In this document: positions 1 through 64,000 of the stretch, piece by piece
Position numbering within the stretch: position 1 is the first letter of the stretch
How the letters are laid out: the number at the start of each line of letters is the position of its first letter
Origin: Blastocladiella emersonii ATCC 22665
Taxonomy: Eukaryota > Fungi > Blastocladiomycota
Assembly: GCA_025594325.1 (NCBI GenBank)
Contig: JANHCV010000008.1
Span: 1,736,001 to 1,800,000 of the forward strand
Length of the DNA stretch: 64,000 nucleotides
Direction: 5' to 3'
Made by a program: the position numbers and the translations under genes
The notes under the pieces: model-generated
Databases searched by the model: none
The model's input: the letters and a program-made list of their open reading frames with translations, nothing else
What the model was told of the DNA's origin: nothing

Positions 1-139
1 AGGGTGAGCTTGGTTGGGCTCGACCGTTCTGACGCTCCCTCCCTAGGACTTGGTTCTGGATGCAGTTTCCTGATAAAACTAGTCATGTATCTAGTCTGAG
101 CAACATGACAGAAGGGAAAGTTAGTACAGGAGCGATTAT

Positions 140-337
140 CTGCTCATGGCCACCGATGGCCATCACGCCGCCGCTGCGCCGTGCTTCAAAATTTTCACAG
201 AGTCATTCACGTCGTTCACTCAAAATCTAGTTTTCCAATCATTACTAACATGGCGGTATGATGTTCGGAGCCAAGGCTGGCTCCTGAATCGAAAACGGCG
301 CAGCGGCGGCGCGATGGCCACCGGCGGCCATGAGCAG
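140..337. repeat. ~198-bp element bounded by 43-bp imperfect inverted repeats (MITE-like), AT-richer core
   Basis: 140-182 CTGCTCATGGCCACCGATGGCCATCACGCCGCCGCTGCGCCGT is the reverse complement of 295-337 with 3 mismatches. No clear target-site duplication seen. Confidence 0.6.
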
Positions 338-340
338 AAG

Positions 341-406
341 GTCGCGGGTCGGAGCGTGTTGCGGCGTCGCGGGTCGGAGCGTGTTGCGGCGTCGCCGCAA
401 CACGCT
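341..406. repeat. 25-bp tandem duplication ending in a perfect 14-bp-stem hairpin
   Basis: GTCGCGGGTCGGAGCGTGTTGCGGC at 341-365 and 366-390. AGCGTGTTGCGGCG (378-391) + T + CGCCGCAACACGCT (393-406). Confidence 0.85.
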
Positions 407-1128
407 TCTTTTGGCACCCTCGTCTTCAGAATCCGGCACTCCACCACCGGCTGGATTTCGCGAGCAGCAGCGTCGTCGACGCGTAGCGAAAGACGCGTTC
501 GGCTCACGTGCGCGGCTGAGCCTCAGCCACCACTCTCAGCCCCGCCTGTCCGCCACCCGATCCGCAGCTGCGGCTCCCTGCGACGTGCAAGAGCGCTGTC
601 GGAAGTCGGCCCCAGCCGTTCATGAATGACTGCGCCACGAACCAAGCACCAACCCATCAAGCTATCAAACCATGGCCCACCGCTTCGCTCGCCCTCCGCC
701 CGCTTGCCTCCCTGCTTGGGAAGGGACGAAGGCATCAGTGCTGCCCCGTCCGCGTCGCGCTTCTGCTCTCGCTCCTTCACTATCGCGCCCGCCCGTTTGG
801 CCGTGACCACCCATCCACCGGTCGTCTCCGCGTTCCTTGGCGTTGCTGGTCAACTGCATCGCTCTGCGCTTATAGTCTTCGAGCTGCCGCGCCTCCCGCC
901 GCCGTGCTGCTCGGCTGCGCCCGCGCTACCATCATTCCATCGCTGGCCGATCCCTCCTCGCTGAGCTGGCCTCACACATCTCCTCGTCCCCGCACTTAAC
1001 GCCTCCCGACGACACTTGCGCGTCAAGGCCGGCATCTCCTCGATACCGCTGCCGCCCTCTATCTATTACCTAGACGACCCCGCGCCTCCGAAGCGCCCTC
1101 CTCACACGACCATCTCATCATCATCACC

Positions 1129-3075
1129 ATGAACCTCCTCGCCTCGCTCGCGGCGATCCTCGCCCTCGCCACGCTGGCCGTGACCGCCGACCCACTGTCG
1201 CCCATCGGCCACCAGCGCCTGTCGCGCTACGACTTTGCCGACACATCCTCGGGCGGCCTGCCGCACCCGATGCCTCACCTCGTCCGTCGCGCGCTCGACC
1301 CGGTCGCCGTGGCCACGTCGTACCTGCGGACCAAGCTCGGCGTGCCAGCTGACGGGTACACGGTCCAGGACTCGTACACGGACTCGCACAACGGCGTGAC
1401 GCACGTGCACTTCATGCAGGTGGTGAACGGGACAGAGGTCGTCAACGGCGTCGCGGGCGTGTCGCTGGACCGCGCCAACAACGTGATCGCCTTCCACGAG
1501 TCGTTCGCGTCGCCGGCGGCCGTCAAGGCGCTCGCCGCGCGCAAGTCCAAGCTCGCGCCGACCGACGCCGTGCAGGCGCTCGCCACGCACCTGCGCGACG
1601 CGCGCGGGTGGCCCGGGATGCCCGACCGCGAGGCCGCGCTCGCGCAAACCACCGACGCCAAGGACACGGACGTCGTGTGGGTCCGCGGCGCGTCGTTTGC
1701 CGCAGACAAGATCTGGACCAAGCCCCGGCTGTACGTGGACGACGAGTCGGGCGCGCTCAACTGGGTCGTCGACGTGCGGGCGCGCACCGCGTCCAACTGG
1801 GTCGACGCGCAGGTCTCCAACAAGGGCGACGGCGCGGTACTCGGTCTCGTCGACTGGACGTCGGCCGCGCTGTACCGGGCGTTCCCGTCCGTCGGTTTCG
1901 CCAACGACGCGCTTGAGGGGAAGATGGCGCTGGTGCAGGACCCCGAGGACACGGCGCTCGCGTCGCCCAAGGGCTGGACCGAGTCGGGCGAGACGTCGGG
2001 CAACAACATCCTGGCGCGCGAGAGCCCGAACGGCGCGACGCGGCCCGACCGACCAACGGCCCGTGCCACGCGCGACCCGCAGCTGGGCAAGCTGTCGTTC
2101 GACTTTGCCGTCGATCCCGAGGACGGCAACCCCAAGGGCGCGGTGGCCGTCGACGCGAGCATCACCAACGCCTTCTACGCGACGAACCTGATGCACGACA
2201 TCCTGTACCACTTCGGGTTCAACGAGGCGGCGGGCAACTTCCAAAAGGACAATTTCGGGCGCGGCGGCAAGGGCGATGACGCGGTGCAGGTCAACGTGCA
2301 GGACAACTCGTCCAAGAACAACGCCAACTTCCTCACGCCGCCTGACGGCCAGACGCCCGTGCTCAAGGCGTTCCTGTTCGACGGCGGCAACCGGACGACG
2401 GACGGCGCGCTCGACGACTCGATCCTGTTCCACGAGTACTCGCACGGGATGGTGGGCCGGCTGACGGGCGGCGGGAGCAACCCGAACTGCCTGTCCAAGA
2501 CCGAGGCGGGCGGGATGAACGAGGGGTGGGCCGACATCATCGCCATCATGCTCAAGATCAAGGAGGGCGACACGCGGGCCAAGAACATGGCCATCGCGTC
2601 CTTCTCGACGGCCAAGGCGGCGGGGATCCGGCGCAACCCGTACTCGACGAGCACGACGACTAACCCGCTCACGTACACGGACCTGCCGAACCAGCGCGTG
2701 GTGCACCAGGTGGGCGAGATCTGGGCCAGCATGCTGTACGAGGCCGTGTGGAACATGATCGACAAGCACGGGTTCCAGGCCGACTGGCGCAAGACCAAGG
2801 CCAACGACCCGAACGCCAAGCTCGGCGGCAACGTGATCATGATGCAGCTGATTGTCGACGGGCTCAAGCTGCAGCCGTGCAACCCGACGTTCCGCCAGGC
2901 CCGCGACGCGATTATCCTGGCCGACAAGCAGAACAACAATGGCGACAACGAGTGCGAGCTGCGCCGCGCGTTCGGCAAGCGCGGGCTCGGCCCTAACGCG
3001 GGCAAGGCGGGTGAGGCCGACTTCTCGGTCCCCGACAAGTGCAACGCGCCGGGCGTGCGCCGGGTCACCTTCTGA
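1129..3075 (+). CDS. Secreted fungalysin (peptidase family M36 zinc metalloprotease), 648 aa, no introns
   Basis: Hydrophobic signal peptide; FTP-like propeptide (YTDSHNGVTHVHFMQVVNG); ITNAFYATNLMHDILYHFGFNEAAGNFQ; zinc motif HEYSH with downstream GMNEGW; LKLQPCNPTF; strong C/G third-position bias. Confidence 0.95.
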   Translation: MNLLASLAAILALATLAVTADPLSPIGHQRLSRYDFADTSSGGLPHPMPHLVRRALDPVAVATSYLRTKLGVPADGYTVQDSYTDSHNGVTHVHFMQVVNGTEVVNGVAGVSLDRANNVIAFHESFASPAAVKALAARKSKLAPTDAVQALATHLRDARGWPGMPDREAALAQTTDAKDTDVVWVRGASFAADKIWTKPRLYVDDESGALNWVVDVRARTASNWVDAQVSNKGDGAVLGLVDWTSAALYRAFPSVGFANDALEGKMALVQDPEDTALASPKGWTESGETSGNNILARESPNGATRPDRPTARATRDPQLGKLSFDFAVDPEDGNPKGAVAVDASITNAFYATNLMHDILYHFGFNEAAGNFQKDNFGRGGKGDDAVQVNVQDNSSKNNANFLTPPDGQTPVLKAFLFDGGNRTTDGALDDSILFHEYSHGMVGRLTGGGSNPNCLSKTEAGGMNEGWADIIAIMLKIKEGDTRAKNMAIASFSTAKAAGIRRNPYSTSTTTNPLTYTDLPNQRVVHQVGEIWASMLYEAVWNMIDKHGFQADWRKTKANDPNAKLGGNVIMMQLIVDGLKLQPCNPTFRQARDAIILADKQNNNGDNECELRRAFGKRGLGPNAGKAGEADFSVPDKCNAPGVRRVTF

Positions 3076-3245
3076 TCTGAATACAATCAATCGTCTCATT
3101 CAATGGCCAGTCACACACACGAGAGACGCGGGATGGGTGGGGGTATGTGCACGGCATGTATACAAGAGTACAGAATGGGACAGGACACGAAGGAGGGGGA
3201 GATATTCACAAAGGCGGCGGCGGGGAACCGGACCGGAGGGTGAGC

Positions 3246-3881
3246 TTAGAAGCCCGAGTTGCCGAAGGACGAGAAGTCGACCGAGTTGGCGTCGCCGTGC
3301 GGAGGGACAACGCCGCCCGAGAAGTCGGTGCCGGAAAAGTCGGTGTTGCCGCCAAAGGTCGGGTCGAAGGTGGCCGAGGATGGGTCGAACGAGGCGGCCG
3401 AGGGATCAAAGGTCGCGGCCGAGGGGTCGAAGGTGGCGCCGGACGGGTCAAAGGTCGAGGCAGACGGGTCGAACGAGTTGGCGGCGCCGAACGCGTCGTC
3501 GACCGAGTGGTGCACGCCGACGTTGCCCGAGCTGATGGCGGTGCCATGGAACCAGCCGTCGGCGTCGGGCTGCGGGAGGACGGGCTCGTTGCTCGGGAGC
3601 GGCTGCGGCGCGTGCGCGGCGGGCCCGCCAGCGGGCGCACCGCCGGTGGCCGGCGTGTTGCCCCAGGTCACTGGCCCGTGGAACCAGCCGTCCGCGTCAG
3701 GCTGCGGGAGGGCGGTGGCGGGGTCGGACGAGGTGGTCGGGGCGGGGGCGGGCACGGCCTTGGAGGCGTCGACGCCCGAGGAGCTGCCGCCCGTGGCCGG
3801 CGTGTTCCCCCACGTCACGGGCCCGTGGAACCAGCCGTCGGCGTCGGGGACGGGCAGGGCGGATCCAGACGAAGAAGACAT
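3246..3881 (-). CDS. Unknown ~211-aa repeat protein: 3x LPxPDADGWFHG(PVTWGNTPATGG) and ~6x (S/T)FDPSAA heptads
   Basis: Open frame from ATG at 3881 (MSSSSGSALP...) to the stop at 3246. Repeat units differ mostly at synonymous positions; codon bias as in neighbouring genes. Confidence 0.75.
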   Translation of the reverse strand: MSSSSGSALPVPDADGWFHGPVTWGNTPATGGSSSGVDASKAVPAPAPTTSSDPATALPQPDADGWFHGPVTWGNTPATGGAPAGGPAAHAPQPLPSNEPVLPQPDADGWFHGTAISSGNVGVHHSVDDAFGAANSFDPSASTFDPSGATFDPSAATFDPSAASFDPSSATFDPTFGGNTDFSGTDFSGGVVPPHGDANSVDFSSFGNSGF

Positions 3882-5715
3882 GGTGGTGTTGGTGGTATTG
3901 CAGCAAGTTGTTGTCGGTGCAGAGGCGCGATTACATGAGCTGGTTGTGCGTTGGCGGGAGCGGCAGCGGCGCGCGGGGGCTCGCCGCCGTTTTGAAGGGC
4001 GCGCCGCGAGCACAGCGCGGGCTGTGAGAACGAACTCAATCGTCGCCGAGAGGGCGCGCGTGTGAGCGCGAGTGGTTCGCCCAAGTCAGCGAACGTCGCC
4101 TTCCAAAGTCAGCGGACGACGCCGCTGCGCTGCCGCTGCGGATCCACTCAGCCTCGCCGGTGTTGGCGGCGGTGTCGCTGGCCGTTTGCATCCCTTCTCG
4201 CCAACTCTCCAGCGTGATCGAGCTCCGTTTTCGCCACGGTGTAGGCTGGAAGCGTCATGACACGGGTTGGGACGCGCGGTGGTCACCATGCGCGAGCAGG
4301 AAGGCGGGTCGCGGGACTGGACGACATCCTCAGCGACGAGATTCGTGACGGTCCTTGACGCGTCGACGGACGTGACTACAGCGCGCTACCACGGTGTCGT
4401 GTGTGGCAATCCCGTCCTGTTTGGAGGGCTGGCGTAACAGGACGCGGGCATGGACGCTCGTGATCAACGCGATGATGCGGTGCCTCGACTCGACGGAAGG
4501 AAGCGCAACCGCTGCTCTTCTCGTCCGCATCCTTGGAGCCTGCCTTGGAGCTCTGCCGTGCGATGTCTGTACAGGAGACGTGAGATTTCTGAAGGGCGGC
4601 AGCCAAATCCGTGTCGGGGATCACGTCCCTAAACGTACGCCCGGCCGCCGCGGTGAGTCCGACGGCCGCCAACGACTAGACATATTCCTGATCTGGCTTC
4701 CATACTGCATAGCCGTCGACAGAGCGTCCCGCCTGGCCCTCGTGCTCGGGCAGGGCCTGAAGACTGTGCGAGGAAGTGCCGCGTCAACGGCAACGGTGGT
4801 CCTTGGCGAACGTGGACTTGTCGAGATCTCTCAGGCGGAGGCCAAGTCTTTGCGGCGGCCTTATGCGCACAGCATGGACGACACGTCCAACAACATACCG
4901 GTCTGCTGAATTCATGAGGGCGCTCACGCGTCGTGGCCAAGGTGCTCGGACAACCGAGGTGCGCGGCACACTTGTCACACGCACAGCAGGCACAATCGAG
5001 GTAACGGTGGACGACTGTTGATGGGGTGATGATGTGATGATCAAGTTGAGTTTGAGGACCAAAGTAGCAACGTAGTTTCCCGTGACGATGGAAACGGGCG
5101 AGGAGAGCTCAGAAACCGTGGTAAACGTGGTCCACATTCAAGCCGAGGGCTCGAGTCAGATAGAGCTAATACATATGGATTTACAGTTTCATCATCGCTG
5201 GACGTCGATGGCGACGACACGACGAGGTCGCCGTGGCCGTGGCCGCCAAGGCAGTCGATCGAGACGGTCAGAAAGCAGCAAGTGCGTGCGTGTATCTTCC
5301 CGGCACAACCGCGGGTCCCGGTGCGCCAGCCCACGAGTGAGCCGACGCGGCGACGGGCGGTTGTTGTAGGGAAGCGGCCGGGTCGCCGTTGTTTGTCCTA
5401 GGGCGGGTCCCGGCGCTCGGTCCGTCTGCACGGCTTCGAAACCCAGCACTGGGCGCTCGCGGCGGCGCGGCCAGCTGGGGGGTAAGTCGTGCAACAGGAT
5501 CAGCGATCGGGGAGGGCGAGGTCGGCGGCCAAGTTTTGGTCGGCCGTCGCGGGACGCGAGACGCGGTTGCGGGTGGCGCACGCCGCGCGGCGTGATGCGT
5601 TGCCACGGAGCCATCACCTCCCCCTGTTCTGTTCTGTTCGGGCTGGCGAATCACACAGAGACTCTCCCCATGTATGCGATGCAAATGGAGACACAAAGAT
5701 GACTCGTCAACAAAA

Positions 5716-7394
5716 CTAGTCGACGCGCTTGAGGTCGCCGAACAGCACGCCGCACGACTTGCACTTGCCGCCCGTGGCCTGCCGCATCGCGCACCGCTTG
5801 CACAGCGTCGGGCACCGGCACACGGACCCGCCGTACTCGATGGGTGCCTTGTGGCACACGAGGCAGAGCGGATCGGCGGTTGTGTGGTCGTGCTCGCTCG
5901 GGGTGGCGGCGGCAGCGACGCGCTCCTTGGGCTGCTGCTCGTGGTGGTGGTGATCCATGGCGGGAAGCGTGATGTGGTGCTGCTGCTGCTCTTGCTCTTG
6001 TTGTTGCGGGTGGTGATCTGCTCGCGAGAGAGGGGAAAGGCAGTGGGGCGTGAGTGAGTGAGTTGAGTGACCAGCGCGTCGTAAACCTTGTGCGCGACGT
6101 ACCGGAACCGTTCTCGGCACGAGCCAGAGACTGCTCCCACCGCGCGCGGACGAGGCCCAGCAACGTGTCCTGGTACCCGCCGCCCACGCCCTGGAAGCTG
6201 GGAAAGTAGTTGACGTCGACGAGGTACAGCCGCCGCTCGGCCGCGTGGTACACGGCGTCGAAGCCGAACAGGGTCAGGTTCTGTTGGTTACGAGTGAGGG
6301 GGTGAACGATCCAGGTCTGAGAGAGAGCGGAACGCGTACCATGGTGCTGGCGATCCGCTTGGTGAGCGCCGCGAGCTGGGCGCGGATCCCGTCCGAGTCG
6401 AGCCGCCGCGCCGTCTCTGCGCGGTCCTCGGCGGTCGCCGACAGGAACGCAGCCTGTACGGAGCCCATGGTTGATCCGTTGGTGGACTCGGGGAACGCCT
6501 TGGGGATGCGCTGCGAGTCGAACACGAGCGGCTCGCCTGGTGGACGCACGAGCTATGAGTGAGCGGACTGTGGTTCACGAGACTGAAATGACGTACCGAT
6601 GTCCTCCCAGCGGTCCTTGAGCGAAGGGCGGAGCAGCACATGGGGACGGTCGGGACCCAGGGCGTACACCTTGTACAGCACGCCGCCGTGCGGAACCAGC
6701 TGCTGGATCGTGACCTGCTCGTCGGAGTCAAAGGGTCCGCCCGCCACGAGCGCCGCCCACTGGGCAGGTCCGGCAACGACCGCCATGACGTGCGACGCGT
6801 GGCTCGAGCACGCCTCGTCGCGCTTGACGATGAGCGGGAACGGGCCCGTACCCGTACCACTGGGTGACGACGCGGACAGCTCGGCCGTAGCTGCCGCGAG
6901 CGTCGTCGCAGCGAGCGTGCGGGGTAGCGCCAAGACACCCTCGCTGTCCCCGGCCACGACGGCGGCGAGGGCCTCGGCCATGCGCTCGCGGCTCTGCAGC
7001 GGGACCAGCGACTCGACCGGGTCCATGAACGGCACGCGCGGGTGCGCCGCGCGGTACGCCACGACGCGGTCCCAGTGCGCCGTCGCATCGGGGTCGCCCG
7101 CCGTGAAGCCGAGAAACGTCTCGCTGAGCTTGTGCAGGATCACGTCAAAGGCGCCCTGCTCGGCAATGGGCCGCTCGAGCGAGATGAACGTGACGCGCAT
7201 GTTGTGCTTGGCGCTGGTGGCGTCGTCGCTGTTAGTTGGTGCTGGCTCCGAGAAAGCGGACGGGCAGCGTACGCGGCGTGCTCGGCGAGGCCGTCGAAGC
7301 CCGACTGCGCGCGCTTCTTGAGCGGGAAGATGACGCCGAGGTGCAGCGGCGGCATCGCCTGGTTCATGTCCACGTTTTCCATTGAAGGTTGCAT
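5716..7394 (-). CDS. ITPK1: Inositol-tetrakisphosphate 1-kinase (ITPK1, ATP-grasp), probable C-terminal RING-like exon; left-arm copy. Exons 7394-7273, 7228-6597, 6536-6340, 6280-6103, 6017-5716
   Basis: Mirror of the right-arm model. Motifs EQGAFDVILHKL, PLIVK, QQLVPHGGVLYKVY, LFGFD, LVDVNYFPSF. Confidence 0.8.
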
Positions 7395-7584
7395 CGAGTT
7401 GTGAGAGTTGTGAGGGGGGATCTTCGAGGGGAGGGAGCGGCGATGGGAGCTGGAGGGCGGCCACGGTCGGCGCGTCGCTCACCTCTTCTCGCCCGTTCAC
7501 CGCAACCTCACCCTGAAAGCGATGCATGTCTGGACGGGTATGGTTGTATATTCATCAGTCGACGTGGCCGAGACGCAGAGGCTA

Positions 7585-8426
7585 CTACTGCGGCGGTCGC
7601 GCGCGGCCCATGGGGCAGAAGTTGGCAAAGTGGCCCTTGCGGCCGCAGCGGAAGCAGACTATACGTGTGGGAGCGAGGGTGTCAGTCCAGGGATGAAGGA
7701 AGAGCGCAACGAGAGAGGGGGTGCACCAATGTGGTCGAGGCGGCCGTTGCTATTGTCGTCGCCCGCACCAGGACCGCCGCCGCCAAAGGGCCCGGAACCA
7801 CTGCCGTGGTGGAACTCGTCGTCGTCGACCGTCGGGACCTCAAACTTGGGGTGGCCGTTGGCGCACGCCTTGCCGTACGGGCAGAAGCCGGCCAGGTACA
7901 GCAGGCACGGCGTCTTCTTGATGTGCTTGTTCTTGCAGCTCGGGCCGTGGCGGCAGAAGCCGCGCGCGAACCACGGGCACTCGCGCACCTTGGAGCTCGG
8001 GTCGACGTGGCGGTACTCGCACTCGGGGTTCGAGCACTCGCCGTACTTTGCAAAGAACCAGCACTCGGGCATCTTGCGCAGGTTGTACTCGTGCAGGAAC
8101 TCGCACGCGTCGCTCTTCTTGCACAGGCCGCGCAGCCAGTGCTTGCACACCACCTTGCGCGACGGCGGCGGGTGCCGGAACGGGCAGCGCACGCCGAGCG
8201 CGCACGTCTGCCCGCGCACGTACGACCGGCACGGCGGCGGCCGCGTCGGCACGAGCGCGATCCCGAGGTCCGACGCGACAAACTCTTCAAAGTCGAACAC
8301 AAAGTCGTCGGCCGATGCGGACGCGACGGCTGTTGTTGGGGTGGGGCCGTTCGCCGTCGCCGCGAGGGCCGGCTGCGGCACGCCGGGCGCAGCAAAGGAC
8401 GGGAGGCGCGGCAGCGTCGATGTCAT
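7585..8426 (-). CDS. YTH1: CPSF30/YTH1 mRNA 3'-processing factor (5 CCCH fingers plus CCHC knuckle); left-arm copy, intron 7659-7726
   Basis: VCKHWLRGLCKKSDACEFLHEYNLRKMPEC and ECPWFARGFCRHGPSCKNKH. Mirror of 31589-32430. Confidence 0.93.
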
Positions 8427-9043
8427 GGTTGTCGTGTCGGCGCCGCGTCGTCGTTGCAGCGAGTATACATGGGCGGGTGGTGTTGTTGGAAGGGGGAGAG
8501 GATGAGGGAAGCGACGACGTCGCTGTGGACGACGACGCAGGGCGGCCCGCTCTCACGCTCTCCCGTGCGACCGCCGCTCTCTCTCGCTTTTCGGCCGTGA
8601 CATGCAATCGACCTCATGAACACGAATGAACGGACGGGCGGCGTCGCGATGGTGGACTCGCGGCCGTGACGGCGGCGGTCTCACCGTCGACGCCGCACCG
8701 CCACCCGCGCGCGGCCCTCGTCTCAAGAACCGTGCCGCGCCGTATCGCAGACGGTGGATGGTGGTGGGCCTGGCGTTCGGGGATCCATCGCTGACTCGGC
8801 CGGTCTCACCGTGCGCCGCAGCGACCGCGACGTCGCGTCCACTCGCCCGCCTCGGCCGGCCCGGCGACGCCCAGCCCGTGCCGATTCGACCGCGCTCCGG
8901 ACCGCAGCTGCTGTACCGCAGGCCGCCGTCGGGATCCAGGGCGCGCGGGTTTCGGGTGCCGCCGTCGCCCTCGGTGAACGACGCGGCGACGACTATTTCC
9001 GGACCCGCCTCGCCTCCACTGCCCACCGCTCGCGTCGGAGATG

Positions 9044-9048
9044 TATAA
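9044..9048 (+). promoter_or_regulatory. Possible TATA box for the 9115 ORF (mirror at 30967-30971)
   Basis: TATAA in otherwise very GC-rich DNA, about 67 nt upstream of the ATG. Confidence 0.3.
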
Positions 9049-9114
9049 GGGCCCGGCGTCCCCGCCGCTGCCTGCACGCGCGCTCGCTACTCGATCAACC
9101 GCTCCCAGACCACC

Positions 9115-9873
9115 ATGTCCGTCGCCAACTTTGCCAGCACCGCCGCCGTCCAGTCGCAGACGCAGATGGCCGCGGGCGCGCCGGCCGACGTCGCGCAGCT
9201 CCTGTCGCAGCTCCAGTCGCAGCTGGCTCAGTCCCAGCAGCAGGCGCAGCAGCAGCAGGCACACGGTGCCGTCGCCGCACCTGGTCCCGCCACCACCACT
9301 GCCTTCTCGGCCCCCGCCGCGAGCTCTTCCTCGTCCATGTCGACCGCGTCCACGACGCTATCCAACGGCGAGACCCACACCACGACCCTCGTCAACGGCG
9401 TGCCCGTCGGTCACCACCAGCAGCAGGGCCAGTTTGACGGCCACGGGGCCACCGCCTTCGGCAGCGACTACGCGGGATGGCCCTCGACGGGCTCCTCGCA
9501 CCATGACACGTCGTCCTCGTTCCCGGCCCACGACTCGGCCAGCGGATACGGCACTTGGAACGCCAACTCGCACGACGCATGCTGGCCCACCGCAACGGGC
9601 AACACGGACGCGTTCCACACTTCCTCGACGGGCAACCACGGCGACGTGTTCACGCTCGGCTCCGGGTTCGGCGGCGACGCCTTTGTCGCGTCCGCCGGTC
9701 CCGCTCAGGCGACCTCGACCGACCACTCGGCCGCGTTCGGCGGCGGCGGCGGCGGCAACTGGCAGTCGACCTCGAGCCAGACGACGACGGGCGCCGACGG
9801 CCAGTCCGTGACCGTGACCACGGTCGACGGGTCGCACCTGCCGCACGAGATGACCTCGGTCAGCTTTGCCTGA
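9115..9873 (+). CDS. Unknown 252-aa low-complexity Gln/Ser/Thr/Gly/His-rich protein; left-arm copy
   Basis: ATG in ACCATG context, C/G-biased codons, Q-rich N-terminus. No domain recognised. Confidence 0.7.
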   Translation: MSVANFASTAAVQSQTQMAAGAPADVAQLLSQLQSQLAQSQQQAQQQQAHGAVAAPGPATTTAFSAPAASSSSSMSTASTTLSNGETHTTTLVNGVPVGHHQQQGQFDGHGATAFGSDYAGWPSTGSSHHDTSSSFPAHDSASGYGTWNANSHDACWPTATGNTDAFHTSSTGNHGDVFTLGSGFGGDAFVASAGPAQATSTDHSAAFGGGGGGNWQSTSSQTTTGADGQSVTVTTVDGSHLPHEMTSVSFA

Positions 9874-10407
9874 GGTTCCGATCGTGCTGGGCGGCGCTGG
9901 TTAGCTTATATACACTCTTCCCGTGACGACTCGGTTTGGTCCCCTTCGATGCAAGCATTGTGGGGGGCAGGAATGGATTACACGGGCCGGCTGAGGGTGG
10001 CGCTGGTACTCCGCTTCCGGCGAAGCCAAGGTTACCACTTGATCTCGACGGGGACGCTGGTGTTCGTGAGGAAAAGGGCCGTTGAAGGTTTCAAGTCCAC
10101 GCGGGTGGCGCGACGCGTCTTCGCTGCTCATGTCCTCTGTACTCGACAAGTGTCGCTGCTGCGGGCATTGATGTGAAGGTCAGAAGGGAGCGCCACAATG
10201 GCTCCAGTACAATTCCATGGAACAAGTCAAGAACAGGGAAACCAAAACACGGGCGAGCGGAGAGGGGAGAGTTGGGAATCGAAGGGGAACGAGTACGAGC
10301 AAAGGGGAGTCGAGGGGGAGCAAGAGAAAAGGAGGCGGGTGAGGAGACATGGGAAGGGGAACATCAAGTGGAGGAAGGTAGGGAGGGGAGGAGAGCACGG
10401 TCCTCGG

Positions 10408-13102
10408 TCAGCGCGCCCAGCACCGGCACGGTGTTGATGATGGTGATGATGTCGTTCTTGCACTCGAGCTGTTGCGGTGGTGGTGGTGGTGGTGGTGAGG
10501 TTGAACTTGCGGAAGCGTGGTTGCAGTTGCAGTCGAGCTCGAAGTGGTGCCGGTGCCGGTGGTGGTGGTGCGGGTGTGGATGGGATGCGGGTACGAGGCG
10601 GGCGCGCTGACCGAGCAGGTTGAGTGTCGAGGGTGTTGAGGGTGTTGAGCTCGAAGTTGTTGATGCTTGGGGTTGTCGATGCTTGAGTGTTGATGAACCG
10701 ACCGGCCTACACGCGCGCGGATCAGGTCAGTCAACGGGGCAACGATACATGAGCGAAAGAACAGAGGGAGAACATACACAGCGTGTGCGGATCAGGGTCG
10801 ACGCCGTCGCGGCCACGCGCACCCATCGGGGCACGCACGGACATCGCGCGGCTGGCCAACCTCGCCTGAACGAGTGGCCAAGAACCGGCCTCCGGCCTAC
10901 ACGGTGCGAGCACGAACGAGTCAGTCATCCGGATCACGCGAGGGAGGCCGAGAAGCAGGAGAAGACGTACGCTTACTGCGCGGGGCGTGCTCTGCCGCTA
11001 CCGCGCACCTCAACAGGGCGCGGGTCTCTGCGGCCAACCACCTCGCGCCTTGCGCGAGGGGCCAGGGGCTTGGGCCGGGCCTACACGGAACAGACACACG
11101 CGCGCGGGTTAGTCACGGAGATCGATCGTCGATACGCGCGAGAGTGCCGAGGACGTACGCTTTGCGCGCGGCCGAACCCACTGGTCTTGTGCCCCGCGCT
11201 CTGCTGCAGAGCGCGGGTCAACCGGTTCGCAGCACCGGCCTCTCACGGGCCAGGCGCGACACCGGGCCACGCACGCTCGCGCATCAAACGCGGGACTTTT
11301 TTTTTTCTTGCCTCGCCCGCACGCCCGAATATGACCTCGAAGAGGCCCTCGTGGCGTGCGGCGCTGAGGCGCCGGTCCGACCCCGGTCGCGATCCGCTCG
11401 GTCGCACCACCGCGACACACACTCGCACTCTTGGCGAGCGGCGCGGCGGTGGGGCCACGCTCCTTGGCGCGGCTGTCGGCGGAAGGGGACCCGTGTGGAC
11501 GGCGGCCGCGGCGCCCCCGCGAGGGAACGCGCCGCAAGGGCCGCCGTGGTCGAACCGGAATACTTGCGGCCGCTGTGCGTGCCGGGCACTATTGGCCCGC
11601 GACACGCTCTGCTGGCCGCTCACCGTGGTTGTAGTGGTGTCGATGAGCTGGTGGTGGTGGTGCCTTCCGAGGTGAGCCGTCAAGGCTGCCGGCGGTGGCA
11701 GCCTGCGACTGGACCTGGATGGCGGGGTCCCCGGGCAGTAGCACGCGCGAAATGCTCGCGGCGGCGGCGAGCGGCTCGAGTGAACCACCCACACACACGC
11801 GTACGCGAGCAAGTGCGGTACCCGCTACCCGAGGCGACGTGCCGAGGGAACCGCCGTCGCGGCGCGCTTGACTTGACTTGAGGAGCAGGCCGCGGAGCGA
11901 GCGCGTTGGGGTCGTACTCGCTGCGGCCTCTCAGCGCGCGACGGCGGATGTCGGGACGTCGTAGCTAACCGTGACGGGCTGGACCGCGTACAGCTGGGGC
12001 GAGGAGAAGGTACTCGAGAACTCGGACTGGGAGCCCTCGAGGTCGTCGTCTCTCGCGCGAGCTGCTTGAGGGTCGGGACCGAGGAGGAGGCGTGGCGGCG
12101 ACGCAGAAAAGGGTCGGGTGCGTCGCCGCGCCTCGGTCCACGCGGTAGAGCCGGTCGGGCACGCCGGCGCGCGGGCCACTGTGGTCGGTGACAGCGACGT
12201 TGCGAGACCGGGACAGCGAGGAAGCGTGGGGAGCGGGCGCCCGTCGGCCTGCGGGGTGCAGGCGACACGGCAACCCGGACCCCTCTTCCTCACCGTCCCT
12301 TGCCCGTCTGTGGGGCGTGGTCTCGCGCGGAAGCCGTCGGACCCGCGCGTGCCGGAGGTGCTGGTAGTGGTGGGGCGATCGAGTCGAGCTGCGTGATCTG
12401 GCGCGAGGTCGGTGGTACTCGATGGCGGCCGTGGCGGTCGCGACGGCAGCGGCGGCAAACGTGGGGCGGCCGCGCGTCGGACGCGCGCGTGTGTGGATCC
12501 CGCGACAGGATCGGGTGCGAGGAGGCGATGGGCGAGCGAGCGAACCGCGGGTCGTGGCGGCGCTGCTGGTGCCGTCGACTCGCGCGCGGGATCGGGATCG
12601 TGACCTGGTGGTGGTGATGGTCGGTCGTATCGCGCGACCGGTGTCGTCGCCCGTCTGGCCAGCGAGCCTGGCTGACAAGGACGTGCGAGAAAAGGGACCG
12701 GTAGCGGCGCCCCGCGCGGGCCGGCCGACTCGAGAAAGGGCACGAGTGCGGCTGTGGCAGCGGGCGGCGGGACGCAATCTCAAGCGAGTGACGCTGGGTG
12801 GTCGACACGCGAGAGAAAGCGTGTAGGGGCGTGAGCGCGTCGTCCGGCGCGATGATCTGGATGGATGGATGGACGAGAAGTACCGCCGAACTGCTCCTGG
12901 TACGAGTACAGGTACAGGTACTGGCCGAGGAACGAGGTGGCGAGCAGGTGCGGCGGACTTGGGGTGGGTGGCCGGTCGTGGCCGGGCGGCGACAGGTCGT
13001 CGCAGCTGCGGAACGCGTCCTTAGAAAGACGCGAACGTGGCCATGACCGTCGTGGTAGTGCGCGGGTACTGGGCGCGCGGTCTCGGCGAGCGAGACGGAC
13101 AT
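10408..13102 (-). other. Cryptic spliced locus or decayed gene; left-arm copy of 26913-29607
   Basis: Mirror of three canonical intron-like units; no coherent long reading frame. Confidence 0.35.
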
Positions 13103-14829
13103 GATTGTGAACGTGAAGAACAGGCAGATGCCGGCGCCTTGAGAAAAGCGCGCGGATGTACGGCAAAAGGACTCGCGCGCGGCGGTCGCGGTAGTGGACG
13201 CCTGCGGCGAGTCGGCGCGGGGGCTCGCTCGGTCGTGTCGTTGATCAGGTCGACCGAGTCAATAGTCAGTCGTGGCGGGAATACGCGTGACCATGATGAT
13301 CTGCATGGGGACGCGGAAGCGCGCCGCGACGTGGCTGGCCGGCCGGTTGCCGTGTACCGTGGGTGGGTGATGTGGTGGAACCGGGTGCGGCCGCGGATGG
13401 GTCAAAAATCAAAAAGAACAAACACACGGGCGTCGAGGTGCGGAATGCACTCTACACGGGCGACGCGACGCGACGAGTCAGCTGGCCGTGTCCGCCAAGG
13501 CGGGTATCAGCAGCAGCGCGAGATCCGTACCAAGAGGCCTGGATCTCGGTGTGGTGTGGTGTGGCGGGTCGCGACTCTCGAGGAGCTGGTACTGGTGGTA
13601 CTGCCGGTACTGGTAGCCCTGGTGGTGCGCGAGCCCGTGTACGCGTGGCACGAGGTAGTCGAGGCCGGGACGTGAGCTGCGAGACGATCTCTCGCGGTAT
13701 CGGGCCGTCGGTCGACCTGGCCGTGAGCGTGAGCGTGAGCGTGAGCTTGTAGGTACCGCCGCCGTAGTTGAGCGTGGCGGCGAAAATCGTCGAGATAGTC
13801 GGCGCGCTTGGGGCCGGATGACGCGCGCGTGCGAGATCGACGACAATTTTCCCACTGGATCGGCATCGGTGCATGTGAACGTATGCGTTCGGGGCCACTC
13901 CGAGAGCTTTGGCGGCGTCCACGGATCCGCCGCTCTCGCCCGACCACCCAAAAGTACGGATGTACGGGGGTCGAGGCCATGGGAGCGAGTGGGCAATGCA
14001 CCGATGCCGTCCGTACCAGTGGGTCGTGGACGTTGTTGAGTTTGGCCGAGTGCTCGCCGTCGTACCCTCGCAGGATGGCCGGGACGACTTGAGCTGCTTG
14101 CTGGCCTTGGGGCACCGAGTCGCGGACGGCGGGGGCCATGCCGTGCGTGTGTGTACGAGACGCGGTCGGTGCGGGTGCTACGACGACTCGATCGGGACGA
14201 GCGCAATCTTGGTCTGCGGCCGATGATAGAGACGATGCGAGTCGTTCGTGTAGTAGCGGGTGGCGGCCGTGCAGCGCGAGAAGATGGTCGTCGCGCGACG
14301 GCTCGCCGTTGCTCGGAGCCGAGGCCGAGGAATCGACGTTGAGCTGGCGTCGATGGCCGTGCCGGTGACGCGGTCGCGTGCCTGCGAGCGAGCCGAGCAG
14401 GTGCTCGGGACCACGGCGACCGGCGGCCGGGTGCCTGCCCGACACGAGGAGCGCCGAGTACGTGTCGCGCGATCTGGGTCGGGCCGGAACTCGGTGTCGG
14501 CGGGCGCGGCACGGGGCGCGCCGGCAATGACACGACACGAGGTCGCGGCGGCCGCGGGCCGTGGGCCGTGGGACCGCTGGCGTCAAGGAGGGGACTCGAG
14601 CGCCCAGTTGAACTTGTTTTTGCGTTTCTACTTTTGCAGCTGTTTTTGCCGACAGAGTGCCGGGATTTCGTGATTTACTACACAGGAGGGAGTGAGTCGG
14701 GAGCCCGGGACGCGGCCACAGACGGAAAACGTACGAGAACGAGGACGAGAAGAAGGCCAGCCGATGAGCGCGCCGAACGGAAAGCAAAGATGAGAGCAGG
14801 GTGGCGAGGTCCGAGCGAGTCGTTGATTA

Positions 14830-17135
14830 TCACGAAGCAACCCGGCGAGGGTTGACTTTCTTGGACGGCTTGGGGGTGAGGTCCTCGGCGCCGACCTCGC
14901 GCCAGAGCTTCGAGCGCGGGCGCTTTAGGTGCCCGTCAAACACGTCCCAGTGGTCGGATGACAAAGATCCTGCGCCGACTATCTTGTTACCCAGGAGACG
15001 CGTAGCCTCGGTCTGTTTCGGGCGCTTCTCGAGGAGGAAGGAGCGGTCCTCGGCCGTGGCCACGCGTGGAAGCATCCGGCATGCACCGATGAGGAGCGGC
15101 TTCGAGGCGCCGACGTCGACTTGTATGAGCACCCCGCCATACTGAAGCAGTTTCGGGCTGGGCTTCTGCACAACCATCTGCGGGTCGGCAGGCTGCGGGC
15201 GGAAGAACCGCCGTGTCGTCTCCGCTGGGACTTTCGCCCGCCATGAGCGAAGCAGCTTCGAGATGAGCTTGGGCAGCGACTTGCGCCGCAGCGCATCGAA
15301 GTAGTGGTTCCGCGAGTCGAAAGGCTGGACGCGGACCAGCGGGTACTTCTTGGGGTTCGCCTTCATGGCCGCGGCCTGCTCCCACGCGGACCGCCACTTG
15401 AACGTGCGCGGGGGGACGAGCGCGTGGCGGAACGGCGTCGGGCGCTGGATCCCAGGGAGAGCCTTGGCGACGTACGGCGGAATGATGGGCGACTTGCGGA
15501 ACACGGGGTGGATGGCGCAGAAGACCTTGTACGCGAAGCAGACCGCGTCCCACACGATGCGCGACGTCGTGGCGAGGAACGAAAGAATGTCGCCACCCAT
15601 ATCGAGAGCAATGGTGTCGAGGTCAATGTCGCAGCGAGTGACATACTTGACCGTCACCCGCATGGCGGCCGCCAGGTACACGAGGTTGAAGAGCTTGGTC
15701 ATGAAGCGGTCGCCCTCGCACGCGATCTGGATGAGCGGGCAGAAGTCCATGATGGCCGTGAAGAGGCTCGCCGGGAGCACCTCGATGATCGAGGGCAGGC
15801 CGGTCGCGATGCAGCGGATTGCGGTGCGAAAGTACTTGCCGAAGCTACACGGTCAAGAGAGTCAGTGTTGTGCTGATGATGGGCGGCAGAGAAGTCTGTG
15901 TACCACTGCTTCACGAGGCCGAGGAACGTGCGCGTGGTCATCCGGGCGAGGTAGATGCGGTGCGCAACGGAGCGCGGGATCGGGGGCAGCGGGTTGTAGC
16001 CCGTGCGCTTGGCGACGCACGCGACGACGAGCGTGATGAGAGCGACGATCATGGTCGAGATGGACGGGGGAGCCGGAGCGTAGGCGGTCATGGCAACGAG
16101 CGACGAGTCGATGAGCTCGGCGATCGGGGCGGCAATGAAGTTGACGAGGGGCAGGACCGTCGGCTGCTCCAGGGTCGGCGCGGCCGTCGAGGGCACGGTG
16201 GTAGCGACGACGAGACTATCGCCGTTGTCGGACGAGCCGGGCGCCGGGGTGGGCCGAACGCGCATCATGGCCAGCTTGGCGAGGTCGCGGTCCGTGTACT
16301 GGTCGGGCGCGGCGGCGGGCTGAGCGAGCGGCGCCGGGAGGGCCGAGACGTCGGCGGGCTTGTCGTCGACAGCGGAGTGGTCGAAGTAGACGCGCGAGGG
16401 GACGCGCGGGACGGGTTTGTAGAGGGCCGGGGCGATGGCGGCCGCGACGGCCATGGGGGTGAGCGAGAAGTCGGTGCTGATGCAGGCGCCGTGCGGGATG
16501 GCGGCGGTCATGGCGAAGAGCCCCGAGGCGCGGATCGAGTGGGTGCTGTACGGGGTGAAGAGGGTGCGGACCGAGCCCGTAGTCAGGATCAGGGTCTCGC
16601 GCTGCTGCTGCTGGTGGTGGTGGTCGAGAGGCGCGGCGGCCGAAGGCGAGGACGCCTCGGCGGGGTACGTGGCCGAGATCTCGGTGGCGGGCGCCGACGA
16701 GTTGGTCGCGGGCGAAGGAGCGCACGTCGACGGCGGGCACATGTCGGCGTACGCGCACGGGTGGCAGGCCAGCCAGCTGTCGGGCTCGAGCAGGTCCGAG
16801 ACCCACTTCCACGGCGAGGTGCGCGGGGTGGCCGAGTCGATGGCGAGGTAGTCCGATCCGGCGTCGGCGGTCATGCCCGGGACTCGGGGCGGCGGCACGA
16901 GGGTGGTTGTGTTGGTGATGAAGAGCAGGAACTCGGCGGCGGCGGCAGCATGGATCGAGGCAGAGACGGAGGCAGCGGGGGCGACGGGGTAGGCAGCAGC
17001 CGAGACGGCCGCGACGGCGGCGTCGGCAACGGCGGGCATGGGCAGGCCGAAGGCGACGCCCGCGACGAGCGTCAGGAAGACGGCCATGGCGGGCGCGAAC
17101 GCCAGCATGCGGCGGACCTCGCTGAACAGCCACAT
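14830..17135 (-). CDS. Unknown ~748-aa predicted single-pass surface protein A (signal-like N-terminus, Ser/Thr/Ala/Pro-rich region, TM ending CVAKRT, basic C-terminal domain); intron 15845-15903
   Basis: Splicing GTACAC...CTGAC...GTGTAG joins the 478-aa and 316-aa ORFs in frame (LVKQ-C-FGKYF). Hydrophobic MAVFLTLVAGVAFG and MIVALITLVVACV segments. Exact start codon uncertain. Confidence 0.72.
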
Positions 17136-20100
17136 GGTAGACGATCACACCGGGTGCGCGAGGGGTTGGATTCGATTGCTCGGATGCAGCTATCGCGCGG
17201 GCTTTGGGTACAGGGAGCGTCTAGGGCCGGTGCAGGCATCTCGACGGGGCGGGCGGCAGGCGGCGTGGGGAGGGCAGCGCCCGGGCGCGCGCGCGGGCGG
17301 CCCGCGGGCAGCGATTGCAACAAGCTACGTGGCGCCGGGTCGGCCGGGGCGGTGGGCAGCATCGCGGCGCGGGGGAGACGTTTCGCCGACGCGTCGCGGT
17401 GCGAGACGCGTCCGAGACGCGTCCGCGATGCATGAAACACGCGCGCGCCGCGGTCACGCCGGGGCAGGTGGCTCGGCGCGCCGCCATGCTCCGTCTCGCC
17501 CGCTCTCCCCGGCACACGCTGCAACGCGCACGCGGCGGGCGCCCGAGTCGATGAACATGGATGGCAACTCGATGCAATGCTGCCCGCGGGCGACGCCGAG
17601 TCCGCGCGGCCGGGCCGGAGGGCGCGCCGACCGCGCGCGCCGACCGCGCGCGCTTCCGCGGGCCGATGCGGCACCCAGCGCACACCAAGTGGGCGACGAT
17701 GCTTCGGTCGTGTGGTGTGGTGTGGGCCGGCTTGGTTCCAAACCGCGGTGATCGCAATCGTGATGACTCGGCGCGTGAACCCGGCGGCGCGCGTGGCCCG
17801 CATGGCGCCCGCCCGCTCCACCTCACCACCGCTGACCATCCCGCCCGCCCGCCGACCTACTTTCCCGCACGCCCGCATGCCGGCCGACACTTGCGGCAAT
17901 GTCGCGCTCTTCATCGCCGTGAGCGACTGGTCGCGGTGCCCGACCACAACGCCTCTCGACCGAGCCTTCCATTGCAGTTTGCGTCCGTGTTGCCCATGGT
18001 ACGGGACCGCAGGGTCCTCATCCTCGTCCGCGACGTGAGAATCAATCCCGCGAGCGACTGCCCGCGGCGGTGCTGTTCCCGCGGAGCATGAGCGCGCGTC
18101 GCGCCACGCTGACGCGTCAGAGCTCCGCGGCAGCCGCTTCACGTGGGCTGACCGGACCGGCGTGCCGGATCCGCCGAGCGAGCCGACCTCCTTGCCGCCG
18201 AACTCGCTACCTGACTCGCTACCGACGCTCCCCGGCGACAATGTGGATGTATCGACCCGCTAACTTGCCCGCAACGACCTCCCCGTGGGACTCACGACGC
18301 TTGGTCGGCAGCGAACGGCTACCCGCGCCTCACGCGCTTCTTGCCGTCGCCGCCGAGTCTCCTCGTTCGCTGAGACACGCTCTTCCTCAACGTACGCGAT
18401 CCTGACGAACAACGGTGGGTGAACACCGCTTGTTCACACTGCCCGCAGCTCGCAGTCGCGCTCGTCGCTCTCCTAGAACTCTTGTTGCGGTACACCTCTC
18501 GCGGCCTGCTTCCCGACATCCCGTGTGCTCCACCACGGCGAAGCACGCGACCATTGCTGATTTATCGCCTCTCAATACCTCCCGCTACTTGCTCGCGCCA
18601 CTTCTGGAGCTCGCGTGCACGCGCCGGCCGCGCCGGGCGACCCAGCACAATCGACTTTAGAAGAACCCGACGCGCGTACCGGGCGCGTGTTTTTGAACCC
18701 GCGGCTCGTTGCCCGCGGGACCGCGGTGACCTTGCCCGAGCTCGCCGTGTTCTTATGGCGCGATTGCCGATGCACCTCGTCCGGCGCTCTATAGCGCCCG
18801 TCGTCCGTGATTTTGGTCCACGGCCGCGCAACTAACTCTCTGCGGCGGAAACGCTCGACGCCACCCTCTCCACTCCGCGCTCGACCGCTATCATGGCGGC
18901 GGTGGGCGGCGCGTCCTTCTCCCTGACTCGGCCGACGCCTTGGGGCAGCCTGCTTTCGTCGGCGACGCGCAAGATCGCCTCTTGCACCGCTTTCGGCGTT
19001 ATTGGGTGGCGTCGAACGCACCTCAGCAACGCTGCCAAGTACCTTCGGCCGGCAACGGCGACCTCACTAACCACGGGTGCGCTCCCTGACGTGCTCTGCG
19101 ACTCTCCATGCTCTCCGGCAACTCAAACAGGATCATTGTGGTGTTTATGCGGAACCCCCTGCTCGCCTAGCTTCTGTCAATGCGAGCGTCGACAACGCGA
19201 CGGCGGCCACCGAAGTTGGGAGCAGTGCGGTCATCATGAGCCCGGCGTGGCTAGAGAGTGATGAGAGCTCGCTCAAGACCGTTACCAGGATTCTCGTCCC
19301 GCGCCGTACGGTTTCTTGTCGTTCGGGGTGGAACCTCTTCGCGAGCGGGTCCAGCAGCACGTCCTCGATCGGCCTCAACTCTGAGCCGCGCACCGTCGAT
19401 GCCATCAACGCTTCGCAGCCGGGCCGCGTGCGATGTCGGCAAGTCGGGCAACGGAGGTGCGTATCCGGCTCGTCGCCAGGTCGACCACCGCTTCGGGAAA
19501 CTCACGCCGCCTTCAAGCTAGGAATCGACTTTGTTGGGCACCTCATGCCGTGGGACGCGCTCCCGGACCCCGAGGCGCTCGAAGCTCCGACCGACCTCGT
19601 GGTACTCGCCACGGGCGGCGCATCCGCACTCGACAGCCGTCGTTGGGGAGGGCAAGTCGACGCAGCGGCCGCTCTCTCCAGGACCCCTGCACGGGTTTGC
19701 GGCCGTTGTCGGTGCGTACGCGCGCGAACACGGGTCGGCGCTCGGGATCAAGGTATCGGATTGGAGCGCGGCGGGCACCATCAAGTGGATGACGCGGGTC
19801 GCGGCGACACCGCTGGTCCTCATGAATCCGCTGCCCGTGCACGAGTCGTGGCGGGAAGTAGACGAGGAAGATGCTGACGAGTTTGATCCGACGCGGCAGT
19901 CCATGTGCGTCGTCAGCCCGCTGTCGCGGCAGCTGTGGCCGTGGCTCGACGTGGGCGAGTTTCGCGCCAGGAACGGCGAGCGGTGGCATCGGCTAAGGGT
20001 GGCTGATGGTGGTTGCGGCGCACAATAGAGGGCGGTGTATGTTACTCTGAGCCGCGCGAGAGCAAGGGTTGTTGGAGGTCGGTCGGTGGGACGGAGGCGG

Positions 20101-20780
20101 GCCGGGCAGCGACTCCGGCTGTGAGATCGGGCTCCCGGTAAGGTCGAGAGCAGCGGGAGGCCACGGTCAGATTGTCGCATGGGCTTCTCCCAGCGAGATC
20201 AAGGTAAGAGAGATCTCGCAGGTCGGACGAGGGGCCGGGTCGGCGTCGGCGGCGTCGACCTCGTCACGGCGACCTCGGCCGACGGCGCGGAACAACGCAG
20301 AGATGCATTGCGGGCAGTTCTGCGGGTATGGGACCGGCGGAAAAGAGGTGCACCGCGACTCCTGGAGGGGCTCGGTGTCCCATCCGAGCGCCGCAGCGTG
20401 TCTCACCTCGGCTCACGCGATCGCGACGCGCAACGCGTTGCTCATCCTCGTCGACGACCGCCGCAAGCCCGTCGGTCCTCTGTCCCACGACGACCATGGC
20501 GACCATGAACGAACGAGTGCTCGTGCAACGGGCCGAGACGGCGACCAGACGGGCGGGTCGGGGCATCCGCCGCCGCAGCGGTGGTCGCTCCCGCGCGCCC
20601 ACGAGCCGACCATGGACCAAGCATGCGAACGTGGACGAGATGGATGTGTGAGCATGGATGGCGACGGGAGGAGTAGTGCGGGAGCCGGTGGCGGCTGATT
20701 GCAGGGTGAGAGTCGCGTGTGGCGTTCATCATCATCATCACCGCGTCGGTCGGCCGTACCGGCGGATCACCGGGCCGATC

Positions 20781-20835
20781 ACCGACCGCCGACCACCGAC
20801 CGCCGACCACCGACCACCGACCACCGACCACCGAC
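20781..20835. repeat. Heptamer minisatellite (A/G)CCGACC x8
   Basis: Read directly from the sequence. Confidence 0.9.
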
Positions 20836-21579
20836 TAACGTCGCCCGTGCCGCCGCGCGGGATCCACGGGACTACTTGATAGCTACCGCGCGCGGGCACC
20901 GCCGGCGTCGGCGCATCGCATTGCATCCAGTCGCATCCCGACTCGTCCATCTCGTTCGCCCGCGACCCGCCGTCCGAAATCATCGCGCGAGAGAGCGACC
21001 GTCGGTAACGGGCGCGGCGCTCGCTTTCACTTGCCCTCCGCCACGCTCGAACCAGAGTTCGAACCACGGTCCGCCCGCCGCGGTCCGCCACACGCACGCG
21101 GCGGCGCCGCGCTGTCTCCCGCCGGCGCACCCTTCCACTCGCGCGCCGCGCCGCGCCGTGTTCGCGTCCGCGGGTCCGCACCGGCCCTCGACCAATCATG
21201 TCGCGAGGCGCTCGATCGCCGCTTCGTTAGCGGAGCGGGCACTCGGCGCAACGCGTCCCGCACAAGTGTCTCGCGCCGACCCGCCCGCACGTGCTGCGCC
21301 GCGCCCGTGTCTCCGCCGGTGCGCGTGCGCCGACGCGTCGCGCGTCTCCCTGAAAGATGTCCACCGCGCCGACGCGTCGCGCGCGCCGTGCCGTGCACCG
21401 CGGCACCCGCCGTGCCCGCCCGCCGTGCCCGCCCGCCGCGATGCCCCTGCACTCCATGTCGCGGCATCGTCCGCCTCTGCTCTGCTCGTCATTGAAGAGA
21501 TTGAGAAAGTGTATGAGATACAACCTGCTGTAAAGCACGAACCCACCCGGATCCAGAACCACGCGGTCTCGTCGTCAAG

Positions 21580-23281
21580 ATGAAGCCCGTGTGCGACGCG
21601 ATCATCGCCCGCCTCATGGCCGGGCTCATGGCCCTCGCCATCCTGTTCGCGGCCTTCGCCGCCCCCGCCGTTGCCGTGTCCGCCGTCGCCGCTGCCGCGA
21701 CCTGCTCGCCCATCCCGATCGTCTGCCCGGCGACCGTCTGCCCCGCCGTCCTCTCGGACTGCGTCTACCTGATCGAGTTCCCGTCTACGCCCACGTCTAC
21801 CTCGACGTCCATCGCTCGGACCAAGCTGTTCCCGAACCAGACGCTCGCCAACCTGACGCTCGTCATGCTCACGACGACCTCGGCCTCCTCGCTCACCGGC
21901 ACCGACACGTACGACCCGTGCCGCTCGGACCTGTACCGCGCCACCGACCTATCGGCCTCGATCGGCTCGCGGTTCACGCCCGCCTCGATCAACGCGTCGG
22001 CGTCCGCCCTCTCGGCGGCCTCGCACGGCGACGCGTTGTGGACCTGGCTCTCGGGTCTCGTCTCGACCACGGCTTCCGCGTCCGCGTGGCTCACCCTCGC
22101 CTCGGCCTCGGCCGACGCCAACACCAACGTCACGTCGGTTCCGCCCGTGACGGCCAAGAACGGCACCTACGCCAACCAGACCGTCTCGGCCATGGCCGCC
22201 GCCATGTGCCGCGCCCGGACCACGCGCCTTCCCGTCGACGACCTCTCGCTGTTCGCCTCGGCGCCGTCAGCTTTCGGTACGCGTCCATTTCTCACTCTTC
22301 TGCCCGCCACACAAACAGCGCGATTGACCACCGTAAGCTGTATAGCCGACAAGGAGGTCATCACGCTCGCGCAGTTTGACTACGACCTGTACAAGTACGG
22401 GTCCGTCGACATGGCCCTCATGTCGTCGCCCCAGGCGGCCGACACGGTCGTCGCGCTCAGCAAGGGCGCGTTCGTCGGCTCCGACATGACGCTCCTGCCC
22501 GAGACCATCTCGGCCGCCCTGATGCGCCGCCAGCGCATCGACGACATCGAGCAGCAGGTCATCGTGCTGCAGAAGAAGTCGCTCGCCCAGGAGCAGCAGC
22601 TCCTCGCCAAGGACCAGGTGATCTCGGCCAAGGACCAGCGCATCTACGAGCTCGAGCAGCAGCTCAAGCTGGCCCTCACGAAGCCGGTCCGCACCTACAT
22701 CGACTCGAAGCCCGTGCCGGCCGCCGCCGCCGGTCACGGCATGACCAAGGACTCGGCGGCCCCGCTGCCGCCGCTCGCGCAGCCCCTCGCCGCGCCTGAG
22801 CAGCACTCGGCCCGCGACCTCACCAACATGGCCAAGGCGCACATCGAGCCCACGCCTGCTCCACACCACCACCAGGTCCTCGACAACGAGCAGGACCACG
22901 GCCACAACTCGATGGCGGACGCCCGCGCGTACTGGACAGAGACCCGGCTCACCCGCGCCGTCACGCTGATCACTGACGGCCTCGACTCGGCCATGCACGC
23001 CGTCGCGACGCGCGTCAGCTTCCGCTACTCGTCCGTCCCGGCCATCCCGGCGTCGCTCAACCCGTCCAGCGCCAGCTTCCTCGTCGTAATTGACGTGATC
23101 ATGTCGCCGGCCTTCATCACCATCGCGATTTTGGTCCTCGCCGTCGTGTGTGTCGCGAAGCGCACCTCGCTCCTTGACCAGCCGATGGATGATCTCTCGT
23201 AAGTTCTCTCCGTTCTCCGACTTGCGCCGCAGTACCATGATCACTGACTGACCTGGTCACGCGTGTAGGATGCGACTGTAG
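21580..23281 (+). CDS. Unknown predicted surface protein B, N-terminal part (~520 aa; signal-like N-terminus, Cys/Thr-rich region, coiled coil, TM ending CVAKRT); introns 22277-22345 and 23199-23268; paralog of protein A
   Basis: GTACGC...TATAG and GTAAGT...CTGAC...GTGTAG introns; shared motif PLAQPxAAPxQxxxRDLxxxAxxxxxPTPAP; coiled-coil-like QRIDDIEQQVIVLQKKSLAQEQQLLAKDQ. Confidence 0.72.
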
Positions 23282-25314
23282 TGGGCGACTGCCAAAATCA
23301 AGGGTCTCACGGCCACCTCGGCGCCAGCCACCATGCCCTCGGGCCTGGCCCAGCACTGGCTCAAGGCCGCCTTCTACCTCCTGCAGATTCAGCACTCCTT
23401 TTGCGTATCCCAGGCCACTCTCCTCGTCGGCTCCACGCACAAGCACCTTCGCCGGCTCCAGTCCGCGCTCTCGTTCAACGCGTCGCGCACCGACAGCGCC
23501 GTCGAGCTCGACATCGACGACATGACGCCCGAGATCGAATTGGATTTCAACCGGATCCGGACAATGTACGCTCTTGCTCGCGTGCTCGACTCGTACCCGG
23601 AGCCGCGATAACTAACCTTCGTACGTGCGTCAGGGTGCTCAACTGGGGTACCATCAACATCGACGGACGCAAGGCGGAGCAGCGCATGTTCATCTGGTTC
23701 CCGCACTGGATCAACGTCTTCTACCCCGAGCTCGCCGGCACCATGCTCAACTTCAAGCAGCTCATGTTCAAGTCGGCACCCTCGCCGACTGCTTCCAGCC
23801 CGGCCGAGAACCGCCTTCCGTTCCTCGTCCATCTCGACACGGACCATCTGTGGGCCGCCGCGTTCATCTTCTCGTACACCAACCTGGGCACGTTCATCCA
23901 GCACCAGCAGCTGCTCGAGCGCGCCACGACCGCCTACCACCTCGCGTGCGCCAACTTCCGCCCCGATCCGGAGGTGGTCAAGGGCACCACGGGCCTCATG
24001 AACGCGCACCGTGCCTCGCTCCTGCGCGCTGCCCGCGAGCACAACGTGGCCCTCGCCGCGGCTGGCGGCGCCGAGCCCGCCGAGATGATTGCCCGCGGTG
24101 CGGCTCGCCTCATCGAGTCGGACACGGACAACGAGCTGTCGCTCAAGCACCTGCAGCCCGGCCGCCGTTCGGCCGTCTGGTGGAGACACGCTCCCAAGAC
24201 CGTTATCACCAACCTGCGCGCCATCCTGATCACCAAGCCGCAGTACGGCGACGATACCCTCGTCAAGAGCCTGGCTGTCACCGCCAACGGGCGCCGGGTC
24301 GCGTTCCCGATCCCCGCATGGACGGGCACGTCCAGCTACATGCCGCACACGCAGCACGTCAAGTTCATGGAGTACATTGTGCGGGCGCAGCCGCCCATGT
24401 TTTTCGTTACCATCAACGATAACTCCAAGCAGCTCGACACGCACTTTCGCGACACGCGCGGGCTCACGGACAAGGACCGCAAGTGGACTTCCGACGACCG
24501 CCTGCAGACGGTCCCTGTGTTTTCGCGGTTCTCGGCTGCCGTTCGCAACGCCGACGGCACACGTTCGACCAAGACCCTCGCCGTCTCGCAGTCGCACTTT
24601 GTCCGCAAGTACGTGCGGTCGGAGACCGAGCGTTTCGAGATTCGCCACCGCGTCGCGTCCGACTTTGCCGAGATGATCGCTCGCAGCAAGATGCACGGCG
24701 TGTCGATTGAGCGGTGGAACGCTGCGGCGCAGACCGCTCGGGACCTCGGCGCGCACCCCACGCAGCAGACCATGATCCAGACCAGCGGCACGCCCGTCAC
24801 GCTCAACGAGATCGACGTGGCCATGGCCATCGCCACCCGCACCACGCTCACCAACACGGCCGCCGTGCTCGCCCGCCGTCGCGTCGTGCAGCAGCAGCAG
24901 CTCAACACGCCGTTCCAGGGCTCCAAGCTCAACCCGGTGTACGCGGCGATGTACGTCGGCGATGACGATGCCGACGTCGGCCCGCTGCCAGCGGCGGGGC
25001 TCGACTCGCACCTGGTCCAGGACAGCTACCCGCCCAAGCACAGCACCTACATGAGCTACTCGGCGCGCCTGGTGTCCATGCACTCGTCCATCATCCACAA
25101 CGACGGCCGCCTCGTCCTCCTCGAGGCTGACGCCAAGGGCGAGGTCTACCAGTTCGTCCGGCCGGACGCGCTGATCAACTGCGAGCCGAGCTCGCTGGAG
25201 CACTGGAAGCCGCTGCACCCTCTCCGCACCGTGAGTACTCACTCCGATGGCCCGTACTTTGGGGCCAACAAGGAGATTCTCAAACTTCTCCCCGTCTACG
25301 ATAACTCCGATTAG
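23282..25314 (+). CDS. Unknown globular-looking region in frame with protein B after one TAG (or a separate 637-aa gene from ATG 23333); intron 23566-23633
   Basis: Intron GTACGC...CTAAC...GTCAG joins the MPSGLAQHW... ORF to the long 23281-25314 frame; strong codon bias to the stop at 25314. Confidence 0.68.
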
Positions 25315-26912
25315 GTAGCGCTCGCCTACCTCCCCCTTTTCTACCCTTTGCTTTACTTTCCGTTTTGCGTTTTCGTCACCAAAAAAAACCAACGAAACCC
25401 GAAAAAAAGCTTCGACCAGCCGTGTGCGCACCCTCGCGCGCACGCGCCCATCTCGGCCCGCGGCCGCCGCGACCTCGTGTCGTGTCATTGCCGGCGCGCC
25501 CCGTGCCGCGCCCGCCGACACCGAGTTCCGGCCCGACCCAGATCGCGCGACACGTACTCGGCGCTCCTCGTGTCGGGCAGGCACCCGGCCGCCGGTCGCC
25601 GTGGTCCCGAGCACCTGCTCGGCTCGCTCGCAGGCACGCGACCGCGTCACCGGCACGGCCATCGACGCCAGCTCAACGTCGATTCCTCGGCCTCGGCTCC
25701 GAGCAACGGCGAGCCGTCGCGCGACGACCATCTTCTCGCGCTGCACGGCCGCCACCCGCTACTACACGAACGACTCGCATCGTCTCTATCATCGGCCGCA
25801 GACCAAGATTGCGCTCGTCCCGATCGAGTCGTCGTAGCACCCGCACCGACCGCGTCTCGTACACACACGCACGGCATGGCCCCCGCCGTCCGCGACTCGG
25901 TGCCCCAAGGCCAGCAAGCAGCTCAAGTCGTCCCGGCCATCCTGCGAGGGTACGACGGCGAGCACTCGGCCAAACTCAACAACGTCCACGACCCACTGGT
26001 ACGGACGGCATCGGTGCATTGCCCACTCGCTCCCATGGCCTCGACCCCCGTACATCCGTACTTTTGGGTGGTCGGGCGAGAGCGGCGGATCCGTGGACGC
26101 CGCCAAAGCTCTCGGAGTGGCCCCGAACGCATACGTTCACATGCACCGATGCCGATCCAGTGGGAAAATTGTCGTCGATCTCGCACGCGCGCGTCATCCG
26201 GCCCCAAGCGCGCCGACTATCTCGACGATTTTCGCCGCCACGCTCAACTACGGCGGCGGTACCTACAAGCTCACGCTCACGCTCACGCTCACGGCCAGGT
26301 CGACCGACGGCCCGATACCGCGAGAGATCGTCTCGCAGCTCACGTCCCGGCCTCGACTACCTCGTGCCACGCGTACACGGGCTCGCGCACCACCAGGGCT
26401 ACCAGTACCGGCAGTACCACCAGTACCAGCTCCTCGAGAGTCGCGACCCGCCACACCACACCACACCGAGATCCAGGCCTCTTGGTACGGATCTCGCGCT
26501 GCTGCTGATACCCGCCTTGGCGGACACGGCCAGCTGACTCGTCGCGTCGCGTCGCCCGTGTAGAGTGCATTCCGCACCTCGACGCCCGTGTGTTTGTTCT
26601 TTTTGATTTTTGACCCATCCGCGGCCGCACCCGGTTCCACCACATCACCCACCCACGGTACACGGCAACCGGCCGGCCAGCCACGTCGCGGCGCGCTTCC
26701 GCGTCCCCATGCAGATCATCATGGTCACGCGTATTCCCGCCACGACTGACTATTGACTCGGTCGACCTGATCAACGACACGACCGAGCGAGCCCCCGCGC
26801 CGACTCGCCGCAGGCGTCCACTACCGCGACCGCCGCGCGCGAGTCCTTTTGCCGTACATCCGCGCGCTTTTCTCAAGGCGCCGGCATCTGCCTGTTCTTC
26901 ACGTTCACAATC

Positions 26913-29607
26913 ATGTCCGTCTCGCTCGCCGAGACCGCGCGCCCAGTACCCGCGCACTACCACGACGGTCATGGCCACGTTCGCGTCTTTCTAAGGACGC
27001 GTTCCGCAGCTGCGACGACCTGTCGCCGCCCGGCCACGACCGGCCACCCACCCCAAGTCCGCCGCACCTGCTCGCCACCTCGTTCCTCGGCCAGTACCTG
27101 TACCTGTACTCGTACCAGGAGCAGTTCGGCGGTACTTCTCGTCCATCCATCCATCCAGATCATCGCGCCGGACGACGCGCTCACGCCCCTACACGCTTTC
27201 TCTCGCGTGTCGACCACCCAGCGTCACTCGCTTGAGATTGCGTCCCGCCGCCCGCTGCCACAGCCGCACTCGTGCCCTTTCTCGAGTCGGCCGGCCCGCG
27301 CGGGGCGCCGCTACCGGTCCCTTTTCTCGCACGTCCTTGTCAGCCAGGCTCGCTGGCCAGACGGGCGACGACACCGGTCGCGCGATACGACCGACCATCA
27401 CCACCACCAGGTCACGATCCCGATCCCGCGCGCGAGTCGACGGCACCAGCAGCGCCGCCACGACCCGCGGTTCGCTCGCTCGCCCATCGCCTCCTCGCAC
27501 CCGATCCTGTCGCGGGATCCACACACGCGCGCGTCCGACGCGCGGCCGCCCCACGTTTGCCGCCGCTGCCGTCGCGACCGCCACGGCCGCCATCGAGTAC
27601 CACCGACCTCGCGCCAGATCACGCAGCTCGACTCGATCGCCCCACCACTACCAGCACCTCCGGCACGCGCGGGTCCGACGGCTTCCGCGCGAGACCACGC
27701 CCCACAGACGGGCAAGGGACGGTGAGGAAGAGGGGTCCGGGTTGCCGTGTCGCCTGCACCCCGCAGGCCGACGGGCGCCCGCTCCCCACGCTTCCTCGCT
27801 GTCCCGGTCTCGCAACGTCGCTGTCACCGACCACAGTGGCCCGCGCGCCGGCGTGCCCGACCGGCTCTACCGCGTGGACCGAGGCGCGGCGACGCACCCG
27901 ACCCTTTTCTGCGTCGCCGCCACGCCTCCTCCTCGGTCCCGACCCTCAAGCAGCTCGCGCGAGAGACGACGACCTCGAGGGCTCCCAGTCCGAGTTCTCG
28001 AGTACCTTCTCCTCGCCCCAGCTGTACGCGGTCCAGCCCGTCACGGTTAGCTACGACGTCCCGACATCCGCCGTCGCGCGCTGAGAGGCCGCAGCGAGTA
28101 CGACCCCAACGCGCTCGCTCCGCGGCCTGCTCCTCAAGTCAAGTCAAGCGCGCCGCGACGGCGGTTCCCTCGGCACGTCGCCTCGGGTAGCGGGTACCGC
28201 ACTTGCTCGCGTACGCGTGTGTGTGGGTGGTTCACTCGAGCCGCTCGCCGCCGCCGCGAGCATTTCGCGCGTGCTACTGCCCGGGGACCCCGCCATCCAG
28301 GTCCAGTCGCAGGCTGCCACCGCCGGCAGCCTTGACGGCTCACCTCGGAAGGCACCACCACCACCAGCTCATCGACACCACTACAACCACGGTGAGCGGC
28401 CAGCAGAGCGTGTCGCGGGCCAATAGTGCCCGGCACGCACAGCGGCCGCAAGTATTCCGGTTCGACCACGGCGGCCCTTGCGGCGCGTTCCCTCGCGGGG
28501 GCGCCGCGGCCGCCGTCCACACGGGTCCCCTTCCGCCGACAGCCGCGCCAAGGAGCGTGGCCCCACCGCCGCGCCGCTCGCCAAGAGTGCGAGTGTGTGT
28601 CGCGGTGGTGCGACCGAGCGGATCGCGACCGGGGTCGGACCGGCGCCTCAGCGCCGCACGCCACGAGGGCCTCTTCGAGGTCATATTCGGGCGTGCGGGC
28701 GAGGCAAGAAAAAAAAAAGTCCCGCGTTTGATGCGCGAGCGTGCGTGGCCCGGTGTCGCGCCTGGCCCGTGAGAGGCCGGTGCTGCGAACCGGTTGACCC
28801 GCGCTCTGCAGCAGAGCGCGGGGCACAAGACCAGTGGGTTCGGCCGCGCGCAAAGCGTACGTCCTCGGCACTCTCGCGCGTATCGACGATCGATCTCCGT
28901 GACTAACCCGCGCGCGTGTGTCTGTTCCGTGTAGGCCCGGCCCAAGCCCCTGGCCCCTCGCGCAAGGCGCGAGGTGGTTGGCCGCAGAGACCCGCGCCCT
29001 GTTGAGGTGCGCGGTAGCGGCAGAGCACGCCCCGCGCAGTAAGCGTACGTCTTCTCCTGCTTCTCGGCCTCCCTCGCGTGATCCGGATGACTGACTCGTT
29101 CGTGCTCGCACCGTGTAGGCCGGAGGCCGGTTCTTGGCCACTCGTTCAGGCGAGGTTGGCCAGCCGCGCGATGTCCGTGCGTGCCCCGATGGGTGCGCGT
29201 GGCCGCGACGGCGTCGACCCTGATCCGCACACGCTGTGTATGTTCTCCCTCTGTTCTTTCGCTCATGTATCGTTGCCCCGTTGACTGACCTGATCCGCGC
29301 GCGTGTAGGCCGGTCGGTTCATCAACACTCAAGCATCGACAACCCCAAGCATCAACAACTTCGAGCTCAACACCCTCAACACCCTCGACACTCAACCTGC
29401 TCGGTCAGCGCGCCCGCCTCGTACCCGCATCCCATCCACACCCGCACCACCACCACCGGCACCGGCACCACTTCGAGCTCGACTGCAACTGCAACCACGC
29501 TTCCGCAAGTTCAACCTCACCACCACCACCACCACCACCGCAACAGCTCGAGTGCAAGAACGACATCATCACCATCATCAACACCGTGCCGGTGCTGGGC
29601 GCGCTGA
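26913..29607 (+). other. Cryptic spliced locus or decayed gene; right-arm copy
   Basis: Intron-like units 28857-28934, 29039/29045-29118 and 29238-29308, each with a GT(A)YGT/GTAAGC donor, CTRAC branch point and CGTGTAG acceptor. Short coding-like stretches are broken by frame changes. Confidence 0.35.
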
Positions 29608-30141
29608 CCGAGGACCGTGCTCTCCTCCCCTCCCTACCTTCCTCCACTTGATGTTCCCCTTCCCATGTCTCCTCACCCGCCTCCTTTTCTCTTGCTCCCC
29701 CTCGACTCCCCTTTGCTCGTACTCGTTCCCCTTCGATTCCCAACTCTCCCCTCTCCGCTCGCCCGTGTTTTGGTTTCCCTGTTCTTGACTTGTTCCATGG
29801 AATTGTACTGGAGCCATTGTGGCGCTCCCTTCTGACCTTCACATCAATGCCCGCAGCAGCGACACTTGTCGAGTACAGAGGACATGAGCAGCGAAGACGC
29901 GTCGCGCCACCCGCGTGGACTTGAAACCTTCAACGGCCCTTTTCCTCACGAACACCAGCGTCCCCGTCGAGATCAAGTGGTAACCTTGGCTTCGCCGGAA
30001 GCGGAGTACCAGCGCCACCCTCAGCCGGCCCGTGTAATCCATTCCTGCCCCCCACAATGCTTGCATCGAAGGGGACCAAACCGAGTCGTCACGGGAAGAG
30101 TGTATATAAGCTAACCAGCGCCGCCCAGCACGATCGGAACC

Positions 30142-30900
30142 TCAGGCAAAGCTGACCGAGGTCATCTCGTGCGGCAGGTGCGACCCGTCGACCGTGGTCA
30201 CGGTCACGGACTGGCCGTCGGCGCCCGTCGTCGTCTGGCTCGAGGTCGACTGCCAGTTGCCGCCGCCGCCGCCGCCGAACGCGGCCGAGTGGTCGGTCGA
30301 GGTCGCCTGAGCGGGACCGGCGGACGCGACAAAGGCGTCGCCGCCGAACCCGGAGCCGAGCGTGAACACGTCGCCGTGGTTGCCCGTCGAGGAAGTGTGG
30401 AACGCGTCCGTGTTGCCCGTTGCGGTGGGCCAGCATGCGTCGTGCGAGTTGGCGTTCCAAGTGCCGTATCCGCTGGCCGAGTCGTGGGCCGGGAACGAGG
30501 ACGACGTGTCATGGTGCGAGGAGCCCGTCGAGGGCCATCCCGCGTAGTCGCTGCCGAAGGCGGTGGCCCCGTGGCCGTCAAACTGGCCCTGCTGCTGGTG
30601 GTGACCGACGGGCACGCCGTTGACGAGGGTCGTGGTGTGGGTCTCGCCGTTGGATAGCGTCGTGGACGCGGTCGACATGGACGAGGAAGAGCTCGCGGCG
30701 GGGGCCGAGAAGGCAGTGGTGGTGGCGGGACCAGGTGCGGCGACGGCACCGTGTGCCTGCTGCTGCTGCGCCTGCTGCTGGGACTGAGCCAGCTGCGACT
30801 GGAGCTGCGACAGGAGCTGCGCGACGTCGGCCGGCGCGCCCGCGGCCATCTGCGTCTGCGACTGGACGGCGGCGGTGCTGGCAAAGTTGGCGACGGACAT
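30142..30900 (-). CDS. Unknown 252-aa low-complexity protein; right-arm copy
   Basis: Identical translation to 9115-9873. Confidence 0.7.
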   Translation of the reverse strand: MSVANFASTAAVQSQTQMAAGAPADVAQLLSQLQSQLAQSQQQAQQQQAHGAVAAPGPATTTAFSAPAASSSSSMSTASTTLSNGETHTTTLVNGVPVGHHQQQGQFDGHGATAFGSDYAGWPSTGSSHHDTSSSFPAHDSASGYGTWNANSHDACWPTATGNTDAFHTSSTGNHGDVFTLGSGFGGDAFVASAGPAQATSTDHSAAFGGGGGGNWQSTSSQTTTGADGQSVTVTTVDGSHLPHEMTSVSFA

Positions 30901-31588
30901 GGTGGTCTGGGAGCGGTTGATCGAGTAGCGAGCGCGCGTGCAGGCAGCGGCGGGGACGCCGGGCCCTTATACATCTCCGACGCGAGCGGTGGGCAGTGGA
31001 GGCGAGGCGGGTCCGGAAATAGTCGTCGCCGCGTCGTTCACCGAGGGCGACGGCGGCACCCGAAACCCGCGCGCCCTGGATCCCGACGGCGGCCTGCGGT
31101 ACAGCAGCTGCGGTCCGGAGCGCGGTCGAATCGGCACGGGCTGGGCGTCGCCGGGCCGGCCGAGGCGGGCGAGTGGACGCGACGTCGCGGTCGCTGCGGC
31201 GCACGGTGAGACCGGCCGAGTCAGCGATGGATCCCCGAACGCCAGGCCCACCACCATCCACCGTCTGCGATACGGCGCGGCACGGTTCTTGAGACGAGGG
31301 CCGCGCGCGGGTGGCGGTGCGGCGTCGACGGTGAGACCGCCGCCGTCACGGCCGCGAGTCCACCATCGCGACGCCGCCCGTCCGTTCATTCGTGTTCATG
31401 AGGTCGATTGCATGTCACGGCCGAAAAGCGAGAGAGAGCGGCGGTCGCACGGGAGAGCGTGAGAGCGGGCCGCCCTGCGTCGTCGTCCACAGCGACGTCG
31501 TCGCTTCCCTCATCCTCTCCCCCTTCCAACAACACCACCCGCCCATGTATACTCGCTGCAACGACGACGCGGCGCCGACACGACAACC

Positions 31589-32430
31589 ATGACATCGACG
31601 CTGCCGCGCCTCCCGTCCTTTGCTGCGCCCGGCGTGCCGCAGCCGGCCCTCGCGGCGACGGCGAACGGCCCCACCCCAACAACAGCCGTCGCGTCCGCAT
31701 CGGCCGACGACTTTGTGTTCGACTTTGAAGAGTTTGTCGCGTCGGACCTCGGGATCGCGCTCGTGCCGACGCGGCCGCCGCCGTGCCGGTCGTACGTGCG
31801 CGGGCAGACGTGCGCGCTCGGCGTGCGCTGCCCGTTCCGGCACCCGCCGCCGTCGCGCAAGGTGGTGTGCAAGCACTGGCTGCGCGGCCTGTGCAAGAAG
31901 AGCGACGCGTGCGAGTTCCTGCACGAGTACAACCTGCGCAAGATGCCCGAGTGCTGGTTCTTTGCAAAGTACGGCGAGTGCTCGAACCCCGAGTGCGAGT
32001 ACCGCCACGTCGACCCGAGCTCCAAGGTGCGCGAGTGCCCGTGGTTCGCGCGCGGCTTCTGCCGCCACGGCCCGAGCTGCAAGAACAAGCACATCAAGAA
32101 GACGCCGTGCCTGCTGTACCTGGCCGGCTTCTGCCCGTACGGCAAGGCGTGCGCCAACGGCCACCCCAAGTTTGAGGTCCCGACGGTCGACGACGACGAG
32201 TTCCACCACGGCAGTGGTTCCGGGCCCTTTGGCGGCGGCGGTCCTGGTGCGGGCGACGACAATAGCAACGGCCGCCTCGACCACATTGGTGCACCCCCTC
32301 TCTCGTTGCGCTCTTCCTTCATCCCTGGACTGACACCCTCGCTCCCACACGTATAGTCTGCTTCCGCTGCGGCCGCAAGGGCCACTTTGCCAACTTCTGC
32401 CCCATGGGCCGCGCGCGACCGCCGCAGTAG
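31589..32430 (+). CDS. YTH1: CPSF30/YTH1, 257 aa; intron 32289-32356; last exon encodes the zinc knuckle VCFRCGRKGHFANFCP
   Basis: Five CCCH fingers. Phase-1 intron GTGCAC...CTGAC...TATAG yields a CX2CX4HX4C knuckle before the stop at 32428-32430. Confidence 0.93.
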
Positions 32431-32620
32431 TAGCCTCTGCGTCTCGGCCACGTCGACTGATGAATATACAACCATACCCGTCCAGACATGCATCGCTTTC
32501 AGGGTGAGGTTGCGGTGAACGGGCGAGAAGAGGTGAGCGACGCGCCGACCGTGGCCGCCCTCCAGCTCCCATCGCCGCTCCCTCCCCTCGAAGATCCCCC
32601 CTCACAACTCTCACAACTCG

Positions 32621-34299
32621 ATGCAACCTTCAATGGAAAACGTGGACATGAACCAGGCGATGCCGCCGCTGCACCTCGGCGTCATCTTCCCGCTCAAGAA
32701 GCGCGCGCAGTCGGGCTTCGACGGCCTCGCCGAGCACGCCGCGTACGCTGCCCGTCCGCTTTCTCGGAGCCAGCACCAACTAACAGCGACGACGCCACCA
32801 GCGCCAAGCACAACATGCGCGTCACGTTCATCTCGCTCGAGCGGCCCATTGCCGAGCAGGGCGCCTTTGACGTGATCCTGCACAAGCTCAGCGAGACGTT
32901 TCTCGGCTTCACGGCGGGCGACCCCGATGCGACGGCGCACTGGGACCGCGTCGTGGCGTACCGCGCGGCGCACCCGCGCGTGCCGTTCATGGACCCGGTC
33001 GAGTCGCTGGTCCCGCTGCAGAGCCGCGAGCGCATGGCCGAGGCCCTCGCCGCCGTCGTGGCCGGGGACAGCGAGGGTGTCTTGGCGCTACCCCGCACGC
33101 TCGCTGCGACGACGCTCGCGGCAGCTACGGCCGAGCTGTCCGCGTCGTCACCCAGTGGTACGGGTACGGGCCCGTTCCCGCTCATCGTCAAGCGCGACGA
33201 GGCGTGCTCGAGCCACGCGTCGCACGTCATGGCGGTCGTTGCCGGACCTGCCCAGTGGGCGGCGCTCGTGGCGGGCGGACCCTTTGACTCCGACGAGCAG
33301 GTCACGATCCAGCAGCTGGTTCCGCACGGCGGCGTGCTGTACAAGGTGTACGCCCTGGGTCCCGACCGTCCCCATGTGCTGCTCCGCCCTTCGCTCAAGG
33401 ACCGCTGGGAGGACATCGGTACGTCATTTCAGTCTCGTGAACCACAGTCCGCTCACTCATATCTCGTGCGTCCACCAGGCGAGCCGCTCGTGTTCGACTC
33501 GCAGCGCATCCCCAAGGCGTTCCCCGAGTCCACCAACGGATCAACCATGGGCTCCGTACAGGCTGCGTTCCTGTCGGCGACCGCCGAGGACCGCGCAGAG
33601 ACGGCGCGGCGGCTCGACTCGGACGGGATCCGCGCCCAGCTCGCGGCGCTCACCAAGCGGATCGCCAGCACCATGGTACGCGTTCCGCTCTCTCTCAGAC
33701 CTGGATCGTTCACCCCCTCACTCGTAACCAACAGAACCTGACCCTGTTCGGCTTCGACGCCGTGTACCACGCGGCCGAGCGGCGGCTGTACCTCGTCGAC
33801 GTCAACTACTTTCCCAGCTTCCAGGGCGTGGGCGGCGGGTACCAGGACACGTTGCTGGGCCTCGTCCGCGCGCGGTGGGAGCAGTCTCTGGCTCGTGCCG
33901 AGAACGGTTCCGGTACGTCGCGCACAAGGTTTACGACGCGCTGGTCACTCAACTCACTCACTCACGCCCCACTGCCTTTCCCCTCTCTCGCGAGCAGATC
34001 ACCACCCGCAACAACAAGAGCAAGAGCAGCAGCAGCACCACATCACGCTTCCCGCCATGGATCACCACCACCACGAGCAGCAGCCCAAGGAGCGCGTCGC
34101 TGCCGCCGCCACCCCGAGCGAGCACGACCACACAACCGCCGATCCGCTCTGCCTCGTGTGCCACAAGGCACCCATCGAGTACGGCGGGTCCGTGTGCCGG
34201 TGCCCGACGCTGTGCAAGCGGTGCGCGATGCGGCAGGCCACGGGCGGCAAGTGCAAGTCGTGCGGCGTGCTGTTCGGCGACCTCAAGCGCGTCGACTAG
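32621..34299 (+). CDS. ITPK1: ITPK1-like kinase with probable C-terminal RING-like zinc finger, ~476 aa. Exons 32621-32742, 32787-33418, 33479-33675, 33735-33912, 33998-34299
   Basis: Four GTACG(C/T)...YAG introns, all phase-compatible; ATP-grasp ITPK motifs; last exon CLVCH...CRC...LCKRC...KCKSC. The last exon could instead be an independent small gene. Confidence 0.8.
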
Positions 34300-35379
34300 T
34301 TTTGTTGACGAGTCATCTTTGTGTCTCCATTTGCATCGCATACATGGGGAGAGTCTCTGTGTGATTCGCCAGCCCGAACAGAACAGAACAGGGGGAGGTG
34401 ATGGCTCCGTGGCAACGCATCACGCCGCGCGGCGTGCGCCACCCGCAACCGCGTCTCGCGTCCCGCGACGGCCGACCAAAACTTGGCCGCCGACCTCGCC
34501 CTCCCCGATCGCTGATCCTGTTGCACGACTTACCCCCCAGCTGGCCGCGCCGCCGCGAGCGCCCAGTGCTGGGTTTCGAAGCCGTGCAGACGGACCGAGC
34601 GCCGGGACCCGCCCTAGGACAAACAACGGCGACCCGGCCGCTTCCCTACAACAACCGCCCGTCGCCGCGTCGGCTCACTCGTGGGCTGGCGCACCGGGAC
34701 CCGCGGTTGTGCCGGGAAGATACACGCACGCACTTGCTGCTTTCTGACCGTCTCGATCGACTGCCTTGGCGGCCACGGCCACGGCGACCTCGTCGTGTCG
34801 TCGCCATCGACGTCCAGCGATGATGAAACTGTAAATCCATATGTATTAGCTCTATCTGACTCGAGCCCTCGGCTTGAATGTGGACCACGTTTACCACGGT
34901 TTCTGAGCTCTCCTCGCCCGTTTCCATCGTCACGGGAAACTACGTTGCTACTTTGGTCCTCAAACTCAACTTGATCGTCACGATCTTCACCGCCATGACT
35001 CCTCCCTGCCCGTCCTCCCTTGCCGTGCGTGTGACAAGTGTGCCACGTACCACGGACGTAACCGTCCAGCCGCCACGCCCGCGGCGTGCGAGCGTCCTCG
35101 TTGTCGCGGAAGTCCGTCCAGCTGCGCTTTCTCGTATTCACGCAGCGCGGAAGCCCGCGCTACAGCCAAGTCGTTTAGCACGAGCCCGTTCAAGTATCCC
35201 TGTCAAACTCGCATCCAATGAGGCAGCGGCACTCACCGCTGTCGCGGCGCGTCCTGCTCGGACTCCAGGCCGCACACGAAGGGCACGACGATACGTCCGG
35301 CCGAGAGGAGCGCACGGGAGCGTCGAGAGTAAATGAAGAACCTATGTACATGGATGGGGATTCATTGCACCACACAGCG

Positions 35380-35704
35380 CTACTGCTTTTGGTCGTGGTG
35401 GGCGGCAGCGTTGGCGGCAGACACCTGCTGAGCGATCTGGCCGAGCGTCGCCTCGCCCTTCAGGCGCTTCTCGGCGAGCATGGCCTCCACGTCATCGAAG
35501 GACTCCTGCTTGACGGCGGAAATCGAGTAGGAGACTAGACGGGACGGGTCAGTGGACGTGGTTCATTCGGCTGCGCAGGGTCGGGGCGCGTGGACACGCA
35601 CAGACGGCAGCGCAGAAGCCGAACAAACCCAGACCGACGAGCGCGTTGCGGCTGCGGTAGGGCATGCGGATAGCGTTGTGAATCTGGGCCGAGTTAGACG
35701 ACAT
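35380..35704 (-). CDS. COA3: Cytochrome c oxidase assembly factor 3 (Coa3/Cox25-like), 85 aa; intron 35535-35601
   Basis: Spliced product MSSNSAQIHNAIRMPYRSRNALVGLGLFGFCAAVFSYSISAVKQESFDDVEAM... matches the recalled Coa3 pattern RxPYRxRNxxxG-TM-YSISAVKQxxFxD. Missing from the ORF track. Confidence 0.8.
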
Positions 35705-36238
35705 GGCGGTGCTGGGTGGGGCGGGTCACGGTGATGCAGGCACGGGTAACTGGAGGTCGGTGCGCAGAGAGTCAGCGCGCGGGCGGAAGGCTTCATGGTG
35801 GAGTGGACGCACCCGCGGCTCGGTTGCAGCGAGTGGTATGGCTGCGGGAGCGGGCGGGGCGCGGCGGTGGGGTGAGGGAGGGGAGCGACGGCGGGGCGGT
35901 TTGCCTTCACTGCGACCCGCCCGCCCCGCGGCGATCGGCGCCGCTCCAGTGCCACTCACGTGAATCCGGCGCGCGTCTCGCACCGCGTCTCGCACCGCGC
36001 GCGCGCACGCGTCTCGCACGACTTCCGGCGCAACGGCGCTCGACCCGATCACGGCCGCGGATGGCCTGCAGCCTGCCCTCGCGGCACTCATTCGCTCGCT
36101 CCGTCGTTCCTGCAGTGACCAGCCAAACACATGTATCCTCCCCGAGACTAGCTGCAACAGACTAGAACGAGCACAGCCCATCGAAAAACCTCCCTACCCC
36201 CGATCCCCGACCCGACGACCCCCGGCACCGCGCCCACC

Positions 36239-37402
36239 ATGTCGTCCCTCGACCAGTTCGCCGCGCGCGAGTTCTACACGGTCGTCATCGGCGGCACCAT
36301 CCTGTCGCACATTGCGGGCTTCGTCAACGCCGTGGCCCTCGGCAGCGCCTTCACCGTCACCGTCACCCACATCACGGGCAACCTGACGCGCTTCGGCGCC
36401 GCCCTGCTCAAGGGCGACCTCGCCACCATGGGCGTCACCACGGGCATCACCCTCGCCTTCATGTTCGGCTCCTTCGTCTCGGGCTTCAGCATCGACTCGA
36501 CCAAGTTCCAGCTCGGCCGCTCCTACGGCATCGCCCTCGTCGCCGAGGCCGCCATCCTCGTCGTCTCGTGGTTCCTCTTCACCCTCGGCAACGTCTACGG
36601 CGCCCTCGCCGCCGCCTTTGCCTGCGGCCTGCAGAACGCCTTTGCCACGGGCTACTCGGGCGCCGTCCTGCGCACCACCCACATGACGGGCATCACCACC
36701 GACATCGGCATCGTCCTCGGCCAGTGGGCCTCGCGCAACCCGCGCGCCGAGACGTGGAAGCTCAAGGTCCTCGGCCCGCTCTGGCTCGGCTACCTCTCGG
36801 GCGGCATCACCGGCGCCCTCTTCTACGGCTGGATGGCCGACGACGCCATCCTCGTCCCCGCCGCCGTCCTGTGCCTCGCCGCCATCTTCTACCTCACCTG
36901 GGCTCCCGCCCGCGAGGCCCGCGAGCTGCTCGTCACCGCCGTCAAAAAGGTCCAGACCGAGCTCGAAATGGGCATCCGCACCACCGTCGACGTCATGGTC
37001 GACGGCATCGACACGGTCGCCCACACGGTCCAGTCTGTGACCCCGCGCATCCCGCTGCCGCCCATGCCCTCGGTCAGCCCGCGCCTCGCCGCCCTCCTCC
37101 CCGTCGGCGCCGCCTCCCTGGCCGCGACCTCCTCAGGAAACGCCACGCGCCAGGGATTCCACCCGCTCGACGTCAACTCGCCCACGGGCGACGCCGTCCC
37201 CAAGCCCGTCAGCCCCGTCGTCGTCCAGATGGTCCAGCAGGTCTCGCAGCGCGAGCGCCTCGACCACGACATCAACGCCGTCTTCCGCGAGCTCGAGCTC
37301 GAGCGCCAGCGCGACGACGCCGACGTCGGCAACGTGCCCCGCGGCATGGAAAAGTTTGTCATTGGCGACGAGGACGACGACGCCACCTCGCCTCGAAAGT
37401 AG
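36239..37402 (+). CDS. DUF1275 (YoaK-family) multi-pass membrane protein, 387 aa
   Basis: GFVNAV, VTHITGN, FMFGSFVSG, ACGLQNA and LRTTHMTGITTDIG motifs. Confidence 0.88.
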   Translation: MSSLDQFAAREFYTVVIGGTILSHIAGFVNAVALGSAFTVTVTHITGNLTRFGAALLKGDLATMGVTTGITLAFMFGSFVSGFSIDSTKFQLGRSYGIALVAEAAILVVSWFLFTLGNVYGALAAAFACGLQNAFATGYSGAVLRTTHMTGITTDIGIVLGQWASRNPRAETWKLKVLGPLWLGYLSGGITGALFYGWMADDAILVPAAVLCLAAIFYLTWAPAREARELLVTAVKKVQTELEMGIRTTVDVMVDGIDTVAHTVQSVTPRIPLPPMPSVSPRLAALLPVGAASLAATSSGNATRQGFHPLDVNSPTGDAVPKPVSPVVVQMVQQVSQRERLDHDINAVFRELELERQRDDADVGNVPRGMEKFVIGDEDDDATSPRK

Positions 37403-37490
37403 TCCGCTCAGGTAGAAGACACTACTCGTGGAACGGCAAGGATATATAGAAAAAAGTGTATAGATTATCGATCGTGGTTTGTAAAGCCTG

Positions 37491-40400
37491 CTAGTCATCA
37501 AAGTCGCTGAGGTCCGTGAGCTCCGCGGCATCGGACACGGAGGCCGTCGCGGGGACGGGTGCTGGGGCCGGGGCGTGTGCGTGCGCGTGTGCGGGGCCCT
37601 CGAGGAGCTGGTGCGCCATGTCGACCGCGGCCCGCTCAATCTGGGCAAACTGCTCAATGAGCGGGATCGAGCTCTGCACCCCAATCGACCTCAGCCGGCC
37701 GCTCGTGCGGACACCCTGCGTCGTCGAGACAGGCGCGACAGTCCGCGACCTGCGCGAAGAACTTAGACGCGGGGCGCGGGCCGGTGAGAGCGGAAGCGAC
37801 GGGACGTCGGACGCAGACGACGACGAGCCGAGGACCGGCTCGGGTACACCGGCCGTCGCTGGCGGCGGCGGCAGCGCGATGACCATCTCAGGCATGCCGT
37901 CATCGAGCCTCGCCCCCAAAGCGACGATGCCGGTACTCGCTAGAAGTGCCACGGACTCTGCTTCATGGACCAGCTCCGCGGGCTCTGCTCCATGGATCAA
38001 CTCCACGGGCTCCGTCTCGTGGACCAACCAAACGGGCGGCCGTGGAGACGCAGCGCGACTTGACGAAAGGTCGAGGTCCATCATGACCTCGTCGCCGGCG
38101 AGGGAGGCCGGGGCCGAGGACAGCGGCGAAGAGCGAGCAATCGGGGCGGACGAGCTCGTCAAGTCGAACCCGCACGACACGACGGGCGTGGCGGAGGAAG
38201 AGCTAGACTCGCGGACGTCGTCAACGGGCGTGCGGAGCTGGTTGAGCGATGCCAGCGCTATGGCCGTGTCGAGATCCGTCATGGCCATGGTGCTCAAAGT
38301 GTCGGGCACGCTCGAGGCAGGCGGTGAGCGAAGCGGAACGTCTTGCGGGCGCGGCGAGAGCGGTCGAGGTACGTCGGGAACGTCAGGCATTTCCTCGTCG
38401 CTGAGATCGCTGAGCTCCTGCGGGTCCGGGGATTCGCCCGCCATGAGATTCTGCGACAGCGGATGCACGTCCAAGGACGAGCTACTACCCCCGATTCCGG
38501 CCGCCCATTTCGGCCGCTTCGACGGTGGTGCATCGCTGTCCACATCGTCTTCATGGGCGCCGCCGGACTGCTCGTCGCCACCCGATCGCGTACCAGAAGT
38601 CTGGCTACGGCGCCGCTTCTTGGAGGTACGGCGGTCGCGGCGTTGGATAATCAAAGCTGCGGCAACCTCCTGGGCCGCCTCAACGTCGGCGGAGGGCGCC
38701 TCGGACGCGACACGGGTAAAGACCTCGGCGGCTTTGGCGCGAAGTGCGGGATCGGCGCGCGTGTCGTGAATGAGCTCAAGCCGCTTGCCGTCAATGGCGG
38801 GGTCGACACCCAGCGGCTCGATGCGAGCAACGTAGCACCAAATCGGTCCCGGGCGATCGGGATGGAGAATCGGCAGCACGCATCGACGCGGATTGGGAAT
38901 GAGGGACCGCGAGGCCGGCGGCAAAGGAGGAAGTGCGGGGAACTTGCGCCCCGAGCTGAGGCGAGCGGGGCGGGGAGCCGTCGGCGCATCGGTGGCAAGG
39001 ATACGAGCAGGCCACCACAGGCCATCGTGGCGATACCAACCCAGCGAGCCCGGCAGGAACTGCCGGTGGGATTCGGCGCTGGCAATAATCTCGTCGTGGG
39101 CATCAGTGGGAGGGGACTCGAAGCGGTAATCTTCCTCGGCCGCCGCAGTGGACCGGGTCGAGCGGGAAGGAGGCCGGTCTGGCACAAGTGGCGACGAGAT
39201 GGCTGGTGGACGAGGCGGGGCGGCTGAGGCCGGGGCCTGGCCAGAAGCGGGTGGCACAGGCGCGGACGTCGGCTCGACCTGAGGTTCACGGCTGCCAAGC
39301 GGCGGGATGGGAGCCACATCCACATCCATCGAGGTACCATTGGCGACGGTGGCGGCGGCGGCGGAAGCAGCCTGCGGGTCCTGCGGCGGTGCGGGCCCAC
39401 GCTCGCGTTTGGGTTTCCTCTTCCGCAGCTTTCCGAACCTATCACGATAAGTGCGGACGCGGGGCTCGGAGGTTTGAGCCGGTTCCGGCTCCCCGCCAAG
39501 CTGCGGTTCCGGTTCCGGCAGTGACGGCGCTGACTCTGGCACTGGCTCTGGTTGCGACTCGGCGGGAGCGGCTCCGTTGGCCAATGACGGCTCCGGTTCC
39601 GGCTGCGGCTGCGGCTGCGGCGCAGGCTCGATTGGAGCGAGTGGTGTCTCAGCTGGAGCCACATCACTCGCTGCCGATCGCCGAGGCTGCTTTCGGGTCG
39701 GCTGCACCACTGGTCGCGTTGGTTCGGGTTCACCTGCGTCACCGTCCGAGGGTGCCGCAGCTGCCTCGATGGTTTTACTCGCGGGCGGCTCGACGGGGGC
39801 ACGCGGGACCAGCGGCCAAAGCTCGGCGGGTATCGGGTGGACGAGCGGAAGCGGCTTGGAGAGCGAAGCCTCGAGCTGAGTAAGCAAAGCGTCCGCCTCA
39901 TTATTGAGCAGGACAGCGGCGCGGTAGTACACTGTCTCGGCCGGATTGAAGACACGGCAGTTCCGCCACATGAGATTGAGGTCCTTGCGGAACTCGGCAA
40001 CCGTCGGGTACATGTGTGCGTCGAGCTTGCGCTGAACCGTGGCAAAGTCCATGGGGTGTGTGATAGACGTCAAGTAGTCGGGAACCTCGTCCGTGTCCAC
40101 GGGCGAAGCGAAAATCTTGCGCGAGTCGAGCGCGATGAGCCGGTCCAGGACGTACTGGAGTCGAGGACGAAGCGGGTCCGAGTTCAGCGTCCACGCACGA
40201 GCGAGGTGGGTGACAGCCTGCGACTTGAACCGCTCGCGCTTGCGGACCTGGTCGCACATGACGCGAAGCCGCTCCAGATCGTGACGAAGCATGAGGAGTG
40301 CGAGGCGAGTCTGCTGCGATGGCTCAGAAGCAGTGCCCGACGCGTCACCTGCACTGTTTGCCGAGTGAGCGGGCCCCGCCGCCACAGCCTCGTTTGGGAG

Positions 40401-43400
40401 GGAGCCATTGGTGCCGGGTGTAGAGGAAGCAGGAACCGAAGCGTTGGGCAAAGACGTGCCTACAGTCACCGGAGCCCCAGCAGGGTCCAAGAACAGGCGA
40501 CGCAGGAGGGGCGCACCTCCGCGTGCAGCGCGCTTGACGGCCCAATACTTGCAGATGGCAACGAGGTCCGACTCGCGCTCGGCAGCGAAAAGTTGCTGCA
40601 GCCGCCCAAAGAGGAACTCGGAAACAACCGGGTGCGAGGGGTCGAATTCAAAGTGGAGCTGATCGACTTGACCGGACCGTTGGCTCAATGGCACATCTCC
40701 TGCGAGGTCGGGAGCTTCATCACCGTTGGCCAGGCCCGCAGATTCGGCCGAAGCAGGGCCAGCCGGATGGTCAGCGCCCTCCGGTCCCTCGTCGTCAATC
40801 TCGCGTCCAGCTGCAGAGCTCCGATCCAGACCGTCGACATGGTCGGCGGACCCGTTGACGGAGCCGTCATGGGGCTCCAGGATAGAGCGACGGCGGCGGC
40901 GTTTCTTCTTGCGGTAGGACGGGGGCAGATGGCGGTCGCAGTAGATGCGCTCCTGCTGCATGTAGAGACCGTGGCGGCGCGCGCAAGTGACGTGGAAGGC
41001 GGCGTAGCACGAGCGGTTCATGCACTGGACGCATGCACCAACGCGCTTCCGGCAAAGCTGGCACAGGAGGGCACGGCGCTCGGCGTTGACGTCGGACGCG
41101 TCAATGGGCTCCATGTAGACGGGGTTGCTCACGGTGACCTCGGGGATCCACTGGGCGCAGAGGAGGTGGGCCCAGCGGCCGTCGGTAGTCTGCTTGAGGG
41201 CGCCGCCGCTCTGGCCGCACAGGACGCACACGGTCTGGGCGTCCGGGTGCATGCAGCGGCGGCACAGCCACTGCCCCTCGGGGATGTAGGGCACGCCGTA
41301 GCACTCCTGGTGGACGGCGATGTTGCAGCCGTCGCAGAAGACAATGGCGTTGACGTTCTCGCACTCGCCGTCGTCGCAGATGATGCAGTTGCCGTCGTCG
41401 TCGTTGGTGCCGGACCCCTGGAACGGCTCCTGCGGGAGGCGGCTGACGAGGGTGTGCCACGCCTTGTCGAGGTGGTCCATGACGGCCTCGACAGTGTCGC
41501 ACGAGAGCCCTTTGGACGTGACCCAGGCGAGGTCGCGGTCGTCGAGGTCGTACTCGACAAAGTCGGTGGGCTCGAAGTGCAGGTACTGCCCGTTGGTGGG
41601 CAGAAGCGGAGTGGAGGTGCTGGCGGGGAGATCGAGGCGCGGAAGCTCCTCAAACTCGGCCACGGGGACGGGTTTGGAGGGACCCGACGGTTGGATCGAG
41701 TGGGCCGAAGGTGCTACAAAGTTGGTGATGCGGTCAGTATTGTGTGATTCCGCTGAGGAGTGAGCGCGGAGGCGGGGACGCTGCCCGTGGAGGGCAGCCG
41801 AAATGGAGCCGTACCCAGTCGGTCCGAAGCTCCCGAGCCGTCAGCCGATGAGGGTGGTGGCGGTCCACGGACGATGTCGACGGGGAGCGCGGCGGCGGTC
41901 GAGAGGTCGGGGAAGTGCTCCTTGTAGCTCTGCTCCTCGCGCGGGATAAGGGCAGCGGGGTCCGAAGCAGGCGGCGGTTTGAGGCCGGGGACGGGCGTGT
42001 CCGAGGGCGAAGTAGACGGGGCGGCGGAAGACGGCGTTCCAGCAGGCGCCCGGGGGACCTTGCCTTTTCGTGCGCGATCCCGTTCCCGGTCGCGGTCGCG
42101 GTGGGCGGGCGGCGCACCGGCAGCGAGCGGGATAGAGGGCGCGCGAGGGGTGGTTTCGGACGGGGCCGAGGACAAAAAGTCGGAGGTGGACAGTGTGGGA
42201 GTAGGCGGGCGGGGCGGCCTGGTACTCGCGGCATCCACGGGAGCAGGAACGGGCACGCGCGGTGCCTTGGCGGCGCGGCGTTTGGGCGGGTGCGGCGGCG
42301 GGTGCGAGCCGGCATGCATCGGCACGACGGGGCGCGAGGCGGAGACGGGGGCGGGAGGCGCGGCCGACGACGGCGGGGACGAGGTGCGTGGCAGGACCGG
42401 AGCAGCGAGAGGCACCAGCGGGGTGAGCGCGGTCACGTCCAAGTCCACGTCCATGGGTTGGGCGGGCGATCCGGCCAGACTAGTGGCGGAGGAGGAGGAG
42501 GGCGGAAGGAGGGGCAGCTGCTGGTGATGTAGCTGCGTCTGCGACTGCATCTGCATCGGCAGAGGGTGCCATTGCTGTTGGTGCAGTTGCGGTTGCTGCA
42601 GTTGCGGTTGCTGCAGTTGCGGCGGCAAGGCGGGCGGCTCGTGTAGGGACTGCGAGCGAAGGGTTGGCGGAGGGAGGGGTTGAGCCGCGGGAAGCGGGGC
42701 GATAGGGGCCAAGGGCGCGGTTGCGGCGGGGGTGGGCGGGCGAAAGGCGAGTGGATTGGGTGCAGCAGGCCCGGTGGCGGGCGAGCTCGCGCTGGCGGCG
42801 AGCGGGGTTGCAGACGAGGACGTCGACGAGCGGTCGGTGGTCCGCGGTAGCGGCGAAGGGGTCGGGATGGGGCGAAAGGGGATGGGGTTCGGTCCAGTGG
42901 CAACGGTGGTTGGTCCGAAGGCGGGGTTCACGGGGAGGGTGGTCTGCGGCAGCAATGGGCGCGAGGCGGGTAGCGGCGCAGTCGCGGGCAAAGCCAGGGG
43001 TGGCGAAGCGAGGAGCGGCGCGGTGCTAGCGGGCGGCGGGAGCGGCTGGAAGAGCAAGGGGTTCGGGCCGACGGCCTCGCGCGAGGCGGTAGCGAAGGGC
43101 GAAGGGTCGCTCAGCACGGTCGGGGTCAGGGCCGAGGAGCGGATCGGGGCGGTTGCGGGCGCGGGAGCGGGAGCGGGAGCGGGTTGGAGCTGCAGCAGGT
43201 GCAGGTTGTGCTGCGGGTGCTGCAGCTGGAACTGCTGGAGCACGTCGAGCTGGTGCTGCAGCTGGTAGAGCTGCTGTTGTTGCTGCTGCTGCTGCTGGTG
43301 ATGAAGTTGCTGCTGCTGCTGCTGGTGATGAAGTTGCTGCTGCTGCTGTTGCTGCTGCTGCGGGGAGAACTGCTGGGCGTGCAGCTGGTGGGGCAGCGGC

Positions 43401-43645
43401 AGCGGCGGCTGCTGGTGGTGGTATTGCTGCGGGTGGGACGGGTGCAGGTTCAGGTTGAGGAGGTGCAGCTGCTGGAGCTGGAGCTGGAGGTCCTGCTGCA
43501 CGTCGCCGAGCGGGGGGAGCGGGGAGGGTGCGGCCGAGTGGGCGGCGGCGGTAGTCGGGGCGGGCGCGGGCGAGGCGGCGGGCACGGGCGGGCGGCCGTC
43601 CAAGTCGGAGACGCCCAACAGGCCCGAGAAGAAGTTCCAGGCCAT
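37491..43645 (-). CDS. NTO1: BRPF1/NTO1-like chromatin scaffold (~2017 aa): Q/P-rich N-terminus, PHD-knuckle-PHD, bromodomain, PWWP-like domain; intron 41714-41814
   Basis: CIICDDGECENVNAIVFCDGCNIAVHQECYGVPYIPEGQWLCRRC; bromodomain IFASPVD...PDY...PMDF...NCRVFN; LGWYRHDGLWWPARI. The phase-1 intron joins the two long ORFs; probable start MAWNFF at 43645. Confidence 0.88.
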
Positions 43646-44062
43646 GGCGGCGCGCGCGTGTGCGGCGGGTGCGGGTGCGGGTGCGGGTGCGGCTCCGCGG
43701 GCGGTGCAGAGTCCTGAGGGCGGGCGCGGGTCCGGGCGTGAGTGCGCGGGCGGGGCGGCGGGGCGGCGCGCGGGGGGCATACCGCGGGCGCTCCGGGGCG
43801 GGGGCGGCGGGGTGCAGCGTGCTGCGAGGCGTTGCGTCGAGTTGCGTCGAGTTGCGGCGAGTCGCTCGGTGCGTGCGATGCGCGGATGGGCTGCTCCGTC
43901 CCCCCTGGAGCGCACGGCGGAGCGGCGCGCGTGGCGGCGGCCGGCCACGTGACGATCGCAACTCGCGGCGTGCGGGGCAGGCCAGCAGGGGGGCTGCAGG
44001 CTAGCACCCAACCGCATCCGCAGCTCTCGCTCCCCTCCCCTCCCCGTACAGTAAACGCCCAC

Positions 44063-45057
44063 ATGCAACCGCCCATGCAGCCCTTGATTCGCCGCGCTCT
44101 CTCAACCGCCGCCCGCGCTGCGCCCGCCCACGCCCACGCCCACGCCCCCGCAACCGCGCCGCGCATCGTGCAGGTCGCCATCGACGGGCCGGCCGCCAGC
44201 GGCAAGAGCTCGTGCGCATCGGCCGTCGCCGCCCGCCTCCACTTCGCCTACGTCGACTCGGGCGCCTTCTTCCGCTGCGTGCGTCCCCGCCTGACCCGCC
44301 GCACCGCCCGCCGCACCCAACCGCGCCTCACCCTCACCCCGCCGCCCGCCGCCCCCGCGCCCAGATCACCCTCAAGGCCCTGCGCCGCGGCCCCGACCCG
44401 CCCGACTGGCGCTCCTTCGTCGCCGACTCGCGCCTCGCCATCGCCCCCGTCGCCCTCGACCCCAACACCGGCCGCGTCGACCCGCCGCGCATCTCCCTCG
44501 ACGGCGAGGACGTGACCGCCGCCATCCGCGACCCGATCGTCACCGCCGCCGTCGCCCGCCTCGCCGCCCTCCCCGCCGTCCGCGACGCCCTGCTCGACAA
44601 GAAGCGCGCCCTCGCTGGCGGCATCGACGGATCGCTACCCGTCGCCGGCGGCTACCGCGGCGTCGTCATGGACGGCCGCGACATCGGCTCCGTCGTCTTC
44701 CCCAACGCCTCGGTCAAGGTCTTCCTGACCGCCGACCCGCTCGTCCGCGCTAAACGCCGCCTCGACGAGCTGACCGCCGCCGCCGCCCAGAATCCCGCTG
44801 CCCCCGCTCCGCCGCTGCCCACCCTCGACCAGCTCGCCGCCGACATCCGCGCCCGCGACGAGAGCGACATGCGCCGATCCGTCTCCCCGCTCGTCTGTCC
44901 CGATGGCGCCATCCGCCTCGACTCCACCGCCCTCTCCCGCGACGACGTGATCGCCCGCATCGTTGCTGCCGTCCACCACCGCCACCCCGATTTGCTGGAT
45001 GCCCGTCGCTCCGACACCCACCCTGACCTTCCTGAACCACCTACCGTATGTTCCTAG
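44063..45057 (+). CDS. cmk: Bacterial-type cytidylate kinase (Cmk) with a predicted mitochondrial presequence, ~302 aa; intron 44279-44364
   Basis: VAIDGPAASGKSS P-loop, YVDSGAFFR, VVMDGRDIGSVVFPNA, KVFLTA...RAKRR, RDESDMRRSVSPL, LDST. The 3' end may contain a further intron. Confidence 0.88.
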
Positions 45058-45138
45058 TCCAATCAAACTATACTATCTTTCCTTTCTACTTAACCCCACC
45101 GTTGCCCCCGCCGTCGACGCCGCGAGCCGCCGCCACGC

Positions 45139-47801
45139 TTACTGGCTGATCTCAATGCTCGCATACTCGACGGGCAACCCCGCTCCGCCAAACAGACCCG
45201 TGCACCCGACCCGCGCCTCGGCCATGCGCCGACGGTGCTGCAGGTACACGCGGAACAGCTCCACGATCGGCGGCCGCTGCGTCGCACTGCTCCCCGCGCC
45301 CGCCCCAACGCCGACTCCAGCCGCCGCCGCCGCCCCCGTGGAGATTGCCGCGCCGCCGGGCCCTGTCGGCGTGCTCGGGCCCGCCAGTGCACGCAGCCAC
45401 CGAATGAAGCTCGCCGCACGCTCGATCCGCTCGCTGCAGAAACGGTCCACGGGGTACTGCGCCTCGTCGCTCCCCGAGCCCGCCGCGAACCCCGCTCCGC
45501 TTCCGTCTCCGCCAAACTTGGGCAGCGACAGGATCGACCCCGTCGTGCGCGACGGAGAACCACCGCCCCCGCTGCCCCCGCTGCCCCCGCTGCCCCCGCT
45601 GCCGCTGCCGCCGCTGCTTGAGCCACCGGGACCGCCTGGACCGTGCGACTGCGTGAGCCGGAGCGACCACGGGCACTGCCGGACGAGCCCGCACAGCGCA
45701 CACTTGGTCTTTTGCCCGCCTACCGAACTGGCTCCTGCCCCGCCGCCGCCCGTCGGGCTCGCCGACTCGCTTGCGACCGCCGCAACGGGGGACGGCCCGG
45801 CTGAGCTCGAGGACGGCCGCAATTCAACGCTGCCCGCCACCACCGCGTCCAGGAGCTTGCGTCGGAACCCGCCGCCCGTCGGCAGGTGCACCATCCCCGC
45901 CATGGTGCCCGACCCGGTCGCGTACGGCGTCCGCGCAAAGAGACACGGCTCCACGTCCTCGCTCAGGCACCGCTTGACCAGCGTCTCGCCCTCCACGGCG
46001 GACCACGCGAGCCCCGTCGATGCGGCCGACGCACCGGCCGACGAGATCCGCCGCACAAAGTCCTGGAATGCGTTGAGCTCGACCGCGTCGACGTACACTG
46101 GCCCGCCTGCACCACCCGCGCCGGGGCCTGCCGTCGCAGTGCCCGCCGCATCGACAGTCGAGGACGACGACCCCGACGAGCGCCGCAGCTTGCCGCCGGA
46201 ACCCGGGCCGGTGCTGGTGCCGGTGCTCGGGGTCACCGCCGCACGCGCCGCTGCGAGCTGCCGGGCGAGACCGCGGTTGGCCGTCTCGAGCGCGTCGCGC
46301 TGCTTGCTCTCCTCCTCGACCATCTTGTTGGCCTGGTCAAACAGCTGCGCCGTCAGCTCCTCGAGCTCCGTCTCCAGCAGATCCTTGGCCACCTGCACCC
46401 GGTCCCGCAGCGACCGCTCAAAGTCAATCGTGCGCTCGAGGTCCGCCACGAGATGCGTGAGCTCTGCAACGCGGTCATTGGCGTGATCAAGCTGCAACCC
46501 GAGTCCTCGGCAGCTGCGGCACGGCGCACCGCGCGACGATTGCGACGGGCCGGCCATGACGCTTGCGCCCGGGGCAGAGGGCAGCGGAGTCGGATGCAGT
46601 GAGGCACGGCCGAGGTCACCCTCGTCGTCGCCGAGCGAACCAGACATGGCCGGACCGGTTCCCGCATCACCCGGCGAGCGAAGCAGCAGTCCCGCGGCGG
46701 CCGAGAGGCTGAGAGAGCGGCCGTGTGAGAGTACCCGGCCCGAAACCGACAGCGGTTGTCCGTCCTTGCTGCCGCCACTGCCGCCACCGCCACCGCCAGG
46801 GGACGATAATGGGGCTGTCGTGCCCCGCGGCTGGTTCTGGACTAGCATCTGACCCAACGGAACCGTGTCCGATGGAGTCTCGGGATGAGATCCATTGCCG
46901 GCTGAAGAGCCCGCTCCTGGAAGGGCGAAGCCCGCCGCGCCGGACGACTCGCCGCCCACAATGGGCGATACCGGTCGGTGCTCGCTGACGGCAATGTGCG
47001 CGTTGCGGAGGTATTGAAGTGCAAATCGGACGCACTCCACAAACTCGAGGTCAACGTGGGAGGGTACCGTTGTGGGCTGGGAGACAGGATCGCGACCGCC
47101 TCGCTGCGCAACAGGAAAGTGAACCTTGGAGGCCGGCCCGTTTGCGCCTGGCGGTTTGTTCTGGACAGGCAAGGTCGCGGACGCCGCGATCCGGTCGAGC
47201 GGCTTCGACAGAAAGTGCATGGCCTCCTTCTGCGCGAACTCGAGACGCGACGCGCGGATCCGCATGCGATCAAGTGCAGCGGCCTTTCGAGCAAGCGCAT
47301 CGTTGAGATGCCGAACCTGGTCGTCGCGCTCCGCCTCGAGGATCTGCGCGCGCGATCCAGTTAGTCCATGGACGCAAGATTCCGCGAGGTTCACCTCCCC
47401 ATCCATACCTTCAACTGACTTTCGAGCTCGGCCACGCGACCTGGGAGTTGGTGGCCAGAGGCCTCGCCACTGTGGCTTCCACGCGCGTCGCGGTCGTCGT
47501 GCGTGGGCAAGTTTCCGTCAGCCTGCAAAGTCATTGCGGATCGCGAGCCAAGACTAATCGGATGGCCGTCTGTTCCAGCAGCGTAGCGGCTCTGGGGCGC
47601 GGCGTGCACGTTGGGCGCCGCCGGTAGGACGGAGACAGAGCCCGTTTGATCACTTGCGGCCAAGGGACTAGCAGAGTCTACTGCCCGAGCGGGGCGAAAA
47701 GTATCGTTGAGCAGATCCACGTCGACGAACGGGGCCGACAGCGGCAGGCCCTCGGGGCGGTCGTCGCTGGCGAGCGGAACACCAGCGAAACTGTTGCTCA
47801 T
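45139..47801 (-). CDS. SEC2: Sec2/Rabin8-family Rab GEF, ~865 aa; intron 47344-47408
   Basis: LETELEELTAQLFDQANKMV coiled-coil GEF motif; RCLSEDVEPCL; KCALCG; VDRFCSERIERAASFIRWLR; ARVG C-terminus. Confidence 0.85.
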
Positions 47802-48097
47802 ATATGAAGCAGTGCGTGGCGCGGCAGTTGCATAGAATGGTTTAGAGTGTATGCCGCTGTGTGGGGAAGCGGGAGCGGAGAGGGAACATGGACCGGACGG
47901 GCGCAAATGGGGCCTGCCCTTCCGTTCTCTCCCACTCGAGGCAGCCACGCGTCGCCGTCGTCTCCCACTGGTCCACGGGATACGTGTCAAGTAGAACCAA
48001 TTTATGGGGGGTAGTCATCATCAACGCGCGGTCGTTCGGGCCAAGGGCAAGGGACGGGATCGATCGAGGTATGTACAGGAGCAACGTGCTGGGCGGA

Positions 48098-48718
48098 TCA
48101 AACGCCCGTCAGAATCATCTGCTTGGCCACGTCCGTCGACTCGACCATGTTCATGAACTCGTCAAAGGAGATGCGTCCGTCGCCGTCGAGGTCGGCCTCC
48201 ATGATGGTCTTATCAACAATCTGCTGCAGCTGGTGGTCCTTGAGGTTGTTCCCGACCATCATCTTGAGCACGAGGAACAGCTCGCCGTTTGAGATGTAGC
48301 CGTCGCGGTCCATGTCGTACACCTTGAACGCGAAGCGCATCTTGGACTCCTTGTTGCCGCGGCCCGAGAAGACGCTGAGTCCGTTCAGGAACTCGGAAAA
48401 GTCCACGTCGCCGCCGCCGTCCTCGTCGAAGATGGACACGAGGCGCCCGACAAGCGGGTTGTTGGCAATCTGCGGGATGGAGAGGAACTCGTCCTTGTCG
48501 ATGCTCCCGTTGCCGTCCTTGTCGAGCTTCATGAAGCGCTTGTGGAGGCGCTTGACCTCCTCCGCATTGACTAGGCACGGTGTGGGCGGTTAGCGCGGGC
48601 AGGGGGAGATGGGGGCTGTCGAGCGCGCCGCCGGATCGCAATGTCGGGTCGTACAGATGGGCTCGCCCTTGGAGTCCGTGGGCGACATGGACGAGTTCTG
48701 GAGCGTCGCGTCTGCCAT
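48098..48718 (-). CDS. CNB1: Calcineurin regulatory subunit B, 178 aa; intron 48571-48654
   Basis: [29 protein letters not shown]; four EF hands; [48 protein letters not shown]. Confidence 0.96.
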
Positions 48719-48904
48719 TTTCGCGAGGGATGCCGAGTCGGACGGTGCCGAAGAGATCCGTTGCAGGGAGTGGGGCAGTCAGACTGGCCAAGTTTGGAAT
48801 GGTGGTGCTCGAGCGGCGAGGACACTGTTCGTGCTGAGGCGCCATCGCACGCGTCCTTCATTTGGCCCCGGCCCGAAATCGGGAAACCGCTAGTCACGTG
48901 ACCG

Positions 48905-49925
48905 TGTTCAACCGGTTTTCACTTGCTCCTCTGCCCTTGCCGAAGGTGCTGGCACTACGCCGAGCTGGCACCTGCTGCGGGTGCGCACCCAGTCAGTGGA
49001 CGCCCGCGCCGACCTGGCCGGGCTTCGGCTGATCGACCTCTCGACGCTCTCTGATCCAATGGAATTCGCGCGCCTCGCGCTTTCGCTTGAGCTTCCCGAG
49101 GACTTTGTGGGCGTTGGCTCGGGCGAGATCTTCTCGGACGGCTCGCTCAAGGGCGCGGGCACCGACGCCGTGGCTGCTGGTGCAGGCGTCTGCACAGTCG
49201 ACCGCGAGGAGGACTTTGAGTGGAGTTTCGCAGTCCCTGCCGGCAACCACTCAAGTTTCCGGTCCGAGCTCTGGGGCGTCATTGCGGCTGCCTCGGTGGC
49301 CAGACGCGGGACCTCGCTCACCATCACTCTGGACAACAAGGGTGTGGTCGACACCGCGGTCAAAATGCTTGCACCCAGCGCACGCGTCAAGATCCGCGCA
49401 ACGTGCTCGCTGGAATGGGCCGTGCTCCGTTGGATCGTGGAGGCGCGCAACCTCAAGATAGCTTTGCAGTGGACGCGCGGGCACGTCGGCACCAAGGGCA
49501 ACGAGGTGGCGGACGGCCTGGCCAATTCAGGAACGCAGCCCGGCGTCGCCCCTCTCGCCATCAACCCGGCGATCCGCCGGCTGTTTGACGCGCCCTTCAC
49601 GGTGATGTGGCGCGGCCAGGCCATCAACACGGACCCGCGACGCTTTGCGCGCGGCCTCAACAACGCGCGGCACAACGCCGTGTTGGCGACCGTGACGGCG
49701 GCCGGCGTCGTGCGCGCTCCCGTTGACATCCCCGCGACCGCGATCGCGCTGCGCGGCGGGCCCCGTCGCGTCCGCGGCAGCGAGTCCTTCTCGGCCAACG
49801 CGACCCTGAGTTTCCAGCTTAAGGCCCTCGCCGGCCAGCTGCCAACCCGCCATCGCTTGCACTCGTGGTGGCCGCACCGCTACCCGTCTGAGGACTGCGT
49901 GGAGTGCTCGGCCCTCGGCCACTCC
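48905..49925 (+). mobile_element. Non-LTR retrotransposon fragment A: RNase H domain plus start of the zinc-binding region; truncated at both ends
   Basis: FSDGS...RSELWG...LDNK...WTRGH..TKGNEVADGLA; LPTRHRL...CVEC. The 3' end is fused to satellite-unit sequence. The 5' boundary is approximate. Confidence 0.75.
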
Positions 49926-49926
49926 A

Positions 49927-51247
49927 TGCTGCGACAAATGGCCGCGGCCAGTGTACGGTAATTGTACGTGTACCCTTCTTCCCGTGGCCGCCCCGCCACC
50001 CTAACTTGGTGCTGGCATGTCACTTGGTCACTTGGTCACTTGGTCACTTGCTCACTTGGCGCTTCTGATGGAGGTCTAATCCAGGCACGCACGGGCACAG
50101 GCCCGCACGCCCACACGCACTCCTGCCAGGAGCAAGTGGTGTGGGTCATCCACCATTCAGCTAGTAGTCCCTAGCACTCCTTGGCCCCGGTACGGACTCT
50201 TGCAGGAGGAGCCCTGCCGCCTCAGCCCTCCGCAGCCAGCCCTCTGCAACCCTGTGGAGCAGTACGGCCGCTACGCTGTTTGCAAGGTACGTACGGTGGC
50301 CAGGGCGACGCAGGTGCTGTGGTGTTGCTTGCCACTTGGCTGGCAATAGGGGCTGGCGCACCCATCCATCAATCAATCAACGGCACTGGGAGGGCAGGCA
50401 GGCGCACCCGTTGGAGCGAGTAGTAAGCCTGGATGATAAATCATTGTTGAGTTGGGGACGCCTTGCACGCCTGCCGTTCATGCGAGTGTCTGTGACGCCA
50501 GGGTGGCCGTTTACGCCGTGTGCGCAGCGCGTGGTGCGTCGGGCGCTGTGCGCTGTGCGCTGTGCGCCCTGCACGGTGCGTGGTGTACATCCGTCAGCGG
50601 GTGAGTGGTTTCGCGCGGATAGACAGAGGAGCTGATCGTAACCCTCCCTGGCCCTTCATCATGCAGGACTTGGCCAGTGCTGATCGTTCATTCCTTTGTT
50701 GGCTGGTACGGCAACCAGAGTGCGCAGGCCCACCATGACTTGAGAGGCGATGTGGGTGTTTGGTTAGCAGGTAGGCAGGTAGGCAGGTTGGCTGGTAGGC
50801 AAATTGGCAGGTTGGCAGGTTGGCAGGTTGACAGTTGTTCGTTGATTGGACCGTTTGCTTTGCTGACAGCTTCGATAATTGGAGGATCGCAGACTTGGAT
50901 AATGGAGTGTGCACAAAGGGGTAGGTTTGGATATCTGCCGCTTTGGGTCCTTGCCCACCTGGACGTGAGGGAATCCGAAGATTTGAGTACGGTTTTGTTT
51001 GAGTACCATGTCAATTATCAGCGTGGCAGGTTTGATACATCCCGATCGTCAGATATTTTGTTGGTTCAATACTGTGATATATAGGCCCTTGCCCACCTGG
51101 ACATGGGGTATTCGAAGATTTGAGTATGGTTTTGTTTGAGTACCATGACAATTATCTACGTGGCTGGTTCACGATATTTCTTTTGTTAGATATTTTGTTG
51201 CTTTGATACCGTGATTTATGGGTCGCCGGCTAGCTGGACATGCGGGA
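49927..51247 (-). repeat. Diverged inverted partial copy of the 3,049-bp tandem unit (including ~2 monomers of the 138-bp satellite)
   Basis: Reverse-complement similarity to ~55590-57075, including TCACTTGG repeats at 50020-50059; multiple substitutions and indels. Confidence 0.9.
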
Positions 51248-53425
51248 CGCTGGTGCCAGTCTCCACGGACGGCTCCATGGTGCCAGCCGCGGACGGGGCC
51301 GGGTCGTCCCGCCTTGGAGCGGGCGTGTGGTTCCCGACGCTTGGTGTCCGTCTGTCAGCGCGCGTCTCGCCTGGCGTAGCTTCTTCTACGCGAGCGGAGG
51401 CGTGGGCGATCGCGCTTGCGGTCGCCGCGGCACCACAGCGCTCGCGGATCCACATCTACTCTGACTCCCAGGCCGCCATTGCAACGGCCATCCGCGTCAT
51501 CTCGTTCCTTTCGTCCTCCTCGTCTGATTCTGGCTTTCCTTCTTCCCTCAGTTCTAGCGACGCATGGTCGTTTGCAGTGGCGGCCGCGCGCGCCCGCCGT
51601 GTGACCTTTTCGCTCTCCTGGGTCCGCGGGCACGCGGGCGTTGAGGGGAACGAGATCGCCGACGAGCTCGCTGCTGACGGGGCCGGTTTGGCCCAAGAGC
51701 TCGTCCTCGCTCCCCCCTTCGCCAAACAGATCCGGTTGGATGTTCAGCATGTGTTGCACTTTGATGACGTTCCTGTTCCAATTCCCTCCACCGCGTTCCT
51801 CAAGTTCCTGTCCACTGCACGTTGCGAGGCCACCCTTCGCTCCAAGTCCTCTCTCCTCTCCTCCCTCCTCTCCTCCCCTGACCCCGAAGAGCACCCAGAC
51901 ATGACCGCGACCTCCATGGCCATTGGCTCTGGCTCCTGCCCGCTCGATAAGCGCACGTCCAGCGCAGCGAACCGCGACATCGTCTACCGCGTGCGCCACC
52001 TGCTTGGGATCACACCCACTCGCTCACTACTGCACGCTCGCCACCCTACTCTAGTCACGTCGCAGGTGTGTCCTAGGTGCCGAGCAGCCGACGACGACGG
52101 AAGTCACTGGATGATCTGCACAGGTAACGCCGCGGCCGTGTCCGCTGCGCTGGGCTCTGCCCAAAAGTCTGTTGGGCGCTTCGCTCGCCGCGCCGCCGCC
52201 TCTGTTGCCGCCGCGGCCGCCGCTAAACGACCACTCGAATCTTCTACTACACCACCACCACCACCACCCGCTACGCTTTCTCCTGTCCATGGCGAGGACC
52301 TCAGCACTCCCGGCTACGCCATGGTCGGCGAGTCCGTTGCTGGCGCGACGCGGTCCCTTGCCTCGTTCGGCCGTCGCCTCCTCGCCTCCATCTGGCGCGA
52401 CCCCGCCGCTCTGTCTCGCCTCGCCGGCTGCGTTGTACGCGCCGGCGACGTCGCCTTCGCCTCCCGCTCGCTCCAGCTCGACCGCGACCTCGCTCGACCC
52501 GTCCTCGCGGCCATCACGTCCGTCGCCTCCCGATCCCTCTGGCGCGGCGCCTGGCTCTCTCACTCTGCTGGCTGCGCCGAGGCCGACCCACTCGATTTTT
52601 CTGAAGCTCCGCCGCGCGAGCCGCGTGAGCGGGCCCGCCGCCCATTTGGCCAGCCCATTGCCACACTCAAGTTCATCAACCGCCACCACTACTGCTCTCG
52701 CTGTCTGAGCTCGCTCCATTCCCACGTCCCCAACCCGTCTGGGCGTGAAGAAGACCCGCCAGTGTGCCCGCCGTCCACCGCGGCCCAAGCGGCTCTTGTT
52801 GCAGATCCCTCCGTCCGACTTTGGCTGCTCGGTTCCCCAAGGCACATTCGGTGATGTGACTAGACCAAGGATCGGCGCAGTCGACGCAAGTCCAGTAGCA
52901 CCAGGTGTTTGCGCGCGGTACTGACCCATCCACTTTCTCTCGTTCTGACGACGATGAAACGCATGATCCGCCACTGAATGGCGCTGACGCACAAAAGAAA
53001 AAGAAGGAGTAAAACAAAAAGAAAAGAAACGCGAAAGAAGAACGTCCGCACAAAAAGCTGGAAAAACATCTGACGAACCTCACAGGCCATGCCCAATAGC
53101 ACAGCACTGCCACTGGTCCATTGGCATGTCCTCGCGCTCTAGCTGGTCACGCCAGCGAGTCTCTCTGCTCGGTCTCTCTTTACTGCTCTTCGTTCGCTCT
53201 CTTAGCTCGCTGCTCGAGCTCGCTCTCTCTTCGCCTCGTTCGCCGATCTCTCTCGTACTCCCCTCTCCTCCCACAATTCTTCCCCCTATGCTCCTCGACG
53301 TGCACGGTCCGGGCTTGTCGTACTGCGACTTGCCCACAAAAAGGCTGCTGCCCGTTGCACAGTGGATATTCTGCTTGCAGTTCACAACCGCTGTTAAGGA
53401 ATAAATGCATTGGTTCCAAAAAAAA
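51248..53425 (+). mobile_element. 5'-truncated LINE copy B: intact RNase H plus CCHC ORF (stop 52854), long 3' UTR, AATAAA and A8 tail
   Basis: STDGS...RAEAW...YSDSQ...WVRGH..EGNEIADELA; CPRC...SHWMIC; AATAAA at 53400-53405; A8 at 53418-53425. Confidence 0.85.
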
Positions 53426-54701
53426 GCCATTGACGACGGAAGCCACTGGATGATCTGCACAGGTAACGCCGCGGCCGTGTCCGCCGCGCTGGGCTCTGCC
53501 CAAAAGTCTGTTGAGCGCTTCGCTCGCCGCGCCGCTGCCTCTGTTGCCGCCGCCGCCGCCGCTACTGCCGCCGTCGCCTCCACTGCACGAGCATCAAATG
53601 CGCCCACTCCACCTCCACCTCCACCTGCACCACCACCGCCTCTCTCTCCTGTCCAAGGCGAGGACCTCAGCACGCCCGGCTACACCATGGTCGGCGAGTC
53701 CATTGCTGGCGCAACCGACGCCCTCCACAACTTTGGCACTCGACTCGCGGCCTCCATCTGGCGCGACCCCGACGCCCTCTCCCGCCTCGCTGGCTGCGTT
53801 CTACGCGTCCGCGACGTGTCGTTCGGCTCGCGGGCCCTCCAACTCGACCGCGCCCTCACCCGGCCCGTCCTCGCGGCCATCACCTCCGTGGCCTCGCGCT
53901 CCCTCTGGCGACTCGGCTGGCTCCCCCATGCCGCTGGGTGCGCCGAGGTCGACCCGCTCGACTTTTCCGACGCTCCGCCCCGCGAGGCGAGCGCACGCAT
54001 TCGACGTCCATTTGGCCAACACAGTGCCACCCTCAAGTTCGTTAACAAACACCACTACTGCACGCGGTGCTTGCACTCGATGCACTCCCACGCCCCCAAC
54101 CCCTCTGGGCGTGAAGAAGACCCGCCCGTGTGCCCGCCCACCACTGCGGCCCAGGCGGCTCTTGCTGCAGATCCCTCCGTCCGTCTTTGGCTGCTCGGCT
54201 CCCCAAGGCACATCCTGAAGTGACAAGTCCGAAGCAACCGCGTGGTCGTCGCTGAATCATGTCCATCGGTGCATGGATTGACACAAAAGAAAAGAAAAGA
54301 AACGAAACGAAAAGAAAAGAAAAGACAAAACTGAAGAAGAAAAAGAAAACCTGGAATTCCTCTCGGGCCACGGCCAAAGCCACAGTACTGCTACTGGCTT
54401 TCCGGCGTGCCCTCGCTCTCCCGCTGGCCAGCCCAGCATGTCACCCTGCTCGGTCTCGATAATTGTTCATTCGCTCCTCTCTCACTACTGCTCGTTTGGC
54501 GCTACTGGTCTGCTTTGCTCCGTCCGTTCGTCCTATCTTGCCTCCTTCCCTCACTTCTTCCCCTTTGCTCCTCGACGTGCGTGGTCCAGGCCTTGCTTAA
54601 TTGCAGCTCGGCCAGAAAAGGCCGGCGCCTGGCGTACAGCGGATACTCTGCTTGCAGGTTACAACCGCCGTTAAGGAATAAATCAAAGGTTCCAAAAAAA
54701 A
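53426..54701 (+). mobile_element. More severely 5'-truncated, diverged LINE copy B' directly after the poly(A) of copy B
   Basis: ORF DDGSHWMICTGNAAAVSAALGSAQKSV...WLLGSPRHI parallels copy B; homologous 3' UTR; AATAAA at 54677-54682; A8 at 54694-54701. Confidence 0.85.
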
Positions 54702-56912
54702 GACGTACCAAACCAGCGACGTAGATAGACAATTGTCATGGTGCTCAAACAAAACCATATTCAAAACCTTGACTTCCCGCATGTCCAGCTGGCCAGGGAC
54801 CCACAAATCACAGTATCGAACCAACAAAGTATCTGACAACAGAAATATGGTACAACAGCCACGCGGATAATTGTCATGGTACTCAATCAAAACCATATGT
54901 TAATCTTTGCTTTCCTGCATGTCCAGCTGGCCAGGGACCCAAAAGTCCCAGTATCGAACCAACAAAGTATCTGACAACAGAAATATAGTAAACAATCCAC
55001 GCAGATCATTGTCGTGGTACTTAATCAAAACCATATTCTAATCTTTGCTTTCCCGCATGTCAAGCTGGTTGAGGACCCATAAATCGTAAAGTCGAACCAA
55101 AAAAATATCTGGCCATAGAGATATAGTAGACCAGCCACTCTGGCAATTGTCATGGTACTCAAACAAAACCATATTCAAATCTTTGACCTCCCGCATGCCC
55201 ATGTGGGCAAGGACCTATAGATCAGAGTATCGTACCAAGAAAATATCTGACCATGGAAATATAGTATACCAGCCACGTAGGTAATTGTCATGGCACTCAA
55301 ACGAAACCATAGTCAAGTCTTTGACTATTCACATGTCCAGCTGGTTGAGGACCCATAAATCGTAACGTCAAAGCAACAATATTTCCGACCATGGAAGTAT
55401 AGTAAACCAGCCACTCTGGCAATTGTCATGGTACTCAAACAAAACCATACTCAACTCTATGACTTCCCACATGTCCAGCAGGTTGGACACCCACAAATCA
55501 CAGTATCAAACCAACAAAATATCTGACCACAGGAGTATATATAACCGACCACGTAGGTAATTGCCTTGATACTCAAACAAAACCATATTCAAATCTTTCA
55601 CTTCCCGCTTGTCCAGCTAGCCAGGGACCCATAAATCACAGTATCACAGCAACACAATATCTGACCAAAGAAATATCGTAAACCAGCCACGTAGATAATT
55701 GTCATGGTACTCAAACAAAACCATACTCAAATCTTCGAGCGCCCCATGTCCAGGTGGGCAAGGGCCTATAAATCACAGTATTGAACCAAGGAAATACCTG
55801 ACTGACGATCGGGATGTATCAAACCTGCCACGCTGATAATTGTCATGGTACTCAAACATAACCATACTCAGCCAAATCTTCGCATACCCTCACGTCCAGG
55901 TGGGCAAGGAACCAAAGCGCCAGATATTCAAATCTACCGCTTTGTGCACACTCCACTAGCCAACTCTTCGATCCCCTAATTATGGAGCCCGTCGTCAAAG
56001 TACACGGTCCAATCAACCAAGTAAACAGCCAACCTGCCAACTTGCCTACCTGCTATCCGAACACCCACACCGCCTTGCAAGTCATTGGGGGCCCGCGCTC
56101 TCTGGTTGCCGTCCCGGCCAACAAAGGAAGGAATGATGAGCCCTGGCAGCCTGGCAGCCTGCCACTCTGACAGCTCGACTGACAGCGCCCACCCAGTAGA
56201 TATTATCTATCTCGTAGGTAGTCTGCGAGGACTTTGTTAGTCAATACACGACCAGTCTCCTCCTGGCTGCCGGCTCTGCTGTCCACTCCAAGTCCTGCAT
56301 GATGATGGGCCATGGAGGGTTCAGAGCAGCTCCTCTGTCTATCCGCGTGAAACCACTCACCCGCTGACGGATGTACACCGCGCACCGTGCAGCGCGCACA
56401 GCACACAGCGCCCGACGCACCACGCGGTGCGCACAAGGCGCAAACGGCCACCCTGGTGTCACACACACTCGCATGAACGGCAGGCATGCAAGGCGTCCCC
56501 AACTCAACAATGATTTATCATCCAGGCTTACTACTCGCTCCAACGGGTGCGCCTGCCTGCCCTCCCAGTGCCGTTGATTGATTGATGGATGGGTGCGCCA
56601 GCCCCTATTGCCAGCCAAGTGGCAAGCAACACCACAGCACCTGCGTCGCCCTGGCCACCGTACCTTGCAAACTGCGTAGCAGCCGTACTGCTTCACAGGG
56701 CTGCAGAGGGCTGGCTGCGGAGGGCTGAGGCGGCAGGGCTCCTCCTGCAGGAAGGAGACAGTGCTGGCGCCAAGGAGTGCTAGGGACGACAAACTGAATG
56801 GTGAATGACCCACACACCACATGCTCCTGGCAGGAGTGCGTGTGGGCGTGCGGGCTTGTGTCCGTGCGTGCCTGTGTCCGTGCGTGCCTGGATTAGACCT
56901 CCATCACAAGCG

Positions 56913-56986
56913 CCAAGTGACCAAGTGACCAAGTGACCAAGTGACCAAGTGACCAAGTGACCAAGGTGACCAAGTGACCAAGGTGA
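56913..56986 (+). repeat. Octamer repeat CCAAGTGA x9 (two CCAAGGTGA variants), once per 3,049-bp unit
   Basis: Read directly; recurs at 59962-60035 and 63011-63084. Confidence 0.95.
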
Positions 56987-57618
56987 CACACAAGCACCAA
57001 GCTAGGGTGGCCGGGCGGCCATGGAACGTACTGCATGGGTACCATTACCGTGGACTGGCCGCGGCCATTAATCGCAGCACAGCCCTGCCTGGCTCAGGAC
57101 GCGGCGGGCGTGGGAGGCGGGTTGGGTAGATAGGTAGCAGCAGCAGCACCTGGCTAGCTGGCTGTCAAACAACACGAGTGAAGGGGTGCGTGAGGGAGGG
57201 TGTGTTGAATGAATGGATGGGTGGATGCAAGCAGACCTTCATACGTGTCGTGCGTGATGAGGATTGGTTGGCCACCATCCACCAACGCCATGGCATGGCT
57301 GCGGGTGTCGCTGCGTGCGCCTTGGCGGGTGGTGTTGGTGGGTGGTGTTGGTGGTGGGTGCTGTGGTGGTAGTGGAGCTAAAGTGGTGTCGTGGGGCTCT
57401 TGGGGTCCCCTTTCCTTCCTGTCTGGCCTAGGTGGGTGGGTGGGTGGGTGGGCGGACGTAGCGCGCATGCGGGCGGGCAAGGTAGGAACGTTGCTCACGC
57501 AATGGATCATGTATTTCATGGAACGTAGTCTGGACAGCAGCAGAGAGGGGGATGTCCGGCCCAACCGGACCCTCCACGAATCACAATATGCACGCAATGA
57601 ATTGACCGATGATAGGGC

Positions 57619-58965
57619 CGTACCAAACCAGCCACGTAGACAATTGTCATGGTAGTCGAACAAAACCATATTCAAATCTTTGACTACACGCTTGTCCAGC
57701 TAGCCAGGGACCCATAAATCACAGTATCGACCCAACTAAATATTTGACAACAGAAAAATAGTAAACCAACCTCGTACATAATTGTCATGGTACTCAAACA
57801 AAACCATATTCAAAACCTTGACTTCCCGCATGTCCAGCTGGCCAGGGACCCACAAATCACAGTATCGAACCAACAAAGTATCTGACAACAGAAATATGGT
57901 ACAACAGCCACGCGGATAATTGTCATGGTACTCAATCAAAACCATATGTTAATCTTTGCTTTCCTGCATGTCCAGCTGGCCAGGGACCCAAAAGTCCCAG
58001 TATCGAACCAACAAAGTATCTGACAACAGAAATATAGTAAACAATCCACGCAGATCATTGTCGTGGTACTTAATCAAAACCATATTCTAATCTTTGCTTT
58101 CCCGCATGTCAAGCTGGTTGAGGACCCATAAATCGTAAAGTCGAACCAAAAAAATATCTGGCCATAGAGATATAGTAGACCAGCCACTCTGGCAATTGTC
58201 ATGGTACTCAAACAAAACCATATTCAAATCTTTGACCTCCCGCATGCCCATGTGGGCAAGGACCTATAGATCAGAGTATCGTACCAAGAAAATATCTGAC
58301 CATGGAAATATAGTATACCAGCCACGTAGGTAATTGTCATGGCACTCAAACGAAACCATAGTCAAGTCTTTGACTATTCACATGTCCAGCTGGTTGAGGA
58401 CCCATAAATCGTAACGTCAAAGCAACAATATTTCCGACCATGGAAGTATAGTAAACCAGCCACTCTGGCAATTGTCATGGTACTCAAACAAAACCATACT
58501 CAACTCTATGACTTCCCACATGTCCAGCAGGTTGGACACCCACAAATCACAGTATCAAACCAACAAAATATCTGACCACAGGAGTATATATAACCGACCA
58601 CGTAGGTAATTGCCTTGATACTCAAACAAAACCATATTCAAATCTTTCACTTCCCGCTTGTCCAGCTAGCCAGGGACCCATAAATCACAGTATCACAGCA
58701 ACACAATATCTGACCAAAGAAATATCGTAAACCAGCCACGTAGATAATTGTCATGGTACTCAAACAAAACCATACTCAAATCTTCGAGCGCCCCATGTCC
58801 AGGTGGGCAAGGGCCTATAAATCACAGTATTGAACCAAGGAAATACCTGACTGACGATCGGGATGTATCAAACCTGCCACGCTGATAATTGTCATGGTAC
58901 TCAAACATAACCATACTCAGCCAAATCTTCGCATACCCTCACGTCCAGGTGGGCAAGGAACCAAA
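57619..58965 (+). repeat. Block of ten diverged ~138-bp AT-rich monomers inside each 3,049-bp unit (equivalent blocks ~54705-55915, ~60668-62014 and from ~63717)
   Basis: Anchor ATTGTCATGG or variants at 57643, 57781, 57919, 58057, 58195, 58333, 58471, 58609, 58747 and 58888. Confidence 0.95.
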
Positions 58966-61900
58966 GCGCCAGATATTCAAATCTACCGCTTTGTGCACAC
59001 TCCACTAGCCAACTCTTCGATCCCCTAATTATGGAGCCCGTCGTCAAAGTACACGGTCCAATCAACCAAGTAAACAGCCAACCTGCCAACTTGCCTACCT
59101 GCTATCCGAACACCCACACCGCCTTGCAAGTCATTGGGGGCCCGCGCTCTCTGGTTGCCGTCCCGGCCAACAAAGGAAGGAATGATGAGCCCTGGCAGCC
59201 TGGCAGCCTGCCACTCTGACAGCTCGACTGACAGCGCCCACCCAGTAGATATTATCTATCTCGTAGGTAGTCTGCGAGGACTTTGTTAGTCAATACACGA
59301 CCAGTCTCCTCCTGGCTGCCGGCTCTGCTGTCCACTCCAAGTCCTGCATGATGATGGGCCATGGAGGGTTCAGAGCAGCTCCTCTGTCTATCCGCGTGAA
59401 ACCACTCACCCGCTGACGGATGTACACCGCGCACCGTGCAGCGCGCACAGCACACAGCGCCCGACGCACCACGCGGTGCGCACAAGGCGCAAACGGCCAC
59501 CCTGGTGTCACACACACTCGCATGAACGGCAGGCATGCAAGGCGTCCCCAACTCAACAATGATTTATCATCCAGGCTTACTACTCGCTCCAACGGGTGCG
59601 CCTGCCTGCCCTCCCAGTGCCGTTGATTGATTGATGGATGGGTGCGCCAGCCCCTATTGCCAGCCAAGTGGCAAGCAACACCACAGCACCTGCGTCGCCC
59701 TGGCCACCGTACCTTGCAAACTGCGTAGCAGCCGTACTGCTTCACAGGGCTGCAGAGGGCTGGCTGCGGAGGGCTGAGGCGGCAGGGCTCCTCCTGCAGG
59801 AAGGAGACAGTGCTGGCGCCAAGGAGTGCTAGGGACGACAAACTGAATGGTGAATGACCCACACACCACATGCTCCTGGCAGGAGTGCGTGTGGGCGTGC
59901 GGGCTTGTGTCCGTGCGTGCCTGTGTCCGTGCGTGCCTGGATTAGACCTCCATCACAAGCGCCAAGTGACCAAGTGACCAAGTGACCAAGTGACCAAGTG
60001 ACCAAGTGACCAAGGTGACCAAGTGACCAAGGTGACACACAAGCACCAAGCTAGGGTGGCCGGGCGGCCATGGAACGTACTGCATGGGTACCATTACCGT
60101 GGACTGGCCGCGGCCATTAATCGCAGCACAGCCCTGCCTGGCTCAGGACGCGGCGGGCGTGGGAGGCGGGTTGGGTAGATAGGTAGCAGCAGCAGCACCT
60201 GGCTAGCTGGCTGTCAAACAACACGAGTGAAGGGGTGCGTGAGGGAGGGTGTGTTGAATGAATGGATGGGTGGATGCAAGCAGACCTTCATACGTGTCGT
60301 GCGTGATGAGGATTGGTTGGCCACCATCCACCAACGCCATGGCATGGCTGCGGGTGTCGCTGCGTGCGCCTTGGCGGGTGGTGTTGGTGGGTGGTGTTGG
60401 TGGTGGGTGCTGTGGTGGTAGTGGAGCTAAAGTGGTGTCGTGGGGCTCTTGGGGTCCCCTTTCCTTCCTGTCTGGCCTAGGTGGGTGGGTGGGTGGGTGG
60501 GCGGACGTAGCGCGCATGCGGGCGGGCAAGGTAGGAACGTTGCTCACGCAATGGATCATGTATTTCATGGAACGTAGTCTGGACAGCAGCAGAGAGGGGG
60601 ATGTCCGGCCCAACCGGACCCTCCACGAATCACAATATGCACGCAATGAATTGACCGATGATAGGGCCGTACCAAACCAGCCACGTAGACAATTGTCATG
60701 GTAGTCGAACAAAACCATATTCAAATCTTTGACTACACGCTTGTCCAGCTAGCCAGGGACCCATAAATCACAGTATCGACCCAACTAAATATTTGACAAC
60801 AGAAAAATAGTAAACCAACCTCGTACATAATTGTCATGGTACTCAAACAAAACCATATTCAAAACCTTGACTTCCCGCATGTCCAGCTGGCCAGGGACCC
60901 ACAAATCACAGTATCGAACCAACAAAGTATCTGACAACAGAAATATGGTACAACAGCCACGCGGATAATTGTCATGGTACTCAATCAAAACCATATGTTA
61001 ATCTTTGCTTTCCTGCATGTCCAGCTGGCCAGGGACCCAAAAGTCCCAGTATCGAACCAACAAAGTATCTGACAACAGAAATATAGTAAACAATCCACGC
61101 AGATCATTGTCGTGGTACTTAATCAAAACCATATTCTAATCTTTGCTTTCCCGCATGTCAAGCTGGTTGAGGACCCATAAATCGTAAAGTCGAACCAAAA
61201 AAATATCTGGCCATAGAGATATAGTAGACCAGCCACTCTGGCAATTGTCATGGTACTCAAACAAAACCATATTCAAATCTTTGACCTCCCGCATGCCCAT
61301 GTGGGCAAGGACCTATAGATCAGAGTATCGTACCAAGAAAATATCTGACCATGGAAATATAGTATACCAGCCACGTAGGTAATTGTCATGGCACTCAAAC
61401 GAAACCATAGTCAAGTCTTTGACTATTCACATGTCCAGCTGGTTGAGGACCCATAAATCGTAACGTCAAAGCAACAATATTTCCGACCATGGAAGTATAG
61501 TAAACCAGCCACTCTGGCAATTGTCATGGTACTCAAACAAAACCATACTCAACTCTATGACTTCCCACATGTCCAGCAGGTTGGACACCCACAAATCACA
61601 GTATCAAACCAACAAAATATCTGACCACAGGAGTATATATAACCGACCACGTAGGTAATTGCCTTGATACTCAAACAAAACCATATTCAAATCTTTCACT
61701 TCCCGCTTGTCCAGCTAGCCAGGGACCCATAAATCACAGTATCACAGCAACACAATATCTGACCAAAGAAATATCGTAAACCAGCCACGTAGATAATTGT
61801 CATGGTACTCAAACAAAACCATACTCAAATCTTCGAGCGCCCCATGTCCAGGTGGGCAAGGGCCTATAAATCACAGTATTGAACCAAGGAAATACCTGAC

Positions 61901-64000
61901 TGACGATCGGGATGTATCAAACCTGCCACGCTGATAATTGTCATGGTACTCAAACATAACCATACTCAGCCAAATCTTCGCATACCCTCACGTCCAGGTG
62001 GGCAAGGAACCAAAGCGCCAGATATTCAAATCTACCGCTTTGTGCACACTCCACTAGCCAACTCTTCGATCCCCTAATTATGGAGCCCGTCGTCAAAGTA
62101 CACGGTCCAATCAACCAAGTAAACAGCCAACCTGCCAACTTGCCTACCTGCTATCCGAACACCCACACCGCCTTGCAAGTCATTGGGGGCCCGCGCTCTC
62201 TGGTTGCCGTCCCGGCCAACAAAGGAAGGAATGATGAGCCCTGGCAGCCTGGCAGCCTGCCACTCTGACAGCTCGACTGACAGCGCCCACCCAGTAGATA
62301 TTATCTATCTCGTAGGTAGTCTGCGAGGACTTTGTTAGTCAATACACGACCAGTCTCCTCCTGGCTGCCGGCTCTGCTGTCCACTCCAAGTCCTGCATGA
62401 TGATGGGCCATGGAGGGTTCAGAGCAGCTCCTCTGTCTATCCGCGTGAAACCACTCACCCGCTGACGGATGTACACCGCGCACCGTGCAGCGCGCACAGC
62501 ACACAGCGCCCGACGCACCACGCGGTGCGCACAAGGCGCAAACGGCCACCCTGGTGTCACACACACTCGCATGAACGGCAGGCATGCAAGGCGTCCCCAA
62601 CTCAACAATGATTTATCATCCAGGCTTACTACTCGCTCCAACGGGTGCGCCTGCCTGCCCTCCCAGTGCCGTTGATTGATTGATGGATGGGTGCGCCAGC
62701 CCCTATTGCCAGCCAAGTGGCAAGCAACACCACAGCACCTGCGTCGCCCTGGCCACCGTACCTTGCAAACTGCGTAGCAGCCGTACTGCTTCACAGGGCT
62801 GCAGAGGGCTGGCTGCGGAGGGCTGAGGCGGCAGGGCTCCTCCTGCAGGAAGGAGACAGTGCTGGCGCCAAGGAGTGCTAGGGACGACAAACTGAATGGT
62901 GAATGACCCACACACCACATGCTCCTGGCAGGAGTGCGTGTGGGCGTGCGGGCTTGTGTCCGTGCGTGCCTGTGTCCGTGCGTGCCTGGATTAGACCTCC
63001 ATCACAAGCGCCAAGTGACCAAGTGACCAAGTGACCAAGTGACCAAGTGACCAAGTGACCAAGGTGACCAAGTGACCAAGGTGACACACAAGCACCAAGC
63101 TAGGGTGGCCGGGCGGCCATGGAACGTACTGCATGGGTACCATTACCGTGGACTGGCCGCGGCCATTAATCGCAGCACAGCCCTGCCTGGCTCAGGACGC
63201 GGCGGGCGTGGGAGGCGGGTTGGGTAGATAGGTAGCAGCAGCAGCACCTGGCTAGCTGGCTGTCAAACAACACGAGTGAAGGGGTGCGTGAGGGAGGGTG
63301 TGTTGAATGAATGGATGGGTGGATGCAAGCAGACCTTCATACGTGTCGTGCGTGATGAGGATTGGTTGGCCACCATCCACCAACGCCATGGCATGGCTGC
63401 GGGTGTCGCTGCGTGCGCCTTGGCGGGTGGTGTTGGTGGGTGGTGTTGGTGGTGGGTGCTGTGGTGGTAGTGGAGCTAAAGTGGTGTCGTGGGGCTCTTG
63501 GGGTCCCCTTTCCTTCCTGTCTGGCCTAGGTGGGTGGGTGGGTGGGTGGGCGGACGTAGCGCGCATGCGGGCGGGCAAGGTAGGAACGTTGCTCACGCAA
63601 TGGATCATGTATTTCATGGAACGTAGTCTGGACAGCAGCAGAGAGGGGGATGTCCGGCCCAACCGGACCCTCCACGAATCACAATATGCACGCAATGAAT
63701 TGACCGATGATAGGGCCGTACCAAACCAGCCACGTAGACAATTGTCATGGTAGTCGAACAAAACCATATTCAAATCTTTGACTACACGCTTGTCCAGCTA
63801 GCCAGGGACCCATAAATCACAGTATCGACCCAACTAAATATTTGACAACAGAAAAATAGTAAACCAACCTCGTACATAATTGTCATGGTACTCAAACAAA
63901 ACCATATTCAAAACCTTGACTTCCCGCATGTCCAGCTGGCCAGGGACCCACAAATCACAGTATCGAACCAACAAAGTATCTGACAACAGAAATATGGTAC

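Follow-up and report, generated by a model that had tools for sequence, protein, structure and literature searches.

A gene-bearing palindrome with near-identical 9.5-kb arms in the nuclear genome of the zoosporic fungus Blastocladiella emersonii

Introduction

How do two inverted copies of a 9.5-kb, gene-bearing segment come to be almost identical in a fungal genome, and does the unique sequence between them serve as a switch? The question is raised by a locus in Blastocladiella emersonii, a water mould-like, early-diverging zoosporic fungus that is not known to have a sexual cycle or a sex chromosome. An earlier reading of the DNA letters alone (the original prediction) had placed a 30-kb palindrome here and had offered it either as an invertible cassette or as a palindrome homogenised by gene conversion. 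The genome paper of the species (PMC9730499) does not mention such palindromes. The analysis presented here indicates that the locus looks like a known kind of structure, namely a palindrome of the sex-chromosome type, and not like a genetic switch.

Sequence and data

The window, that is, the whole stretch of DNA analysed, comprises 64,000 nt of B. emersonii ATCC 22665 (GCA_025594325.1, contig JANHCV010000008.1, 1,736,001-1,800,000, forward strand), and all coordinates below are positions within it. The assembly was made from PacBio HiFi reads with a mean length of 10.5 kb, derived from 13.7-kb fragments, so that some reads could span an entire arm. Haplotigs were purged from it, and it was polished by Pilon with short reads, which cannot tell the arms apart. 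Read-derived evidence came from public contigs of four runs, all of a single strain; X1 denotes the 2022 HiFi run and X2 one of the 2021 runs.

Results

Geometry of the palindrome and identity of its arms

Exact comparison of the arms (Table 1) shows that 9,526 of the 9,528 nt are identical to the reverse complement of the opposite arm (99.98%), with zero indels. One of the two mismatches lies at the extreme edge (5038/34977), and the other (6553/33462) is the sole internal one. The palindrome originally proposed at 5039-14561 and 25454-34976, with no indel and one substitution, is confirmed as the stretch inside the edge mismatch; within those limits the exact alignment likewise shows a single substitution, the second mismatch being found just at the edge. 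Inverted arms several kilobases long, identity above 99%, and a unique spacer, the features by which a gene-conversion palindrome is recognised, are all present. Arms and flanks were compared in GC content, and no sign of GC-biased conversion emerged. A search of the four boundaries for short hairpins or inverted repeats returned nothing relevant, as did searches of the arms and spacer for tRNAs, Rfam RNAs, dispersed repeats, and tandem repeats.

Table 1. Features of the palindrome and its surroundings (positions within the 64-kb window)
Feature	Position	Strand	Length	Remarks
Left arm	5034-14561		9,528 nt	derived copy; inner end is the novel breakpoint
Right arm	25454-34981		9,528 nt	inner end in ancestral context
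Spacer	14562-25453		10,892 nt	unique; gene A, 4.4 kb without coding signal, split gene B1/B2
ITPK1-like kinase, left	5716-7367	-	462 aa	H9P43_006978-type product; C-terminal RING-like finger
ITPK1-like kinase, right	32648-34299	+
YTH1/CPSF30, left	7585-8426	-	257 aa	five CCCH zinc fingers
YTH1/CPSF30, right	31589-32430	+
Orphan, left	9115-9873	+	252 aa	strong codon bias
Orphan, mirror copy	30142-30900	-	252 aa
Non-coding part of arm	9874-14561 (mirror 25454-30141)		4.7 kb
Internal arm difference	6553 (mirror 33462)			C at 6553; T at 33462 on the + strand (A in left-arm orientation)
Decayed homology	4916-5033, paired with 34982-35100			outside the left and the right arm, respectively
Gene A	14675-17135	-	740 aa	orphan; signal peptide, one membrane span
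Gene B1 (H9P43_006974)	21580-23202	+		orphan membrane protein
Gene B2	23333-25314	+	637 aa
Old segmental duplication	19345-27561	+		common to JANHCV010000007.1; 83-85% identity; gap 23859-25299

Genes carried by the arms

The duplication of at least three genes, YTH1 among them, holds as originally predicted: each arm carries an ITPK1-like kinase, YTH1, and an orphan that family searches assigned to no family. The annotated YTH1 product indicates that this gene contains an intron. The remainder of the arm is devoid of any annotated gene, Pfam match, or codon-usage signal, and its innermost 2.1 kb is part of an old duplication that is also found on contig 7 of the assembly (JANHCV010000007.1).

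The internal difference at 6553 falls in a 60-nt GTACGT..CAG intron of ITPK1, a stretch skipped by the annotated protein (P0122), and the donor of this intron agrees with those of the other ITPK1 introns (GTACG). As the sole internal difference is intronic, the copies on the two arms give identical proteins, and the predicted coding capacity of both is intact and identical. In Blastocladiella britannica YTH1 and ITPK1 are likewise adjacent, but as single-copy genes without a palindrome. A nonsense mutation of the left ITPK1 (TAG versus TAT) at 6553 was also considered and was rejected, as the site is intronic and is skipped in the annotated protein.

Two arm copies in the reads

A palindrome with two arm copies exists in the nuclear genome of B. 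emersonii. In the contigs of both X1 and X2, the flank contig stops at 5068 and a 4,365-nt arm contig begins at 5039, and all three 31-mers sampled at the right inner junction are found in both runs. Twice the single-copy depth over the arms had been proposed as a check on the original prediction. The word depth in X1 is 242 for the arm versus 137.5 for the flank, a ratio of 1.76 that is above single copy. In the 2021 runs the ratios reach only about 1.1-1.4; these values are noisy, but on their evidence the presence of two fixed copies is not established for the libraries of that year.

The original prediction had also cautioned that a fold-back chimera could produce such arms. An artefact might take the form of a second arm that is absent from the genome, owing to a fold-back or a haplotype mis-join, or of two differing copies whose differences the assembler or Pilon had erased. 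Mis-joined haplotypes are a documented source of false palindromes (PMC8494291), the present assembly was both purged of haplotigs and polished with reads blind to arm identity, and the run contigs lose rare variants, so that hidden differences between the arms would be invisible in them. However, the outer flanks are mutually unrelated beyond ~120 nt and the inner flanks are likewise unrelated, contrary to what a fold-back predicts; the graph branch at 5039 recurs in a second, independent library; and one phased difference persists 1.5 kb inside the arm. The combination that would betray an artefact, single-copy arm depth with mirror symmetry continuing into the flanks, is not what is found. 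Given the contig breaks at the arm edge and the depth ratio in X1, we dismiss the fold-back and regard an artefact of either form as quite unlikely.

Spacer genes and the polarity of the junctions

Gene A of the spacer is a distant, collinear relative of B1 (z 9.6 against shuffles), and B1 is in turn 69% identical to a protein encoded on contig 7 (P0125). In the contig-7 paralog B2 continues B1, whereas here a TAG in frame at 23279 separates the two. Collinearity with the contig-7 paralog extends through the right junction of spacer and arm, between 25453 and 25454, but not through the left one. Thus, the right junction is the ancestral one, and it is the left arm that was derived by copying, with a novel breakpoint at its inner end. 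This breakpoint, between 14561 and 14562, sits in a GGGCCGT GGGCCGT direct repeat. Furthermore, as the edge of the old duplication lies inside the arm (27561, equivalent to 12454), the copying of the arm postdates that duplication.

We also considered an older palindrome nested within the spacer, with A and B as its mirrored paralogs. This proposal was weakened by the identity of B1 to the contig-7 gene: with the close relative of B on contig 7 and A only a remote one, the mirrored pair argues little for it. The C-terminal part of A and B2 are unrelated, and unfiltered tblastx between the spacer halves was dominated by low-complexity matches.

Margins of the arms

Just outside the arms, the paired outer margins retain a decayed homology, with a local alignment score of 51 versus 16.1 +/- 2.4 for shuffles (z 14.8) and a ~73-nt tract, roughly 75-80% identical, within ~120 nt. 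An exact 20-mer in this margin has only two occurrences in the 64-kb window and was not seen elsewhere in the roughly 110 kb of the B. emersonii genome that was searched. Beyond the novel inner breakpoint there is no decayed homology (z 1.0). With a tract of such divergence lying beside 9.5 kb with one difference, the duplication may well be older than the identity of its arms implies, and this juxtaposition would then point to homogenisation of the arms.

Discussion

Origin and maintenance of the arms

We give a probability of roughly one-half to the explanation that this locus is an inverted segmental duplication in which recombinational copying either produced the identity of the arms or has preserved it, with inversion of the spacer as a passive by-product. 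According to this scenario, an older 8-kb segment derived from contig 7 would have been inserted beside the ancestral YTH1-ITPK1 pair. Later, 9.6 kb, reaching from just past B2 to just past ITPK1, would have been duplicated as an inverted copy beyond gene A, which would have created the new breakpoint on the left. [quoted passage not shown] Crossing over from one arm to the other would invert the spacer, but such events would be passive, infrequent, and of no regulatory meaning. We infer that conversion continues and that the spacer is occasionally inverted.

Two observations sit less easily with homogenised arms: identity reaches the novel inner breakpoint without a decayed margin, which a single recent copying would explain equally well, and a very young duplication, too, would be expected to differ at about one site in 9.5 kb. 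It is possible, and we entertain this tentatively, that a one-off, very recent inverted duplication took place without any later homogenisation, the arms being identical because they are young. A broken end or stalled fork at the left site might have invaded a pre-existing, diverged inverted homology of ~120 nt at 34982-35100, after which break-induced replication would have copied 9.5 kb leftwards and then switched back at 14562. Such a course is consistent with perfect identity that begins beside the decayed 120 nt and stops at a sharp breakpoint in the direct repeat, and with at most one difference in 9,528 nt. The depth ratio, which is below 2 in four of the four runs and lowest in 2021, would likewise fit a copy that is not fixed in every stock. 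On the other hand, this course demands a short inverted homology that already existed exactly at the future outer edge, and the ratio of 1.76 in X1 may be too low, should the k-mer counter stop at 255 as common counters do.

Switches and mobile elements

Of the two readings in the original prediction, we judge the gene-conversion palindrome to be the most likely, whereas the invertible cassette found no positive evidence. In a regulated flip-flop, recombination between the arms would invert the spacer and thereby switch the expression of A and B, as in the mating-type systems of Ogataea and Komagataella. The geometry of long inverted repeats around a unique segment is suited to this, and a satellite block about 15 kb away may mark a centromere or chromosome end. 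Nevertheless, no mating-type, recombinase, or regulatory domain was found in the spacer or arms; in particular, Pfam searches of their ORFs detected no mating-type genes (HMG, homeodomain, alpha-box), and no tyrosine or serine recombinase domain of the FLP/FRT or Hin/Gin type was found by Pfam in or beside the repeats. Both A and B are orphan genes, and a stop codon divides B, unlike its contig-7 paralog. As 9.5 kb of identical sequence abuts both ends of the spacer, inversion would alter no promoter-gene junction, and the single continuous assembly path would argue against two equally common isomers. The satellite begins at about 50.3 kb, 15.3 kb from the right arm, so the palindrome does not adjoin potential silencing chromatin. 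The housekeeping genes reported between the two are indeed there and intact (DUF1275, a PHD/bromodomain protein, cytidylate kinase, and a Sec2p-type GEF), and the accompanying caution regarding position-dependent silencing is borne out by the about 15 kb, with at least four conserved-domain genes, that separates palindrome and satellite. A regulated switch is thus very unlikely. We hold it to be extremely unlikely that the locus is a mobile element whose giant terminal inverted repeats are the arms, or a relative of Helitrons with B2 as its replication protein. A protein-language-model look-up did place B2 nearest to Helitron_like_N and DUF6570 clusters (0.89, 149/256 features, at low recognition). 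Yet Pfam on B2 was empty even at E up to 10, an exhaustive phmmer search with B2 retrieved only itself and one domain-less paralog, and its single-sequence structure model was unusable (pLDDT 32); B2 as a Helitron-like Rep protein was accordingly rejected for want of confirmation by Pfam and phmmer. In agreement with the original prediction, Pfam finds neither transposase nor recombinase in arm ORFs of at least 75 aa or in the main spacer ORFs. Neither an integrase nor a target-site duplication came to light, the arms hold conserved host genes in their ancestral adjacency, and, instead of a transposase, integrase, or HUH Rep with multiple copies of the whole unit, there is a unit of which only part has a paralog, on contig 7.

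Wider implications

If the arms are indeed homogenised by recombination, a palindrome of housekeeping genes in an apparently asexual, early-diverging fungus would provide a small, culturable system, in which palindrome origin, the rate of arm conversion, and the frequency of spacer flips could be measured. It is conceivable, though doubtful, that B. emersonii carries gene-bearing palindromes genome-wide with continuously converted arms, as an autosomal counterpart of Y-chromosome palindromes. On that view, this locus would display the successive stages: an old dispersed duplication, an inverted copy, a homogenised core, and a decayed margin. In a bolder variant, the left arm could be not fixed in all laboratory stocks, given the depth ratios of about 1.1-1.4 in 2021 versus at least 1.76 in 2022; if so, the birth or loss of a palindrome could be followed in culture. 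In practical terms, the duplicate YTH1 and ITPK1 matter for gene knockouts in B. emersonii, which is an emerging optogenetics model.

Comparison with known systems

In Ogataea polymorpha and Komagataella phaffii, mating type is switched by an inverted-repeat flip-flop. The locus described here resembles these in having inverted repeats around a unique segment that recombination could invert, with a repeat-rich block nearby; however, it has no MAT genes, its repeats are much longer, and, as 15 kb of expressed-looking genes intervene, flipping would bring no gene beside the satellite. Plastid inverted repeats undergo copy correction and exist as equimolar flip-flop isomers in a multicopy genome. 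An analogy may be drawn with them (10-25 kb) in terms of identity kept by recombination and passive inversion of a single-copy region, but the B. emersonii locus is nuclear and is assembled in one orientation. The first assembly of Adineta vaga contained palindromes that subsequently proved to be artefacts, produced by the wrong joining of haplotypes (PMC8494291). Both cases present a gene-bearing palindrome in the assembly of a putatively asexual organism, yet here the flanks are unrelated, the arm depth is above single copy, and the branch point is seen in two independent libraries.

Sex chromosomes provide the best-known large palindromes with arms homogenised by gene conversion, and there they are thought to protect genes that lack a recombination partner. 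In mammals (human Y P1-P8, and the primate and mouse X), the arms are reported to be >99.9% identical through arm-to-arm conversion (PMC8600007, PMC8327919, PMC8981503). The B. emersonii palindrome shares with these inverted arms of ~10 kb or longer, near-perfect identity, a unique spacer on the kilobase scale, intact arm genes, and independence of any dedicated enzyme. It differs from them in that its host is a zoosporic fungus and that its arms carry single-copy housekeeping genes, YTH1 and ITPK1, in place of families of the testis type.

Organization of the palindrome and its gene content

A repeat search followed by base-by-base comparison delineates two inverted arms of equal length around a spacer (table below). 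The arms align without a single indel and differ at two positions: 5038/34977, at base five counting inward from the outer end, and 6553/33462 in the interior. The inverted repeat of the original prediction is hence real, but its proposed ends bound just the portion inside the edge mismatch, and the full arms are wider. The YTH1 reading frame matches an annotated protein of Blastocladiella emersonii ATCC 22665 at 100% identity, and contig JANHCV010000008.1 (assembly GCA_025594325.1) encodes this protein at two loci of opposite orientation (window position being record position minus 1,736,000). This assembly was generated from PacBio HiFi reads (mean 10.5 kb, from 13.7-kb fragments) with the La Jolla Assembler, followed by purge_dups and Pilon polishing with GAIIx reads (PMC9730499); the strings "inverted", "palindrom", and "centromer" are absent from the text of that paper.

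Features of the palindrome, the related contig-7 locus (L005), and the satellite block
Feature	Position in window (strand)	Size	Remarks
Arms	5034-14561 / 25454-34981	9,528 nt each	Inverted
Spacer	14562-25453	10,892 nt	
ITPK1-type inositol phosphate kinase	5716-7367 (-) and 32648-34299 (+)	462 aa	One per arm
YTH1/CPSF30		257 aa	One per arm; five CCCH fingers
Orphan gene		252 aa	One per arm; strong codon bias
Arm segment adjoining spacer		4.7 kb	Each arm; without gene, domain, or coding signal
Gene A	Spacer (-)	740 aa	
Spacer noncoding DNA	Spacer	4.4 kb	
Genes B1 and B2	Spacer (+)		
Duplication block 1	19345-23858		L005 7836-12427
Duplication block 2	25300-26846		L005 13356-14826; crosses right spacer/arm junction
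Duplication block 3	26920-27561		L005 15306-15940
Satellite	54705-64000		138-nt satellite in units exactly 3,049 nt apart
Satellite, opposite orientation	50291-51247		
RNase H-domain ORF	48981-49958 (+)		E = 9e-11
RNase H-domain ORF	51211-52851 (+)		E = 1e-14

Annotation at both loci, Pfam, and the codon-usage profile agree on the gene content, and the ITPK1, YTH1, and 252-aa orphan genes of each arm uphold the earlier claim of at least three duplicated genes, including YTH1. The interior difference falls within a 60-nt ITPK1 intron, whose GTACG donor is common to the other introns of the gene; as it is the only internal difference, both copies encode an identical protein. Its reading as TAG versus TAT in the ITPK1 frame was dropped, because the annotated protein (P0122) omits this stretch as an intron. 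The C-terminus of P0122 is a Cys-rich RING-like finger, which, by length, is absent from the 362-aa B. britannica orthologue. No Pfam family was recovered for A, B1, or B2, and B1 (H9P43_006974) has no relative of comparable length among 5.8 billion proteins searched. Across the 30 kb, Pfam searches found no recombinase, transposase, integrase, or mating-type domain, in agreement with the initial impression that neither transposase nor recombinase is visible; the same region yielded no tRNA or Rfam RNA. A strong, mirrored GC skew (+0.15 to +0.22 over 10000-16000; -0.15 to -0.21 over 22000-30000) extends over the noncoding, spacer-proximal portions of the arms and the outer genes of the spacer.

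The satellite reaches the end of the window, and the contig terminates within it 1.5 kb later; it is a candidate centromeric or subtelomeric array where the assembly breaks. For the two RNase H ORFs at its border, a "LINE" assignment is only partly supported, because the neighboring ORFs yielded no reverse-transcriptase or endonuclease domain.

Representation of the arms in sequencing runs

Public contigs from four runs of the source sample were aligned to window 2200-8100. X1, a 2022 run and most likely the HiFi one, has a 7.5-kb contig (depth 137.5) for the flank, which stops at 5068, and a 4,365-nt contig (depth 242.2) for the arm, which begins at 5039; this break marks a branch in the de Bruijn graph precisely at the edge of the arm. 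With the remaining single-copy contigs at 129-137, the arm stands at 1.76x, a value that could be too low if the word counter, like common counters, saturates at 255. Both contigs recur with the identical break in X2, a separate 2021 run of the same sample, with noisy depths (arm 45.4; single-copy 24.9-42.6). All 3 of the 31-mers sampled from a 61-nt stretch centered on the right inner junction are present in X1 and X2. The twofold arm depth proposed as a check is approached by contig depths in X1 (1.76x), but not in the 2021 runs X2-X4, where the arm-to-flank ratio is ~1.1-1.4 (~1.2-1.4 in the two low-depth runs). These low short-read ratios may be noise at low depth, or they may hint that the duplication was unfixed in the older DNA preparation; it may not be fixed in every stock. 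Contigs of X4 (2021) have loose ends at 3189, 5666, and 5962 that terminate in the loxP-like adaptor sequence ATAACTTCGTATAGCATACA, which suggests a Cre-lox mate-pair library with untrimmed adaptors.

Order of events

An exhaustive phmmer search recovers a single relative of B2, the 1,026-aa protein P0125 encoded on contig JANHCV010000007.1. P0125 is 69% identical to B1 and then extends into the beginning of B2; thus, B1 and B2 correspond to a single gene in the paralog. In the window, gene B is interrupted by an in-frame TAG (23279-23281) after a 70-nt GTAAGT..TAG intron (window 23199-23333), which is why two genes are annotated; this gene may be a decaying copy. At the DNA level, L005 (JANHCV010000007.1, record 138027-161396) and the window share an old segmental duplication of ~8 kb at 83-85% identity (window 19345-27561; L005 7836-15940), comprising the 3' portion of an RRG7-like gene, the gene for the orphan membrane protein (P0125/B1-B2), and 2.5 kb downstream. 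As its left edge (19345) lies inside the homologue of a gene intact on contig 7, the truncated window copy looks derived.

In a three-way alignment, the contig-7 paralog tracks the right junction, and the left junction diverges exactly at 14561|14562. Because the paralog is collinear across the right junction only, that side retains the ancestral continuity; judging from this alignment, the novel breakpoint is the left inner junction, which is located in a GGGCCGT GGGCCGT direct repeat. One edge of the old duplication, at 27561, falls inside the arm and has its mirror position at 12454; the inverted copy therefore postdates the contig-7 duplication. YTH1 and ITPK1 are neighbors in B. britannica, where they share one orientation, are single-copy, and have other genes around them; hence, the pair is ancestral and its duplication lineage-specific. 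At the outer edge, decayed yet significant homology continues ~120 nt further out (local alignment score 51; shuffles 16.1 +/- 2.4) and includes a 20-mer confined, within the window, to these two sites. The inner edge shows no homology beyond the arm (z 1.0 against shuffles).

Origin of the identical arms

The original prediction cautioned that a fold-back or other assembly artefact could produce identical arms. Such an origin is unlikely: neither the inner flanks nor, past ~120 nt, the outer flanks are related to each other, which argues against both a fold-back and a haplotype mis-join, and X1 adds the 1.76x arm depth and, with X2, the branch at the arm edge. The first Adineta vaga assembly contained false palindromes arising from mis-joined haplotypes (PMC8494291), from which the Blastocladiella palindrome differs in its unrelated flanks. 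The proposed switching cassette, in which a regulated flip of the spacer would act as a programmed switch, is quite improbable: neither an enzyme nor a regulatory gene was found, the flip would alter no local junction, and ~15 kb with DUF1275, PHD/bromodomain, cytidylate kinase, and Sec2p-type genes, the housekeeping genes already noted there, separates the palindrome from the satellite. A mobile element is scarcely credible; a protein atlas match likens B2 to Helitron proteins, but Pfam, phmmer, and a structure model (pLDDT 32) gave no confirmation.

The identity of the arms probably stems from recombinational copying, with which two versions are compatible. In the one we prefer (probability about 0.5), an old inverted duplication would have been followed by arm-to-arm gene conversion that homogenized 9.5 kb; the decayed outer margin suggests that the duplication is indeed old. 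More tentatively, a single recent break-induced-replication event might have been primed in short, pre-existing, diverged inverted homology, with a template switch at 14562; this accounts for the asymmetry of the edges (decayed outer, sharp inner) and for depth ratios below 2. Under gene conversion and recent copying alike, any inversion of the spacer would follow passively from crossing over between the identical 9.5-kb inverted repeats.

A palindrome of this type in a blastoclad fungus is unreported in the genome paper and the literature searched; the type of structure is already known, and its occurrence in a blastoclad is the new element. In the palindromes of sex chromosomes, arm-to-arm gene conversion homogenizes the arms, and it is this same process that we propose for the Blastocladiella palindrome.

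Follow-up and report, generated by a model that had tools for sequence, protein, structure and literature searches.

Fast-evolving predicted membrane-protein genes inside a perfect palindrome of Blastocladiella emersonii, one of them apparently split by a nonsense codon

In Blastocladiella emersonii ATCC 22665, the end of contig JANHCV010000008.1 carries a palindrome whose spacer contains two divergent genes, A and B. This arrangement raises the question of whether the genes are alternatives in an invertible switch or members of a family that were brought together by duplication. We analyzed a 64,000-nucleotide window that forms this contig end. Over 9,528 nt the two palindrome arms show no difference (100% identity), and they enclose a spacer of 10,892 bp (14562-25453). 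An earlier sequence-only reading placed gene A (minus) and gene B (plus) as diverging from the spacer centre, and open reading frames at 15699-17135 (minus) and 21580-23202 (plus) agreed with this placement. The explanation that we favor, and that we consider probable, is that A and B belong to a fast-evolving type I membrane-protein family so far found only in this species, that B and the adjacent gene D are a nonsense-split copy of a duplicated block, and that the head-to-head layout is a by-product of duplication.

Features of the palindrome locus, in positions of the 64,000-nt window
Feature	Position	Strand	Remarks
Left arm of perfect palindrome	5034-14561		Inner 4.4 kb (10161-14561): tail of duplicated block, non-coding, inverted
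Gene A	14830-17135	-	Annotated as 14675-17135, 740 aa
Membrane helix of A (predicted)	16002-16079	-	Ends VACVAKRT
Best-conserved ectodomain motifs of A (LYKPV..., PLAQP...PTPAP)	16239-16424	-	70.6% DNA identity to 22727-22862
Shared upstream region between starts of A and B	17136-21579		4.4 kb; strong coding signal absent
Duplicated block	19345-29854	+	About 10.5 kb; 86-93% identity to three contig-7 copies
RRG7-like gene fragment without 5' end	19346-20028	+	Left edge of duplicated block
Gene B (H9P43_006974, 517 aa)	21580-23202	+	Intron 22277-22345
Intron conserved with contig-7 copies	23199-23268	+	GTAAGT..CACTGAC..GTAG; annotated B stop TAA (23200-23202) lies inside
Single in-frame TAG dividing B from D after splicing	23279-23281	+	CCG (Pro) in contig-7 copies
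Gene D (H9P43_006975, 637 aa)	23333-25314	+	Intron 23566-23633
Part of D unique to the window	24023-25297	+	Counterpart absent from contig-7 copies, which instead have unrelated coding sequence (about 0.7 kb) there
Right arm of perfect palindrome	25454-34981		25454-29854 is the tail of the duplicated block
Remainder of right arm	Beyond 29854		Local flank: 252-aa gene, zf-CCCH gene, ITPK1 gene

A series of short motifs had been quoted as common to A and B, and all of them were found in the same order in both when their positions were checked. These are SPWKWVSDLL (16788-16817) in A and ALWTWLSGLV (22033-22062) in B, LYKPV... (16380-16424) and LTKPV... (22675-22704), PLAQP...PTPAP (16239-16331 and 22771-22863), and VACVAKRT (16002-16025) and VVCVAKRT (23143-23166). 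BLASTP aligned the two proteins with an E value of 5e-8 over 73 aa. Local and global alignment scores lay about 10-11 standard deviations above those of composition-preserving local shuffles, none of which equalled them. The DNA similarity of the best-conserved stretch extends over 136 nt in inverted orientation. These comparisons support a paralogous, diverged relationship of A and B within a lineage-specific, putatively single-pass membrane-protein family.

Each protein has one N-terminal and one C-proximal hydrophobic segment with Kyte-Doolittle peaks of 2.2-2.7. The N-terminal segments span residues 9-38 of A and 3-33 of B and are followed by a small-x-small ...AVA cleavage-like site. Only one further peak above 2.2 occurs per protein, followed by KR, in agreement with the one transmembrane helix that had been proposed for both; the N-termini are signal-like. 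An extra weak peak (1.63) occurs at residues 430-451 of A. The order of elements in A is a signal-like N-terminus, an Ala/Pro/Ser/Thr-rich ectodomain, the membrane helix and about 370 aa without recognizable relatives. Its simplest model joins exons 15904-17135 and 14830-15844 into 748 aa across an intron at 15845-15903 (GTACAC..ACTGAC..GTGTAG) through which the frame is continuous, and the reading frame is intact over about 2,240 nt. The annotated 740-aa model is compatible with 162 GT-AG intron combinations. In gene B the signal-like N-terminus and ectodomain are followed by a membrane helix at 23086-23166 and a 14-aa tail. Six N-glycosylation sequons occur in the B ectodomain, which also has an insert of about 45 aa that is coiled-coil-like and missing from A. 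All three genes, A, B and D, have third-position GC values of 0.85-0.99.

The two genes would thus represent a type I family so far limited to B. emersonii. Its common build would consist of a cleavable-looking signal peptide, a low-complexity Ala/Ser/Thr/Pro ectodomain that is probably glycosylated and retains the short motifs W-x-W-x-S-x-L, ALxKPV and PLAQP...RDL...PTPAP, a helix ending in CVAKRT, and a long, presumably cytoplasmic region that varies between copies. Gene A appears to hold this complete build in a single reading frame. Most probably, A and B encode glycoproteins of the cell surface or the endomembranes in which constraint on the outer part is weak or diversifying; here we infer topology, glycosylation and localization from composition and hydropathy.

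The regions beyond the helix had been described as unrelated to each other and to any recognizable family, and both statements held. Sequence comparison detected no relationship between the post-helix regions of A and B/D, and hhalign gave a probability of 2% for the A C-terminus against the D N-terminus profile. The similarity between A and the contig-7 copies in a YL.R..T..F.GL segment directly after the helix was not significant. Pfam searches with A, B, D and the contig-7 proteins returned nothing above noise, including no homeodomain, HMG or other known domain, and neither did Pfam searches with the spacer open reading frames; a PHROGs search and an Rfam search of the spacer were also empty. 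Among the sequences of solved structures, D had no match (E up to 10) and the A C-terminus produced nothing beyond noise, and a protein atlas search returned nothing for either B or the A C-terminus. Single-sequence AlphaFold2 yielded no usable model (mean pLDDT: D, 32; A C-terminus, 35). A word-indexed search among 5.8 billion proteins, for which B, D and an A+B profile served as queries, retrieved only the query genes; its length window excluded the 1,026-aa relatives, which an exhaustive HMMER search with D recovered. No homologue outside B. emersonii was found in these protein searches. The result defines a small, fast-evolving family of predicted membrane proteins in a model zoosporic fungus, with no relatives detected elsewhere.

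The duplicated block that contains gene B and its promoter also includes D, a truncated gene upstream and a tail of 4.5 kb that is C-rich and non-coding. Because the block recurs three times on contig 7, the family is dispersed; it comprises at least five genes on two contigs. Some of the contig-7 copies are arranged as palindromes, a geometry obtained by arithmetic from match coordinates. The three contig-7 genes P0003, P0004 and P0005 are 69% identical to B along its whole length and then continue in frame into a D-like region, so that each is predicted to encode a fusion protein of about 1,025 aa. The first ~195 residues of D are homologous to residues ~571-767 of these fused proteins (44-53% identity), and homology with contig 7 restarts about 15 nt ahead of a common TAG stop. 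Together, B and D would represent, at this locus, a second and far younger family branch, which on contig 7 is predicted to encode one protein. The family is thereby linked to the duplicated blocks that build palindromes in this genome.

The suggestion that B is one continuous gene to 25314 did not survive inspection of the B-D junction. The unspliced frame stops at the annotated TAA, and the spliced frame stops at a TAG that sits three codons past the conserved intron in the junction alignment of the window and contig-7 copies. Only the homologous 3' splice site at 23268 preserves the D frame, and the TAG remains in the spliced product. An alternative 3' splice site at 23281 was checked by hand and gave the wrong frame. 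GenBank lists two genes here rather than one. By their sequence, H9P43_006974 and H9P43_006975 derive from one ancestral gene that a nonsense codon has divided, which corrects the gene picture of the locus. In the window this one codon would leave a near-tailless membrane protein (B) and a separate intact frame (D). The genome, for which the PacBio run is SRR19593111, was annotated with ab initio gene predictors (funannotate) (PMC9730499), so that splicing, fusion of the contig-7 genes and the separate expression of D all have the status of predictions.

A nonsense codon may instead mark B-D as a dying copy within a family that is drifting without maintained function. The B-D region of the window compared with the contig-7 copies gave a dN/dS of 1.15 overall (1.06 up to the stop) and a dS of 0.14, which is near the divergence of the non-coding flanks. 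A ratio of about 1.1, the failure to find relatives outside the species and the purely ab initio gene predictions would all fit decay. However, the reading frames of B (1,620 nt), D (1,914 nt) and A are intact, splice signals are conserved and third-position GC is about 0.9. Moreover, all coding indels are in frame, whereas non-coding flanks of equal age are rich in indels; a 2.2-kb upstream non-coding stretch contains 41 gap columns. We consider decay unlikely on these grounds. The family is fast-evolving (dN/dS of about 1.1), yet its reading frames have been kept open. A dN/dS near 1 is also compatible with loss of function.

The split could also yield two products by design, either through read-through of the TAG at low frequency or through expression of D from its own start at 23333, which would give a tail-less anchor together with a full-length or free cytoplasmic protein. 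The ATG of D is retained in the fused copies and is embedded in a strong Kozak-like context (GCCACCATGC), and the D frame is intact for 637 codons. On the other hand, the context after the stop (TAG TGG GCG) is in our judgement unlike known read-through contexts, and a recent mutation accounts for the same facts. It is very unlikely that B and D are two products by design.

Arm identity far exceeds that of the older copies, since the same tail on contig 7 is 86-93% identical. This is the pattern of a gene-conversion-type palindrome, in which young duplication and ongoing conversion look alike. According to our preferred explanation, the block was copied several times in the genome, often in inverted orientation, and the block tail together with 5.1 kb of local flank would have formed the perfect arms by inverted duplication or by arm-to-arm copy-correction. 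We infer the order of these duplication events. Because the arms would derive from an inverted segmental duplication, the head-to-head layout would be a by-product rather than a regulatory device.

A different history would have A and B-D as mirror copies of one old inverted duplication in place, with arms kept identical by copy-correction, an inner part that diverged, and contig-7 copies derived from the B side. The geometry is suggestive: the 3' end of A lies 114-270 bp from the left arm, and its mirror image is the D stop, at 139 bp from the right arm. On contig 7, the young head-to-head pair P0004/P0005 lies within arms that are 99.98% identical and shows how such a pair could start, and the abrupt identity step at locus L003, from 79% to 99.98%, resembles a copy-correction tract. 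Several results point the other way. Protein identity is 28% between A and B compared with 69% between B and the contig-7 copies, such that A predates the spread of the block. The block also stops within the spacer, at 19345, in a gene that is truncated here and complete on contig 7 (the initial 275 nt of its 961-nt contig-7 gene region are absent), which points to arrival of the block from elsewhere. In addition, no significant similarity was found between the A-side and B-side upstream regions, and that between the A and D 3' flanks was not significant, though a CTTTGCTTTCCGTT-like string is common to both. The sequence-only reading had likewise seen an older palindrome nested inside the young one; the matching placement of A and B-D at the two arms suits that view, whereas the block end at 19345 and the far greater age of A speak against it. 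An ancient palindrome in place is a possible, somewhat unlikely history. The mirrored position of A at the left arm and B-D at the right arm would be a coincidence if A were a mere bystander.

The block ends agree to about 30 bp across three flanking contexts, which could indicate a mobile element. Here the B-like gene would encode an envelope-like glycoprotein with signal peptide, coiled coil and membrane anchor, and D would be the remnant of a rolling-circle (Helitron-type) replication protein. A protein-language-model search did place D closest to Helitron_like_N clusters (score 0.90), a match whose recognition value is low (1497). However, Pfam Helitron_like_N was absent from D (E up to 10), no solved-structure sequence matched, and no terminal inverted repeats were found at the block ends. 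Furthermore, the left end lies within a host gene whose contig-7 version is complete, and the tail is non-coding. We regard a mobile element as highly improbable. D was also considered as a Helitron Rep (PF14214, ordered HUH and tyrosine motifs), and this assignment was rejected on the lack of a Pfam or solved-structure match at E up to 10.

The sequence-only reading had proposed that A and B are alternatives resembling idiomorphs, and that inversion of the spacer between the arms switches their expression. Perfect 9.5-kb inverted arms could allow such inversion, and A and B differ strongly after the membrane helix. As in mating-type idiomorphs, the yeast 2-micron FLP system and phase-variation invertons, unrelated blocks (the D body and the contig-7 C-terminus) lie within homologous sequence, and inverted repeats potentially permit flipping. 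In contrast to these systems, no promoter or gene part lies outside the invertible segment. Both genes and all intervening sequence are in the spacer; because the coding regions and the 4.4-kb shared upstream region are inside 14562-25453, flipping the spacer alters no promoter-gene link. Nor is B specific to this locus, as it is the diverged copy (86-89% DNA identity) of a duplicated block that is dispersed. Rather than alleles, the variants are paralogues that occur on two contigs, they contain no mating-regulator domain, and neither a recombinase nor mating-type genes were found. To our knowledge, no sexual cycle is known for B. emersonii. The flip-flop locus must be judged extremely unlikely, and neither a switch nor a mating-type interpretation retains its basis. 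The same reading had named ordinary membership of both genes in a large dispersed family as a finding that would speak against it, and dispersal, one part of this, was what the three further block copies revealed.

Its more general claim, that A and B are variants of a lineage-specific membrane protein with differing post-helix modules, fared better: paralogy and the unrelated regions stood, but in B the module is severed by the stop. A further possibility is that the family represents cassette-built surface receptors in which a conserved outer part, helix and 3' end surround swappable modules on the cytoplasmic side. These modules, namely the C-terminus of A, the body of D and the C-terminus of the contig-7 copies, would be shuffled by exchange between palindromic copies, with the B/D split as a working two-part variant. 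Such an arrangement would provide variation in recognition or signaling for an asexual zoosporic fungus, and we hold it to be quite improbable.

The large gene-bearing palindromes of human and primate sex chromosomes, whose arms gene conversion keeps identical, resemble this one, which has perfect 9.5-kb arms around a unique spacer and older copies elsewhere at 86-93% identity. Unlike in those palindromes, the paralogous genes here are in the spacer rather than the arms, and conversion is a putative mechanism.

The FLO adhesins of yeast, ALS adhesins of Candida and MSG proteins of Pneumocystis are fast-evolving surface-glycoprotein families in duplicated chromosome-end regions. The A/B family is like them in its signal-like N-terminus, its Ser/Thr/Pro/Ala-rich low-complexity outer part with glycosylation sites, its rapid protein change, its spread by segmental duplication and its site near a contig end beside satellite DNA. 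It differs in having a predicted membrane helix and large cytoplasmic region instead of a GPI anchor, in the absence of tandem repeats and of any sequence relationship, and in having only about five known copies. Its members are candidate surface proteins of the zoospore or sporangium.

Genes A, B and D lie in the spacer of a perfect palindrome on contig JANHCV010000008.1 of Blastocladiella emersonii ATCC 22665, which is 1,801,506 bp long and of which the window covers 1,736,001-1,800,000. Funannotate, together with ab initio gene finders, supplied the gene models of this assembly (PMC9730499). The sequence-only reading proposed that A and B, which diverge from one another, encode diverged surface-protein paralogues, and we located every shared motif that it had quoted, each at its stated place and in the same order in both proteins. 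BLASTP aligned A and B over 73 aa (E 5e-8), and a collinear alignment gave 28-29% identity, with scores ~10 SD above those of shuffles in which local composition was kept. Similarity was also present at the DNA level in inverted orientation, both in the PLAQP block (70.6% identity over 136 nt) and at the end of the membrane helix (86% over 29 nt). In each protein a single hydrophobic segment at the N terminus carries an ...AVA site and one further, strongly hydrophobic segment precedes KR, and the outer parts contain 16-20% Ala with abundant Ser, Thr and Pro. There are two N-glycosylation sequons in A and six in B, and a coiled-coil-like insert of ~45 residues is present in B and absent from A. 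From the motifs, alignment scores, hydrophobic segments and composition we conclude that the paralogy is real, as is the predicted type I layout, and that A and B are a pair from a small membrane-protein family for which no relatives were detected outside the species. The family is predicted to function probably as a surface or endomembrane glycoprotein.

Features of the locus and of the related contig (window coordinates unless a contig is named)
Feature	Position	Strand or orientation	Details
Palindrome arms	5034-14561 and 25454-34981	inverted	9,528 nt, 100% identical
Spacer between palindrome arms			10,892 bp
Coding block 1	14830-17135	minus	third-position GC; frame change near 15850
Coding block 2	21580-23200	plus	third-position GC
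Coding block 3	23280-25314	plus	third-position GC; frame change near 23600
Gene A	14675-17135	minus	GenBank, 740 aa
Gene B, H9P43_006974	21580-23202	plus	GenBank, 517 aa
Gene D, H9P43_006975	23333-25314	plus	GenBank, 637 aa
P0003, P0004, P0005	contig JANHCV010000007.1		H9P43_006025, H9P43_005997, H9P43_006007
L003/L004	contig JANHCV010000007.1, ~57.7-67.9 kb and 85.2-95.5 kb		P0004/P0005 arms

A nonsense codon divides one family member into B and D, and this member belongs to a recurrent duplicated block. B had been read as a single gene continuing to 25314, which does not hold: its frame stops at a TAA (23200-23202) 14 codons past the helix, and even when spliced it meets an in-frame TAG at 23279-23281. 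An exhaustive HMMER search with D returned one relative, the 1,026-aa protein P0003 (E 5e-27), which is encoded on contig JANHCV010000007.1 (contig 7) together with the near-identical proteins P0004 and P0005. P0003 matches B over its full length at 69% identity and, beyond the B homology in the same predicted protein, matches the first ~195 residues of D at 44-53%. The contig-7 gene models place an intron precisely at the end point of B, where a GTAAGT splice donor overlaps the TAA stop. In the junction alignment the window retains this intron (23199-23268, branch site CACTGAC), and homologous splicing there reads ...MDDLS-MRL-TAG-WATAKIKGLTATSAPAT-M(23333).... The conceptual spliced B-D product is 1,175 codons long with one stop, at codon 521, and no alternative splice choice restored the frame. 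The contig-7 copies have CCG in place of this lone in-frame TAG, and the stop arose through base substitutions, with no indel. An assembly error at the TAG seems unlikely because the sequence comes from a PacBio HiFi assembly polished with Illumina data (PMC9730499).

Comparison of B (with the first exon of D) and P0003 gave a dS of 0.14, near the 11% by which the upstream non-coding DNA has diverged, and a dN/dS of 1.15; when B-D was compared up to the stop only, dN/dS was 1.06. In the coding parts of B-D every indel is in frame, with intact reading frames and preserved splice signals, in contrast to the 2.2-kb upstream region, which has 41 gap columns. A dN/dS of about 1 combined with intact frames agrees with a sequence constraint that is weak or diversifying, plus selection that keeps the frames, while recent loss of function would also be compatible. 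The upstream region of B also contains a (CCGACCA) microsatellite of ~9 copies (20775-20835).

The reading frame of A extends 32 codons past KRT with high third-position GC, and an intron with fair signals at 15845-15903 connects it without a frame shift to the reading frame at 14830-15844, by which A would retain the fused build. The C-terminal part of A (~370 aa) had no match to D, the contig-7 proteins, Pfam, solved structures or the atlas, and AlphaFold2 models of this part and of D were unusable. Ending A at the plain 14830-14832 stop yields a model of 748 aa. All GT-AG intron combinations that yield the annotated 740-aa length leave a stop-codon-only last exon, and thus the annotated 3' end of A (14675-14734) looks doubtful.

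We found no support for the proposal that A and B form an idiomorph-like flip-flop locus. Both genes and all of the DNA between their starts lie within the spacer, so inversion leaves every promoter-gene link unchanged. The only possible difference between orientations would be a long-range position effect of the satellite (starts ~25 kb away), which is pure speculation.

The duplicated block spans ~10.5 kb (19345-29854). BLASTN aligned 19345-23530 with each contig-7 locus at 86-89% identity; homology then falls to 63-67% until ~24022, is lost, and resumes ~15 nt ahead of the common TAG stop (25300). Between these conserved flanks, 1.28 kb of coding sequence in the window (24023-25297) and 0.73 kb in the contig-7 copies (L002:12628-13353) are unrelated, which suggests replacement of a cassette within a single gene. 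The resumed homology continues to ~29854, covering 4.4 kb of the right arm, and the left arm holds its mirror image. The 4.5-kb tail of the block is C-rich with no coding periodicity; its 4.4 kb within the right arm (25454-29854, mirrored at 10161-14561) likewise lacks periodicity, shows a strong plus-strand C excess, with GC skew down to -0.49, and is conserved with contig 7 at 86-93%. On contig 7 the annotation of this stretch includes a gene of 212 aa and the end of the 1,276-aa P0005 model, both probably spurious. At its left edge the block cuts into an RRG7-like gene; the contig-7 version is complete, and the version in the window lacks its first 275 nt. The block ends coincide to ~30 bp across three different flanking contexts, and no terminal inverted repeats were found at them. 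At the right end, a small hairpin (29810-29838; GGAGC, ~10 nt, GCTCC) lies ~10 nt before the three contexts diverge and is at most a candidate transposon end.

Two explanations remain for the head-to-head pair. B-D may have come with the duplicated block beside an older member, A, after which an inverted copy of 25454-34981 was placed on the far side of A; this arrival is favored by the much greater age of A, by the block edge within the spacer and by the truncation of the upstream gene. Alternatively, A and B-D may be the two mirrored halves of an old palindrome, its inner part having evaded copy-correction, a reading favored by the mirror position of A adjoining the left arm. No residual similarity between the A side and the B-D side was found in the upstream regions and 3' flanks.

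The geometry of the contig-7 copies was calculated by arithmetic from the record coordinates. Two 10.25-kb arms with 99.98% identity and a 17.3-kb spacer between them hold P0004 (minus strand) and P0005 (plus strand) in head-to-head orientation. The 14.3-kb inverted copies that contain P0005 and P0003 are 99.7% identical and ~52 kb apart. Thus, a single contig carries one block in three inverted copies that overlap. Within L003:7804-7934, identity to the sister copy steps from ~79% to 99.98% at a single point, a pattern resembling the boundary of a copy-correction tract in which one copy overwrote another.
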